DNA from: Marsupella aquatica
Lineage: Eukaryota > Plantae > Marchantiophyta
Assembly (NCBI GenBank): GCA_973895155.1
Contig: OZ316891.1
Coordinates: 21,092,169 to 21,156,168, forward strand
Length of the DNA stretch: 64,000 nucleotides
Direction: 5' to 3'
Below the pieces are notes generated by a model. The model saw only the letters and a program-made list of their open reading frames with translations, was not told the DNA's origin and ran no database searches. The position numbers were made by a program, and so were the translations under genes. The first letter of the stretch is position 1, and each line of letters begins with the position of its first letter. Positions 1 to 64,000 of this stretch are shown in pieces.

Positions 1-1599
1 AATCTGTGATGGAGAGAACCTGAAGGACTGGCAATAGACCTTAGTTAGAAGCGAGTCATCAAGCAATTGTTCGATCCATTGAGGTAGGCGCCAGTTTCAA
101 TGGACTCATCAGTCGCACTGTCCGGAAGTGCACGACTCTTATAATCAATCCAGACGTCAGATCGACTCATAATCAATCCAGACGTCAGATCGATAGAGTT
201 GGACAGTCAGAACTGTCTCATACATAGTGTACCCTCAGCTGTAGAGCAGCTACTTTTTCAACGCATGAAATGGGCGACCTACGTACGAATGAATGATCGT
301 GACCAGATCATGATCGAGTAAGTCCTAACTTTCAGAAATTCTACCGCACGACTCGTCTCACCAGGAGACATTAATATACTCTATACAATCGCAAACAGAA
401 AATACAGGAATGGATGATTGTCCCCTGCCCTTGTTAAGTATTTGTCAATTAAGTTGATTCCTCGATGAAAGTCCTCGATCAATTTTAATCGGTTCTGTCT
501 AGCAGCTCATGAAGTATGAACCGAGCAATGGTCCAGATCGCAAGGACCATTTAAAGAGTCCCACGATCGACTCTGAAAGCTCGCCCCACAACGCAATGCT
601 TCATCGATCAAATTCAGGAGCCGTGCTATGCAGACCAAGATGAATCTAACAATGCCCTGAATAGCGGTCAACCTCTACACCGGACTAGCTCGTCCCCGCA
701 TAATTTTGTTCAGGTTGACTGAAAATGAATTAAGTTAATAAAGATGATCAATCAGACTTACCAGCAACGATTGAACATTCCATACATCGAGTCCCGAAAC
801 CGTTGTCTCAATTACTATTCTACGCTCATTAGGGTTCTATTATAAAATCCTCAGCAAGGATCAGCCTTCCAAAATATAGCTCTCTCGTTGATTATAGCAG
901 AGGTTGGGGACATAGAGTTCACCACAATTCAGCGAAGCCCTTCCAGAAGTTTGTGTTCGTAGGGACTGATATTTTGAGGTTGGTCGATCATGAACCATGG
1001 CTGCGATTAGCACCAAGCCTTCTTTCTGTCGTTCTCGTCTGCCAGTAAATTTGAGTACGAAGTGTCGGTCGAGGTGCCAGACTTGCCATGTCTACCTCTT
1101 CTGTCTTTGTCCAAAATTTCGAAGCTTTCATTGGTCCCCACTTCCCAGCAAAGTCGCCACCCCAGGCATGGATTCTCCATTCCTCGAGTGAAGGCCCTAG
1201 ACGGCCTGCATTTGCAAGCCAACTCTTCCCCCCACAGAAGGAACTCCTCCCCAACAGAAGAGGTCCCTTACTCGGTTCCCTGGAATCAACTGGCCAGCAA
1301 AACCCATCCCGCCCCCTTTGCCGGGCTTGCCATTCCCAGATTTTTCACATCCCCCAACCCCACCTAATTCTATCACTTGAACCTCAAAGGTCAACTCCTT
1401 GTAGGATGTTACCATTCCGGGCTTCACTAGGGCATCTCAAACACGGTCAATTTTCACGAATGAACCAGGCTCGGGAGTGTTTCAGGCAGAGGCAGCAGGA
1501 AGGACTGGTTGGGCACCAAATGTGAGGCCGGACTGTCATGCCTGGGAGTCATGACCGAAAAGGAGGGCCTGACTGCTAGTTTGGATTCTTTCTTTCAGA

Positions 1600-1850
1600 G
1601 GGAAGTCCCATATCACATGCTCAGTTTTGGGGAATAAACACCCTAAAATATAAATAAATCATATTTTTAATCACTTGTTTACCTCTAACTTTTGGGAAAT
1701 CATACTCTTGGAATATTCACACATTTCATTTTAGAAAACCCTATAATCCTTATAGTTCTCAAAAGTGGACCCCTAATGTTCTTCCACAAAACTTGGCACG
1801 TGATTGGTCGGAAGGCAAAAAGTGAGGACCCCCAGGGCAAGATGGTGGCT
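1600..1850 (+). repeat. Dispersed repeat core shared with about 17770-18040 and 19215-19520 (non-autonomous DNA transposon family)
   Basis: Same ordered motifs in all three copies: CCCATATCAC..GTTTTGGGG.AATAAACACCCTAAAA...CCCTA(T/A)..GTGAT(T/G)GGT..GTGAGGACC. Confidence 0.7.
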
Positions 1851-3648
1851 TGAGGCCCATCCCCAAGCCAATCCAGCCATACCTCCCTGTATATGTCTTC
1901 AGAGGAGTTCTTGACAGTCATGTGTCTTAATATGGGGTTACCACACTTCTTGTAGGCCTATCTACTTCGTGCACCTGTGGGAAGGGGTCCATATTTGTTG
2001 GTGCAGTTTGGATCATGGCAAAACCATAGATGTTCCTCCACTACTGCAGTAGCATGTGTGAGGGCCGGATGCTTCTGCCAAAGTTCTCTCCAGGTCTTTG
2101 ATATGCGTTCAATTGGAGGTGGTACTTGAGTCACCTGGTCCTACACTACCGTGATTACGATGATGGTCGGTGTAATTTGGCTGATGTATTGCTGGCAAAC
2201 CCTTTCGGCATTATTGGGTCAACAGTGGCAACAATAGCTAGAGCACCGACAAGCGGCAACAACAAAAGAGGTAAACTATGTCACTTGAGCTTCATCTTAT
2301 AGTTTTCTACCCCTTGCTCTGATTTGGGATATTGGGCAACTTCATCATTACTTTGACAAACAACTCACTATATTTATGGATGGATGAGTCCCACCAGACT
2401 GGGTTATCTATTTTGACCAGGCACTGTTGTCAGCATATTTCACTCACTGACATTCTAGTGTGCTAAAGCAACTCTCTATCATAGATCTCTCAGGGTGGAT
2501 GTTAGTGTGCCTCCATGTCCCACAACTTGCAGATTTAGTTATGAGGGGGTAACGACACTATATGTGGACCATTAGGATTTGTTACATTTGCTTTAGTGTA
2601 AAACCCCAAACTATGTCAGGTGTCTGAAGATTTATTTCCCATATCTCGAAGGGTATATACTCACATCCTTCAGCCAGCAATTCCAACAAAATAAAATTAT
2701 ATAAAGGAGATTGTATTAAGGAGCCTGAATGCCTATTCTTTGAATATTGATAAAACTGATCACAAAAATAATCAGGTTCGTGATCATTTTGACATAATCA
2801 TTTAAAAATGTTTCCTTTCCATCCACGTCAATATTGGTGTGACTTTGAACCCCATGATATATTGGTTTGACCCAAGCCAGGTTCTAGAGTCTTCACTCTA
2901 CAAACCTAGACCTCAACTTTAGCTTCTTAATCAATATTTCATTATTCTTTCCATCCACATTAATTTGCAAGTGTATTAGAGTCTTGCATCCATATAAATC
3001 TTGGTGTGGCAATAGAGGTAGAGTCTTCACTCTAGAAATCTACACCCCAAGAGTAGGGGGTTTAGACTTTAGACCATAGCTAGCTGGGCTCTAGAGTCAA
3101 GGTCCTCGGTACATCAAAATGTGAAGGTACATCAAAACATGACATGCTGTGTGTACAACATCATTCTATATCATGATCATCTTTATTATTTTCTTCATAA
3201 ACCTTGTTATTTTCTTCAATCCATATGATCATAAACCTTCTTATTTTCTTCACTCCATATGATGATAAACCTTGTTATTTTATTTAAATCAGCACACAGT
3301 ATATTAGCCAAAAAAAACATTATTGGCAAGGTTAGCGTGGCCAGGCTAAAGTCCCGGGGTCTAGCCTTAGGGTCGTGACCTTTATTAGTTACAGTAGAAT
3401 GATGTCTGGTGAACAAAATGTCCTCGAGGCACACGCCTCTTAAAATCCACGAGCTCCTGAAATTTTTTGTCAAGTCCTCATCAGTCTAAAACTTATGTGA
3501 GGCCTATATCTCCAGCCAAGGATGAGTATGACAGAAACTCCATCGAGACGACCACTAGACAGCCAACTGAGTACTTGATTCACAAATTCCCTCCCTCGAC
3601 AGGTCCATCGACACTCTCTGACTCAGCACTCTCCCTTGATCCGTCGTC

Positions 3649-4837
3649 ATGCCAACTGAAGAGATTTTTCGTAGTCAGCCTCCTTTCCCGGATGATGTGC
3701 CGACAATTAATCTTCCGAGACTGTCATATGGAAGATTGCTCGCTTTTGACCCATCCGAGTCCAAAAGACTCTTTGAAGCCAGTACACACTATGGCTTCTT
3801 CTTGCTCGACCTTCAGGACACACCAGAAGGCGAGAGTTTTGCGAAAGATGCAGCCGGTGTCCTCGAACTCGACCGCGAAGTCTACGCTCTCGATATTTCG
3901 GAGAAGCTGAGATTGACAGGCCTTGAGCTGACGCAGCTTAAAACGGTTGGGTGAGGACCCTCCCCCTGTTCCAGTTGCTAGACGGGATCAATGCGGCTCT
4001 TCGATCTTTGAGGTATATGATTATGTATGGCAAGTAGAAGAGCTAAATCCTGTGCTCACATGTAGGTACAAGGCCCTTGGATCATGGAAGCTAGAGAGCG
4101 GTGAACCAGACTGCTTCGAATCTTACAGCGTCAGTCAGGATAGTGTCCTCGACGCAAATGCTCCCGCAGCCTACGCGTTGCCCATTGAAAGATCGAAGGC
4201 GCTTCTGAAGTCCTTCATTCATCATGGCCACGACATTTGCACTCTGATCCTCGGCCATCTTGACACTCATTTGGATCTCCCGTCTGGGACTCTTGCCTCG
4301 CTACATCCAACTTCGAAGCCCTCGATGACGACTGTTCGTCTTATCCACATACCGCCCCAGCCGGCCGGGAAGCGGAAAGCCTCTATGGTCGGGCACACTG
4401 ACACCGGGAGCTTAACCATACTCTTCAACGTAGTTGGCGGATTGCAAATCCTTCCACCAGGGTTTGCGAACCAAGACTGTAACTGGCGATGGGTGCGACC
4501 AGAGCCGGGATGTGCAATTGTCAACATAGCCAACGCCTTGGTTCAATGGAGCGGAGGGGTTCTGCACAGCAGCATGCACCGCGTGATGTACGCGCCAGGC
4601 CAACAGGCCGAATGTGAGCGGTACAGCTTTGCGTATGTGCTCAAGCCGGACAATCAGGCTTCGATGCGGAGACTAGTTCGCCCAGCGACTTCGACGACTG
4701 CAATGGTGAAGGAGGATATCGAAGACGATCACTACATTTACAAAGATTGGCTTAAGATTAAAAAAGTACCCATGCAAGGAAAGAATCTCGTTACAATCAG
4801 CAGTGTTTCTGACCGCGATCATACTGAAAGCCGATAA
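3649..4837 (+). CDS. 2-oxoglutarate/Fe(II)-dependent dioxygenase (DIOX_N + 2OG-FeII_Oxy), fungal-type; copy 1, apparently intact; join(3649..3950,4066..4837), 357 aa
   Basis: GT-AG intron 3951-4065 joins KTVG/YKALG in frame. Motifs: GFFLLDL, HTD (HxD), GGLQIL, distal H in MHRV, RYS (RxS). Confidence 0.92.
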
Positions 4838-5550
4838 AAGTGTCTGGATGGCTGTTGACTAGAGAACGGGTTAGGGAAACTGTCGGTCCGATCATGGACT
4901 TCCTCCATCTCCCGGGGAGTTCCTCCAAAGTTCATGGCGGAAAGACTAAAATATTGTGATGATTAGACTGGATATTCTCTAGTATGTTTTATTTGCCCCC
5001 AGAGTATCCGCAGTTGCCGATATTGGTCCATAGACTTTCTTTTCTGTAATTGAATATGATGCCAAGTAGCATTGCCGACCGTCCCTCCAATTAGTCCTGT
5101 CTGTTTCTGTCAAAAACTTGACAAACGGGAACCATTTAGTAAGTACAGAGACTACTTCGCTACTGTTCTATCAGCCGCTTTCTTTAGAAGGTTCCGGGTC
5201 ATCTTTGCGCTCAACTCAGAAGGATCTGCGTCCTTGCTCACAAATTTCAGTGCGGGTCCGTCTGGTCATAGAACATCGGTTACCTCATGTAAAATATTTG
5301 GGTTCTCACGTAGACACGGGGTCACCTGAGAATTGTTAATGTGAGCATTCAGATAGAAGGGATTCATCGTGATATAACTTAGAACGATTCTTACGGTTAA
5401 CATCTTGTCTTGGTCCATGTGTCAGTTCATGTTATTGCATTGGAACAACATATGAATAATAAGATTCTGTGAAGGCATTGACAATATTGGTTGCAGCTAG
5501 GGAGTTTGAGCTTTCAAGAAACTTGGCTCAGAATGCGACAACTTTCTCCA

Positions 5551-5740
5551 GCTATTTGGGGATGTAGTAGGACAGTGCCCTACTGCCATTGCAGTGTAAA
5601 ATAGTTTTAGGCTTTGCACGGTTGCTTTTGCATACAAACGAGGTTGCTATTTGGCGATGTAGTAGGACAGTGCCCTACTGCCATTGCAGTGTAAAATAGT
5701 TGTAGGCTTTGCACGGTTGCTTTTGCATACAAACGAGGTT
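5551..5740 (+). repeat. Tandem duplication of about 96 bp, specific to block A
   Basis: GCTATTTGG.GATGTAGTAGGACAGTGCCC...CATACAAACGAGGTT occurs twice here but once in block B (about 55689-55783). Confidence 0.85.
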
Positions 5741-6971
5741 TAGATTGTTCGTTTTGCGATTTCCGAGTAGCGCTGCTTGGGCATATCCCATGCGTGTATA
5801 TTTGAGTTTTACAAGGGTAGGAGACAGTGAGAGCTACTCCAAAATTTTCAGTGCAACCTCTTCAAGCGCATCTTTTACACTGGCGTCGAGGCTCAATCAT
5901 ACCCGGTTATGGAAGCATAAGCCTGCCTGTTCCAAATTAGATGGCTACTAAACACGACGTTTTCTTTATTCTAGGAGTGCAGCAATTGTGTACGAGACTG
6001 CGGATTCGAGGTTCTACATGTCTTGCAAAACCTTGAAACCGTTCCATGTTTGTGGGTCTTGCCATCTGGCTGGAGGCTTTATCGTTCAGTTTCAATGACT
6101 TGTGCTTGAGATTTCCTTCGGTATAACATAACAGCAACTGCGTAGCCTATCACTGATGCCCGAAGTTCCGTCTCCAGTTGGCTTGTCTCCACCTGCTCCG
6201 TACCACCAGAGCAACTTTCTCTACTGTCGTCTCCTTGTTCAAAGCCGTGGAATTGTAGGGGAGAGAATGAAGTTTTCTTTGGCAACGTGCGAGCCCATGT
6301 CTGCCCATGAGTTCAGCTAGTGGAGCGCACAGCTTATCAATCACTTGGCAAAAAATGAGAATTACCAAGTTCTATTGTTTGGATTCAATCCCTGTTTCAG
6401 TTGGGATTCTTTGAACTCCACTATTCTCGAGGACGTTCCTTCCCAACTTTCACATTGACTTGCTGGTATGTGGTTTTGATTTCGATATATTCTTCGCTGT
6501 AAAGGACAAAACCTTCCATCTGAGCACCACCACGTCAATGTTTCGAAAACTGGAAGAACTTTGAACTCTCGCAAAACATCCTTTCACCATCTGCGCAATG
6601 AATCCTCCAACTGAATTCCAACTCAAGTCCTGGAAATACACGTCGAGCTAGCTGTGATTTCTTATAGTAACGTCAGCGGAGTGATGGAAGTTCGCAGTGC
6701 GGTTGGGAGGCTTCGGTCCACAGTATAATAATTATCCAGAGCTTCCGCATTTCCCAAATGACATGGCATTCAGGTACCGCTTCAGAGGAGAGATCGTAAA
6801 CTCTAGCCCAGACGAAAGTTCATTGTTACATTGACCATTGGAAAATAAATACAGTACTGCAATAATCCATATGTACATTACAGGGGTTGGCGTCACCTCC
6901 GATATCAGGCAATGCTGGTAGCGCTGTCTCACTGTTCCGACAAAAGTCAATTGATAAATCTTCTCATTGAC

Positions 6972-8665
6972 CTAACGTGCATTTCCGTAGCTTCCATGAT
7001 ACTGAGGCACACGCCCATTGGGAAGGGGGTTATAACCAGTAGATGATTTTGCAGCTTGTGTAGACACCAACCTTCGCACCTTATTCTTGTCTTGTTGTTC
7101 TCGTTTCCACCTCTCTGCTCGCAACTCTTCCACTGTCTTTTTCTTAGACTTGTCTTTCTTGTTCCCCGAACTACCTGAAAGATTGAGTTAGCCAGCAACA
7201 GAAAATAGGTTAGGTCTAGCGAAAACCCGTCGACAGTATTACCAAATTACTCCAGCCACGTTACAAGATAAACAATCCGAGCCCATGTTCCTCCCTCGAA
7301 AGAAGGAAACCCAAGACAAGCAATTGGCTGCTGACCTTCAAGGCTACGGATACGTATGCCACTTAGAACAGACTTCAACGGCTACAAGGGGACCTAGAGC
7401 AGCAAACTTTCAAAGTGTAAACCTAATTCTGCCAACTCATCCTCAACCAATTCACAGACTAGCATGCCAGAAGTAACAATACAAAAACAAAGAGATCCTT
7501 ATAATAATCTTCTTGCTATGATCCAGTTGCTAACAAATATAAGAATACCAAATTTATCGCAATCACCATACTACTGTAGAAGGCCGATCATTCAGGAGAA
7601 AGCAACTGTATAGAATTCAGAAGTCAAAAACGCAGATCCAATTAGAGAACCACGACTATCTTCGATTACTCCAGCCTAAATTGCTGCTACGGTGAGAGAC
7701 CCGGCATGATTTTCCGACCCTCGTGATGTTCACGAGCTAGACGATCACAACGTACTCTTGTCCAGTTGCAACCGAGAGGGGCCCAAAATCCTCAGTCTAA
7801 ACTTCGCCTATCAAATACTAAAGCTGAGAAGGACACATCGGATGAAAGGTTTTCAGGGTTTGACAATAATTAGAACGACGTCAGGAGAGTCTCTTTCATT
7901 CTACGAAACCAAAAAGCAATGTTAAATGTTTTAATATCAACTAACCCATTATCTTCTGATGTGGGGAACATTCCGTCAAAATCAATACAATCAGAACCAA
8001 TACATACCAGCTATCTGTAATTTCGAATCGGATTTTCGTTGCCCGCAGTCCGCCGAGCTGGTTGTGTCTACCATGAAGCTTTTGTACGTATACCACGGCT
8101 TCTTCCCATTTTTGTCCAGCAACCCATGGCCTAAACCGTAATTCTCATTCACAGGCTCTCCTGTTGGTTTCCCATCCACTTTCTCTACCCCTGCCTCCGC
8201 ATTTCGCTCCTTCCGCGACCCCTCCTCCCTTCCTCTTTTGCTCTCCCTCTCTTCACCACCCTTCCTGCTACCCTTCGCCGGTCGATCCTGACCCCTACCG
8301 TGAGAAGGCCCTTCCGCTAGTGCTCTAGCCTCAAAATCTGCGAAGAAGTTGATATGCTGTGGCCTCTCCGCACCCGCGGTCGATTCTCTCACGACAATCG
8401 CACCCTCCTCAGCAACACCCCCTACCAAAGACGACGATGCTCTTTCTGAACTCTCTAGCTGTTCTACTCGTCTCCTCTTCGACTGATTAACTTCTCGTAG
8501 AACATCCAATTTGAACTCCAACTCCGCCTGCCGAGCCTTTTGCCGCCGAATCCGCTCTTCCAGGGCCGCGGCTTCCTCATCTTTTCGCACTCGCTCCCGG
8601 TTGTCGAAATTGTAGACGTTCCAGCGCTTCTGTGGGAGGATGTTCAACCCTCCGTGGCCACCCAA
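6972..8665 (-). pseudogene. Cir_N-domain / LENG1-like protein, copy A; start codon mutated to TTG; exons 8665-8008 and 7174-6972
   Basis: (L)GGHGGLNILPQKRWNVYNFDNRERV N-terminus. GT-AG intron 8007-7175. Exon 2 reads KKKTVEELRAERWKRE...YHGSYGNAR*. The paralog has ATG and ERLKRE. Confidence 0.75.
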
Positions 8666-11231
8666 GACGGATGCCTCTCTCTCTCTGTGCCTCAGTCCAG
8701 AAATTTCACCCTTTTTCAGAAACCCGAATTCGAGGAGAATCAAGCGACGATAAATCCTCTGTTCAGTCCACAAATTCTCCTGCGCTGGAACCAATTTGAT
8801 GGCGTGGCGAATCGATCAAGAGAAAGTAGTTCTCGATCAAGAGAAAGTAGTTCTCTCTCTCTTTGGCTAAGTCCAGAAATTTCCCTGCGTTGGAAACGCG
8901 TTAATGTCGAGGAGAAACAACCAAAAGAAGTCAGGTCTCTCGATTTCGCTTCGTCTGAAAACTCCCCTCCCTTGAGAACGACTTGATGTCTGATGACGAG
9001 ACCCAACGACGGGAAATTAGGTCTCTCGCTTTTGCCCAATCCACAAATTCCCCTTCGTACGAAACGACTCGAGTCAAGTGAGGTTTCTCTCGTCTATGCG
9101 GTCCAGAAGAATTCCCTTTTGTTCGAAACCACTTGATGTCGAGGAGAATCAGTCACGAGGAGTTCGGGCTCTCGATTTTACTCAGTCCAGAAGTTGTGTG
9201 AACTACTAGGGCGTCTCAATCTTTGCTGTTCTTTTTTTTCAGTCGGCCATTCTAAGAAATCTACAATCTAATTCCAGCCATTTTGGTGGCCAATAATTAG
9301 CCAAAAATCTACCTAGAAAATGGGCCGGCTTGCCTAATGATACTGGGCTAAATTGAAAAACTCAGCCATTTGTCACATGAGGATCAAGGGCTGGCATCAT
9401 TTGCCAGCAAGATAAAGGTTGTTTGCTTGCTGCTCATTACCATGCAATGTACATAGTCACTCGTAGCCTGTCATCAAAGGTTGCCATACTTTGTAGCTGT
9501 GGAGTGCTTGGCATCCCAAGAAGGTTCCCAACAAGTTAATTTCAAGTAGTGCTAACTAGTCACAAGTGACTTTTAAGTTGCAGTTTCTATTAAAGAGAGC
9601 AGTTGTTCAAGTTACCATTTGCCACCTGAGCGCATTGCTAAACTTTAGGATATTTGAGTTTCAGTTTCTATAAAACAGAGCAGTTGTTCAAGTTACTGTT
9701 CACCACCTGAGTGCAGCGCTAAACTTTGGGATTAGTCAGTGAATCTACTCTTAACCACCACTAGCCAAATAAAAGGGGGAAGTGTCCAAGTCTTCTTCCA
9801 TTTTCACTTTCCTCACATTTTTCTCCTCTCCGGTCACATATTGCTCCACCAATTCAGAAAAGGATACTATTTACAGTGAAACCTGGTGTAACAAAGTTAT
9901 TGTCATTGCTAGTGGTGGTTTCAACTGCCACTGTCCATATAAATAGCATAAGCGCCAAAGTGCGGTCGCTTCATTCTCTTGTCTACTGCCCATAGTAGCT
10001 CTGCGAAACCCCCCCCCCCCCCCTGCCAAGGCTCACTATAACCAGCCAGTCTGAGCTTTGTCATCCATGGCCATGGTTCACAAACACAAAGACATCGTGG
10101 GACGCTGGGCCTGACGGAATGGAGCGACACTACAGTAACATTTTAGAAAGAGAACATGTTGTAATAAACAGCAATTGAAGGGACTTGTAGTGGACACATA
10201 TAGAAAGAGTGGCTCAATTTAATGTTAGTCCTCAGGAATGCTGGAAAGTTATCGAAGGTCCGAGAAGAAAGGAAACCGGGGAACATAATTGACACTATCA
10301 GTGTTTGATATGCAGATTTTAGTATTGAGATCCTTACTAAAAGAAACTGTGTTCTCTTCTTCCAACCAAGCCCTTATTCTCCAATTTTTTGTTTTGACTT
10401 CAATCTGTTGATCTGGTGTAGGTAACTAAGGAACTTAGTACAGGAAACACAAATTTCCTGATATAAAGTTTTTGCAGAAATGTTCCTCCGTGAAGAGGAG
10501 TTGAGGATGAAGTTTTTTTTTTGGGGGGGGGCAGACAAAGACGAATGGCATTGGAAAACTACTCTAATGACGTCGGTAGATAGAGATGGTCGGATTGGCC
10601 TGAAGTCACCCTCCAACGCCTTTCCCTCCAGAAGAAATAATCCAAGCTCGGTCCATTTCAGGTGCCTCAACGAGGATGCTAGAGAGGGTGAAAGTGTGCA
10701 TACGCTCAATGAGGTCAGCCTGAAGACGGAGAGACTCAAACTTAAGGATAAAAACTCCTGAAAAGAAGGTAACGCGATGCATACAAGATCTGGTACTGAG
10801 GAGCGTGCGTTGCGCCAATGAACCTGAGTGAAATGGGAAGGAACCCTCCTCAACCTCCATAAGAAATGAAAGTAAAAAAGGGTGATCCTCAACAAGGAAG
10901 CGATCAGCCAACAAAGAGGACAAGGCCAATGTCCAATGTTTTTGCTTCACCTTGTTTGGTAACAATAACATGATGCTCCCTCAACCGTTCTTCTCCATAT
11001 TGTCCATGTTCTACCAACCGCCTTCATTTCTGCTTTTGATTCCTGACCTGTCTTCACTCCTGCTCTATTTAGTGAAGACAAGAAGGCCCAGGAGTAGGTG
11101 AGCCCCCAAACCTACTATAGCATTAGGTTTTTAGAAATCAAATTCATGGCATGATCAACAGGAGAAATGGCTCCGGGCATCCTCATTGCAGTTTCTCTTC
11201 TTTGTTCACTTGCTCATCCTCTTCAATTCTT

Positions 11232-11587
11232 TTTTTTTTTGCCTTGAAAACCAAAAACAGGCCCATCCAATAGAGGATAGATGTCCTGCTTTGGAGCATA
11301 CATTTCTATGTAGAGTAGCCACAAGGGGACAATACCCAGGGATCCAACAAGGACCAGACCAGGACTCTAGAGAGAGGATTAAACCAGAACCCAAAGTGGG
11401 CAACCAGGGCTGAGGAGATAATCAATACTCCCACCACTACACCCCACCCACACACACAATACCCTCCACACCCCTTGTGCGTGGAGGGAGGATTGAACCT
11501 GGGACCTCTCAGTTCTAGGCTCATCCTCTGGTCAATTGACCAAAGCCAGTTGGTTTTAGGCTCATCCTTTGGCCAACTGACCAAAAC
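11232..11587 (-). mobile_element. tRNA-derived SINE with poly(A) tail and 17-bp TSD
   Basis: TSD CATCCTCTTCAATTCTT at 11215-11231 and 11588-11604. Poly-T on + at the left end. B-box GGTTCAATCC (minus, 11490-11499) with an A-box-like TGGTCAATTGACC upstream. Empty site at about 50135. Confidence 0.85.
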
Positions 11588-11925
11588 CATCCTCTTCAAT
11601 TCTTGGTCTAACGTCTCAAAACACTACTGTAAATAATTATTATTATAGAATGGAAACCGCCTAGCTACCAGGATCGTAGAATACTAGAATAGATCGACCC
11701 AAGGACTTATAATAAATTCAAGACTACAGGTGTAGTGTAAACCCCAAACTATGTCAGGTGTCCGTAGATTTATTTCCCGTATCTCGAAGGGCATATACTC
11801 ACATCCTTCCGCCAGCAATTCCAACAAAACAAAATTATTAATATTAAGGCGCTTGAATGCCTATTCTTTGAATATTGATAAAAGTGACCACAAAAATAAT
11901 CAGGTTCATGATCATTTTGACATAA

Positions 11926-13396
11926 CCGTTTTTTACTATCCTGTCCCCGAAACTGGTCATTATTGTCAACCTGTCCCCCAAACTATTTTTATTACTAGGC
12001 TGTCCCCCTTTTCGTATACTGGTTAGCTTAACCAGAGTTCTTAACCCGAGGTCCCTTGGGATTGGTTGCTTGCCACATGGCGAGGCGCTATTGGGCCAGC
12101 CATAACTCGGGTGGAGGTGACCTAACCCGGGCCCGAGTAGGGCTTCCCCTCCCCCCAGGCACATCGCAGCCCAATAGAGGGCCGCCCGGTCCTATCTACC
12201 CGCAAAATCCCCCTCGATCGACGACACTCCTGAGTGGCCCGACGTTGTCTCCCCTCCCCCTTTGTTTTTTCCAAAGAAAAACACAGGCAATGTTTACACA
12301 TTGCCTTTGTGTGTACATAGTCGGGCCTTGAAGCTGCCGAGTCGGGCCTAGATCGATCGAATGCAGTAGTTGCGACTCACGAGGGGAGGGCTGGGGCGAA
12401 TGTGAGAGGATCGCCATTGAGAGGGCGAACTTACTAGCCGCAGCTGGGAGGGTGAGTGGATCAACTCTCGCTTATCCAAGCTCCTTCCTGAATGTTAGCG
12501 CAACTGTGGAAGGACGTGCCTGCAGGAGCAGATGTGCGAGGAATGCTTTAGCACTGGGGTGAAGTAGCTACAGCTATTGCTGGTGGTGGTGCTGTGAAGG
12601 ACTGAGCACAAAGTCGGGCTGTTGTTGTTGCTTCTCGCGGTTGTTGTTCAGGGATCGATTTCTAGTGGAGAAGGGCAGGAACGTAAGCAATGAAGCTTAG
12701 CACTATCATTCAGTTCTTATTGATCTGCATTTGTGCAATCCTGGCAATGTTGGGCACCTTCTTTTGTAGGGTCTCAGATGTGCTCGACTGTGCTCGGGAC
12801 CACCTGTACATAACATTTTTTTTTAATTTTTTAATTTTTTAATTGTTTGTTTATTCCGCGTGAACCCCACGGATGGGGGGGACCAAGCAGGCCAAAGAGG
12901 CAACAGCACCTCAAAGAGGGCAAAAAGAACATACAAGAAACCAGTTCCTTGAGTTGTAAGTGAGGTCGAAAGACCAAACAAGGCAGGCAAGTCAATCCAG
13001 AATTGTCAAACACATCAACATGCTACTTTTGAACTATTCTCTGCCCTGTCAATCACATTTAGGCAGGGTCAACACAAAGAGGTGGTAGAGTTATGAACAG
13101 ACCAGGATCTAACAGAGTTTTGCTACAATGAATGTTCATTGGTCATCCAGATTCTACCTGTCTAACACCAGTCCTCAAAATTCTATCTCTTTCACCCTCC
13201 AAGAGTGAAACCGCACTAACCAGTCGGGTATGCTTCCGGCTAGAGCCAGCTGTAGCACAACGGCAGACGACCTCGGGTTAAGAACTCTGGTTAAGCTAAC
13301 CAGTATACGAAAAGGGGGACAGCCTAGTAATAAAAATAGTTTGGGGGACGGGTTAACAATAACGACCAGTTTCGGGGACAGGATAGTAAAAAGCGA
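11926..13396. mobile_element. Non-autonomous Mutator-like (MULE) element, about 125-bp TIRs, 10-bp TSD
   Basis: TIR CCGTTTTTTACTATCCTGTCCCCGAAACTGG...AACCCGAGGTC is inverted at the right end. TSD TTTGACATAA at 11916-11925 and 13397-13406. Empty site at about 2788 in block A. Confidence 0.92.
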
Positions 13397-14147
13397 TTTG
13401 ACATAATTATATTCTTTCCATCCACGTCAATATTGGTGTGACTTTGAACCCATATTGGTTTGACTAGAGCCAGGGTCTAGAGTCTTCACTCTACAAAGTA
13501 ACCTAGACCTCAACTTTAGCTTCTTATCAATATTTCATTATTCTTTCCATCCACATTAATTTGCAAGGTATTACAGACTTCCATCCATATAAAACTTGGT
13601 GTGTCAATATATAGAGGTAGAGTCTTCACTCTAGAAACCTAGACCCTAAGAGTAGGGGGTTTAGACTTTACACCATAGCTAGCTGGGCTCTAGAGTCAAG
13701 GTACTCGGTACATCAAAATATGACATATTATGTGTACAACAGCATTCTATATCATGATAAACCTTATTATTTTCTTCACTCCATATGATTGATAAACTTT
13801 ATTATTTTCTTCACTCCATATGATGATAAACATTATTGGCAACGGGTGGCAAGACTAGAGTCCCGGGGTCTAGACCTTAGGGTCGATTAGTTACGGTAGA
13901 TGTCTGGTGAACAAAATGTCCTCGAGGCACACGCCTCTTAAAATCCACGAGCTCCTGAAATTCTTGTCAAGCCCTCGTCAGTCTAAAACTTATGTGAGAG
14001 GCATATATCTCCAGCCAGGGATGAGTATGACAGAAACTCCAACTAGACGACCACTAGACAGCCAACTGAGCACTTGATTCACAAATTCCCTCCCTCGACA
14101 GATCCATCGACACTCCGTGACTCAGCACTCTTCCTTGATCGGTCGTC

Positions 14148-14510
14148 ATGCCAACTGAAGAGATTTTTCGTAGTCAGCCTCCTTTCCCGGATGATGTGCC
14201 GACAATTAATCTTCCTAGACTGTCATATGGAAGATTGCTCGCATTTGACCAGTTCGAGTCCAAAAGACTCTTTGAAGCCAGTGCACACTATGGCTTCTTC
14301 TTGCTCGACCTTCAGGACACACCAGAAGGCGAGAGTTTTGCGAAAGATGCAGTCGGTGTCCTCGAACTCGACCGCGATGTCCACGCTCTCGATATTTCAG
14401 ATAAGCTGAGATTGACAGGCCTTGAGCTGCCGCAGCTTAAAACGGTTGGGTGAGGACCCTCTCCCTGTTCCAGTTGCTAGACGGGATCAATGCGGCTCTT
14501 TGATCTTTGA
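14148..14510 (+). pseudogene. 2OG-Fe(II) dioxygenase copy 2, truncated within the intron
   Basis: Exon 1 nearly identical to copy 1. Homology stops at 14510, where the copia LTR fragment begins. No exon 2. Confidence 0.9.
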
Positions 14511-14515
14511 ATGGT

Positions 14516-17229
14516 CGGTCACCAGACATGACTATATATACCACCACTAATGGCTATTCAGATATTCATTCTCATTCCATTCATACTCTCACAATATGAT
14601 GATATGATATGACATGATGGTGATGCTATTTGGCTACCAAAACTACCGCAAGTTAAGTGTGGCCCATTGAATTGTGCTAAGTGTGGCCCACTGAATTCTC
14701 GACCGGACCAGCCGACTATTCAAAGAATCTACAGTTTCTTGCTAGGTGGTTTGTCATGCCACATTCATGGCATTTCGGTCGTTCCCGTTGTTGTCGGGAT
14801 TGTGACCAATCGTTTCTACGGTTGTTGTTATATGTTCTACCACCGCCGCGTCCACCACGTCCACCACGTCCTCCTCGTCCTCCGCATCCTCCATGTCCTT
14901 CTCGTCCACCACGTCCTCCACGTCCTCTAAAGGTCCGTTGGGAGTTATATTGTGGACGTTGGTTATAGAAACTCCCCCTTTTGTGGGTGTTTCTCCGGTT
15001 GCTATTCTTAGTGCGTTTAATGCCTTGCCTCGATGTGGAGGGTTCATCATTTTCTATGTTATGGGTTTCATTCTGTTGTCCTGAGGGCATTGTGCCCGCA
15101 GGTCGTTTTCTAGAGTTTACGAAAAGAAGTTCTTGGTTTCTTTCGGTGACTAGGAGGTGGGCTATGAGCTCGGAGTATTGCCCGAACTTCATGTTTCGAT
15201 ACTGTGTTGATAGCCACACATTCGATGAATGAAATGTCGACAAGGTCTTCTCTAGCAGATCCTTGTCTGTGACCGGCTCGCCACATAGTGCGAGGGTTGA
15301 GGTTATTCTAAAGAGTTCGCTGTTGTAGGCTGAAATTGAGGTAAAGTCCTGGACTCACAGGTTTAGCCAGTCTTGCCTAGCTTTAGGTAGTTCGACCAAT
15401 TTTTGGTGGTCGAATCGGGTTTGGAGCGCTGTCCAAAGTTCACGAGGGGTTGAGAGGTGCATGTATTGTCTTTGTAGGAATCTATGGATATGGCGTCTAA
15501 GGAATACAAGGGCCTTAGATTCGTTGGCTTTAGTTAACGGGTCTGGTTGGGGTTTGCCAGATAGTATGGGTTGAGCCATTCCTATAGCTGGGAGTAGGGT
15601 TAGCAAGGTAAGGTTCTCTCTGAGGTTCATTGACCATTCCAGGTAGTTGCTACCATCGATGTCTAGGGCTAGAAATGTTAATTTCTCTAGGTTGGTCATC
15701 GGGTTGGTGGCTTGATTTCTTTTAATGGTAATGGAGGCTTATATACTAGTAAGTATAGTAAGAAACGACAAAGCACATTTCTGCGGCATGCAAAGTAGGG
15801 CTGGGTGGAGAGAGCATGCAAATCCGGAATTCAATTTTAGGGTTTGCACTTAGGATTTAGGTTTTCCTTGATATTTGGTTAACTGCAAAGTTTCCTTTGT
15901 ATTTGCTTTTTCCTTTGTTAAACTGTGCAGTAATGGAATTGTGCAGTTTGTGCAGTTATGGGTGGTAATATACTCGTGCCTTGGTTAAGTGCACATGCGG
16001 CTTTGTAAAGTAAATTTTTCTTGGTTACGGTGTGCAGTTATGCAGATGTGCGCTTAGGTTTTGCAGTTATGGTTAAGTGCAACGTTTCCTTTGTAACTGA
16101 AATCTCTTTGACGGATTTTTCACTTAAAGAGGGTTTGCGGTTATGTGCGATTATGGGTCGTGCACTTAGCGGATTTCGATCGGGCTCGACGTTCTCTCGG
16201 TGTTTTTGGGCTGTTGTTGCACTTTTTTCCTTGTGTCCGCTCGCGACCTCTATTCTTGGGCTTCTCCCTTCATTGCCTTCGATCGTCGTTGCCTTGTGCC
16301 TCTTTTTGATTTTCTCTCAGGTTCGCTTTTCAGCAGTTTCTGTAGGTGATCGATCGATGCTTCTGTGCTTTTGACGCTGTTGCTGTTGCTTGCCATCCGT
16401 GACGGCCCTTTGCACAGCTCCCTATGCCGACTGTCACATCACCGGAACCTATGTTTAACGCCCAGGCTCCTGACTTATTGCTTCTGCACTGTGTTTGGGT
16501 TAAATTCTCCCTTTACTGCCGTGAGTCTCTGGCCCATGTGAATGTTAATCCTTGCTTTTCTCGCTGCGCCTATGATAGGCGATCTCTCATTCGATGCTGC
16601 CCTTATGGAGTTTCTCCTTTCGATTTGCGCGGCGGAGGCTTTCTGCTGTCCTTATCAGGATCCTCTCCAAGTCACGCCTTCTCTCCTCGTTCCTCCGGCC
16701 AGAAATGGCTTTACCGCGCACAATACCCGAATACGCTCCCCTTCTTTTCTCTCCCGTCTTCATGGATTCGCCTTTAGATTGCTTAATTCGCCGTGGCTAT
16801 TCTGCTTCTGTGCGTTTGCTCTCTGTTTTCACGCCTTCTGCATCGCCATCGATTCGTTATAAGGAGCTATAATTTTAAGTGTGTATGGCCCCCTTTGCTC
16901 CTGATCTGATTGTACTCTTTAATTCCTAATCGATGTCCTTATGCTGTTTTCGTTTTCTGCACCCTACTCTGATTCGATCATGGTCTCCTCCTTTAAATTA
17001 CTTCTTTTCTGAAGTCTTCCTCTCGATCCCCCATTCGACATTCAAAAAATTTCAATCTTCCAGGTTTTCTCCTTTTTTTTTCGCTCCGCTGGCTGAGACC
17101 TCATGCTGATAACGTGTGAGAGTATGAATGGAATGAGAATGAATATCTGAATAGCCATTAGTGGTGGTACATATAGTCATGTCTGGTGACCGGCTGGTCC
17201 GGTCATCCGGCTAGAGGTAGAGTCTAACA
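14516..17229 (-). mobile_element. Rearranged, pol-less Ty1/copia (Bianca-lineage-like) LTR retrotransposon
   Basis: 5' LTR 17229-17115 (TGTTAG...CTCACA) is followed by the Bianca-type PBS CGTTATCAGCA, a long leader and gag. A 78-bp LTR copy lies at 14516-14593 in opposite orientation. Confidence 0.85.
14716..15699 (-). pseudogene. gag: Copia (Bianca-like) gag with RGG tract and CCHC zinc knuckle; one internal stop
   Basis: MTNLEKLTFLALDIDGSNYLEW...NL*VQDF...EKTLSTFH...CHECGMTNHLARNC. Both ORFs share one frame across a TGA at 15355-15357. Truncated right after the knuckle. Confidence 0.88.
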
Positions 17230-18827
17230 CATATATATATATATATACTCGACTATAAAACCCCATCAGTGAGGATGCCCTAAAGAAAACCCTCCATTTT
17301 TAGTTGAACGTCAGCATGTGGCGGAGCTCCCAAAGATTGGACTACTTTAGTAGTAATTGGTGTTTATCTAGGGCGTCTTCCTGGTAATATGGTAATATTA
17401 TTACTACCCTCCAAAAGCTTGAGACGGAAAACAGGTTTTACTCAATTGGAGTATGGTAGTAACTACATCCTTAGACGATCTGCCAGTTCTTGCATCAAGG
17501 TGCCACTATTTGTTTCATCAACTGAAGGCATGTTCCACTGTGGGTGCCTTGCATTAGTAATGAAACAATCGGGCTGCTCAGAACTGGCCAGGGGCCTGAC
17601 TTGAGGATGCAGGGTTAATCCCATAACAAACTCTAGGTATAGGACCAATTTAATGAATTTTTTAATGGGGCAATGGAGCATTGATCCACCCCATAAGGAC
17701 AGAAGTTATGGCCTAAACCCGTCATCTCAAATATAATTATGTCCTTTTTTTGTTCCTTCCAGGGCCTCAATCCAAGGAGTATCTCATATCCTGCACTAAG
17801 TTTTGGGGGAACAAACACCTTTGCTAAACTTAAGTAAATCAAGTTTTTTAAAGGAATTTGTTTACCCCTAACTTATGCAATATTCTTGGAATATTATCAC
17901 ATTTTGTTGTAATAAGCCTATGATTCCTATAATTCTACAAAAATTTAAAAGTCTTTCACTAAAACCAATAAAAATACACAATACTTATTTGTGCGTGATG
18001 GGTCTAAAGTAAAGAAGTGAGGACCTTGGGTTTCTTCCATGATGTCACCCCCAATGCAGTAGGTAGAGCCATGTCAAGTTGCCTTTCAGCTCTCACCCCA
18101 GATCCCAAGGAATTAAAAGAAATCCGGACCAGGTAATCAACACCCTTGTCACATAATTCATCATTAGCACTTAATTGCAGTTTTTCTAACTTGGGGGTCT
18201 CACTATATGGAGCCGTTGCCCCCCACCCGCCCCCCCCCCCCCACCAACAACTTGTGTATGACATTTTGAATGCTCCGACACTAAAAACCTGGCTATGGTA
18301 AGAAAAACAGACTTCTTAATTTTTAACTTGTACTAATTTAGAACATTCTTAGACTATTCTAAAATTTGGTTTAAATATAGTGTCTTTATTAGTGGTCCCA
18401 AAATTGGATTTCAAATTCTAGCCGGCAAAGACCCTAATGTTCTTTTACAGAAAATTAAAAGTGTAGTTATCTTAGAATCAATAAAATGAAACTATGTTTT
18501 TTTTGCACAAGACGTGTCATTTTTGCAGACTGAAGTGAAAGCCTTGATTTCCCAGATTTCCAGATTTACTGGCTACGGTCAAATGTTTGAGCAGTATTCA
18601 TGCCTAAGATTAGCAGACCATGGTTAAGGTTACTGGTTCAGTATTGGGCCTTTGAGATCCAAAGATGTTATCCTAGTGTTGTCAAGTTAGAGAGGCCCCC
18701 GCAGAGGCCCCAATAAGGCAAAGTTAGTTTTGAGGCAAACACATCAACATCTTCGAGGCTATACAACAGACAGGTACACCTATAGACATTTAATATGAAG
18801 GTACCTTGTGTTATAGAGACTCGGTGG

Positions 18828-19920
18828 CCCGGTTTGAGACTTGCCCGGCAAATAGAGCGATTTGAGGCCATCAAACGGCAAGTCGGCACCGGGACCGTCC
18901 CGGTCTCCATGTCCCGGTCTCAATGCGTACTTCCCGGCCCGGCCCGGCCCGGCCCTGAAACACCCAAAAAACCCCCCGGCCCAACCATCCCAGCCTAAGG
19001 ATCCCGGCAAAACCCCCCGGCCCTGACCCAATCCCCCGATCCCTGTCCCGGCCCCCAACCCGAGTGAACTTCCACCCCCCCCCCCCCCGCCCCATCCCCC
19101 GGTCTCCCCCCTCCCCCTTCGAACACTCCTGGCCCCGACTTTTTCCCGGACCCTCTCACCCAGACCCGGCCCCGGCCCAAGCCTCAAGCCGGCTCCTCCC
19201 CTCGGGGGCCTCAATCCAAGGGGTGTCCCATATCACGTGCAAAGTTTTGGGGGAATAAACACCCTAAAAGTTAAGTCAATAAAGTTTTTTGGGGAATTTT
19301 TTTACCCCTAACTTAATGGAATATTCTAAGAATAGTCCCAAACCCGGTCCCAAATTTGATTTTAAAAAACCCTATGATTCTTAGAATTCTCAAAATTGGA
19401 TTAAAATAACCCTAATGTTCTTCAACAAAAATTTAAAAGTATTTCACTGAACCCAATAAAAGAATCCTATACTTATTCACACGTGATGGGTAGGAAGAAA
19501 AGAAGTGAGGACCCCGGGCTCCTCCCCCCACCCGGCCCAGCCTCGGACCCGGCCCCTCCCCTCAAATCAGGTCCTCACCTCACCCGGGCCTGGCACTCAC
19601 CTCCCCTCACCCGGACCCGGCCTCCCCTCCCCTCCCCTCCCCTGATCCGGCCCGCCCCATCCCGCCCTTGGCTATGGTTAAGTTGGGGCCTGGACAGGGT
19701 GGGGCGGGTCCAGGTGAGGGGAGGGGCCGGGCAGGGCCGGGTCTGAGAGGGGAAGGGCGGCAGGGTCCGGGACGAGGCCAGGTCTTGGCCGGAAAGAGTT
19801 TAGGCCGGGCCGGGCCGGGGAATAAATGCAAATATACGTCAAATAGAGCAATTTTAGTTCGGCAAATGCCGACTTTACGTGCCGGGCAACTCGGCAAGTT
19901 GCCCGTCACTTCAAACCGGG
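18828..19920. mobile_element. GC-rich non-autonomous TIR element with 8-bp TSD
   Basis: TSD CTCGGTGG at 18820-18827 and 19921-19928. Termini CCCGGTTTGA / TCAAACCGGG. Inverted subterminal (CCCGG)n tracts around an AT-rich family core. Confidence 0.85.
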
Positions 19921-22284
19921 CTCGGTGGAGACTGCTCAAGCTTTCTTGTTCTACTGAGATTTTGTTGTGTATTTTTGTTTCAATGTACCTTAGACAAGGT
20001 ACATCTTGTACTGTTGGATTTTCAAAAAGAATGGCACCCTCTTAATGTTCTATTCTAGCAAGAGTTTTCACTACCTCTAGCCCCATCCCTATCTATGAAT
20101 TTTTCAATCTTGCTCGTCACTATTTGCTACACTGTGTTAGATTTTTTTCTCAATTAATCAAGTAATGTTTAATTGAAGTTCCATACATGAGAGAGATGCT
20201 ATCTGTTCTCATGAGTGTGAGAAAGGAAGTCTTCTGGATAATGTGGGCCACTTTTTCTGACTAAGTGAACAATATTCATGCTACAGTGTGTTTCCTAAGT
20301 TTATGGTTTTGATTAAGTGTCACTAAATAAAATCGTTACATGAGAAGTACATGAAAAGCCACCACTTTTTTGAACAGGATTCACAATCGTTTAGAAGCTC
20401 AAAAGTTACCTCCTAGAAATATGCCCCATTCAAGAATGATGTGTGGGAAGTGTTTCAAAAGTGGGGCCAACACATTGTAAGGCCATCATGAGGTCCAAGA
20501 GACAATTACATACCAAGTCACCCAAAACTTGCTTTTATTAAGGTATTTGATAACAAAATTTTCCCCAGCTTTAACAAGGAATTATTATTATTTTTCTCAA
20601 AACAGGAGTTTTTTTAGTGAAACACAACTCATTTATACTACTTTGCTTTCCTTTGGGGGATACTAATACCTTCAGTTGTCTTATCTTACTAGAGAAAGTT
20701 GTTTTGATGATTCACCTGGATATTGTAGTCCAAAAAGTTTTTTATCACCATCAAATAGCCTTGTCCACCTTTATCTTCAGATATTTTGGGCAACTCCAAA
20801 GCCCGCTCCAAAGTCAATTTTATGGGCTTCTTCAGTTGGCAGCTTGAGACATTCATGGACCGGTGGGTTCCATCGGGAACCACCACTATCTGTTTGACCA
20901 CACACTTTTGTCAATGAATTTCAATCATGACATTATTGTGTGCTCAAGCTCAGCCAATCTACGATCAATCTCTCACCGTGAGTGCTACTGTGCCTCCACA
21001 GTGGCTTGCCCCCTTACAGCACTTCCATGTCCCACTTGAAAATTTGGTTATGACACTAGATGTGTATTAGCTAGCTTGTGGCACTTAAATTGAGTTTGAC
21101 CCTAAATTAACTCACCATATCATTGTACTGATCAATAGCTCTTTTCCTTCTTTTTGTAACTATGCTTTCCTCTTTGAATGTGTTCTTTGTACAGGTGTCA
21201 CCCCATGTTGCAAAGGGTGAAACTTTCTTAAGTGGGGGAAAGACTTGTTATAGCAGGTTGCCTTGTGAGGGTGACCAGTTCACCAAGGTTGCCATATGTT
21301 GTGCCAAAGGGTATACCTTGACGAATAAGGATTGAGGCAAGCCTCATTCTTCCAAGTTAATCCATTTGGCGCTCATAGAGTCTTGTGTAGTGTGGCCATG
21401 GTCTGAGATTGGAGCAATGTTGGTTGACATGTAAAACACATTAAACCCCAATTTAAGGAATACCCCAATTTAAGGAATACTGAAGTATTAGATTAATTCC
21501 AATTTTATCTAAATATTATAAGTTAATGAATGATCAACCTCTTTAACATTTGGTGGGATAGTCAAAAACTTCAAATGTTTTGTTGCAAGATCTTTATAAC
21601 AATGCATCACTAAATGACATCAAGTACCTCTTGATCCATGCACAAATCCTTAATTAAACTGTCATTCATTGTTTCAATTGTCAATTTAATTACTATAGGG
21701 TTGAATACAAAAAAGATTGACCACCCTTTACAACAATTAATAGGATTGTTGTATATTACAATGTCTACTGGACATTCATTTGAATGTCAATAATATCATG
21801 CCTTAATATCACCAAACTAAGGCCCCACTGTCTAACTAATATTATATCTTAAATAAACTAACCAACTAACCAACTTGTCTATTTAATTACTATAGGGTTG
21901 AATACAAAAAAAGATTGACACGCACCAGGGTGCGTGACCTACAATCATAGTATCACCCTTTAATTAGTTAGTTTCTATTGCTTTGACTCAATCAGGCATG
22001 GAACCATATAAAATCAGAAATCATTGAAAGTTGAGTTCACTTGAAGGTGTAACTATAATTATTATTTATTAATAGGATTGTTGTATATTACAATGTCTAC
22101 TGGACATTCATTTGAATGTCAATAATATCATGCCTTAATATCACCAAACTAAGGCCCCACTAACTACTATTATATCTTAAATAAACTAACCAACGATAAG
22201 ACTTGTCTAAACTTGAGTTCTCTGCCTACTACTATTCTGAGTTGCCTTTTAAACTGTATGCTAAACTACATGCTTCATTACTGT

Positions 22285-25200
22285 CTAGGATTTGTCACTT
22301 GCTATGCATGTCAAGAGATAGTCTCTTGCCTTGACAACAACATTCTTTGGAATTCCTACCAGCCCTGTCACTGGTCCTTTGCGTGCTTTGAAACACCACA
22401 AGGCAGAGGAAACATCTATTGTCTCAGCTTCCTTGTATATTGGAGTTGGATCACGTTCCCATTTCTTATCCCAAGAATCTGCCCACCGCTCTCTTGGCTG
22501 CCAGTCTGATTGACCACGTTGCTTCTTTGCCATAAATGGTCTAAACCACTCAACGCCACATACATGAGTAAGAAGGTTTTGTTCATTCATTGGTCCTTCT
22601 ACCACATCTGTAACAACTAACCCCATATGGACGGCATAAACATCCAGGTCTGAGTCGTCCGGCCGTACCAACACATAACAACCCTTCACAACATCAACCC
22701 TAGGGTTAAAACTCTCAGGAGGTTTATCTTTTGCTGGTCCCACATAATCCACTGTTGCCTCCAACTCACATGCCACATTTTGATATTCTGGTGGAACGTG
22801 CTCTCTCCATATTGATAAAGGCCAAAACCCGTATTCCAAGTTGTGTGCACCTTCAGGTTCATATTGCACCTGCTCACCCTGTAGAGTATCTACAATGTCA
22901 TTCCAATAATTGATGAGTTGTCCAACATCGCTTTGGTTCTTCCTCTTTTGTTCGCTTTAGAATAAACTCAAAGAATGACACATGCTTCTTCAAACCTGTC
23001 AGCACTTCAGGAAGCATTTTCAACTCCATCATTGGTAGCCGTTTGGGCACCCCAATTGGGATGTGAGGACTTTTGTCATCTTTCCATGACCACATTTCAA
23101 TACCTTCCTTAGGTAACCATCCCTGATCAGTTGACTTCATTTTGTATTGGAAGCATGGCATACTATCATGACGAACATAGAACCTAAACAGCCTGGGTTT
23201 TAAATGCCCCACCAATGCCTCAGGGCCCTTCAACATGAATGGAGCTAAGTAGTTTTTGAAATCTAGGACCTCCTGTAGAAAATGTGGGACTGCATTGGGT
23301 GTCCTTGCTCTCATGAACAAGGACATTAACTCAGGCAATGAGTATGTGGGTTATGCATCATAGACTCTGAAAAATGCCCGAACATACCGTCAACATCCTC
23401 ATGAGTATGCCCAACCACCATAAAACCAAGATGAACCTCTTCAAACACCTCCCTTGCCGTCAACAATGACAAATAAGCCATCATATGTCTGTTCTTGTTA
23501 ACTGAGGCACAATTATCCAGTTGTAGCTTCAATACTTGTGGAAGGGGCCTGAACTTTGGTGCCTCAGGTGCTGCATCACAATGTAACAATCTCAGAATGC
23601 TTTTAAATAAAACCCTAGTCAGACCCTAAACCCCAATTTAGGGTTTAGGGTTTAAACCCTATTAATGAAACCTTGGCTAGGAGGAGCAACAACTACACAA
23701 AGTAGAGTGTCAGTGTGTGTGAGCTTATATTATTAAATAATAATAAATTAAAGGATTGTGAGTAAAGTACCTAGGCTTGAGCCCTGGGCCCTTAGTGTTA
23801 CTAATACAGGGAGGACGTGCGAACAACGCAAGGGTATTTTTAATGTAATGCAAACTAATTTTTATAACAGTTTTTAAAGTAGGCAACATCCCTCTATATA
23901 CATTCACCACAATATTAGTAATAAGGCAAGAATCAAATACATGTCACATAAATCTTATGCAAGGGTACCCAAAATGCCAAGTACACGCGTCACTATATGG
24001 TTGACACACATGTCATCACTTCATTTGCACACGTGTCCATATAGTAAATCAGATATTTAATTATTATCATCTTAAGGCAAGTTTGGTTTCGTTGGTCCCC
24101 TTATGGTGGAACAAATGGGTTAAGGTAGACATGTTTACCCGCATGTTTAGGAGTTAAGTGGGGAGTTGAGTAAATTTTGGGCCAGGATCTTTGGGCCCAA
24201 CTTGGTTGGGAAACTGGGATTGATGGGGATCCATGGATTAATCCCACATGGACGGACAAGATTACTTTTGAATTCCCTTGAATCAAACAGCCATGTATGA
24301 GGCCAGATGTGTTTGTGTATTGAGGGAGGGGTCTCGAGCGCTCAAACAATGTTTGTTATAGTTGGTTCAGACTTTGAAGTATTATTCCTGGATTATACAT
24401 ATATAGTACTAATGAAAACTAGAAGTTCAGAGGCACTTTTGCGAACACTAAAACAAAACTGCAGGTCTATGTGTAAACTATAGGAAGAACTATAATTTTC
24501 TCTCGTCCTAATTTTGTTTATCTATATAAAATATGTACCTTGAACATCGAGCATAACATACAAGTCCCCTATGAAAGATAAAGTTTTAACTATTTCAGTA
24601 TGATATTTGTAATTCTAAAAATTCAAGGGTGTTTTCAATTCCTTGAAAAACTCTATTATAATTTATAAAAGGATAAAATTTAATAGGAAAAGTTAATATT
24701 TTTACATTAACAAGGGGATTTTTTTTGTGAACAAAAATATTAAGAAGGGGTACACGGGGGGTATCTGTTCTCAGGGGGGTTCACTTGATATAGTAAGAGT
24801 GAGGGCCCAGGGGGCTTGAGATGTAGGCAATGTCATCCTCAAATGCTCTAAGGACACTTGCCTCCAAGATATCTGCTCTCCCAAAAAGGAGGTCTTTAAA
24901 AAGACTTGTCGAGTCTGGCCCCTCCACAAGTGATTTGATCATTGGATTTGGGTTTTCCAACATCCTTAGTATTGAATCAATTGACCCAATAGTGATGTTG
25001 ACATCACCTGGCCACACTCCAACATGATATTGGGCTATGGCCTTGGGACCATGACCATGAGTAAGGATACCAGTGACAATAATTGGGAACTTTTGGGCAC
25101 CATCCACATGCTTAGGATTGAAGGGCATTCTTGGGAGAGCTATCTTTGAATGATCCATCTTATCATGAATAAGGCATAACACTTCCTTTGGACGATGGAT

Positions 25201-26699
25201 GGACTCATATCTCCAGGTATGATAGCACATTCTTTGTTGTGTGTGGTCTTGGTGATGTTCCTCCTTGTCACGCCTTAGGCCCTCTAACTCTTCCTTAGCT
25301 CCTATAAGGTTTGCTTTCCGTTGAAGCAACTCACTACAAGTTGTACACTTTGAAAAGTTGTTGCCCTTTTTGTGACGTGAGAACTCCCTGAAATACATCT
25401 GATGTAGATGACTCAAGGTGGGTTGGGAAATTGGAGGAAGACCAGCCTCCTGGTTGACAACATTAACCCTGTTTCTAATATTCTCCCAAGTAAGATTTGT
25501 TGGCAATTCCCTCAAAACCATCCTTGTATTATCTGCCATGGTTCTCAACTTGGCTGGATGATGATCAGCTGCCTCCTCAATAATCTCTTTCATTGACATG
25601 AACGCTTGAGATACTTTCTCGGACATACGCCTTTTTCCAGCATTACCATGGGTACCTATGTTCATTCCAGCCATCACAGTCTTCTTCAAGGCATAAAATT
25701 GAGTCTTTCCTCTTGAATGAATGATTCTCCATGCCTCCAAGCACAATACTTTGCCCTCCACTGCTAGAATCCTTTCTCCAGTACCCAAGTGTATTGTATT
25801 TTAATAGCCTTGATTTCCTCCTCCTTGCGCTCCACAAAAGATTTTGACCACCACTTTTGCCTAATTGCCATAGCCAAGTTGCGGTCCAAATATTGGCAAC
25901 AATGTTCACTACAACAGTCCTTAGTGTTTATCAACAACACATCTTGACGTGCCAAAGATGTGTCTCTTCTAGATGTCTGGGAAGATGGACTCTTTCTTTT
26001 TCTACTTTTATGGACGTAGGACCGCAGCTTGCCACTTGTTGGAGATGTGTTCCCTCCCACAGCTTGCCTGATGTTGTGGAAAGACAACAAGTTGCCATCC
26101 TTGGCAATGAGTTGGTCCATCGACCAAGCTTTTAAACAATCTCTATGCTTCAGGTGATCTATGATAGCTCCCTCGACAAAATCGTTGATCAGAATTCCCA
26201 CATGTGTATTCCCAAGGGTGACATCCCCAAGCTTCACTATAGGATCTAGAACATGTATAGTTGCCACTGCAAAAATCAACTTGTTCTCATCCACCACCTT
26301 TACAGGCATGCCCATCCACAAAGCCTTTGGTAAAACTACTTCCACACCAGACCGACTCTCATTATGGTTGTTCCCATCAGAATTTTGATTGACTGGATCT
26401 TGATCATCACCAACAGTGCCAAACACATCCTCCGATTCCATGGGAGCTCGAAAAGGCTGATTCCTTTCCCATACAAGGTAACCCCCAATCATGTCCTGCA
26501 AAAGTTCGCCATCTTTGCATAGAATGGTCTCGTCAAAAACTTCCTCCAATAGAAGAAGAACTTTGTCCGCCCCAAGAGGAACATTGTGACAAACCCTGGA
26601 AGGATCAAGACTTATCACGCGACCTTTTCCAACCTGTTTCTCACGTATGCCTATAATAACTTGTCCGCCTTCCCTGATCCAGACTGTCGATGTCACCAT
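22285..26699 (-). pseudogene. Sola-like (DUF7869-type) DDD transposase, roughly 1050 codons, frameshifted and interrupted by a 1.25-kb insert
   Basis: Motifs FSKCTTC..H, HDKMD, LQLDNCASVNKN and GFMVVGHTHEDVDGMF match the Sola-type catalytic signature. Two En/Spm TnpA-like repeats at the N-terminus. Frameshifts near 25790, 23335 and 22900. Confidence 0.78.
23582..24829. mobile_element. 1248-bp TG...CA insertion (solo-LTR-like) in the transposase
   Basis: Ends TGTAACAATCTCA / TGAGATGTAGGCA. Removing it restores EDDI-CDAAPEAPK in frame. No clean 5-bp TSD; CAATGT repeats overlap both junctions. Confidence 0.6.
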
Positions 26700-26769
26700 A
26701 ATAATTATGATCCTGCACATCAGAGAATATCACTGTAAGCGTACAGTCCTGTCATGTCCGTCAATTTCA

Positions 26770-27412
26770 CTGCACTGTCTTGTCACGTCGGTCAATAAGC
26801 AGAATGTAGTCAATGCACTGCGCTGCACGCGACTGGTCACGTGACCCTAGAGGTACCACACATACCGGCAACAGACTATGCATGGTCCGTCAGTCATTTC
26901 AAATGAATGAGAATGACCACAATCGATTACGATCAATCATTTCACATCCACTCAAAACAAATGAGTGGACAATCAGTAACTACTGAGGACAGTAGTGCTA
27001 ATAAGCGCCAGTAAAACGTCCATGAACTGCATTGTCCTGTCACGACCGTCAATAAGTAGGTAGAATGTAGTCAATGCACTGCCCTGCACGCAACTAGTTG
27101 CGTGACCTTAGTCAGAGGGTGTAGGGATAACAGGGTCTACGACGTAGAAGCTAGAAGGCTAGGCCCAAACTCTAGCTCATACTTGGTACTTCATAAGTAA
27201 GATACGATTGCGCGTGAGACAGGAAGATACAATTACGGATCTAAAGGCATCACACATACCGGTAACAGATTATGCATGGTCCGTCAGTCATTTCAAGTGA
27301 ATGAGAACGACTACAATCGATTACGAACAATCATTTCAACTCCACTCAGAAAAAATGAGTGGATAGTACCAATTTACCAATGAGTGGACACCGGACAGTC
27401 AGTAACTACTGA
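26770..27412. repeat. Duplicated segments upstream of the transposase, each carrying the 16-bp palindrome
   Basis: 26774-26850 resembles 27030-27110, and 26858-26985 resembles 27252-27411. Confidence 0.8.
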
Positions 27413-27729
27413 CCCGAGTCATAAGAAATCTCAGTACTTCACTAGCAATCAATATTCCCGGGGCGGTCGCCAAACGTGAAATTAAAGCCATAATTAGAGG
27501 ACAACTGAACTTCCCGCCAATTCTAATATGTGCTAGTCAAACGCGCACTCTTTTCTAGAAACTACTATGTACAATGACTAGTGGAGACTAAACAGTATAA
27601 AGCATTGAGATGATCCCTATTGCTCATCCCCCACACATTCCACTTTCTTGCTACTGGATAATCTATTTGCACATCAGCTCTCTCATTTCCAATTCTTAGT
27701 CTCGGTCCGCATCTCTTGTTTGAAGGGCG

Positions 27730-28272
27730 ATGACTACTCCGCTGAGCTCGAAGAATGAGGATGTTCCGACGGACGATTCAAAAGGTTCGACGTATCAAAT
27801 TTGTGGTACTCCTTACAGAATGTGTCAGCGATGTAATATAATGTTTACGGTGACTAAATCGGGTCAAATGTTTTGTGAGAGATGACATTGTTCACCACAT
27901 TTGTCGATGCAAGATCAGATGGAGACCAATCCGACAGAGATGACTACAAAGATGGCATCAGGGGAGAAGTTAAAGGGCAAAGCCCTCGTGGAATCCGTTT
28001 CGAGGGGGGAGAAGTTGAAGGCCAGAGCATGCGTCGAATCCATTTCGGGGGAAGCAGCAGCAAACGCTAAGACAGTCAAGAAGGAGGCCAAGAAAGTGGA
28101 CGCACCAAAGAAAAGGCAATTAGAGATGAACAAAGATTCTGATTTGTATTACAGAAAGAGCAAGCTGAGAAAATCTATGGACGTTAGGACTTGGGCAAAG
28201 GAAGAATTTCTGGATTCAAGGGAATCCACACCAGACACCGATGAGTGGATGCCTTCATCTTGGAATGACTGA
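27730..28272 (+). CDS. Small lysine-rich hypothetical protein, divergent from the transposase; probably two exons
   Basis: TATAAA at about 27596, ATG 27730 with a donor-like GT at 27785, and a 123-codon open frame 27901-28272 with a CAG acceptor before METNPTE. No family recognised. Confidence 0.4.
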
Positions 28273-28519
28273 CTCGATCGAAGTCAACAATATTTTGAGT
28301 AGTCGAAGATTAGAACTACAGATTCAAGAGTAGTTCATGTTAGAACTTGTTATAGATACTGTGTAGCTTAATTTCGTCCCGTGGAAAATAGTGTTCGAAA
28401 GACCAGGTCAGTTAAATTCCTGGATAGTGCTAGTGGATATGGATTCCACATCCGAAGTCCTTCGAGATCGATGTAACCATTTTTGCAATCAAGGAAAAAA
28501 CGAGATTCCTCTGACTGAC

Positions 28520-31262
28520 AATTTGCTAGGTTGTCGACTACAATAAACAATATCAAAAAGACTTGAGATAAATTGGTTCACGCGATTGTGCGCGTGATGA
28601 ACTACATGTGTAACCAAAAACAGATCATCCTACTAACAAGTTGAGATCAGGCAGATCTGAGAAATAAAGGGCAATTACGTCTAAGAGTGCAGAGCTTTCG
28701 CTGATCTCTAAAACATTAACGCGACCGGGCGCGTGATGAAACAAAGACGTCGGTTTTAAAATAGATTGCTGGCCAATTCGCTAGGCTATTGACTACAATA
28801 AACAATATCAAAAGACACGAGATAAATTGGTTCACGCGACTGTGCGCTGATGAACTACATGTGTAACCAAAAAAACAGGTCATCCTACTAACAAGTTGAG
28901 ATCAGGAAGATCTGAGAAATAAAGGGCGATTACGTCTAAGAGTGCAGAGCTTTTGCTGACCTCTAAAACATTAACGCGACCGGTCGCATGATGAAACGCA
29001 GAACTTGGTTTTAAAATAGATTGCTGGCCAATTCGCTAGGCTGTCGACTACAATAAACAATATCAAAAGACATGAGATAAATTGGTTCACGCGACTGTGC
29101 GCGTGATGAACTACATGTGTAACCAAAAATGTGGTACGGGAGTACCTGCAATTTTTTTTGGAAACTTGTTTATTATTAGCATATCCCAAGATTTACTTAC
29201 ATTTAGATGCCTCCTGACCAACATTTACTTGTTCTGGACACTTATTGAAATATTTGACGTCTCCAGCTTCCTGATGATTCCTTTGCCCCACCGTCACCAA
29301 GACTCTATGAGGATTTCGATCGACGCTGTGAGCAGCGTCAGCCTCCACACTCGACGCTTCTAGCAGCGTCCCTTGGTTTTACTTAAGACGCTTTTAGCAG
29401 CGTCCACTTCTACTCACGATGCTTCTAGCAGCGTCCGCTCGACACTTAGACTTAGTTTTTGAAGTAGATTACTAGTAGAGTAGTATTTTATCACCTTAGA
29501 AGTACTTATGCTGTACTTCTCCCTTATTTAGTTTTAAACTTGGAAAGGCACGACTGTTCTCACCTTCTCCATTTTTGGATTCCAGCACTTATAAGATAGA
29601 GAAGAATACTCATTTGAAGAGAGAGAAATAGACTTAATACTCTATTCAGGATTGAGTCTTCTGAATAGTTTTCTCCTCCTTCCATTGTAACAAGGCATGC
29701 TGTGAGTGTTTTGTATGGAAGTAAAGCTGTATTGATTGAAGTTGAGATTGAATTCAAGAGATTCCTATGGTGATTGAATTCAGTTGCAGACTTCTGATAC
29801 TTTAATTGAATTCACCGCTAGGCTTACTTGTGGAGTCAAGATTCGCTAGCCAATTCAAGAGTAGTTGTTGATAAATGAGAAGTAAATTCTGATTCTCAGA
29901 GTAGTTAGTACCGTTGCTTTGATTCTGGAATATGGTTTAGAGTTTGACTGAATTGCGTATCGCTGACGTCAAACCATGTTGACGGCATTTTAAACCATAT
30001 CATTCATTTGCAACCAGAAAGCTTATAGTTTATCAGATTGAGAATTCCATTATCATTCAACTTGGTGTTTTGAAGTGTGAGATTGATGAATTATGGGACA
30101 GATTTCATGTCTATACTGACCCCAAATCCTTTCTGAAGGAGTGGCAGTAGCAGCGTGTTGTCTCTAAATTTTTACTCATTTCTTCTTTGATTCATAAACC
30201 AGAAGTTCAGTTACTTCTTGGTATGTTTATTTGATTTTCCGTTGAAAAGTGGAGTCAGCTTAGAGCTCAGCGCTCTAAATCACTCTGAGTGATAAAAGTT
30301 ATACAATTCATTCTAAAATCTGTTCTTAAAGGGATCGAAACTTTGGTTTTAAGTGAGAAGAGTCACTTTTGATACTTAGCACTATACGACAAAAAAAACA
30401 GGTCATCCTACTAACAAGTTGAGATCAGGAAGATCTGAGAAATAAAGGGCGATTACGTCTAAGAGTGCAGAGCTTTCGCTGACCTCTAAAACATTAACGC
30501 GACCGGTCGCATGATGAAACGCAGAACTTGGTTTTAAAATAGATTGCTGGCCAATTTGCTAGGCTGTCGACTACAATAAACAATATCAAAAGACACAAGA
30601 TAAATTGGTTCACGCGACTGTGCGCGTGATGAACTACATGTGTAACCAAAAAATAGGTCATCCTACTAACAAGTTGAGATCAGGAAGATCTGAGAAATAA
30701 AGGGCGATTACGTCTAAGAGTGCAGAGCTTTTATTGACCTCTAAAACATTAACGCGACCGTGCGCGTGATGAAACGAAGACGTTGGTTTTAAAATAGATT
30801 GCTGGCCAATTTGCTAGGCTGTCGACTACAATAAACAATATCAAAAGACACGAGATAAATTGGTTCACGCGACTGTGCACGTGACGAACTACATGTGTAA
30901 CCAAAAAATAGGTCATCCTACTAACAAGTTGAGATCAGGAAGATCTGAGAAATAAAGGGCGATTACGTCTAAGAGTGCAGAGCTTTTGCTGACCTCTAAA
31001 ATATTAACGCGACCGTGCGCGTGATGAAACGAAGACGTTGGTTTTAAAATAGATTGCTGGAGAATTCACTAGGCTGTCGACTACAATAAACAATATCAAA
31101 AGACACAAGATAAATTGGTTCACGCGACTGTGCGCGTGATGAACTACATGTGTAACCAAAAAATCAGGTCATCCTACTAACAAGTTGAGATCAGTCTGAT
31201 CTGAAAAATGGACCTCGATTATGTTTTGTTTTGCTAGGCCGTCGACTACAATAAACAATAGC
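28520..31262. repeat. Tandem array of about 255-bp units (about 6 copies), split by a solo LTR
   Basis: CTAGGCTGTCGACTACAATAAACAATATC recurs at about 28526, 28781, 29036, 30559, 30814, 31069 and 31233. Each unit has two ACGCGAC palindrome variants. Confidence 0.93.
29130..30391. mobile_element. Solo LTR (about 1.26 kb)
   Basis: TGTGGTA...TACGACA inverted termini, inserted into the A-tract of a 255-bp unit with AAAAA on both sides; the array resumes in register. Confidence 0.78.
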
Positions 31263-33964
31263 AAAACGTATGGACAACTATACTTGAACGCCATACAATT
31301 TTAGACTAGAGAATTCATTCGGATCCTCTACTAGTACTTCTGATACATTGCTTCTATATTGGACTTGAAACATGGATTGATCAAAATCGGAGTGAGAAAT
31401 TGGATCATAACTTCATTGACTCAATTCATGCATTGAATGCGTGATTTAAGGCAACTACTCTCCTCATTTATTGCGGAATTAATGCTGATTGATCCTTACA
31501 AGTTATTCAGTTGCGTGTGGTCTCAGTAATGTTGGTGGCAACCCTCCGATGTTGGCGGAAACCCTCCTCCCAGCCAAGCCTCTTCCTTCCAGCGTAGCCT
31601 CCTCGTCCCAGCCAACTAAGCCACCTCCTTCAAACTCCAATTTCCTTGAGTATCATGACCGAATCCCACCACCAGAGAATGACAACTTGTTGATCGTATC
31701 AAGATCAAAATCCTCGACCAGACAGTGATTTCAGAATAGCCGCTCTTTGTTGGTCCGCTAGAATGCTTCGATGAATGAGGCAGACTATGGAGGTTCTAAA
31801 TGTTTGTCGTCTCGCTTCGTCGCAACTCTCCCGCTTGATCGGATGTGCTCTCCCCAAGATTGAAGGTGATACAACAAGAACTGCGCCAGCGTTGCTTGAA
31901 TGAGCTCCGCCTCTAACTGGAATAGTCGAATGATCCAATCTGCTCCACCTCAAATGTGCCTTGGATCAGCCTCCGCTGAGAGCCCACCTAGTATCCTGGT
32001 CAAGAGAAACTGAAAATGAAGAATGATCCGTGAGCAATGAGATCAGTCTATTGACTCCATGGAGGATGTGTTCATCTGGACTCGATTTTGATTTTGAAAA
32101 TTGGTTGAGTCTCCAGTCGTGAGAATCATTGTACAGGATTGATTTTGAATATCGGTTCTCCCCGACCGTGAGAATCGTTTTACATTGTTTAGAGTATGGG
32201 TTTGAATTGGCAAGATAGAGAGTGGAGTACGGATCCGGATCCGACGGTCTCCACTACCAAAATGGAATGATTTTGAAGTTCGCCTCCACTACGTGATGGA
32301 ACGATTGTGAGAAAGTTGTCGTTCGTTCACATTTTGGATTTGAATTGGCAGATATAGTGAAGATACGGATCCGGATCTGGATCCGGGGATCCCCACTAAC
32401 AATCTTTTGTAGTTGCATAATTACCGGTTTAAATTTCAAATTGGCGATCAAATAGAAATCTCCTTTAGTACGGCAAATCAAAAGGAATCCGATAATCTTT
32501 TTTTCACGATTGCATAGTTTGTTCAGTCGATGGTGGAGTGTACGGAGATCATCTGGAACCTTCTTGTCGCTAGGCTATTATTAGGGTTATGCTAAAACAA
32601 TACCCTACTTAGTCCTTCCTTAGTGTCGGCGCCCACAGTCTCGAGTTCACTGTTCATTGTTGTTGTTTCTCGCTCCCTAGACTTTCACGCGTCTGCTCTC
32701 GTCGCTCTCGCTCTCGCTCTCGCTCCTGCCCTGGATTTCATTTTTGTCGTTGTAGCTCATTCGTTGTGGTCAGGTGCTTGTCGGCGCGTTGCAGCTCTTA
32801 GTAGTTGTCGATCATTTCGACCAGGAGCTCGTTGGCGTGTTGCAGCTCGCATTTACAACTCGTATTCACTTCTAGTTTGCTAGTTCGTTGCAGCTAGTTT
32901 TTTGGGAGTGCTTGTCTCAGCTCGTGTCAGCCAATTTTAAGCTCATATTAGCTCGATCAACGTGTTTTAGCAGCTCAAACTACTTTTTGGCAACTTGTTT
33001 CAGCTCCTTCCATTCAGCATTCAGGTTTGTTTTACCTCTTTGAATCTTCAGGTTTAGTGCGCTTTTATTCATGCTTAGTTTGCCTATCCACAGCTTTGAT
33101 TGTACTTCTGAAAGAGTCTTTTTAACTTGACATAATGAGTTCCTTAGCAGTAAGCACATGTTATTCAATTGGTGGCAGCGAAGCTCTATGTATAGAAGTA
33201 TAGAAGCTGTGTTGTTGTTGCTTAGCATATTAATATCTTCAATCTTATATTTACTTTCTGGAATGCCGCAGCAAGGTCTTCAAGTGCTTGGACGTCAATC
33301 TCTCAGACGATTACATCAATTTTTCAGAATTCAGGTGCAATTTCTACATTTTCTGCTAGTGTTGATTGTGGTTTGCTAAAATTTCTCTTGATTGTTAAGC
33401 TGAGTTTTCATAATGCGGTTTGTTTGTAAACTCAAATATGTGTGAATCATACAAACTCACTAATTAAAATACAACCTGAATGGTCTTAAGTAAGTCATTA
33501 CAAACTTGCACGCTGTGAATTTAATCATATAAACTCTCATGTTATGTGAATCTCATTACACTGAATCCTTTAATTGACGAATACAACCAGTAGACTGCTA
33601 AATTGAATCATCTTAGCTGGATCATTCTCTAAACTTCTGATATATAATAGTTTCACAATGACAGAGCTCAAACATCTGAATTATTGTAAAGTTCATGAAT
33701 GAATACAAATGAATGAAATCATGCTTACTCAGATTTCCTTGTCCGTACGGGTCAGTAATCACAGTTGTATCACTATATTATCCTATTGTCCAAAAGTTGT
33801 TTGAGCTATTGACGCGACCAGTCGCATGAAAATATTGTGAGATTCCTTTTAGGACCAGTTAACGCAACCAGTCGCATGTGAGAAGGAAACTGGATAGATT
33901 TACTGAGTGCGTACCATATCCAAATCTCCACAGGGAAGGTTCAGTGGATATAGTTGTTTAGGTT

Positions 33965-34262
33965 CCGTTGACGCGACCAGTCGCATCTGAGGTAGCTCTC
34001 TCATTGACTGGTTCTGTTAGAGGAGGTAAGGTTCCTTTTAGGACCAGTTGACGTGACTAGTCGCGTCTGAGGTAGATCTCTCATTGACTGGTTCTGTTAG
34101 AGGAGGTAAGGTTTCATTTAGAAGCAGTTGACGCGACCAGTCGCGTCTGAGGTAGCTCTCATTGATTGGTTCTATTAGAGGAGGTAAGGTTCTTTTAGGA
34201 TCAGTTGACGCGACCAGTCGTGTTTGAGGTAGCTCTCTCATTGACTGGTTCTATTAGAGGAC
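33965..34262. repeat. About 80-bp tandem repeat (about 4 copies), each with the ACGCGAC-NN-GTCGCGT palindrome
   Basis: Palindromes at 33971, 34051, 34131 and 34208; degenerate copies at 33812, 33862 and 34342. Confidence 0.92.
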
Positions 34263-34398
34263 GAAGCAACATTTATGATTTGTCACGTAGTGACCCGAAA
34301 AAATCACTCTCAAAGAATTGTTTATACATTCTGATTTGTAGATGCGACCAGTCGCATGAAAATAATCTCTGGGATATATCATTTGGCTGAAAAGAGTC

Positions 34399-34950
34399 AT
34401 GGGCGAACCTGGTCTGGAGAGCTTCAGATATCTATGCCCAATATTTGACGTTTTGGACAGAAGCCAAGATGGTCTACTGGCGGGATATTCTGTATTTGTT
34501 GAAACACTACTACCTGGACTTCCAGATTTCATTGTCGCGGAATTGATATGGCCTCGGATCAAGGAGACTTTTAATTCCTTGGCTAATGTAGGAAATTTCT
34601 CAATAAAGGAATTGGATGAGTTTGTAGGACTATCTTCGGTGTGTCGCAGATGGTGCCACCTTGTTGGGAATACCTATCTTCTGGGTGTAATCAAGTTGAT
34701 TTTATTAGATTTGGCTTTCCCACGAAATCCTACTAAACCGATCGGAAATGAGTCTCTCTCATCGACAGTTCAAAGTTTCTTCCAGAAATACCCAAGAATT
34801 AAATTCATGGGGTCAATGTCCAAAGATCTTAGGGAACTCTTCACAAAGACTTACGATGCTCTTCACCCTCTTGAAAAATGGAAATTTACAGTCAGATGCC
34901 ACGAAGTTGGATACCTTGAGGGTGACATCTACACTTTTAAGGAATTCTAG
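34399..34950 (+). CDS. F-box-like protein 1 (183 aa)
   Basis: LLPGLPDFIVAELIWPRI...LSSVCRRWCHLV resembles an F-box with an internal insertion; paralogous to the neighbouring ORFs. Confidence 0.65.
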   Translation: MGEPGLESFRYLCPIFDVLDRSQDGLLAGYSVFVETLLPGLPDFIVAELIWPRIKETFNSLANVGNFSIKELDEFVGLSSVCRRWCHLVGNTYLLGVIKLILLDLAFPRNPTKPIGNESLSSTVQSFFQKYPRIKFMGSMSKDLRELFTKTYDALHPLEKWKFTVRCHEVGYLEGDIYTFKEF

Positions 34951-35015
34951 TTAACTTACGTGACCAAGCGCGTTGTATGTCTTCTAACAATGTTTTGTGA
35001 TATGATAAAAGCAGG

Positions 35016-35582
35016 ATGAGCCGACTTTTGAATGAGGCTCGAGATTTCCTTTCATCTCATGAAAGGAAATAGAAAACAATATGGGATACGCTGGATGAAA
35101 CCTCCTCTAGTCTCATTGGAGGAATACCAGATGTTTTGGTCATTTCAAACATTTGGCCAATACTCTACGAACACTTTATTTCAATTGAAAGATTGCGTGG
35201 ATATTGACACCTCGATAATGATTTGGTTATCGATAGGGTCCAAGACCTTATTCGGCTTGGAGCTTGTAGCAAGAAGTGGAACTTTTTAGTTACAAATACA
35301 AGGTTATGGGCTATCCTCAAACAAGCAAACCGGATTGTCGATGTCGCAAATGAAGCTCTTTACGACATACCCAAAACTGATGAGTTGGAATTTGACTTAG
35401 TTTGTCGAGTTATTCGATAGGATATTTCTATGCTTCCAAAAATATATGTTCTTGGGACTACTACTTCTGACAAAATTGCATTGTTTACAAACAAATATAA
35501 CAATTTAGATGAGGAAGAACGAGATGTCCTAATCGAAAGGTTTGGTAGATTTTCTCAGAATCTTGGTGGTCCCAGTTCTTAA
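35016..35582 (+). pseudogene. F-box-like protein 2, with three in-frame stops
   Basis: One frame from ATG 35016 reads SLIGGIPDVLVISNIWPIL...LGACSKKWNFLVTNTRLWAILK...LDEEER. Closest to 40054-40602. Confidence 0.65.
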
Positions 35583-35616
35583 TGGATAGGTTCTTGTTCT
35601 TAATCTTTTCCATATT

Positions 35617-36177
35617 ATGCTGCAGTCCTTTGACATGAATCGAAAATCTCATCGTCAAATGATGATGGAGCGCATTGCACGTGCAAAGGTTATGAACCGA
35701 AACATGATATGGAGTCAAGCTGAAGACCTGATACCCGATCTTCCGGACAATATTGTTGAGAAATATATTTGGCCATTAGTCAAAGAGTTTTCCCACTGTC
35801 TTGGGAATTTGTCGGATACTGCGATTAAAAATTGGGTCATGGACTTGATCGCCATTCGAACAGTCAGTAAGAAGTGGTGCCACATAGTTACTTATAGTAG
35901 TACTTGGGCGACGGTCACCTTGGTAGCTTACGACTTCATTGATAGACCAGGATATGAATCGCTTCGAAGGCATTTGACTTCACGGAGTGTAGCATTAAGA
36001 TTTACAGAATCCATCAGAACTCTCCGGCCGCTGGACATTCTGGGTGGATTTGAAGGATCTGAACTTGACACGTTTAGGAACCTTTGGTTTTGGTTAGATG
36101 AAGATGAGCGAGAAGATTGGGTCACGATAAATGTTCCTAAAATGCAATTCGGCATGACGCGACCATGCGCGTGTTAG
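35617..36177 (+). CDS. F-box-like protein 3 (about 180-186 aa)
   Basis: LIPDLPDNIVEKYIWPLV...IRTVSKKWCHIV...LRPLDILGGFEGSELDTFRNLWFWLDEDER. Confidence 0.68.
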   Translation: MLQSFDMNRKSHRQMMMERIARAKVMNRNMIWSQAEDLIPDLPDNIVEKYIWPLVKEFSHCLGNLSDTAIKNWVMDLIAIRTVSKKWCHIVTYSSTWATVTLVAYDFIDRPGYESLRRHLTSRSVALRFTESIRTLRPLDILGGFEGSELDTFRNLWFWLDEDEREDWVTINVPKMQFGMTRPCAC

Positions 36178-36222
36178 TATTTTATAATAAATGTTTAACT
36201 TTCAATATTTGTCTGTTTCAGA

Positions 36223-38704
36223 ATGGATCCTATCGGAACCTCAAAGCGAAAAAGAGACTCGTCTAAAGCTACTTCTCGTAAGAAAACCAAGACAAAAATG
36301 ACTCCCGCGGAGACATCCATACTTGCATATCGAGGAAAGTCAATCAGAGAGAGAACAACGGAGACAAAGAGTATCCATCTCTTTGAATCGACTGAGATAT
36401 CCGATTTTGGAATAGTCGTTCGCAATGGGGCTGTCCGTCTTGTGGTGGCAAAAAAATGATAAAGCTACAGTTTTGGAGAGATCACAAATTCTTGGGTGTT
36501 TCTTTGAGAAGAACATGAAAGTTAAAGAGTGTACAGAGGGATTGGTTCAGTTTAGGGTTATCAGCGACGACCAGCAGGAGGATAAAATAAGCATTTGTTT
36601 GGATCGAACGCAATATGTAACCTTCAATCAGCCCAGAATCGATGATCTTCCAGGTGCAAGGCACGCCTTGGAAAAGGTTACTAGTGTGGGATATCCTTCC
36701 GATCTAGAGGGATCAACGGGAGATTTGATTTGTCAATACATTATTGACGTACTTGAGTTCTAGAGAGTTCCTTTCAACCAGGGATTTTGCTTCGGAAAGG
36801 CCCCGCCAGTGAGCAAGGTTGAAGTATACTCGGCGGAGAATCTTCCAAAAGTAATTACCTCAGCGAATGTCGGGGCTCTGTTCGATTCTTTCCTCAAAGA
36901 ATATAGTGTTGTGAATATATTTAACAGCAAGTCATTTTTTGTTGAGACATCACGTTGTCATCTTGCACCGGACCACATCAAGTGCCGAGAGTGGAATCAG
37001 GATTACACAAATAGGCTAAAGAATTCACTCCTCTCTCATTCGGCTATAAAGTTCGAGAAGCGATGCTGCTTTTTAGTCCCTGTGAAGTGAGTTCAGTCAG
37101 AGGCCGACAGAGATCCCGACTACAATGGGGCGCTCTACGATTCATCGCCAAAGGAGGAGGACATTATGACCAGTCATTTCTGGATACTCGGAGGCCAACA
37201 CACAATAATGGCGTACAAATTGCTGAGAGAGGACGACAAAGTTAGCCAAGTTGTACGAGACGCTTGCGGTACTGTAGAAGCTGTAATGTTTTGGGCAATG
37301 CTCAACAACGACAACAATGTTCATTTGATGGGATTATCGAAAGCTCTGAACCACTATCATCAAACATCAATGGAAGAAGGACAGTTTCTCACCATTGTAC
37401 GACAGTGTCGTAATATCTGGAACTCATTTGGGTGGCCTGGATCACATTATCGTCATCCAAATTGGAAGGTATATAAATAACCCTCTTCGATCACATTATC
37501 GTTTAAACTTTTGTCACGCGAACGGTCGCGTCAAGCTTAGAATTATCATGTTTCCATTGTTTTTAGGTATTTATGAGAGCTACAAGTTTTGTTTGCCCAT
37601 GGGCTCAAATGGGGAAGAACGAAATGATGAAATTTGGAGAATTGGCTCCGTTTCTCTTTACAATGGAGGACGAAACATTCAAGAAGTGGATGGAGGTCTA
37701 TGAACTATCAAGGACAGGAGAGCTTGTAATTTACAAAGGAATTTTATAGAGGAACGCCGTCAAAATTGCGGATAATTTCCATGTGCTTATCATCTTCTGA
37801 AGAAGATATTTCATTCTTATCAAGGGTGCTCAGACTAGGTTCTTCGAAAGGCAGTGGAATATATGTTGAGCGGAAGACTGTCTATACTCAAAAACCGAAG
37901 CATCAAAGTGAAATCTGGGAAGGCGAGGAAGTCCTCTGAGGCTCCAGTGTTGTCAACGACCAGCATGAGTTTGGAGCAATTCTGTATAAAGAAGAAGACG
38001 AAAGTTGAGTTTGAGATTTTATTATTGAGTAAACTCAACGGGGATACATCCACCCGGACGGAGCTAAAAAGTCTGACAGATTCAGCGCGGAAATTACGGG
38101 TCCAAGGAATGATTGATCGCTTTAATATCAACAAGATGGTGCTGAAGCAGGAGATGCGTTGAGTGGTTATCTGAAGAAGTGCTTAAATATAAATATTAGT
38201 AATGATAATTTGTTGAAAGAGATCGACCCGATATTCTACAGGTTGGTGGAAGGAATACATAAATCAGTTGATAGTCAAGGAAACCAACTAGTGCGGCCGG
38301 TCGGTGAGAGGCTGAAATTGCGATCCCTGCAAGATATACAAAATGCTGGGTTTGCAGACTGTATCATACGTGAAGACAAGAACCTTGCGAGCTTGATTTA
38401 TTTTGATCCCTCATCAATGGGAGATTTGCGTCCGCCAAATTGCTCATTCTATGAGGGGTTATTTCGTGCTACTAGCGAGATAGGGGCAAAACCACACCAT
38501 GTGGTTATTATTGTAGCCTCTCCCGTTGAGTCTTACTTAATCAAACGGGAATTAGGGAAGTACACACACTATGTTGCTGTCGATAGCCATTATATTCAGA
38601 AGCGGTCGAAGGAGAAGAAGCTTATTGTAACCTACGCTTTTCACAGCTTGGCCTTCAAACACAATTTTGGACCGACCGAGAAGTGTGTCGGAGTTCTCGT
38701 TTAG
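36223..38704 (+). pseudogene. Long degenerate gene: ParB/Srx-like domain followed by a degenerate adenine-methyltransferase-like region
   Basis: Contiguous reading through a frameshift (about 36455) and stops. FWILGGQHT at 37178-37204. GT-AG intron 37469-37566. C-terminal ASLIYFDPSS...FYEGLFRATSEIGAKPHHVVIIV resembles MTase motif IV and the following helix/strand. Confidence 0.55.
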
Positions 38705-39529
38705 CCCGATCCCATTTTTTTTCTAAGGCAATGCAATGACCGATAAAACTGGCAAAAACTCTCCGAAACGCCACTTTCCTCCATTGCATCGCCGGGGAAT
38801 GCAGGGAGCGATACGTGCATCGGGTTTTATATTCCGTCAGTGAAAAAGTCCTTACTGCGAGTAACTTGGTCCGAACCGCGTAATCCAGGAACGACCACGC
38901 ACTAACCGAGGTAAAGGGGAAACTTAACCATGGTTAAGGGGAAATTAACCATGGTTTAGAGCGTCTCCATAAAGAGGAGCAGGCTGCCCATAAAACATTT
39001 GCTTTCGCCAGAGCAAATATCTCCTGACTGAGAGCGAATACCAAACTCCCATCGAGTCTTACATTCCTCCCAAGCGATTCGACTCTTTCCTGTTCAAGTT
39101 CTCCATGTAAGACTAACTAGTCATTTAGTGTAAAATGTCCAGATCCGAGCGGATTGCGATAAATTTATCGCATTCTGCATTCCTCTGTTGCAATCATTTG
39201 ATCCAGTGTTTAGAGAGGTGTTGCCTTCATTCCGATAAATTTATCGGAGTCTTCATTCCTTTCATGGAAAGAGGAGTAATTGAGAATCCGATAAATTTAT
39301 CGGAGTTGTCATTTTTGTGAAAGATTGAATTCAGGGCTTAGGTGTCTGAGGAAGTCATATTTTCAATTTGAATGCGGAGTGCAATAAACTTATCGCATCC
39401 TCCTATGAGAATAATTTTCCTTTGTTTTGTTTGGAGACTCATCTTCATCTCTGATGTCGCAATGTTGCCAGGTTTAGAAGGCACAACGGAAGGTCAATTG
39501 CACTCCGTGGACAACAGGTATTGTGACAA

Positions 39530-39859
39530 ATGGCTGTCTTCCTTGAAAATCGTGTCAAACGTGCACGTCGGTTGTACAAGAGACTCGTGCGACTCAAAGT
39601 TCTCCCCATCGGTATAGGAGCATTGTGGATGGGTGGTACTGATCCTGGAGATAGGCGGAATCCTCTCCGCATTGAATTTTGCAAAATAAATGATGTAGAA
39701 GTTCCAATTTGTTCGAGGTTGATGTTAACGGCGTGTTTACATTCTTTGGAGTTTTCTTGTAACTATTGTTGTCGTCGTCTTGACAACAAGTACCACAAAC
39801 AGACTCACTTATGTTGTAAGATTTGGAACGAAGACCCTTGGGTGAACCTTTCACGATGA
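39530..39859 (+). CDS. Small Cys/His-rich hypothetical protein (109 aa)
   Basis: Open frame with C..C.H....CNYCC......H..HLCC, followed by AATAAA at about 39906; same strand as the cargo ORFs. Confidence 0.35.
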   Translation: MAVFLENRVKRARRLYKRLVRLKVLPIGIGALWMGGTDPGDRRNPLRIEFCKINDVEVPICSRLMLTACLHSLEFSCNYCCRRLDNKYHKQTHLCCKIWNEDPWVNLSR

Positions 39860-40053
39860 GTGTTTTGACCTTTTCATTGAGGCGTGTCTTGTAAGGACAT
39901 ATTTAAATAAACAAGTCCTACCCTTGCGCAGCGAATATAATACGTCACGAGTCCTAATCGTTAAACTGTCGTGCAGGGTTGGTACTGTGGATGTGTTTGG
40001 TTACACCTGGTGATTGAAGGTATTTTTATTGGTGGTTTTGGTAGCTCTGCTTC

Positions 40054-40602
40054 ATGGTTGCATCGGAGAATCTAATCATTGTAAAGATGGGATCCATTTT
40101 AGCCCACGAGCGTAGGAAATATATTCGAGGAAAAGTGCCCGGTGTGGAATGCGAAAGTTTGTTGAATGGACTTCCCGATCAACTCGTTGAATCTCACATT
40201 TGGCCCCTCCTAGCCTTGTCTTGCACACAAGATGAACACCTTGGCCTTGACCTAAAACTTCTACCAAAAGAACGACTGACTCGAATGAGAACAATCATTT
40301 GTCTTGGAGCCACCTCAAAGAAATGGAACCATCTTGTTGTTGGTACACGATTTTGGGCGCTATTGAAATATGCACTCCGTGAGATCAATGACATAAACAA
40401 AATGCTCACAAGCATTCCTAATGCCGACCTTCTCTCAAACATACATATTGCTAGGGTCTTCCAAGAGGAAACTCATTTCCTCCCTCCCATAGATATGCTT
40501 GGGTGCTTTTTGTATGAGCAGTTAGATCAGTTTCGTAGAGTTTGGATAAATCTTGGAGAAAGCGGGAAGCGGACAATTCTTGCATGGCATGGACGAGTCT
40601 GA
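40054..40602 (+). CDS. F-box-like protein 4 (182 aa)
   Basis: LLNGLPDQLVESHIWPLL...LGATSKKWNHLVVGTRFWALLK...LPPIDMLGCFLYEQLDQFRRVW. Confidence 0.68.
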   Translation: MVASENLIIVKMGSILAHERRKYIRGKVPGVECESLLNGLPDQLVESHIWPLLALSCTQDEHLGLDLKLLPKERLTRMRTIICLGATSKKWNHLVVGTRFWALLKYALREINDINKMLTSIPNADLLSNIHIARVFQEETHFLPPIDMLGCFLYEQLDQFRRVWINLGESGKRTILAWHGRV

Positions 40603-40763
40603 GTGGATGAGGCATTGCTGCGAACATCCGATAAATTTATCGCACTCCTCATTCCTCTAGTTGATTTTGGGTGCTCTAAGGTTTGCTCGAGAAGAGCTTG
40701 TAAAGAAACACTTTGAATGTAATTGACTCTGCCTCCCCTGACTTCGGTTTGTGTGGTTCAGAG

Positions 40764-41327
40764 TGTATTTATCTGATGTTGGTATTGCAAAAGTGGTTCC
40801 TTCATATGGAAGTTGCAATTTGAAATTGAAGCGATAAATTTATCTGATGTTGGTATTGCAAAAGTGGTTCCTTTGTATGGAAGTTGCAATTTTGAAATTG
40901 AAGCGATAAATTTATCTGATGTTGGTATTGCGAAAGTGGTTCCTTCATATGGAAGTTGCAATTTGAAATTGAAGCAATAAATTTATCTGATGTTGGTATT
41001 GCCAAAGGGGTTCCTTCATATGGAAGTTGCAATTTGAAATTGAAGCGATAAATTTATCTGATGTTGGTATTGCAAAAGTCGTTCCTTCATATGGAAGTTG
41101 CAATTTTGAAATTGAAGCGATAAATTTATCTGATGTTGGTATTGCAAAAGTGGTTCCTTCATATGGAAGTTGCAATTTTGAAATTGAAGCGATAAATTTA
41201 TCTGATGTTGGTATTGCAAAAGTCGTTCCTTCATATGGAAGTTGCAATTTTGAAATTGAAGCAATAAATTTATCTGATGTTGGTATTGCGAAGAGTTTTC
41301 TTCATATGGATAGGAATTTTGAAATTT
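40764..41327. repeat. Tandem array of 71-72-bp units (about 8 copies) built around GATAAATTTATC
   Basis: GCGATAAATTTATCTGATGTTGGTATTGCAAAAGTGGTTCCTTCATATGGAAGTTGCAATTTGAAATTGAA repeated head to tail with no unique spacers. Confidence 0.95.
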
Positions 41328-41741
41328 AACCGATGAACCGAAGGATCTTAGTATTATCGACTAGTATTTTTGTCGCCCATAGTTTTCGCGATAATTTTAT
41401 CGGACTGTGCATTGCTGTTGAAAGAATGGCATGTTGACTATGGTCACTTGCGGAGGTAACTGGTCAATTGCGGAGGTAACTACAAGGTAAGTTTGACGAA
41501 CCGTGCAGTAATTCTTATCGACTGTGATGTAAAATATTTTTGGTAAATATCCAAAAACTGAGAAAACTAAGATTGGGTCGGAGCTTTTGTGGCTCAAATC
41601 CGGAGTCCGATACAGTTATCGCACTTGGCTCGAAACATGGATATGGATTTATAGATAAGACCTTTCATATATCTTTGGAGAGCGTGAATATGAGGTTGAG
41701 GAGAAAGTTTTTCGGATCTAATTGTTCCTTGATAATATGAA

Positions 41742-42506
41742 TTGTTCCCTAAGGTCCCATCTATAAGTCTACCACTCATTCCTTTGCTATCCGGGCCAAA
41801 GGATGCCACTACTATGTACATAAGGCAAAAAATAGAAGAAAAAGATGAGAGAAGAAAAGATGATCGCTTCGACGCAAAAATTATCAAAATGTGGGAATAA
41901 GGAGAGAGTGCCCCTCACCACTTTATTTATATTGAATCCAAAAGGGCATGGATTACGCCCAAACGCTTGGATGAAAGCCAAGTGACACACATCCAACGTA
42001 GGAATGTGTGCTAGTACTATTGTAATCAAAACAAATTACACATGCAAGTAAAATGACTAATGCATGCACCTAAAATAATTTGTGCATGCATGCACCTTGT
42101 GGCTTGCATATTTGCTCATCTTGCATGCGCATAAAACAACTAATGCATGCGCATAAAATAATTTGTGCATGCACCTTGTGGCTTGCACATTTGCTCACCT
42201 TGCATGCGCATAAAACAACTAATGCATGCAAATAAAATAATTTACATGCATCTAAAACAAGTTGTGCATGCACCTTGTGGCTTGCACATTTGTTCACCTT
42301 GCATGCACATAAAACAAAATCTAATGCATGCAAATAAAACAATTTGTGCATGCATCTTGTGGTTTGCATAGTTGCTTACCTTGCATGCACATAAGTAATA
42401 GTCAAACTATTTAGTTACACCGTAACAAAATATAAGCCTAATCTATATACTTAATAATATACTTAGTGGTAATGATTTTATCATGAATAATTGAATTATC
42501 ATGACA
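41742..42506 (-). repeat. Gypsy 3' LTR (partial), with ATGCAT-rich internal tandem repeats
   Basis: Matches 48949-49715; similarity ends at 41742. Confidence 0.92.
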
Positions 42507-42559
42507 TATCACCCCTACCAAACCTGTGCATCCTCCAGATGCACCACACCTATAGATTG

Positions 42560-45500
42560 TGATAATCTTCATCCTCATCCAAAGCTTCAAAGTCATCTGG
42601 TTCAAACTTTTCCTCTTCTGCCACAAAGTGAGTTCACCGCTTGAACAATTTCACTCGCTTTCCTGCATAGGTAGTGCGATGAATTGCTCCATCCAGTTTT
42701 CTAACCAAGTAGGTTGCATTAGGATTGACCTTTTCAACAACAAATGGTCCTCTCTAACGACGTGCAAAATTTTTTAAGGTAGAATGTTGTTGCTCAAGTC
42801 CTCCTTCATAGATCAATACCCAATCTCCACTCTGGATTGGAATTGGCCTCAAACGATGAGTCTTATCAAATCACTCCTTATTCTTCTCACGAGCCTCCTT
42901 TAGCCTTAATAAAGCCTCCTCAATTTTCTCCTTGGTCTGGCTAAAGTGCTCAATCCTTCGTTCCAATAAATCCTCTCGAGTGATGTCATCTTCCCAATCA
43001 ATTGTTCTCCAACTTTGAACATTCTCTTCAATCTGCATCAAAGGTAAATATCCACAGACCAATTCGGCAGGTGCAAATCCTGTTGTTGAAGTGCATGTCA
43101 TCCGATCTGCTAAAAGTGCAAACGGTAGAAGGTTTGGCCACATTGATGCTTTTTCCTTGGCAAGACTTTACCAAGGCATTTACAATCGGTGGGTGTCCTC
43201 GCTCAATCTTCCCATTACCTTCCGGGTTGTAGGCAGTAGTAAGTTTGAGCTTGATGTTGAACCGATCAAAGAAATCTGCAACCTCATCCGAATTGAGTTC
43301 TCCTCTATCTGCTCTCATTTGCACAAAATAACCATGATGTGCAATGATATCTTCAAGTACAAACCTGCATACTGCTTCAGTAGTATTAGAGGTCAAAGCC
43401 CTTCCCTCCACATAAGAAGATAAATCTTCTCTTGCAAGGACAAGGTACTTTGCTCCTCTAACTCCCAATGGCATGTGCACCAAATCTATTGCCCACTGAA
43501 AATGTAATGATAAAGGACTAGTAGGATTAAGCCCATCCCTAAATCAAACTTTAGAGTAATATTGGCAAGTCTTACAAGACCCAACATATGATTTCACATC
43601 CACATATATGCCTGACCACCAATACCATCTTTGAATCCGCTCATAAGTAGCTCTAACTCCTCGATGTCCTGCTTCAACTGCATCATGAGAGTCCCACAAG
43701 ACCTTTTTCTTCTCCTCATCAATATCAAGGACTCTACATGGAACATGTCCTTTTTTTAAAGATCTTCTCCATAAGACACCATCCTTCAGCATGAACTTGT
43801 AAGCCTTCTTCCGTAATCGCTGAAACTCATCATCTGTCAATTCAGAAGACTTTTGAAGAGTACTAAGATACCTCCCAATCAAAAGCAACTGTCCAGAATA
43901 CAGTTCCTCTTGAAATTGTAAAATCTCAAATTCTCCACTCATTACTTGAACTGCTTCAGATATCTCAGTATGATCATATCGAGCTCTTGACAGCATATCA
44001 GCTACAGGGTTATCTTTTCCAGCAATATGTCGAAGTTCAGGATTGATCATTCTGATAAAAGCTATCCAACGTAGCATAGCAATATCTGGAGTATCACAAT
44101 TAGCAATCATCCCTAAAAGTGGTAAACAATCTGTCTCAAGAATTACTTGTGCTCCAATCAAATAGATCTTTTCTTGACACAAAGCTGTTCTTGCACCCCA
44201 TAATTCTCGTTTGATTTGAGAATAATGTCTTTATCTTGCTGAGAATACCTTAGCCCCAAACCTTGATGCAAATCTCCTTCCCTCTTCATCATCTTGCCCT
44301 ACTACCCATCCAGCAGCATCAAGGCTTGAATCGACACTAACAATGATTGGCCTCCCATCATAGCATAAGGGACGTAGAACAAGGGGGCTAAGTAATACCT
44401 CCTTTAATCTTTGCATAGCCTCCTTGTGTGCCTCAGTCCAAACAAATTGCACATTCTTCCTTAGTAATCCATACAAAGGATCAGCAATATGTGCAAAGTG
44501 TGGAATCCAAACCCTGTAAAATAAGCAAGCACCAAGAAATCTTCGCACCTCTGAAGATGTTCTGCAATCTTTCATCTGATTGATTGCATCCACCTTTCCT
44601 TCATTTGGCCTCCTCCCTTCAACTCCACAAATTTGTCCCACAATCAGGACTTCACGGAGTCCAAATGAAGATTTTTCTCCAGAAAGAGTGAGCCCAACCT
44701 CAATCAGTCTCTTCAAGATGGCCTTCACATCCTGAATGTGCTCTCATACAAACTGTCGCAACCCATCTACTCGTATAGTCTCATCCTTCTTTGCCTCCAA
44801 GCACCCCTTGATTGGCATATCATCAAGGAATGGTTGAGTCTTCTCTGGAATAAAACGATGTAGTACCTTATTCATGGCATTCTGCATGTGTGCCACTGAA
44901 TTGGTTGCTCTTTGAGGCAAAGTACACATGCGAAGTAGCCCCAAAGGTGTCCTCATTGTAGTGATATCTCTACTACTTTGAGCCAACTAAAATTGATCAT
45001 AGCCTGAATAGAGGTCACCATATGAATAGATGGCTCTACCGACAAACTCTTCTGTAAACTCATCAACTATAGGTCCTATCCCAGTGTTGCGAATAGTAAC
45101 CTTGTTGGATGGTTGCATATCCTGAATAAATCTAAGTTTACCATTTTTCTTGCGAATGGTAAACCAACGATTAGAATAAGGTGCATCTGCTCTTTCCAAG
45201 ATCCTAGTGGAAAGTTTCTCCTTTAATAGATCAACAAGTTTAGGCAACAAAGCCTTGGGCACCGGAATAGGTTTTAAGTCCCAAAGAATATGAGGGACAG
45301 TAAATCACCATAGGAGTAACTACACTAGGATCCACACATCCCATCTCTTCAGGATAAAATGCAAAAGCCTTACCATGGTCACCAATCATTTGTCAAAACT
45401 TCTCTCTTTCTCTCCTTGTCAACAGCCCATCATCGCCAATCCTTAGTTGATTAAGGGTCTTCTCTTCAAATGAGCTCGCCAACAAACTATTCACATTCCA

Positions 45501-46104
45501 AGCCTTCAGCGGGTCATCAGAGACGGCGCCCCGCCATCCCGCATTGTTTAACGAGACGCCTTTCGGAAATCCTCATTTCCTTCCTTGGATTCAGGTCCTC
45601 TCAACTCCTTTCGATTCCTCCAATGTCCAGGTTTCACCACAGGAAATTGGATAATCCGCAAATCATCTCGACTCCTCACCTTTGCCATATGAGTACCATC
45701 TGGCAAAACCTTGTATTCCAATCAAGCTTGAGTAATATAGGGCTGCCCTAAAATCAAGTCATAGGGTAAGCTATCATGCACAAAGATGTTAGTTGGCTCA
45801 ATCACATTGCCAACCTTCATTGGAACTCCTGGACATCCTCCCCAAAGTGTATTCTTTGAACGATTGATTGAGTTTACGACCACTGGGTATCACAATCAAC
45901 CATCCATTGCCCAACATCATAGATGCTTCTTGACATTAGATTTACCTCTGATCCAGTATCAATCAATGCTCGGGCTTTGCCCTCCATCCCCACAAGCTCC
46001 ACTTCCACCACTGAGCAAGTTCTTGCCCAAAATGGTTCCAAGATGGACTCCTTGCCATCTCCCAATTCAAGATTCTTCATGGTAGAGGCACACATGACCC
46101 ACAC
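42560..46104 (-). pseudogene. pol: Gypsy pol (protease, RT, RNase H, integrase), fragmented
   Basis: ALIDTGSEVNLM; YSNRWFTIRKKNGKLRFIQD; DLYSGYDQF; PFLDD; EVRRFLGAC; ETDCLPL; HRG...CKTC; DRGE...YNPEGNGKIER. Confidence 0.92.
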
Positions 46105-46239
46105 ACTTTGTGAAGCCTTGAGTACCTCCTCTTGACTGATTTTTGCTACTTATTATGATTTGTCAAACTTTTCTCCCATCAATGATTCCCATCTTCCCAA
46201 GTCCAATAGCTTAGCTTCTGACATCTTTGGTTCAGAAAC

Positions 46240-46400
46240 TACCTCCTTTGAAGACTCTGGCATCTGTGGTCCAGAAACTTCATCATTTGAAAACTCTAGC
46301 ATCTGTGGTCTAGGGATCTTCTCCTTTTAAGACCCTGACATCTGTGGTCCAGGGATCTCCTCTTTTGAAGACCCTAGCATCTGTGGTCCAGGGATCTTCT
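46240..46400. repeat. About 39-bp tandem repeat between gag and protease
   Basis: CATCTGTGGTC(C/T)AG recurs four times (about 46261, 46300, 46339, 46378). Confidence 0.8.
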
Positions 46401-48235
46401 CAACATTCACTTGATACACTTGACACTCGACACTCTGTATTAGCTCTTGAAAATGAACCTTCTCCATCCTTTTCAATTTCAGAATAAAACTCTGCTCCTA
46501 ATGCATGAAGTCCTTCTTTATAAAATCTTTTTTGCTTCACCTTTGCAAGTAAAGCATCTTGAGCTTTGGAGTTCATGCAAGCCAAAAACTCCTCATTGGT
46601 GACTCCACTCACTGTGGCTTTCCAAAACTTATCAGCAACCTGGTCATACTCTATGTGTTGCTCCACATCCCTTCCAAGTATCCAACCAGGTCCTTTCTTT
46701 TTTGCCTTCTCCTTTTTTACTACTTCCAGCTCCTTTGAAGGGGTTGAAGTAGACTCTTTTGGTGTGCTTACTCTATCCTCAAATCGAACACTCCTTCTCA
46801 TTGGCACATCAGGTAATGGCCTAGGAGTAGAAGGTCCAGAATCCACTTTCTATTTTCCTTTAGCACGTTCTTCCAAAGGCTCCACAGACTTTCTCTTCTC
46901 CTCCACCATAGAATCCCATAGAGACCCTACTTCTGCAGTAAAAGCAAAGATCAAAACAGGATCATTCCATCCTGATTTCCTTCTTACAAACTCTGCCAGC
47001 CTTTTCTTCTCTGTCTCTGAGGATCCTACTGACGAAAGATCCCCAAACACAGTGTAGACATCTGCTTCATGCTCACCCTTGTCTCCATAAGCTGCAGCAA
47101 TGGCTGAGTTATGATGTTCATCCATTCTCTTTTCCACTAGTACCTTCATGCCACCTTTGTTGGCATTGACTGGAATAAGTTCACCTGAATCATGGTAGGC
47201 AAGCTTTCTTATGCCATCATGCTCAACAAACTTAACCATTCTTTCTTTTAGAGCAACAGACAGCTCAACACACTCTCTTCTAGAGTGCTCTTTGCTATCA
47301 CACCAGATATAATTCCAGCTTCTTGGTCATCCGATAGAACTTCCTGCTCCTCCACTACCTCTTGATGGTGGCCTCGATGTGTTGCCTCCAATTTGTCCCA
47401 AAGCTTGGGTGGCAAGAATGGTAAGATTCTTCATGAGTTCAGACAACTCATCCATCTTCTCCACAATCTTCTCACCCCTACCGATTGTTGATTCTATCTT
47501 CTCCACTCTCCTCATAGAAGTCACAGGTGCTACTGTGTCCAGAACACCTTCATGACTGAGTTTCTTTCTTTTGTGCTTTTGACTGACTCTTAGCACAACA
47601 GTCTCAACCTCCTCCCAAGTTGGCTGATTAGCCCCACGACTTGGGTTCATTAGTTTAAGAGCAAGCTCTAACTCATCCTGAAGCTTCTCAGTAGCAGCTC
47701 GGATGAGTAGAGTAGCCTTCTGGACCTTGATAACTTCAGAGCCTATCTCAGGAAGCTGATTGAACTTCTTGACAAACTCCCTCATCAACTCTTGAGGTCC
47801 CAACTTCTTACTTCTGTCAGTCACCCAATCAAGGAAAGATGCTTGGGTGACCCTATCTGGATCTTCCAGCTTAAATTCTTCTTTCATTCTCACCTCAAAA
47901 ATATTCCATGCCTTTTCTCCATTAGCTCCCTCTGTCAAGGAAACAACAATTTCCTTGAGTTCAGGTTCCACCAAAGACACAAACTCCTTGACTGCTACCT
48001 CAGCATCAATCTTGTGAATTGTAGCCTCTGTCCAATATCCCTTGAGATACCTTGTCACATTCCGTCCATCAAATTCTCCTTGCTTAGTAAGGACCGAGTG
48101 CAAGTACTTGGTGGTCCTTCCAAGCAATTCCTTCTTCTTGTTCTCTTCCATCTCCATCTCCTTCATTCCATGTAAGTATGCAGCAATCAAAGATGAAAAC
48201 CTCTCCATGTCAGTTGGATTAATCTCAGTTCCCAT
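46400..48235 (-). pseudogene. gag: Gypsy gag, fragmented
   Basis: GEFDGRNVTRYL N-terminus; degenerate knuckle (Y)IWCDSKEHSKREC at about 47265-47315; lies between PBS and protease. Confidence 0.85.
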
Positions 48236-48382
48236 GATTGCAATTCTTCCTTCTTGACTAATGATATACTCACAATTTAAGGACTTATAGTTCCAAAATC
48301 ATATCTCTCTCTATCAACCAAAACTTAGACATGCACAAGTTAACTCCAAAATCCAGCGGTTCCCCAGTATGGTCGCCACTTA

Positions 48383-49715
48383 TGTCCGGGTGACCGTGTT
48401 TTTTGGTAAGAGCATGTTGGCTCTTATGAAGTCAACCTTGCATGCCCATAAGTTCTACACTAAAACCAAAATGATAACTCTTGTAAGAAGGGTGGTGGGT
48501 ATTAAGAAAGTTTCAAGTGAAACTAATATACTATTAAATCCTACTTCACCATACTTGCGGATCAACACATCTCAAAAACTAATTTTTCTACGACATACAA
48601 TTCTAATATCTCCAAGAGAAAATGAGATAGGAATGTCATCTGGACTCCTATTTAGATCCATGACTTCAATAAAGGACAAAGATAATGCACTCTCACTTCT
48701 CTTGGTAAGACACTACTGGATATACTATTGGCTCATTAGAACTCATAATAGCAGCTGCAAATTGAGCTCCAAAGTGATAAGTTAAATGCTGCCTCATGGA
48801 TGGCTTGTCTAAAAGATGGACTCTAACCAAAAATGGGTTACGAAAGGGAAGATTAGGGATATCTCTCCCTCCTGGATTCATAATGACTCTCTTGTTCCTT
48901 TGCTATCCGGGCCAAAGGATGCTCCACCCCTAAGTTCCCAAAGAGACCTTGTTCCCTAAGGTCCCATCTATAAGTCTACCACTCATTCCTTTGCTATCCG
49001 GGCCAAATGATGCCCCACTACTATGTACATAAGGCAAAAAATAGAAGAAAAAGATGAGAGAAGAAAAGAGGATCGCTTCGACGCAGAAATTATCAAAATG
49101 TGGGAATGAGGAGAGAGTGTCCCTCACCACTTTATTTATATTGAATCCAAAAGGGCATGGATTACGCCCAAACGCTTGGATGAAAGCCAAGTGACACACA
49201 TCCAACGTAGGAATGTGTGCTAGTACTATTGTAATCAAAACAAATTACACATGCAAGTAAAACGACTAATGCATGCACCTAAAACAATTTGTGCATGCAT
49301 GCACCTTGTGGCTTGCATATTTGCTCATCTTGCATGCGCATAAAACAACTAATGCATGCGCATAAAACAATTTGTGCATGCACCTTGTGGCTTGCACATT
49401 TGCTTACCTTGCATGCGCATAAAACAACTAATGCATGCAAATAAAATAATTTGCATGCATCTAAAACAAGTTGTGTATGCACCTTGTGGCTTGCACATTT
49501 GTTCACCTTGCATGCACATAAAACAAAATCTAATGCATGCAAATAAAACAATTTGTGCAAGCATCTTGTGGTTTGCATAGTTGCTTACCTTGCATGCATA
49601 TAAGTAATAGTCAAACTATTTAGTTACACTGTAACAAAATATAAGCCTAACCTATATACTTAATAATATACTTAGTGGTAATGATTTCATCATGAATAAT
49701 TGAATTATCATGACA
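48383..49715 (-). repeat. Gypsy 5' LTR (1333 bp)
   Basis: TG...CA termini, adjacent PBS, and match to 41742-42506. Confidence 0.92.
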
Positions 49716-50667
49716 GCGTCAACTCCATTGGCCTTGGGCTTAAAAGGAGCTCACACTCAAGCCCTCAGAACTCAAAGTCCATCCGGAGGTCCGGACGGCC
49801 ATCCTTGAGCCCGGCCCATTTCCCCTTGACCCGACCAACTATCAACTACTCCAAGTCCTTAGTGTGTGTCCCCCCCCGGCTTGGCTCCTTGCCTCGCTAG
49901 TGCCACGTTTCATTGCCCACAAGTCTCCCCATGCTAAGTCCTCCACGGATGGCCTATCCGGGCCTGGACCATAAGGAAGCTCGGCGTCGGAATTAGCGAC
50001 GCCGGAGCTAAGTGTTAAGATAGTCAAGTTTCGCGATTCAAAGTAATTAAAAGCTCTTCATGACATTGCTGAACATCAGGAGAGTTGGCTAGGGGCAACT
50101 TCATTGCAATTTCTCTCATTTGTTCACTTACTCATATTCTTCCATTCATGGTCTAATGCCTCAAAAAATACTGTAAAAATAATATTTATTATGAAATGGA
50201 AGCTGGCTTGCATGTTCTTAGAATGTAAACCCATAAAACCTAAACCTGTGTCATTTGTCTATTGATTTATTTACAGTATCTCTAGATCCCTACTCTATCT
50301 TCTCATCAATATCCCTACTTTCCATCCACAACCATCTTGGTGGGCCCTAAAGTGAAGGCTGGAATCTATGGCCAACTGACCAACTCGGCAACTCGAGCTT
50401 CTCATTGCCCTTTATTAGTTCGATGTCAACTGCTCGCAACATTCACGCCTTAAAATCCGGGAGCACCTCAAATTATCGTCAAGCCGGCAAGCCCTCATCA
50501 GTCTATGAGTTATGTCACGCGTACATACGTCCACCCAGAGATGAGTATGACAGGAACTCCATCCAGACGACCACTGCACAGCCAACTGAGTACTTGATTC
50601 ACAACTTCCCTCCCTCGAGCGATCCATCGATACTCCGTGACTCAGCGCTCTCCCTCGATCCATCGTC

Positions 50668-51857
50668 ATGCCAACTGAAGAGATTTTTCGTAGTCAGCCT
50701 CCTTTCCCGGATGATGTGCCGACATTTGATCTTCCGAGAATGTCATATGGCAGATTGCTCGCATTTGACCCCGACGAGTCCAAAAGACTATTTGAAGCAA
50801 GTAGACACTATGGCTTCTTCTTGCTCGACCTTCAGGACACACCAGCAGGCGAGAGTTTCACGAAAGATGCAGTCGGTGTACTCGAACTCGACCGTCAAGT
50901 CAGCGCTCTAGATATTTCGGAAAAGCTGAAATTGACAATCCTTGATCAGCCAGAGATTAAAATGTTGGGGTAAGGACCCTTTTTCTGTTCCATTTGCTAG
51001 ACGGGATCAATGAGGCCCCTCGATCTTCGAGGTATATGATTATGTATGACAAGTAGAAGAGCTAAATCATGTGCTCGCATGTAGGTACAAGGCCATTGGA
51101 TCAGGGAAGCTAGAGAACGGTGACCCAGACTGCTTCGAGTCTTACAGCGTCATTCAGGATAATGTACTCGCCGCAAATGCTCCCGCAGCCTACGCGTTGC
51201 CCATTGAAAGATCGAGGGCGCTTCTGAAGTCCTTCATCCATCATGCCCACGACATTTGTACTCTGATCCTCGGCCATCTTGACAATCATTTGGATCTCCC
51301 GTCTGGGACTCTTGCCTCGCTACATCCAACTTCGAAGCCCTCGATGACGACTGTCCGTCTTATCCACATACCGCCCCAGCCGGCCGGGAAGCGGAAAGCC
51401 TCGTCGGTCGGGCACACTGGCAACGGGAGCTTAACCATACTCTTCAACGTAATTGGCGGATTCCAAATCCTTCCACCAGGGCTTGCGAACGAAGACTGCA
51501 ACTGGCGATGGGTCCGACCAGAGCCGGGATGTGCAATTGTCAACATTGCCGACGCCTTGGTTCAATGGAGCGGAGGGGTTCTGCACAGCAACATGCACCG
51601 CGTGATGTACGCGCCAGGGCCAACAGGCCGAATGTGAGCGGTACAGCTTTGCGTATGTGCTCAAGCCGGACAATCAGGCTTCGATGCGGAGACTAGTTCG
51701 CCCAGCGACTTCGACGACTGCAATGGCGAAGGAGGGTGTCGGAGACGATCACTACATTTACAAAGATTGGCTTAAGATTAAAAGTGTAGGCCTGCAAGGA
51801 AAGAATGTCGTTAGAATGAGCAGTGTTTCTGACCGCGATCATATTGAAAGCCGATAA
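50668..51857 (+). pseudogene. 2OG-Fe(II) dioxygenase copy 3; exons 50668-50969 and 51085-51857; inactivated
   Basis: Same 115-bp intron as copy 1. HTD changed to HTG. +1 frameshift near 51617 (CCAGGGCC vs CCAGGCC). Followed by a 79-bp tandem duplication of the 3' end (51824-51980). Confidence 0.88.
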
Positions 51858-53006
51858 GAGTGTCTGGATGGCTGTTGACTAGAGAACGGGTTAGGGAAAC
51901 TATGTTTCTGACCGCGATCATACTGAAAGCCGATGAGAGTGTCTGGATGGCTGTTGACTAGAGAACGGGTTAGGGAAACTGTCGGTCTGATCATGGACTT
52001 CTTCCATCTCCAGGGGAGTTCGTCCAAAGTGTAATACATTGAATCTACTTCAAAAGGATACAATCATAGGAGAGCACTTTCATTGCAGGATCGAGGTTTT
52101 CTGTGATGATTTTGACAGCTTCGATCCAACGAAGGCAGACTGACGGTGTGAGCAACGAGTACGCTAGGGCGAATATCGATCATCAATCTAAGCAGCCATC
52201 ACCGAAATTATCATCAACGCTGGCATTCGTCCGATCATTTCAGGTTAATGCCCTCTGTTGCGTGTCCGAGATGACCAGACCGTTGTGTTTTCTGCTCGGG
52301 TGTTCTTTTGCCTGTATGGTAGTTGATGAGAAGGTGAGGTGAACTATTGCAAGTCAAAGTAATTGGCATAACTTCATCAGGTAGAGCTTTTATGATCGAT
52401 GGAACTTCGATCTGGTGTGTCATGAGATTGTCTTCACATAATGCAGACTTGATCGTGTGATTTGGAACCCCTCAAGACAACTCTTTGCAGCGATGGTTGA
52501 GAACTCAAATCCATTTCATGCGTCGACAGTTAAATCTCCCTCTCTACTTCTTTTGTGAAGTTTTTTAGTTTTTCGTGGGGGACTAGAATCTTTACTTTTA
52601 TCTGTACACATAGGAAACAGATTATGCTCTACTCCTAATCGCTGGATAGATACTGTCAACAACTTACGACTGAGGTTGTGTAAGAGTACGGGCGTAATAT
52701 CTCAGAACAATTATCTAGGAGGAGACCTCGACAACCTTTTTGGTCCGTATTCTTCTCCCAATCACATTGATGAGATTGAACATTTTTTTCCAAAGCAAAA
52801 TGATGAAAGCTTCATGAATGGATTTCATTTCGTTTTTTGAGGTTAAAAAAATGATGAAAATTACTAAACTCTGAAATGAAAATATCAAAAAGCTTAATTC
52901 CAAAAACCTCTAAGTTCCGACTTCCAAGCCAAGCCTTCATCACCTAGTGTCGATGCACTCTATCATTGAGCTGACAAAGTATCATACAATGAGTGGCTGC
53001 ACAAAA

Positions 53007-53225
53007 TTTGCACCCACCTCTCCAATTATTCAGCAATTTCACGCACATGATTTGCACCCACCTCTCCAATTATCCAGCAATTTCGCGCACATAATTTGCA
53101 CCCACCTCTGCACCTAACTCTCCAATTAGCCAGCAACCTTACTGTAATTATAAAGCCCCAAGGGCCAGAATAAGACTCTAGAAGCACCCGCCTCTGCACC
53201 TACCTCTCCAGTTAGTCAGCAATCT
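53007..53225. repeat. Short degenerate tandem repeat (about 43 bp)
   Basis: TTTGCACCCACCTCTCCAATTA..CAGCAA repeated 3-4 times. Confidence 0.7.
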
Positions 53226-56200
53226 TAGACTCTAGGCTTCTGGAGTGAAGTCTCTAAACGGTGACTCTAGGGCTCAGCCAAAACATATGTACATTTACAT
53301 GTGTGGTGACTCTAGGGCACAGCCAAAACATATGTACATTTATATATGTATTTATATATATATATATATAGACATGATGATATATTATGTATGATATGAA
53401 TATGAATGAAAGTATATGTGCATGTAAAGAACATTGCATAGGCATGCTGATATATTATATATGACATGAATGATTATGATTTTATCATTTCATTACTATT
53501 TCAAGGATGAGAATAGGGAATGTATTTTTGCTACATTTTATTGTACTCCTCCCTACTCATTCAAAGAAAGGGTAGTGCGGGTTAGTTTCACATTTTCAGT
53601 TAGTATAACCTATTATCTTGGGAAGGGGGTTACCTACAATAGACTACTACCGTTGTGAACCTTGCAAATTCTATTATTATACCAATACCGTCAGAAACTA
53701 TAAAAAAACATGTTGTGTTTTTTATAGTGGTCGTCTGTTGAAGCGCCCAAAAAAATTAAGAATCTTAACATTCACATTTACTGTGAAGAAAAAAGTGACA
53801 CTCTTTTCCAAGTAAGACAAAGGAGTGTTTTCGAAGCAAGAAAAAGGAGCTGCCAAATAAATCAAGTCACCATCCACACATCATCTAAAATAAATTTTTA
53901 ACATCTTTTACTTGTCTTGTAATTTTTTTTTATTTAGTCATTTTTTCTCACATTGACATCTTTATCTTGCCACTACTTTATTTTTCCCCGCATTGACATC
54001 TTTATCTTGCCACTACTTTTTTTTATTCACCCTGGACGTCTTTACTCTCACCCTGGACATCTTTTCTCTGATCATGATTTTCTTGTGAAGCCTCGCTGAA
54101 GGGATTTGTGGGAATGTGCAATTACTGGACTGATGCTCCAGGACTAGTATGTATTGCAGCGTTTTGCTCTTTACTCAAATGTCAGTTCATCCATTCTCAT
54201 CTCAATTGTCAAATGTATTGTGGTATCAGAGATAATACCAGTAGTCCTCTTGCAAGGAATTGAATCTCAATTGCAGAGACTGCTGAGTTCCCTGTGCACT
54301 GTCCTCGCTAGATCAATTTAATCAGAAACAGGGTATCAATGGCGATTAGATCCAGTACTGAGGAAGGTTTATGAGCAATGCTCGAGCCCCGATTGGTGAT
54401 TTCTATGGAAAATTGTGCTAATGGAGGGAGGTATCATCACTATTACTGCTCTGTTTTGTGTGGTTGTGATCAAGTTGTTATATGTCCAGGGTTGTCCACC
54501 TACGGCGGAGGCCTGTGTGGACTTCTCCAAGTTCAAAAGAATATTAATGGCAGGATTGATGTCACCATGTGGTGGCTGAAGTGAAAAGTTGTTAATTGTA
54601 AAAATTTACATTATACATAGAGCAGGGACGAGCACATTTTGAAGAACTTCGCCAGAACCCATAAAAGCCGGCCATCATCAGGAAGAGACTGCTGTTGTGA
54701 GAACAAATGTTGGCATATTTCAGCTGTGTGCACAAGTACTTACCCTTCAAGCTACACACCTCCTCCGAATGCGTTCATTTCACTGGGTGATTCCAGACGA
54801 TGGGGGTTTCCGGTGATTACATATTGCTTTGGAAGAGTTATCATCAGCAAAACTGGAAAACCCCCTAGCATACCGCTAATAAAAACAAGCGGGAATTATT
54901 ATATTAGAAGGTTCAGAGCTTTCTATTCATCTGACAATGAATTAAGAAATTCATGGCCAAAAATACATCTTCTTCGAACGTAGTAGAGATGCGGAAAGAC
55001 TAAAATATTGTGATGATTAGACTGGATATTTTCTAGTGTGGTTTATTTGTCCCAAGAGTATCGGCAGTTGCCGAAACTGATCCATAGACTTTATTTTCTG
55101 TAATTGAATATGATGCCAAGTAGCATTGCCAAGCGTCTCTCCAATTAGTCCGTGCAACAAATTCCTTCTGCAGCCAAGGTACCAAGAAAGCACGGTAACT
55201 CCTGTCTGTTTCTGTCAAAAACTTGACAAACAGGAACCATTTAGTAAGTACATAGACTACTTCGCAACTGGAACCTTTTAGTAAGTACATAGACTACTTC
55301 GCTACTGTTCTATGAGCCGCTTCTTTAGAAGGTTCCGGGTCATCTTTGGGCTCAACTCCGAAGGATCTGCCTCCTTCCTTACAAATTTCAGTGGGGGTCC
55401 GTTTGGTTATAGAACATCGGTTACCTCATGTAAAATATTTGGGCTGTCACATTGACACGGGGTCACCTGAGAATTGTTAATGTGAGCATTCAGATAGAAC
55501 GGATTCATTGTGATATAACTTAGAACAACGATTCTTTCGGTGAACATCTTGTCTTGGTCCATGTGTCAGTTCATGTCATTGCATTGGAACAACATATGAG
55601 TAATAATATTCTGTGAAGGCATTGACAGTATTGGTTGCAGTTAGGGAGCTTTCAAGGAATTTGGCTCACAATGCGACAACATTCTCCAGCTATTTGGCGA
55701 TGTAGTAGGACCGTGCCCTACTGCCATTGCAGTGTAAAATAGTTTTAGGATTTGCACGCTTACTTTTGCAAACAAACGAGGTTGAAATTGCTGGTTTTGC
55801 GATTTGCAAGTAGGGCTGCTTGGGCAGATGCCACGCTTGTATATTAAAGCTTCACGAGGGCAGAAGACAGTGAGAGCGACTCCAAAATTTTCAGGGCAAC
55901 CTCTTTAAGCGCATCGTTTACACTGGCGTCGAGGCTCAATTATACGGTTATGGAAGCATAAGCCTGCCTGTCCCAAATTAGATGGCTACTGAACACGATG
56001 TTTTCTTTGTTCTAGGAGTGCAGCAATCGTGTACGAGACTGCGGATTCGAGGTTCTACGTGTCTTCCAAAACCTTGAAGCCGTTCCATTTCTGCGGGTCT
56101 TGCCATCTGGCTGGAGGCTTTATCGTTCAGTTTTCAATGACTTGTGCTTAAGATTTCCTTCGGTATAACATAACAGCAACTGCGTAGCCTATCACTGATG

Positions 56201-57013
56201 CCCGAAGTTCCGTCTCCAGTTGGCTTGTCTCCACCTGCTCCGTACCACCAGAGCAACTTTCTCTACTGTCGTCTCCTTGTTCAAAGCCGTGGAATTGTAG
56301 GGGAGAGAATGAAGTTTTCTTTGGCAACGTGCGACCCCATGTCTGCCCATGTTCAGCCAGTGGAGCGCACAGCTTATCAATCACTTGGCAAAAAATGAGA
56401 ATTACCAAGTTCTATTGTTTCGATTCAATCCCTGTTTCAGTTGGGAGATTCTTTGAACTCCACTATTCTCGAGGACGTTCCTTCCCAACTTTCACATTGA
56501 CTTGCTGGTATGTGGTTTTGATTTCGATATATTCTTCGCTGTAAAGGACAAAACCTTCCATCTGAGCACCACCACGTCAATGTTTCGAAAACTGGAAGAA
56601 CTTTGAACTCTCGCAAAACATCATTTCACCATCTGCCCAATGAATCCTCCAACTGAATTCCAACTCAAGTCCTGGAAATACACGTCGAGCTAGCTGTGAT
56701 TTCTTATAGTAACGTCAGCGGAGTGATGGAAGTTCGCAGTGCGGTTGGGAGGCTTCGGTCCACAGTATAATAATTATCCAGAGCTTCCGCATTTCCCAAA
56801 TGACATGGCATTCAGGTACCGCTTCAGAGGAGAGATCGTACACTCTAGCCCAGACGAAAGTTCATTGTTACATTGACCATTGGAAAATAAATACAGTACT
56901 GCAATAATCCATATGTACATTACAGGGGTTGGCATCACCTCCGATATCAGGCAATGCTGGTAGCGCTGTCTCACTGTTCCGACAAAAGTCAATTGATAAA
57001 TCTTCTCATTGAC

Positions 57014-58710
57014 CTAACGTGCATTTCCGTAGCTTCCATGATACTGAGGCACACGCCCATTGGGAAGGGGGTTATAACCAGTAGATGATTTTGCAGCTTG
57101 TGTAGACACCAACCTTCGCACCTTATTCTTGTCTTGTTGTTCTCGTTTCAACCTCTCTGCTCGCAACTCTTCCACTGTCTTTTTCTTAGACTTGTCTTTC
57201 TTGTTCCCCGAACTACCTAAGAGATTGAGTTAGCCAGCAACAGAAAATAGGTTAGGTCTAGCAAAAACCCGTCGACAGTATTACCAAATTACTCCAGCCA
57301 CGTTACAAGATAAACAATCCGAGCCCATGTTCCTCCCTCGAAAGAAGGAAACCCAAGACAAGCAAATGGCTGCTGACCTTCAAGACTACGGATACGTATG
57401 CGACTAAGAACAGACTTCAACGGCTACAAGGGGACCTAGAGCAGCAAACTTTCAAAAGGTAATCCTATTTCTGCCAAGTCATCCTCAACCAATTCACAGA
57501 CTAGCATGCCAGAAGTAACAATACAAAAGCAATGAGATCCTTCTAATAGTCTTCTTGCTATGATCCAGTTGCTAACATATATAAGAATACCAAATTTATC
57601 GCAATCACCATACTAGAAGGCCGATCATTCAGGAGAAAGCAACTGTATAGAATTCAGACGCCAAAAACGCAGAGAGACTATGGATCCAATTAGACAACCA
57701 CGACTATCTTCGATTACTCGAGCCTAAATTGCTTCTACGGTGAGTGACCCGGCATGATTTTTCGGCCCTCGTGATGTTCACGAGCTAGACGATCACAACG
57801 TACTCTGGTCCAGTTGCAACCGAGAGGGGCCCAAAATCCTCAGTCTAACCTTCGACTATCAAATACTAAAGCTGAGAAGGACACATCGGATGAAAGGTTT
57901 TCAGGGTTTGACAATAATTAGAACGACGTCAGGAGAGTCTCTTTCATTCTACGAAACCAAAAAGCAATGTAAAATGTTTTAATGTCAACTAACCCATTAT
58001 CTTCTGATGTGGGGACATTCGGTCAAAATCAACCATTAGAACCGATACATACCAGCTATCTGCAATTTCGAATCGGATTTACGTTGCTCGCCGTCCTCCG
58101 GACTGGTTCTGTCTACCATGAAGCTTTTGTACGTATACCACGGCTTCTTCCCATTTTTGTCCAGCAACCCATGGCCTAAACCGTAATTCTCATTCACAGG
58201 CTCTCCTGTTGGTTTCCCATCCACTTTCTCTACCCCTGCCCCCGCAATTCGCTCCTTCCGCGACCCCTCCTCCCTTCCTCTTTTGCTCTCCCTCTCTTCA
58301 CCACCCTTCCTGCTACCCTTCGCCGCTCGATCCTGACCCCTACCGTGAGAAGGCCCTTCCGCTAGAGCTCTAGCCTCAAAATCTGCGAAGAAGTTCATAT
58401 GCTGTGGCCTCTCCGCCCCCGCGGTCGATTCTCTCACGACAATCGCACCCTCCTCAGCAACACCCCCTTTCAAGGACGACGATGCTCTTTCTGAACCCTC
58501 TAGCTGTTCTACTCGTCTCCTCTTCGACTGATTAACTTCTCGTAGAACATCCAATTTGAACTCCAACTCCGCCTGCCGAGCCTTTTGCCGCCGAATCCGC
58601 TCTTCCAGGGCCGCGGCTTCCTCATCTTTTCGCACTCGCTCCCGGTTGTCGAAATTGTAGACGTTCCAGCGCTTCTGTGGGAGGATGTTCAACCCTCCGT
58701 GGCCACCCAT
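57014..58710 (-). CDS. Cir_N-domain / LENG1-like protein, copy B, apparently intact; exons 58710-58053 and 57216-57014, 286 aa
   Basis: MGGHGGLNILPQKRWNVYNFDNRERVRKDEEAA; HMNFF; KKPWY; GT-AG intron; exon 2 KKTVEELRAERLKRE...YHGSYGNAR*. Confidence 0.88.
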
Positions 58711-60649
58711 GACGGATGTCTCTCTCTCGCTGCCTCAGTCCAGAAATCTCACCCCTTGTCAACAACCCGAATTCGAGGAGAATCAAGCAACGATAAATCC
58801 TTTGTTCAGTCCACAAATTCTCCTGCGTTGGAAACAACTTGATGGCGTGGCGAATCGATCGCGAGAAAGTAGGTCTCTCTCTCTCTTTGCCTAAGTCCAG
58901 AAATCCAGAAATTTGATGTCGAGGAGAAACAACCAAAAGAAGTCAGGTCTCTCGATTTCGCTCCGTCTGAAAATTCCCCTCCCTTGAGAACGACTTGATG
59001 TCTGATGAGGAGACCCAACGACGGGAAATTAGGTCTCTCGCATTTGCTCAATTCACAAATTCTCCTTCGTACGAAACCACTTGATGGCGTGGTGAATCAA
59101 CCGAGTCAAGTGAGGTTTCTCTCGTCTGTGCGCTCCAGACGAATTCCCCTTTGTTCGAAACGACTTGATGTCCAGGAGAATCAGTCACGAGCAGTTAGGG
59201 CTCTCGCTTTTACTCAGTCCAGAAATTCTGTGATCTTCTAGGGCGTCCCAACCTTTGCTGTCTCCTTTTTCTTTTCAATCGGCCATTCTAAGAAATCTAT
59301 TTCCAGCCATTTTTTGGTGGGCAAAAGCTCTCCAAAAACCTACCTAGAAGAGGGGCTGGCTTGGCTACTGATACTGGGGCTAAATTCTGGAAAAATTGCA
59401 ACCATTTGTCTCATCAGGATCAAGGGCTGGCATCATTCCCAAGCAAAGCCTACCGCAAGATAAAGATCAAGGGCTGGCATCATTCACAAGCAAAGCCTAG
59501 GGAAAGATAAAGGTTGTTTGCTTGCTACTCATTACCATGTAATGTACATAGTTGCCAGGCATCAAAGAGTGGTTGGTGCTCCCAAGAAGGTTTCCAAACA
59601 AGTTAATTTCAAGCTTCACTTCAAGTTTACCTCACTCCCTTGAGTACTAACAACTAACAAGCCACAAGTGACCTTTAAGTTTCAGTTTCTATTAAAGAGA
59701 GCAGTTTTTCAAGTTCCCGTTCGCCACCTGAGCGCACTGCTAAATTTTGGGATGTTTGAGATCAGTTGTTCAAACTACTTACCCTTCACCACCTGAGTGC
59801 ACTGCTAAACTTTGAGATTAGTCAGTGAACTTACTCTTAACCACCACTATTCATATAAAAGGGGGAAGTGTCCAAGCCTTCTCCCTGTTTCACTTTTCTC
59901 TCATTCTTCTCTTCTCCCGTCCCATATTGGTCCACAAATTCAGGAAAGAATACTATTTATGGTGAACTCTGGTGTAACCAAGTTATTGTCATTGCTAGTG
60001 GTGGTGTAAATTGCCACTGTTCATATAAATAGCATAAGCGCCAAAGTGCGGTCACTTCATTCTCTCTTCTGCTGCCCAAAGTAGCTCTGCATGTATTTGT
60101 ATGCATGTAACAAGGATTCCTTGAAGCGCAAGGTGTGTTTGGCTTGATATTTGTGTATGATCGGATTGGGCGAGATTAATTGTGTATTGTTTCGGATTGT
60201 TTACGATCGTGTTTCCTTTCATGTGAAGATTATTGTAGATTTTGGACATGTGTGGACATGAGTTCCACTTGAATGTGTCTCATTCTCTTCTGTTTGGTTG
60301 TGCCTATGTGTGGATGTATATGACTTGTCATGTATGTTGTGAAGCGTTTTGTATACACACGACAAAAGAGAAGTGTTGTGATCTTGCCGCTCGGCTGCTC
60401 CATTGCTACCACCATATAGTTTCTCTTTCGACATTGTCTACTGTAGTTTCCTTTCATGGATTGTTGTGAGGCAAAAATTATGCGTTTTGTGAAGATTCAG
60501 ACCAAGTGTGTGACAATGATCTACCCAGGCTGGTCAATTAGCCATGTAAGTGAATGTGAAACAGGGACCTATTGCCAAGACCAACCTGCAATGCATGCGC
60601 ACTTGAATGTTACCTCCTTGCCGGAGAAATTCTCAGGCTGCATTGCAAC

Positions 60650-60830
60650 AGAAACGTAATCTGGCAGCACTTCACAATGAAATGGACTTGTTGTGGACAC
60701 TCTTCACATGAAAAGCATATCGCCACTAGGCAACAGCATGGCAGGAAAAGAATTGCTCAACGTGAACACTCGCAGAGCATGGGCAGAGCAAACTTCCTCA
60801 ACTACGCTTCGGAAACACTTGCGCCCTCAG
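60650..60830 (+). pseudogene. Possible decayed BED zinc finger (hAT-like transposase remnant)
   Basis: RNVIWQHF...TCC in one frame and TSSTTLRKHL in another; fragmentary. Confidence 0.3.
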
Positions 60831-62239
60831 TAAATTGAGTAGGGACATTAGGACAGGTGTACAACAGACCGGGCCAAAAAGTACCGGGCAGTCTGCCCAT
60901 ACTGACCTGCCAAAAATTGTTGGGAATGCCCGGAGCTGGATTTGGCTTAAATCAAGAAACCTGGCGATCCAGTTTTGTTAGAAAGATCCCGAGTCTTCCA
61001 AAAAACAATTTTAATTAGCAAACTCCCTCCAATATGTATAAGGGTTAAGCTAACTAGGGTAACCTCAAATGACGTTGCATTTGTCAGTGGGCACCTGACA
61101 GAGCCTTATTCGCAAACCCTACTCCTCAATACCCCACCCAGCCATCTCAACTCCCATTGCCAGCATGGGGCCCTTTACAAAATTGTCAGGGCATTCATAA
61201 CAATGTTGGGCTTCAAAAAGCAGTAGTGTATTCAAGGCTTGCAACTGCCCACACTCTCCCCTCACTTTTACTGGAGAGACTGCACCTAGATGTATGCACA
61301 TTTAGTTGTGTGGCAAGTGCAGGAGAACCTGGAATGAGAGGTTAATTAATGGTTGCTAATTAGCTTGAAGTGGAAGGCTCCAAAACCTTGGTGGGAAGTT
61401 TCATCAACTTGCCCTCCCATTCCAAGTTGCTAATTAAAAATGTTTTGGAGACGAGGTTAGAAATCAGGACGACAGCAGTTTGTGGGGTAGGCTAGCGAAA
61501 CACGGTATGTCAGTTTTCACCTTAGCCAACTTGTCATCGACCGTTTACTTACCTATCATAGGAAGAAAGCTCTGGGCCCCTCCAGCGCGTGATGGGCCTT
61601 TCGGGCCGTCGATCTCCCCGCCTCCTTCTCCATTCAACGGCTCCGCACGATTCTCTGCCGTTTCGCTCCGTACCATAGTTAGGCCCGAAGTAACGCGAAG
61701 GACCGTGAAGGTCTGAAGGACCGAGCAGGACCGTACTTGCAGCAGTCCTTACGGACCGTACCGTACCAATCCCGAGGACTCTGGGTCTCTGGCAATGCAG
61801 CAGTGCTGACGAGTGACGACGACACAACTCGCAGTACCGTAATTAGTACTTAAGCTCGAGCCTAATAAATTACTCGAGTGGAGGTTGACTAAAACTTGGA
61901 TTATCATGACTGCCGTTCAAAGAGACAGAGTAGTGCTTATAGTAATATAGTTGCTTACATACTGCATTACTGCTTCCATAGGGCGTTGCATTTATTATCG
62001 GGAAGTGGATCGATGATCCGAACATCGTCACCCTCGTCACTCTGCGCCAACGTGAGCGCAGAGCGCACCAATGCTGCGGAGGACGGGCCGATTTTGAAGT
62101 CTCGTTCATTAATGCCCAATTGCCTAATTTGGTCCCATTCATCAATGCGCACTGGTACGAGGGTACTTTACAGTTTACTATCCTCATTTTGAATATTCAG
62201 GAAAGTGAGGTAGTAAACACAAAAATTGCTTCCGAGACA

Positions 62240-62685
62240 GACAGAAAGTGAGGTGATTAAGGGTGGAGCTGTGATGCTTTTGGATGGCAAAACACTGAAC
62301 TACTGAAGTAAACTGAACTTAATGGAGGAAATGAATGTAGAGGAACGTGAGGTAATTAAGGGTGGTATTGTGATGGTTTTCGATGCTAAAACACACACAA
62401 GTAAACTCTACTTAAATAGAGGTAATGAAGGATGCAACTGTGATGGTTTTGGATGCTGAAACACGGAAGTCACCTGAACTTGATGGACGAAATGTTAGTT
62501 CAGGAACGTGATGTAATGAATAGGGTAGACCTGTGACGGTTTTGGATTCTGAAACACGGAAGTAAACTGAACTTAATGAGGGAAAATATTGTTTAGGAAA
62601 GTGATGTCCTGTAGTTATGGTGGAACTGTGGTGGCTTTGGATGCTAAAAACACGGAAGTAAATCGAGCTTGATGGAGGAAATGAC
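62240..62685. repeat. Degenerate tandem repeat of about 100 bp (4-5 copies)
   Basis: Recurrent TGTGATGGTTTTGGATGCTAAAACAC..AAGTAAACTGAACTTAATGGAGGAAATG. Confidence 0.75.
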
Positions 62686-64000
62686 AGGGTACTGTAATAG
62701 CCTAGCAGGTTGAGCTATGGGAGAGAGACCAGTGAAAGGCGTCTGGGGTCCAGTAATTGCATATCAAAATATGACATGTACTGTACAGTACATGGCTCCA
62801 TACCATGATAAACCTTTTCTCAATTTAAATGAGTGAGTGCACATTGTAGATGATCACATTTGAAGTGTGCAGAACATATTTTGGCATGCTCCATTGCCTG
62901 CACATACCTACAGAGAAACGTATTTGTGTTACCATTGTACTGTTTCTATTGGTTCAAAAATGCTGGTAAATCAACTAATAAACGCACAGTTGGAATTAAA
63001 GCACGACCATCGACCATGCAAGCTTGTTGTTGTTGTTGTTTTGGCATCATCGTCTTCTTCTTTCAAACTACTGCTTTCCTTTTATAAGAAAGCAGCATAA
63101 TGCCATTGGAGAGGTATAGTCTTCATGTACACCTAGCTGAAAAAGTTTACTTGACTGACCCCAAGAAAGCTAATTTGTAGTTAGTCCCTCCCTAAAGTTT
63201 TGTTAGAGTTTAACATTTTTGTGCCAAATATTCTTGTAGGGGCTCTTGACTGGATACTATAACTGGTTTGGGTAAATGATAGTGAACAGTGACTACAGGC
63301 ATTTGAACCACAAACTATGCACACTCTGCATGCCATATCATGAACCGCACATCCCCAGCCATGCATTACCCCACTGACTAACTGTGAGTTTAGAGTAATT
63401 TCAATTGTGAACTGAAGGCAATAACATCAACGTCTTCTGTTGTAAAGTCATATGTAAGAAATATGTTCCACGTATTTGGCATTGTGCTTGTGATTCACTA
63501 GGTTTTCTTGAGGTCTTCACAAAGTTCACAGGCCTCTCAGATAGCACTCTGATGCTAAGGCATAGCTTCAACGGCAGCTCAATGCAATGGATGCACAAGG
63601 GTGGGGTCCTATGAGAGCAAATGGGCATAGTCATTGTGGAGTTACTTGGATTGGTGAGTCTGGCCCATAAGTATTCAAATACACTGTTGTGACACAATTG
63701 TTTGCAGCAATGAGCACTTGAGGTAGGGTCAACCATAGTGACAACAACTTTGGATAGCAATGCACAAAGTAGCATTTGCAATTCTACTTCTATAAAATTT
63801 ACCGTCTGCAATATTATTGTACTCCACAAATTTGAATTACAAAATTTTGGAAGTGTTCAACCCTCAAGTGCAAGTGGGGAGTTCAACGAAGGCAAAGTAC
63901 TCTATGCAACTCTATTCCATGTTAATCTGCCAATTACTTTGCTCTTTGGATCCAATCATCCATCTATACGTAGGTAAGTGCCGATATGGAGGCAACCTCC

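What the first reader, a model, noticed from the sequence alone, without database searches (positions are those of the whole stretch)
21900..41740. Candidate giant cargo-carrying Sola-like DNA element with F-box-like and ParB/MTase-like genes
Seen: a Sola-type transposase, a divergent small gene, 255-bp and 80-bp arrays, four paralogous F-box-like ORFs and a ParB-like gene lie contiguously. One palindrome family spans 21920-37531, on both sides of the transposase and within the cargo. Known: Sola elements are usually described as TIR elements encoding just a transposase. Inference: this is one decayed element of 15-20 kb or more, carrying chromatin- or proteolysis-related accessory genes. Its termini are not visible here; the right side is cut at the truncated gypsy LTR.
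Basis: partly seen in the sequence, partly recalled or inferred. Interest (0 to 1): 0.82.

Follow-up and report, generated by a model that had tools for sequence, protein, structure and literature searches.

The report
Giant plant Sola transposon, palindrome-marked cargo
A broken copy of a highly repeated jumping gene of at least 20 kb, likely from a liverwort-type plant, carries a predicted ParB-type DNA-binding gene, four related F-box-like genes and two private families of short palindromes, and the ParB-type protein likely binds those palindromes to keep the cargo arm unsilenced, a design already proposed for algal transposons.

Summary
The feature is real. From 21,535 to 40,200, 28 of 28 bins are high-depth in two public runs, against a low-depth flank, and a sharp left end at 21,444-21,462 has different flanks in other copies. 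It holds a broken DUF7869 (Sola-type) transposase on the minus strand and, facing away, a small ORF, four paralogous F-box-like ORFs, a spliced ParB/DUF3723-like gene and a Cys-rich ORF. The right end is lost at a gypsy element with unmatched target duplications. Corrections: the palindrome family lies only at 26,827-37,516 (21,920 is a loose variant); a second family occupies 39,157-41,608; the methyltransferase and F-box labels stay below threshold. The cargo arm keeps CpG (o/e 0.84-0.91) while the transposase has lost it (0.30). A similar cassette sits in a liverwort inside 9-bp-TSD ends without a transposase, so it moves between element types. The design is published: Ectocarpus Sola1-1_Ec32 (21.5 kb, ParB-methyltransferase gene) and red-algal Plavaka cassettes. 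Verdict: new variant of a known kind; the binding and anti-silencing mechanism is inferred.

The parts
21444..21478 (.). Left (3') terminus, reading AACCCCAATTTAAGGAAT inward; a 17-bp unit is duplicated in this copy (21,445-21,461 and 21,462-21,478)
   Evidence: Depth step and 6, 7 and 7 contigs with different flanks loose before 21,462 in runs X1, X3, X4; TRF; sequence
21686..22200 (.). Subterminal repeat region with variable unit number among copies; loose palindrome at 21,920
   Evidence: Direct repeat D17; joints 21701-21910/21917 and 21952-21726
22285..23570 (-). Transposase exon 2 (QLDNC, GHTHEDVD), frameshifted near 23,347 and 22,950
   Evidence: DUF7869 E 2.6e-26; tblastn of P0004; table 4
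23782..24812 (.). Nested hAT-like non-autonomous insert, 11-bp TIR, 8-bp TSD GGCTTGAG, at the exon 1 end
   Evidence: Sequence; joint 23773-24813 skipping 1039 with 8 shared letters, depth 3398 in X3; hAT label inferred from the 8-bp TSD (recalled rule)
24814..26720 (-). Transposase exon 1 (N-terminal domains, Cys clusters, HDKMD), frameshifted near 25,800
   Evidence: 63% and 37% identity to P0002, which ends at the same intron
26827..37531 (.). Territory of palindrome A (ACGCGACnnGTCGCGT): 19 sites in promoter region, arrays, intergenic gaps and the ParB-gene intron
   Evidence: chance mean 0.01
27886..28272 (+). Small divergent ORF, Lys-rich, no family
28519..31209 (.). 255-bp tandem array with two palindrome A sites per unit, split by the solo LTR
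   Evidence: joint 28499-30479 in X3
29130..30391 (.). Solo LTR-like insert (TG...CA, AAAAA flanks)
   Evidence: sequence; higher depth than its neighbours
33812..34357 (.). 80-bp array and flanking palindrome A sites upstream of the F-box-like cluster
34399..34950 (+). F-box-like ORF 1
35016..35580 (+). F-box-like ORF 2, three in-frame stops
35635..36177 (+). F-box-like ORF 3, open
   Evidence: 19 relatives at E<=0.001; model pLDDT 86.8
36223..38850 (+). Spliced ParB/DUF3723-like gene (exon 1 36,223-37,468; GT-AG intron 37,469-37,566 holding a palindrome; exon 2 with a possible degenerate methyltransferase region); two stops and three frameshifts; the 3' end is approximate
   Evidence: P0001 and P0007; Atlas; splice signals; table 4
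39157..41621 (.). Territory of palindrome B (CGATAAATTTATCG), including the 72-bp array 40,767-41,334
39530..39859 (+). Cys-rich small ORF, weakly similar to an ORF beside the ParB-like gene in L001
   Evidence: pairwise E 2e-05, 23% identity
40087..40602 (+). F-box-like ORF 4, open
41743..49715 (-). Gypsy-type LTR retrotransposon at which the element breaks off; LTRs 97.7% alike, flanks TGAAT and GCGTC do not match (not part of the element)

Best explanation
This is a dead, right-truncated copy of a multicopy giant Sola-type cut-and-paste transposon whose cargo arm, facing away from the transposase, encodes a predicted ParB-fold protein that likely binds the element's own dispersed palindromes and would keep that arm free of host methylation in active copies. 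Shown: the left end, the repeat status of the whole 21.4-40.2 kb stretch, the gene set, the two palindrome territories, and the CpG contrast. Inferred: that all parts travel in one unit (about 0.8); that the ParB-like domain has the ParB fold and reads palindrome A, as ParB reads parS (about 0.55); that binding protects from silencing, as VANC does for VANDAL (about 0.4); that the C-terminal part is a catalytically dead methyltransferase fold (about 0.5); that the four small helical proteins act as Skp1 adaptors or decoys (about 0.3). The cassette is modular and is exchanged between transposon superfamilies.
For: Depth of at least 3,196 in 28 of 28 bins over 21,535-40,200 in X2 and X3 against 54 and 102 in the first flank bin; X1 steps from 10.7 to 1,464-3,051 at 21,421-21,540, with different flanks before 21,462. 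End AACCCC after a flank ending in A resembles Sola1-1_Ec32 (AACCG termini, 4-bp TSD biased to end in A; supplement row). Majority copies carry extra letters at frameshifts of both genes: 23,347 (3,015 of 3,089 in X2), 38,150 (4,709 of 4,709 in X2; 4,154 of 4,655 in X3). Joints 31830-34199, 31985-34831 and 28499-30479 link internal parts in other copies. Palindrome A lies only in non-coding DNA and arrays, the pattern reported for VANC targets (PMC5735166) and beside the ParB-like PAG3 (10.1101/2025.02.11.637652). CpG o/e: transposase exons 0.30, cargo coding 0.84, cargo side 0.91, gypsy interior 0.27; Fisher p 4e-7, best break at 26,424, 400 bp before the first palindrome. L001 (Calypogeia fissa) has two F-box-like ORFs, a ParB-motif ORF, a methyltransferase C-terminus (phrog_3008 E 1.4e-4), Ulp1 (E 8e-26) and its own palindrome arrays. 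L038 has a decayed ParB-motif gene head-to-head with a Sola-type transposase; it is the top hit among 6,361 chunks.
Against: No contig or read spans transposase to cargo; the longest listed pieces are under 400 bases, and 1,423 loose ends were not shown, so internal termini are not excluded. Summed contig depth is not a copy number. ParB assignment rests on Atlas features for part of a relative and a motif; the profile hits to L038 and L001 are not significant (E 0.28 and 3.3; best reversed control 3.7), and the single-sequence fold failed (pLDDT 35). The methyltransferase region matches nothing. The F-box-like model has no structural match (best Foldseek E 1.7, best Z 3.9). 0 of 80 loci with related transposases carry the window's cargo families by tblastn. 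CpG is not retained in the old L038 cargo gene (0.36 against 0.34 for its transposase) and only slightly in L001 (0.67 against 0.48-0.61). This copy has TG or CA where related copies have CG at many listed cargo sites, so it is not protected now. Host genes in the window are also CpG-rich (0.77-0.97), so origin alone could explain the contrast.
Confidence: 0.55

Rival explanations
1. One giant element, but the palindromes are transposase or transpososome sites, or promoter elements, and the cargo arm is CpG-rich only because it was captured recently from CpG-rich DNA; the ParB-like protein aids pairing or target capture and has no anti-silencing role.
For: A loose palindrome lies near the left end (21,920). 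Related transposases in metagenome contigs have a palindrome of their own close to both sides of the transposase. CpG retention is absent in L038. Host genes have similar CpG o/e.
Against: Strict palindrome A sites are absent from the terminal 5.3 kb and sit in the intron and gaps of the cargo. L001 keeps palindrome arrays beside a ParB-motif gene with no transposase. Paralogues at 25-38% identity argue for an old cargo family.
Confidence: 0.2
2. A chimera: a Sola element with palindrome A (21.4-38.9 kb) joined to the arm of a sister element with palindrome B (39.1-41.7 kb: Cys-rich ORF, F-box-like ORF 4, 72-bp array).
For: The two palindromes occupy non-overlapping territories. L001 and the other loci examined show one dominant palindrome each. 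Loose end at 39,087 in X2 and joint 39089-39282 in X3.
Against: Depth does not step at the border (12.7k, 17.6k, 9.6k in X2; 16.5k, 18.6k, 12.0k in X3). No terminus-like motif matching the left end occurs there. A fusion fixed in the master copy would still be one element.
Confidence: 0.15
3. Chance nesting: an ordinary Sola transposon of about 5 kb beside an unrelated high-copy cargo element, possibly of Mutator type.
For: A similar cassette occurs without a Sola transposase between GAG...CTC ends with a 9-bp TSD in L001. 0 of 80 related transposase loci hit the window's cargo. CpG and palindromes change abruptly near 26.4-26.8 kb.
Against: No reverse copy of the left end occurs anywhere in the window. 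Depth is unbroken across 26-28 kb. The head-to-head layout is the published Sola1-1_Ec32 layout and recurs in L038.
Confidence: 0.08
4. The cargo arm is an endogenised virus or plasmid fragment.
For: Closely packed short ORFs, a prokaryote-type ParB domain and F-box-like genes are typical of large DNA viruses (recalled).
Against: Spliced gene with a GT-AG intron at the same place as in P0001 and P0007. No relatives in viral or prokaryote contigs or PHROGs. No viral hallmark gene among the ORFs scanned.
Confidence: 0.02

Closest known systems
Sola1-1_Ec32 of Ectocarpus (PMC12477816; passages and supplement rows read; figures not seen)
   Same: About 21 kb Sola-type element; ParB-like plus methyltransferase-type gene on the strand opposite the transposase; nested insertions; similar terminal bases (AACCG there, AACCC here); proposed self-binding and self-modification.
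   Different: Land-plant-type host (inferred); four F-box-like paralogues, a Cys-rich ORF and a small ORF; two dispersed palindrome families and three arrays; no recognisable methyltransferase motifs; no long TIR could be seen (282 bp there).
Plavaka accessory cassette PAG1-3 of Bostrychia and other red algae (10.1101/2025.02.11.637652; passages read; supplements not read)
   Same: ParB-like accessory protein with adjacent tandem inverted repeats proposed as its binding sites; cassette moves between transposon superfamilies.
   Different: There ParB is fused to a 2OG oxygenase and the methylase to SET, on an EnSpm-related transposase; 'F-box' does not occur in that paper's main text.
VANC/VANDAL anti-silencing of Arabidopsis Mutator-like elements (PMC5735166; abstract and section 9 read)
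   Same: Family-specific short motifs amplified by tandem repeats in introns and upstream regions; functional analogy for the proposed mechanism.
   Different: VANC has DUF1985/DUF287 domains and a 9-bp non-palindromic motif; no VANC-type domain was found among the window ORFs scanned.
Zisupton/KDZ elements with an F-box domain (PMC12062965; passages read)
   Same: F-box associated with a large DNA transposon.
   Different: There the F-box is part of a transposon protein isoform; here there are four free small ORFs with about 25 extra residues inside the motif.
DUF3723 accessory gene of fungal Starships (PMC12256816; passages read)
   Same: Best Atlas look-alike of the ParB-like domain; accessory gene of giant elements.
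   Different: Starships move by a tyrosine recombinase captain (DUF3435); none was found among the ORFs scanned.

Membership tests
Sola superfamily (Sola1-like) | DDD-type transposase of the Sola kind | tested here: met
   DUF7869 E 2.6e-26 and three acidic motifs; that DUF7869 with these motifs marks Sola is recalled, not shown by a call
Sola superfamily (Sola1-like) | Match to the published Sola1 RNase H profile | tested here: inconclusive
   Only positions 31-81 of the profile were read by eye: similar spacing, but its invariant E and R are not seen in the window; the profile could not be run
Sola superfamily (Sola1-like) | Terminal inverted repeats | tested here: inconclusive
   Left end defined; no reverse copy in the window; two X1 contigs carry an 11-base reverse copy behind 21,650, a hint only
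Sola superfamily (Sola1-like) | 4-bp TSD (AWWT in insect Sola1; biased to end in A in Ectocarpus) | not testable with these tools
   Right end missing; left flank ATTA fits the Ectocarpus bias but not AWWT
Sola1-1_Ec32-type giant elements | ParB-like gene on the strand opposite the transposase | tested here: met
   Orientation from sequence; Atlas 0.95 DUF3723 and 0.91 ParB_N for relative P0001; fold not confirmed
Sola1-1_Ec32-type giant elements | N4C/N6A methyltransferase domain fused to ParB | tested here: inconclusive
   No profile or Atlas hit for 38,126-38,701; a DPSS string at the expected place is a by-eye motif only; L001's counterpart hits methyltransferase profiles weakly
F-box proteins | F-box motif above the Pfam cut-off | tested here: not met
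   4 of 4 window ORFs and 19 of 19 relatives fall below the curated cut-off, though 10 of 19 relatives hit F-box families weakly
F-box proteins | F-box fold and Skp1 binding | tested here: inconclusive
   Confident helical model without a clear structural match; binding not tested
Mutator-like elements | MULE transposase and 9-bp TSD | tested here: not met
   Window transposase is DUF7869; a 9-bp TSD is seen only for the L001 element
Starship | DUF3435 tyrosine recombinase captain | tested here: not met
   No such hit among 30 ORFs scanned; a phage integrase hit at E 0.019 inside the ParB gene is sub-threshold

The most novel reading that the evidence does not exclude
Seed-free land plants harbour giant DNA transposons with a swappable anti-silencing cassette: a ParB-type clamp loads at element-private parS-like palindromes and shields the cargo arm from methylation, while a lineage-wide family of small F-box-like proteins hijacks or decoys host SCF ligases against silencing factors. 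This copy would record a cassette swap, with two palindrome territories in one element.
Probability: 0.2. Interest if true: 0.8.

Novelty: new variant of a known kind. Interest (0 to 1): 0.45.

Why it matters
If the inferred mechanism holds, a bacterial partition-type protein has been turned into a sequence-specific counter-silencing device in plant transposons, parallel to VANC but with a different fold and short palindromic sites. The sites, the candidate protein and a sharp CpG border make the published algal proposal directly testable in a land plant. The F-box-like family (19 relatives, one named from a liverwort) recurs beside the ParB-like gene in two differently ended elements, which points to transposon capture of F-box-like genes, a route that PMC12062965 lists without evidence. 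The architecture itself is not new.

Tried and rejected
No whole genome was held, so copies could not be aligned directly. No RNA holder was listed; this says nothing on expression. The P0001 contig had no DNA on record. Single-sequence fold of P0001 failed and was not searched. Fold searches of the F-box-like model gave no clear match; Cdc4-Skp1 rows at E 5.6-5.9 were disregarded. PDB sequence searches gave nothing relevant. Viral and prokaryote contig scans found no relatives of the transposase or the ParB-like protein; the F-box alignment was too variable to scan with. Rfam: no match at 21,000-42,000. TIR searches around 27 long related-transposase loci gave no convincing pairs. In some searches (round 2) and 120 some pieces were translated in the wrong frame; those rows were dropped and redone. 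Pairwise tests of the methyltransferase-like regions were not significant. No complex prediction was run, as no Skp1 sequence was among the session's proteins. Bao et al. 2009 was not held; Sola features beyond searches are recalled. Ten literature searches found the algal precedents but no report of such an element with F-box-like cargo in land plants; subscription papers and Repbase were not searched.


Full report
Setting. The window is eukaryotic, repeat-rich and about 43% GC. No whole genome was held. The host is inferred to be a seed-free land plant, probably a liverwort: the only named relatives of the cargo are from Calypogeia fissa, and Sola1 is listed for Physcomitrella (PMC9033089, passages). 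The element lies in a pile of transposons between two copies of a duplicated host segment.

What is there. On the minus strand a transposase runs from about 26,720 to 22,285. Its catalytic piece hits DUF7869 at E 2.6e-26, it has the motifs HDKMD, QLDNC and GHTHEDVD, and it has five longer relatives at 31-63% identity. It is broken by three frameshifts and by a 1,031-bp insert with 11-bp inverted ends and an 8-bp duplication; run X3 holds the form without the insert. Facing away on the plus strand are a 128-codon ORF, a 255-bp array split by a solo LTR, an 80-bp array, three F-box-like ORFs, a two-exon gene from 36,223, a Cys-rich ORF, a fourth F-box-like ORF and a 72-bp array. At 41,743 a gypsy element begins. 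Its two LTRs are 97.7% alike over 767 bases but its flanks differ, and no reverse copy of the left end occurs in the window. The right arm was therefore probably lost by recombination or deletion at that LTR (inference).

Is it one element? Contigs of four runs were laid on 20,201-40,200. In X2 and X3 the summed depth is 54 and 102 in the first bin, 1,222 and 1,999 in the second, and 3,196 or more in all 28 remaining bins, mostly 5,000-20,000. In the more distant X5 and X6 depth concentrates on the transposase, with a smaller X6 peak on the ParB-like core. A finer laying puts the step at 21,421-21,480 in 4 of 4 runs; 6, 7 and 7 contigs of X1, X3 and X4 run off before 21,462 into different flanks (agreement about 0.5). 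This copy duplicates the terminal 17 bases, so its true end is near 21,444 and reads AACCCC. Majority copies carry extra letters at frameshifts in both the transposase and the cargo gene (table 4), so both were probably intact in the spreading form. Joints in other copies link internal parts of the cargo arm (table 5).

Palindromes and CpG. Palindrome A has 19 sites at up to 2 mismatches, all between 26,827 and 37,531, in non-coding DNA, arrays and the cargo intron (chance mean 0.01). The site at 21,920 is a perfect palindrome but differs at four positions. Palindrome B has 10 sites at 39,157-41,402. The territories do not overlap, which I cannot explain; a cassette swap is one reading. Prompted by an earlier AI note (e1-10602133) I measured CpG: o/e 0.30 in transposase exons, 0.84 in cargo coding DNA, 0.91 over the cargo side, 0.27 in the gypsy interior, 0.18 in the left flank, 0.77-0.97 in host gene regions. 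CG against GC counts differ at p 4e-7 and the best single break is at 26,424.

The cargo proteins. Exon 1 of the large gene has two intact relatives, P0001 and P0007, that end at the same intron. The Atlas places residues 190-410 of P0001 with DUF3723 clusters (0.95, 175-183 shared features) and a ParB_N cluster (0.91, 117 features); sequence profiles find nothing and the fold failed. The putative methyltransferase region has no support beyond position and a by-eye motif. The four small ORFs are paralogues of a family with 19 relatives sharing an LP.DLV...IWP...S(K/R)(K/R)W pattern; F-box hits are frequent but all below cut-off, and a confident all-helical model matches no solved structure clearly.

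Relatives elsewhere. The Calypogeia locus L001 holds two F-box-like ORFs, a Cys-rich ORF weakly like the window's, an ORF with the ParB-like motif (z 6.4 to P0001; hhalign probability only 3%), a methyltransferase C-terminus, Ulp1 and arrays of a different palindrome. The module is an 11.1-kb insert in a gypsy reverse transcriptase with a 9-bp duplication and GAG...CTC ends and no transposase. So the cassette is not confined to Sola ends. Of 80 metagenome loci with related transposases (the best 80 of 219), forming 58 non-redundant groups with 27 of 9 kb or more, none hit the window's cargo by tblastn or the F-box-like profile. But L038/L039, L050/L052 and L081 carry a decayed gene opposite the transposase whose motif is the top hit of a ParB-core profile among 6,361 chunks (E 0.28, reversed control 3.7; pairwise z 7.3), and six groups carry NIF phosphatase-like sequence.

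Mechanism. Shown: a multicopy Sola-type element with a defined left end, a divergent cargo arm, private palindromes and a CpG border. Inferred: the transposase cuts and pastes the whole unit; the ParB-like protein binds palindrome A and keeps the cargo promoters open in active copies; its C-terminal part is a degenerate methylase fold that binds rather than methylates; the F-box-like proteins may engage Skp1. Rivals are given with odds in their sections.

Comparison and novelty. PMC12477816 (passages and supplement rows) describes Sola1-1_Ec32, 21,549 bp, AACCG termini, 4-bp TSD, with a ParB plus N4C/N6A methyltransferase gene opposite the transposase, and proposes self-binding. The Bostrychia preprint (passages) describes a ParB-like accessory gene beside tandem inverted repeats and a cassette that moves between superfamilies. 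PMC5735166 (abstract, section 9) gives the VANC analogy; PMC12062965 (passages) the Zisupton F-box precedent; PMC12256816 (passages) DUF3723 in Starships; PMC12973397 (passages) finds active Sola and Ginger elements rare in plants; PMC3845634 and PMC5751038 (passages; supplement parts) give Sola1 features. The preprint's supplements could not be seen and may list further hosts. Unreviewed notes of this scan report many such elements in the same genome; they are leads, not support, but they lower the rarity of this copy. What this locus adds is the fourfold F-box-like cargo, its recurrence with the ParB-like gene under other ends, two palindrome territories and a measured CpG border. Verdict: new variant of a known kind, interest 0.45.

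Noticed in passing
L001 about 849-11,960: Complete 11.1-kb cargo element inside a gypsy reverse transcriptase in Calypogeia fissa: 9-bp TSD GTTGGGAAG, GAG...CTC ends, Ulp1, methyltransferase C-terminus, ParB-motif ORF, Cys-rich ORF, two F-box-like ORFs, palindrome arrays of 47 and 127 bp; no transposase seen.
   Followed up: partly
L024, L033, L038, L043, L070, L072/L073: NIF/FCP1 phosphatase-like sequence within 10 kb of Sola-type transposases in 6 of 27 non-redundant loci of 9 kb or more, upstream in 5 of 6; no background control.
   Followed up: partly
L038/L039, L050/L052, L081: Decayed gene with a ParB-like motif upstream of and opposite to the transposase; two or three independent insertions. 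L053/L061 has an Ulp1-like ORF in the same position (by eye; Pfam only E 0.022).
   Followed up: partly
L022-L081: Palindrome TGGTGGCCACCA recurs on both sides of these transposases, and a conserved 123-aa ORF lies just upstream in 27 loci.
   Followed up: partly
window 3,432-10,004 and 50,444-60,090; 13,930-14,510: Host segmental duplication (82-91% alike) with a 2OG-Fe(II) oxygenase gene and a Cir_N-like gene; a third, cut copy of the oxygenase at 13.9 kb.
   Followed up: no
window 11,911-13,410; 14,516-17,192; 18,818-19,940; 21,003-21,037: Other inverted-repeat elements: 143-bp TIR element, 78-bp IR element with a zinc-knuckle ORF, a GC-rich element, and a tiny repeat with many flanks.
   Followed up: no
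window 23,600-23,660: Telomere-like CCCTAAA repeats and a near copy of the terminal 14 bases at 23,630 inside the transposase intron.
   Followed up: no
window 38,903-38,956: 22-bp repeat with a third short palindrome at the border between the two palindrome territories.
   Followed up: no
window 29,323-29,405: The solo LTR carries its own ACGC-N8-GCGT sites in a 31-bp repeat.
   Followed up: no

What the first reader, a model, noticed from the sequence alone, without database searches (positions are those of the whole stretch)
36223..38704. TE-borne ParB-like domain fused to a degenerate adenine-methyltransferase-like region
Seen: a long decayed gene with ...CREWNQDYTNRLKNSL...FLVPV...FWILGGQHTIMAYKLL..., later followed by ASLIYFDPSS-helix-KPHHVVIIV. 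Known: ParB/Srx domains carry a hydrophobic-GxxR/GxH nucleotide-binding loop, and prokaryotic ParB-N6-MTase fusions place a DPPY motif IV downstream. Inference: a eukaryotic relative with DPSS instead of DPPY, possibly a catalytically altered DNA-binding or anti-silencing factor. No SAM-binding motif I is visible before the ORF ends at 38704.
Basis: inference. Interest (0 to 1): 0.7.

Follow-up and report, generated by a model that had tools for sequence, protein, structure and literature searches.

The report
Broken transposon ParB gene, cut short
This is a broken, cut-off copy of a many-copy plant transposon passenger gene whose front half is predicted to fold like the bacterial DNA-binding protein ParB and whose back half only resembles a likely dead DNA methylase; the protein likely binds a palindrome repeated through the element to keep it from being silenced, a design already proposed for seaweed transposons.

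Summary
The motifs are real. The gene (36223-38657, one 98-nt intron) is a pseudogene of a many-copy repeat with liverwort relatives. The ParB/Srx fold is supported: the top 8 structural matches are all ParB/Srx (Z up to 8.8). The GxxR arginine is absent (GGQHT). The methyltransferase reading is not shown: four profile tests and a poor model gave nothing significant, and motif IV reads DPSS or DSSS, with no DPPY listed in other copies. The stop at 38704 is not the gene's end. Other copies leave the window's sequence at 38657 and continue in frame; a second element likely starts at 38658. So the missing SAM motif says nothing. A Sola-like transposase lies 9.5 kb upstream on the opposite strand. 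One palindrome occurs 19 times between the transposase start and the gene's intron, and CpG is retained there (o/e 0.89 against 0.30 in the transposase arm). Best reading: a self-recognition, anti-silencing passenger. The design is published for Ectocarpus (Sola1-1_Ec32) and Bostrychia, and this scan noted it many times before on other DNA, in this genome and others.

The parts
36223..37468 (+). Exon 1 of the passenger gene: basic N-terminus, small beta domain, ParB/Srx-fold domain; one frameshift (~36453) and two stops (36761, 37088)
   Evidence: tblastn of relatives P0005, P0024, P0039; indel in other copies
36917..37369 (+). ParB/Srx-fold domain (model residues 168-318); Box I KCR kept, Box II reads GGQHT
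   Evidence: AF2 pLDDT 68-96 by blocks of ten over residues 161-310; VIA-align Z 8.8 to PadC, 8.7 to KorB; hhalign
37469..37566 (+). 98-nt GT..AG intron that holds one palindrome copy (37517)
   Evidence: sequence; spliced relative P0039 aligns across it
37567..38657 (+). Exon 2, cut off: helical linker, then the methyltransferase-like stretch (about 38330-38657) with DPSS at 38405-38416; two stops, two frameshifts
   Evidence: P0022, P0028, P0039 cover 37567-38027; no relative found for 38126-38657
38658..41742 (.). Second element (likely start at 38658) that replaces the gene's 3' part; own palindrome CGATAAATTTATCG x14, one F-box-like ORF (40045-40602), 71-72 bp tandem array; cut on the right by a Gypsy LTR
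   Evidence: break in contigs; 14 matches against 0.21 by chance; related arms at 38717-38748 and 38796-38822
26828..37530 (.). 19 copies of the palindrome CGCGACnnGTCGCG (extended TGACGCGACnnGTCGCGTCA), 18 of 19 outside ORFs, many in tandem repeats
   Evidence: 19 matches against 0.32 by chance, none elsewhere in the window; placement p 2e-4, copies not independent
22898..26729 (-). Broken Sola-like DDE transposase gene (HDKMD, LDN, GHTHEDVD motifs), interrupted at 23591-24780
   Evidence: DUF7869 E 4.6e-4 and 1.4e-3, both under the curated cut-off; motifs; Sola label recalled and taken from earlier notes
34366..36177 (+). Three F-box-like ORFs directly upstream (34366-34950, 35032-35582 broken, 35590-36177), part of the same many-copy block
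   Evidence: F-box/F-box-like E 3e-4 to 0.05, under cut-off; continuous cover
26730..41742 (.). CpG-retaining zone (o/e 0.89-0.91) next to a CpG-poor transposase arm (0.30) and Gypsy interior (0.27)
   Evidence: 0.80 with the palindromes removed

Best explanation
This is a dead, truncated copy of the passenger gene of a large, likely Sola-type DNA transposon in a likely seed-free land plant; its product has a predicted ParB/Srx fold and a likely inactive amino-methyltransferase-like half, and likely binds the element's own palindrome to keep that part of the element free of silencing CG methylation. Shown: gene structure, decay, many copies, the break at 38657, the palindrome array and the CpG step. 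Predicted: the ParB fold. Inferred: that transposase and gene are one element, that the C-terminal half descends from a beta-class methyltransferase (order IV..VIII, then I, so motif I would lie in the lost part), that the protein binds the palindrome as a dimer, and that binding protects DNA in the way VANC does.
For: Fold: the 8 best of 48,161 chains are all ParB/Srx (Z 8.8-5.8, next 4.3); Foldseek agrees but no E<=0.001 (best 2.3e-3). Layout matches Sola1-1_Ec32: ParB plus N4/N6 methyltransferase gene on the strand opposite the transposase (PMC12477816, passages). Palindromes beside a ParB-like passenger gene are described in Bostrychia Plavaka elements (10.1101/2025.02.11.637652, passages). 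Palindrome: 19 against 0.32 expected, only 26828-37517, 18 of 19 non-coding, one in the intron; VANC motifs sit likewise in introns and tandem repeats (PMC5735166, passages). CpG o/e is 0.89 in the motif zone and 0.30 in the transposase arm. No variant towards PY is listed at 38411-38416, and the proline codon reads serine in 28-47% of summed contig depth in three runs. By eye the strands and helix after DPSS line up with phage beta-class enzymes.
Against: The methyltransferase kinship failed to reach significance: no Pfam, PHROG or NCBIfam hit; own profiles, 61 and 126 of 1000 shuffles score as well; two-block score, 267 of 3000 shuffles, rank 5 of 78 window ORFs, 6 bits against at least 30 for real enzymes; hhalign probability 0.3%. 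The Box II arginine that ParB-fold proteins need for NTP binding (10.1101/2025.10.10.680097, passages) is missing in 20 of 20 stored proteins that show the motif, so a CTP clamp is doubtful. The profile match ends before the ParB HTH. No contig links transposase and gene, no terminal repeats were found, and the CpG step could mean that the two arms have different origins. Host genes in the window also keep CpG (o/e 0.7-1.0). This copy itself has been methylated: 12 of 23 transitions private to it are at CpG (p 2e-4 to 2e-3).
Confidence: 0.5

Rival explanations
1. The family is an active, atypical amino-methyltransferase that writes 4mC or 6mA at or near its palindromes, as proposed for the Ectocarpus element.
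For: Published precedent; eukaryotic amino-methyltransferases with unusual strand-4 motifs exist (PMC4738411, passages); motif I could be intact in the lost part.
Against: Motif IV lacks the aromatic residue and the second proline, and the first proline varies; 13 weaker variant rows were not shown.
Confidence: 0.12
2. The protein is a transposition helper: it binds the palindromes and brings the far-apart ends of a roughly 20-kb element together, with no role in silencing.
For: ParB-fold proteins bind inverted repeats and bridge DNA (established knowledge); such passengers are reported on giant elements.
Against: The palindromes are internal and none lies in the transposase-side 5 kb; the CpG step follows the motif zone.
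Confidence: 0.18
3. The C-terminal half is not methyltransferase-derived; the gene is a ParB-fold protein fused to another alpha/beta domain, and DPSS is chance.
For: All statistical tests were negative or marginal; ParB passengers carry other domains in Bostrychia (2OG oxygenase).
Against: The motif-IV block alone is matched by 60 of 3000 shuffles and the second block by 140 of 3000; hhalign's best local hit puts LIYFDPS on LIxTDPP; predicted strand-helix-strand order fits (low confidence).
Confidence: 0.15
4. The ParB block and the transposase belong to separate nested elements, and the block is a non-autonomous passenger unit or a piece of another kind of element.
For: Sharp CpG step at about 26.7 kb; several insertions lie between them; no bridging contig was examined left of 33500.
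Against: The palindrome starts about 100 bp from the transposase's first ORF and recurs into the gene's intron; orientation matches Sola1-1_Ec32.
Confidence: 0.15

Closest known systems
Sola1-1_Ec32 accessory gene of Ectocarpus (PMC12477816; passages and three supplement rows seen, figure and sequence files not seen)
   Same: Large Sola-type element, ParB-like domain followed by an amino-methyltransferase-like region, gene on the strand opposite the transposase, proposed self-binding.
   Different: Here a land plant; motif IV is DPSS/DSSS; F-box-like passengers; the palindrome is defined; copy broken and cut. Sequences were not compared.
Bostrychia Plavaka PAG2/PAG3 (10.1101/2025.02.11.637652; passages seen, supplements closed)
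   Same: Giant DNA transposon with a ParB-like passenger next to arrays of inverted repeats.
   Different: EnSpm-type transposase; ParB is fused to a 2OG oxygenase and the methylase is a separate gene.
Phage ParB + N6_N4_Mtase fusions (10.1101/2025.10.10.680097, passages; examples)
   Same: Domain order, if the C-terminal reading holds.
   Different: They keep GxxR, DPPY and FxGxG; the plant protein has long extra segments, an intron and no significant sequence match to them.
VANDAL/VANC anti-silencing of Arabidopsis (PMC5735166; passages seen)
   Same: Passenger gene plus a family-specific motif amplified in tandem repeats, introns and intergenic DNA.
   Different: VANC motifs are 8-9-bp non-palindromic words on MULEs; no kinship of the proteins is indicated. 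A 'works like' comparison only.
ParB/Noc/KorB, SerK, SbnI, sulfiredoxin (PDB matches)
   Same: Fold and Box I arginine.
   Different: No Box II arginine; no parA partner; HTH not shown.

Membership tests
ParB/Srx superfamily | ParB/Srx fold | tested here: met
   Z 8.8 (rmsd 2.8, 96 aligned) PadC, 8.7 (2.8, 95) KorB; top 8 rows all ParB/Srx, next row 4.3. Z is only just above the tool's caution level of 8.
ParB/Srx superfamily | Box I arginine | tested here: met
   KCR aligns with QPR of 67 viral-contig ParB proteins; P0039 has KCQ.
ParB CTPase clamps | Box II GxxR arginine | tested here: not met
   GGQHT/DGQHS/GGMHT/DGQYS in 20 of 40 stored proteins that show the motif (near duplicates included; the rest are fragments or unrelated), none with R.
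ParB CTPase clamps | HTH domain after the NTPase fold | tested here: inconclusive
   hhalign match stops at column 166 of 285, at the first HTH helix; only 4 sequences cover the region.
ParB CTPase clamps | CTP binding and sliding on DNA | not testable with these tools
   needs biochemistry
Beta-class N4/N6 DNA methyltransferases (PF01555) | Motif IV (D/N/S)PP(Y/F/W) | tested here: not met
   DPSS in the window; 38408 C>T gives DSSS in part of the other copies; no listed change at 38411-38416.
Beta-class N4/N6 DNA methyltransferases (PF01555) | SAM-binding motif I downstream of motif IV | tested here: inconclusive
   Gene is cut at 38657; the continuation is not in the window and only about 30 letters of it were shown.
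Beta-class N4/N6 DNA methyltransferases (PF01555) | Profile match | tested here: not met
   single, partial query
Beta-class N4/N6 DNA methyltransferases (PF01555) | Rossmann methyltransferase fold | tested here: inconclusive
   single-sequence model, pLDDT 39; best Z 3.9, no methyltransferase listed
Sola DNA transposons | Sola-type DDE transposase | tested here: inconclusive
   DUF7869 below cut-off; three acidic motifs present; no Sola reference sequence compared, label recalled
Sola DNA transposons | Terminal inverted repeats and 4-bp target duplication | tested here: inconclusive
   none found; right arm replaced at 38658
Sola DNA transposons | Many dispersed copies | tested here: met
VANC anti-silencing proteins | Sequence kinship to VANC | not tested
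   no direct comparison; Pfam gave no family for P0001 or P0039

The most novel reading that the evidence does not exclude
Land-plant transposons use a prokaryote-derived ParB-fold reader that has lost both the NTP arginine and the methylase motif as a family-specific anti-silencing factor, an independent invention of the VANC strategy; its long-term footprint is the CpG step at the first palindrome, and each family has its own palindrome, as the switch at 38658 shows.
Probability: 0.3. Interest if true: 0.7.

Novelty: new member of a known kind. Interest (0 to 1): 0.4.

Why it matters
How transposons escape DNA methylation is known in detail for one plant system (VANC). A ParB-based equivalent has only been proposed, for algae. 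This locus names a candidate target site and a measurable footprint (CpG retention) in a land plant, so binding and methylome tests become simple. This particular copy is dead and truncated and is a poor starting point; intact family members are the ones to study.

Tried and rejected
No genome held. Protein searches for the C-terminal half found nothing, nor did a search for long relatives of the ParB half (995-2840 aa only); all weak evidence. Atlas: no usable hit for the C-terminal half. Sequence search of solved structures: nothing relevant. Phage tblastn: only E 3-10 noise. Viral contigs: no relative. Metagenome scan: one locus, L001, is the antisense strand of a bacterial response regulator and was dropped. 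P0010 was left out of all alignments as a repeat-driven false hit, as were P0017, P0018, P0022 and P0024 from A1. hhalign of the plant ParB alignment against full phage ParB-methylase fusions gave nothing. I first read the frame after 38704 as a degenerate motif I (PGxxxxDxxxG at about 38790); rejected, because that DNA belongs to the second element. No RNA holder was listed, which is no evidence on expression. Runs X5 and X6 have small shares and were not used for claims. A homodimer prediction was not obtained, so dimerisation is untested. The founding Sola paper is not held and Iyer 2011 was seen only as a citation. Not-in-print searches: sola+transposon+liverwort+DNA methyltransferase, 0 papers; ParB-like+transposable element+bryophyte, 0; ParB-like+DNA transposons+eukaryot+inverted repeat+accessory, 2 papers, neither on land plants by listing. 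The library lacks most subscription journals and Repbase.

Full report
Observation. Reading 36416-37477 with X at its two stops and searching 1.84 billion representatives gave 28 hits at E<=0.001, the best 38% identical over 333 residues; one, P0010, is a repeat-driven false hit. Four relatives in three clusters are named Calypogeia fissa proteins; the rest are unnamed. Together with introns and Gypsy/Copia neighbours, this points to a seed-free land plant (inference). tblastn of relatives maps the gene from the ATG at 36223 across a 98-nt intron (37469-37566) to about 38027. It carries four stops and three frame breaks, and contigs of other copies show indels at those three places.

The gene does not end at 38704. 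Laying four runs on 38330-38960 shows a break at 38657/38658. In three runs the contigs that cover DPSS stop at 38657 and go on with one agreeing sequence (agreement 0.89-1.0) that stays open in frame for the 30 letters shown. Contigs that match from 38658 (or 38694) have long upstream letters that disagree among themselves (0.46-0.57), as expected at the end of a mobile element with many insertion sites (inference). The continuation is not in the window. The sequence itself changes signature at the same point: palindrome A occurs only at 26828-37517 (19 against 0.32 by chance) and palindrome B only at 39157-41608 (14 against 0.21), with B-like arms already at 38717 and 38796. Both patterns were chosen from this window, so the chance figures are generous, and tandem copies are not independent. 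The right end of the second element is cut by a Gypsy LTR near 41742 with no target duplication seen.

ParB half. Pfam and PHROGs give only hints (ParBc_2 E 0.11; phrog_1033 E 0.056). AlphaFold with 25 sequences modelled residues 161-310 at pLDDT 68-96 by blocks of ten. Against 48,161 chains the best eight are all ParB/Srx: PadC Z 8.8, KorB 8.7, SerK 7.9, Atu1540 7.2, sulfiredoxin 6.8; the next row is 4.3. Foldseek ranks ParB, Noc and Srx first but with no E<=0.001. A profile of 15 plant sequences aligns with 67 viral-contig ParB proteins over 110 columns at E 0.023 (probability 2%), against E 0.23 over 6 columns for a methylase control. Box I KCR pairs with QPR, and GGQHT pairs with AGERR. 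None of the 20 of 40 stored proteins that show this motif has the arginine, which a ParB survey mutates to abolish NTP binding (10.1101/2025.10.10.680097, passages). The Atlas returns unnamed eukaryotic clusters (0.95) and a ParB_N cluster (0.91; family on 35% of members). So the fold is supported and a CTP clamp is doubtful.

Methyltransferase half. No relative was found. I built profiles from 48 distinct phage beta-class enzymes (of 67 loci; 53 had motif I after motif IV). HMM scores were matched by 61 and 126 of 1000 shuffles. A two-block score was matched by 267 of 3000 shuffles and ranked 5 of 78 window ORFs; single blocks by 60 and 140 of 3000. hhalign placed LIYFDPS on LIxTDPP at 0.3% probability. 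The single-sequence model is unusable (pLDDT 39). By eye the order after DPSS (helix, KP plus hydrophobic strand, helix, two strands) follows the beta-class N-half, in which motif I comes later, in the part that is lost here; this is inference. In other copies no change towards PY is listed, and 38408 C>T turns the proline to serine in 28-47% of summed depth (13 weaker rows not shown; depth is not copy number).

Element. The block 33.5-41.8 kb is many-copy in two runs (2705 and 3583 contigs laid). A broken DUF7869 transposase with HDKMD, LDN and GHTHEDVD motifs lies on the - strand at 22898-26729; calling it Sola-like rests on recall and earlier notes. Palindrome A begins about 100 bp from its first ORF and recurs through tandem arrays into the ParB gene's intron; 18 of 19 copies are outside ORFs that cover 45% of the span. 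CpG o/e is 0.30 at 21435-26729, 0.89 at 26730-38657 (0.80 without the sites), 0.91 in the second element and 0.27 in the Gypsy interior. Host genes in the window also reach 0.7-1.0, so retention may reflect origin rather than protection. Of 24 A>G or T>C rows I used 23 (one mixed row dropped); 12 are at CpG, against 18-23% expected, so this copy has itself been methylated. The link between transposase and gene was not tested with reads, and no terminal repeats were found.

Mechanism. Most likely the intact element makes a ParB-fold protein that binds palindrome A and keeps the surrounding DNA, including both promoters, low in CG methylation, with the methylase-like half acting as a non-catalytic module (0.5). 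Rivals are end-pairing help (0.18), a non-methylase C-terminal domain (0.15), separate elements (0.15) and an active atypical methylase (0.12); these are not all exclusive. Binding, dimerisation and any effect on methylation are untested.

Comparison. The 21.5-kb Ectocarpus Sola1-1_Ec32 carries an opposite-strand 1104-aa ParB plus N4/N6 methyltransferase gene, with self-modification proposed (PMC12477816, passages, supplement rows; its sequence files were not seen, so its motifs are unknown to me). Bostrychia Plavaka elements have a ParB-like gene next to inverted-repeat arrays (supplements closed). VANC gives the functional model. My searches found no land-plant report. The scan's own notes list 112 findings on Sola, ParB and palindromes in at least 6 genomes, several in this genome; they gave me the paper leads and the prompt to look for palindromes and are not counted as support.

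Verdict. A real, decayed and truncated member of a known kind of transposon passenger. ParB fold supported, methyltransferase origin plausible but unproven, catalysis unlikely. What this locus adds is the defined palindrome, its switch at the junction and the CpG step. Interest 0.4.

Noticed in passing
window 38658-41742: A second many-copy element with its own 14-bp palindrome and an F-box-like ORF; starts AACAC, and the same five letters at about 21437 may mark the left end of the first element (untested).
   Followed up: partly
window 41742-49715: Gypsy LTR retrotransposon on the - strand, LTRs 97.7% alike, several stops, no target duplication seen, so probably a recombined or deleted junction.
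   Followed up: partly
window 29130-30388: Solo-LTR-like insert (TG..CA, A-runs on both sides) that splits the 255-bp palindrome-bearing tandem array.
   Followed up: no
window 31260-33780: Non-coding stretch with a primer-binding-site-like word on the - strand near 32250; possibly a further nested retroelement remnant.
   Followed up: no
window 3432-10004 and 50444-60090: Segmental duplication about 47-50 kb apart, with a 2OG-Fe(II) oxygenase gene (third partial copy at 13930-14510) and a Cir_N-domain gene.
   Followed up: no
window 22285-22956 (-) and 27886-28272 (+): Two further ORFs (223 and 128 aa) with no useful Pfam match beside the transposase; the first overlaps its end and may be its C-terminal part.
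   Followed up: no
window 36158-36222: A palindrome copy lies in the last codons of the upstream F-box-like ORF, and an acceptor-like TTTCAG precedes the ATG at 36223; the F-box exon might be spliced to the ParB gene. No RNA to test.
   Followed up: no
window 36431-36660: The N-terminal beta domain of the gene gives weak PH/PTB-like matches (Z about 4, low confidence).
   Followed up: no
window 14716-15738 (-): Copia-type gag remnant with a zinc knuckle, between 78-bp inverted arms at 14516 and 17115.
   Followed up: no
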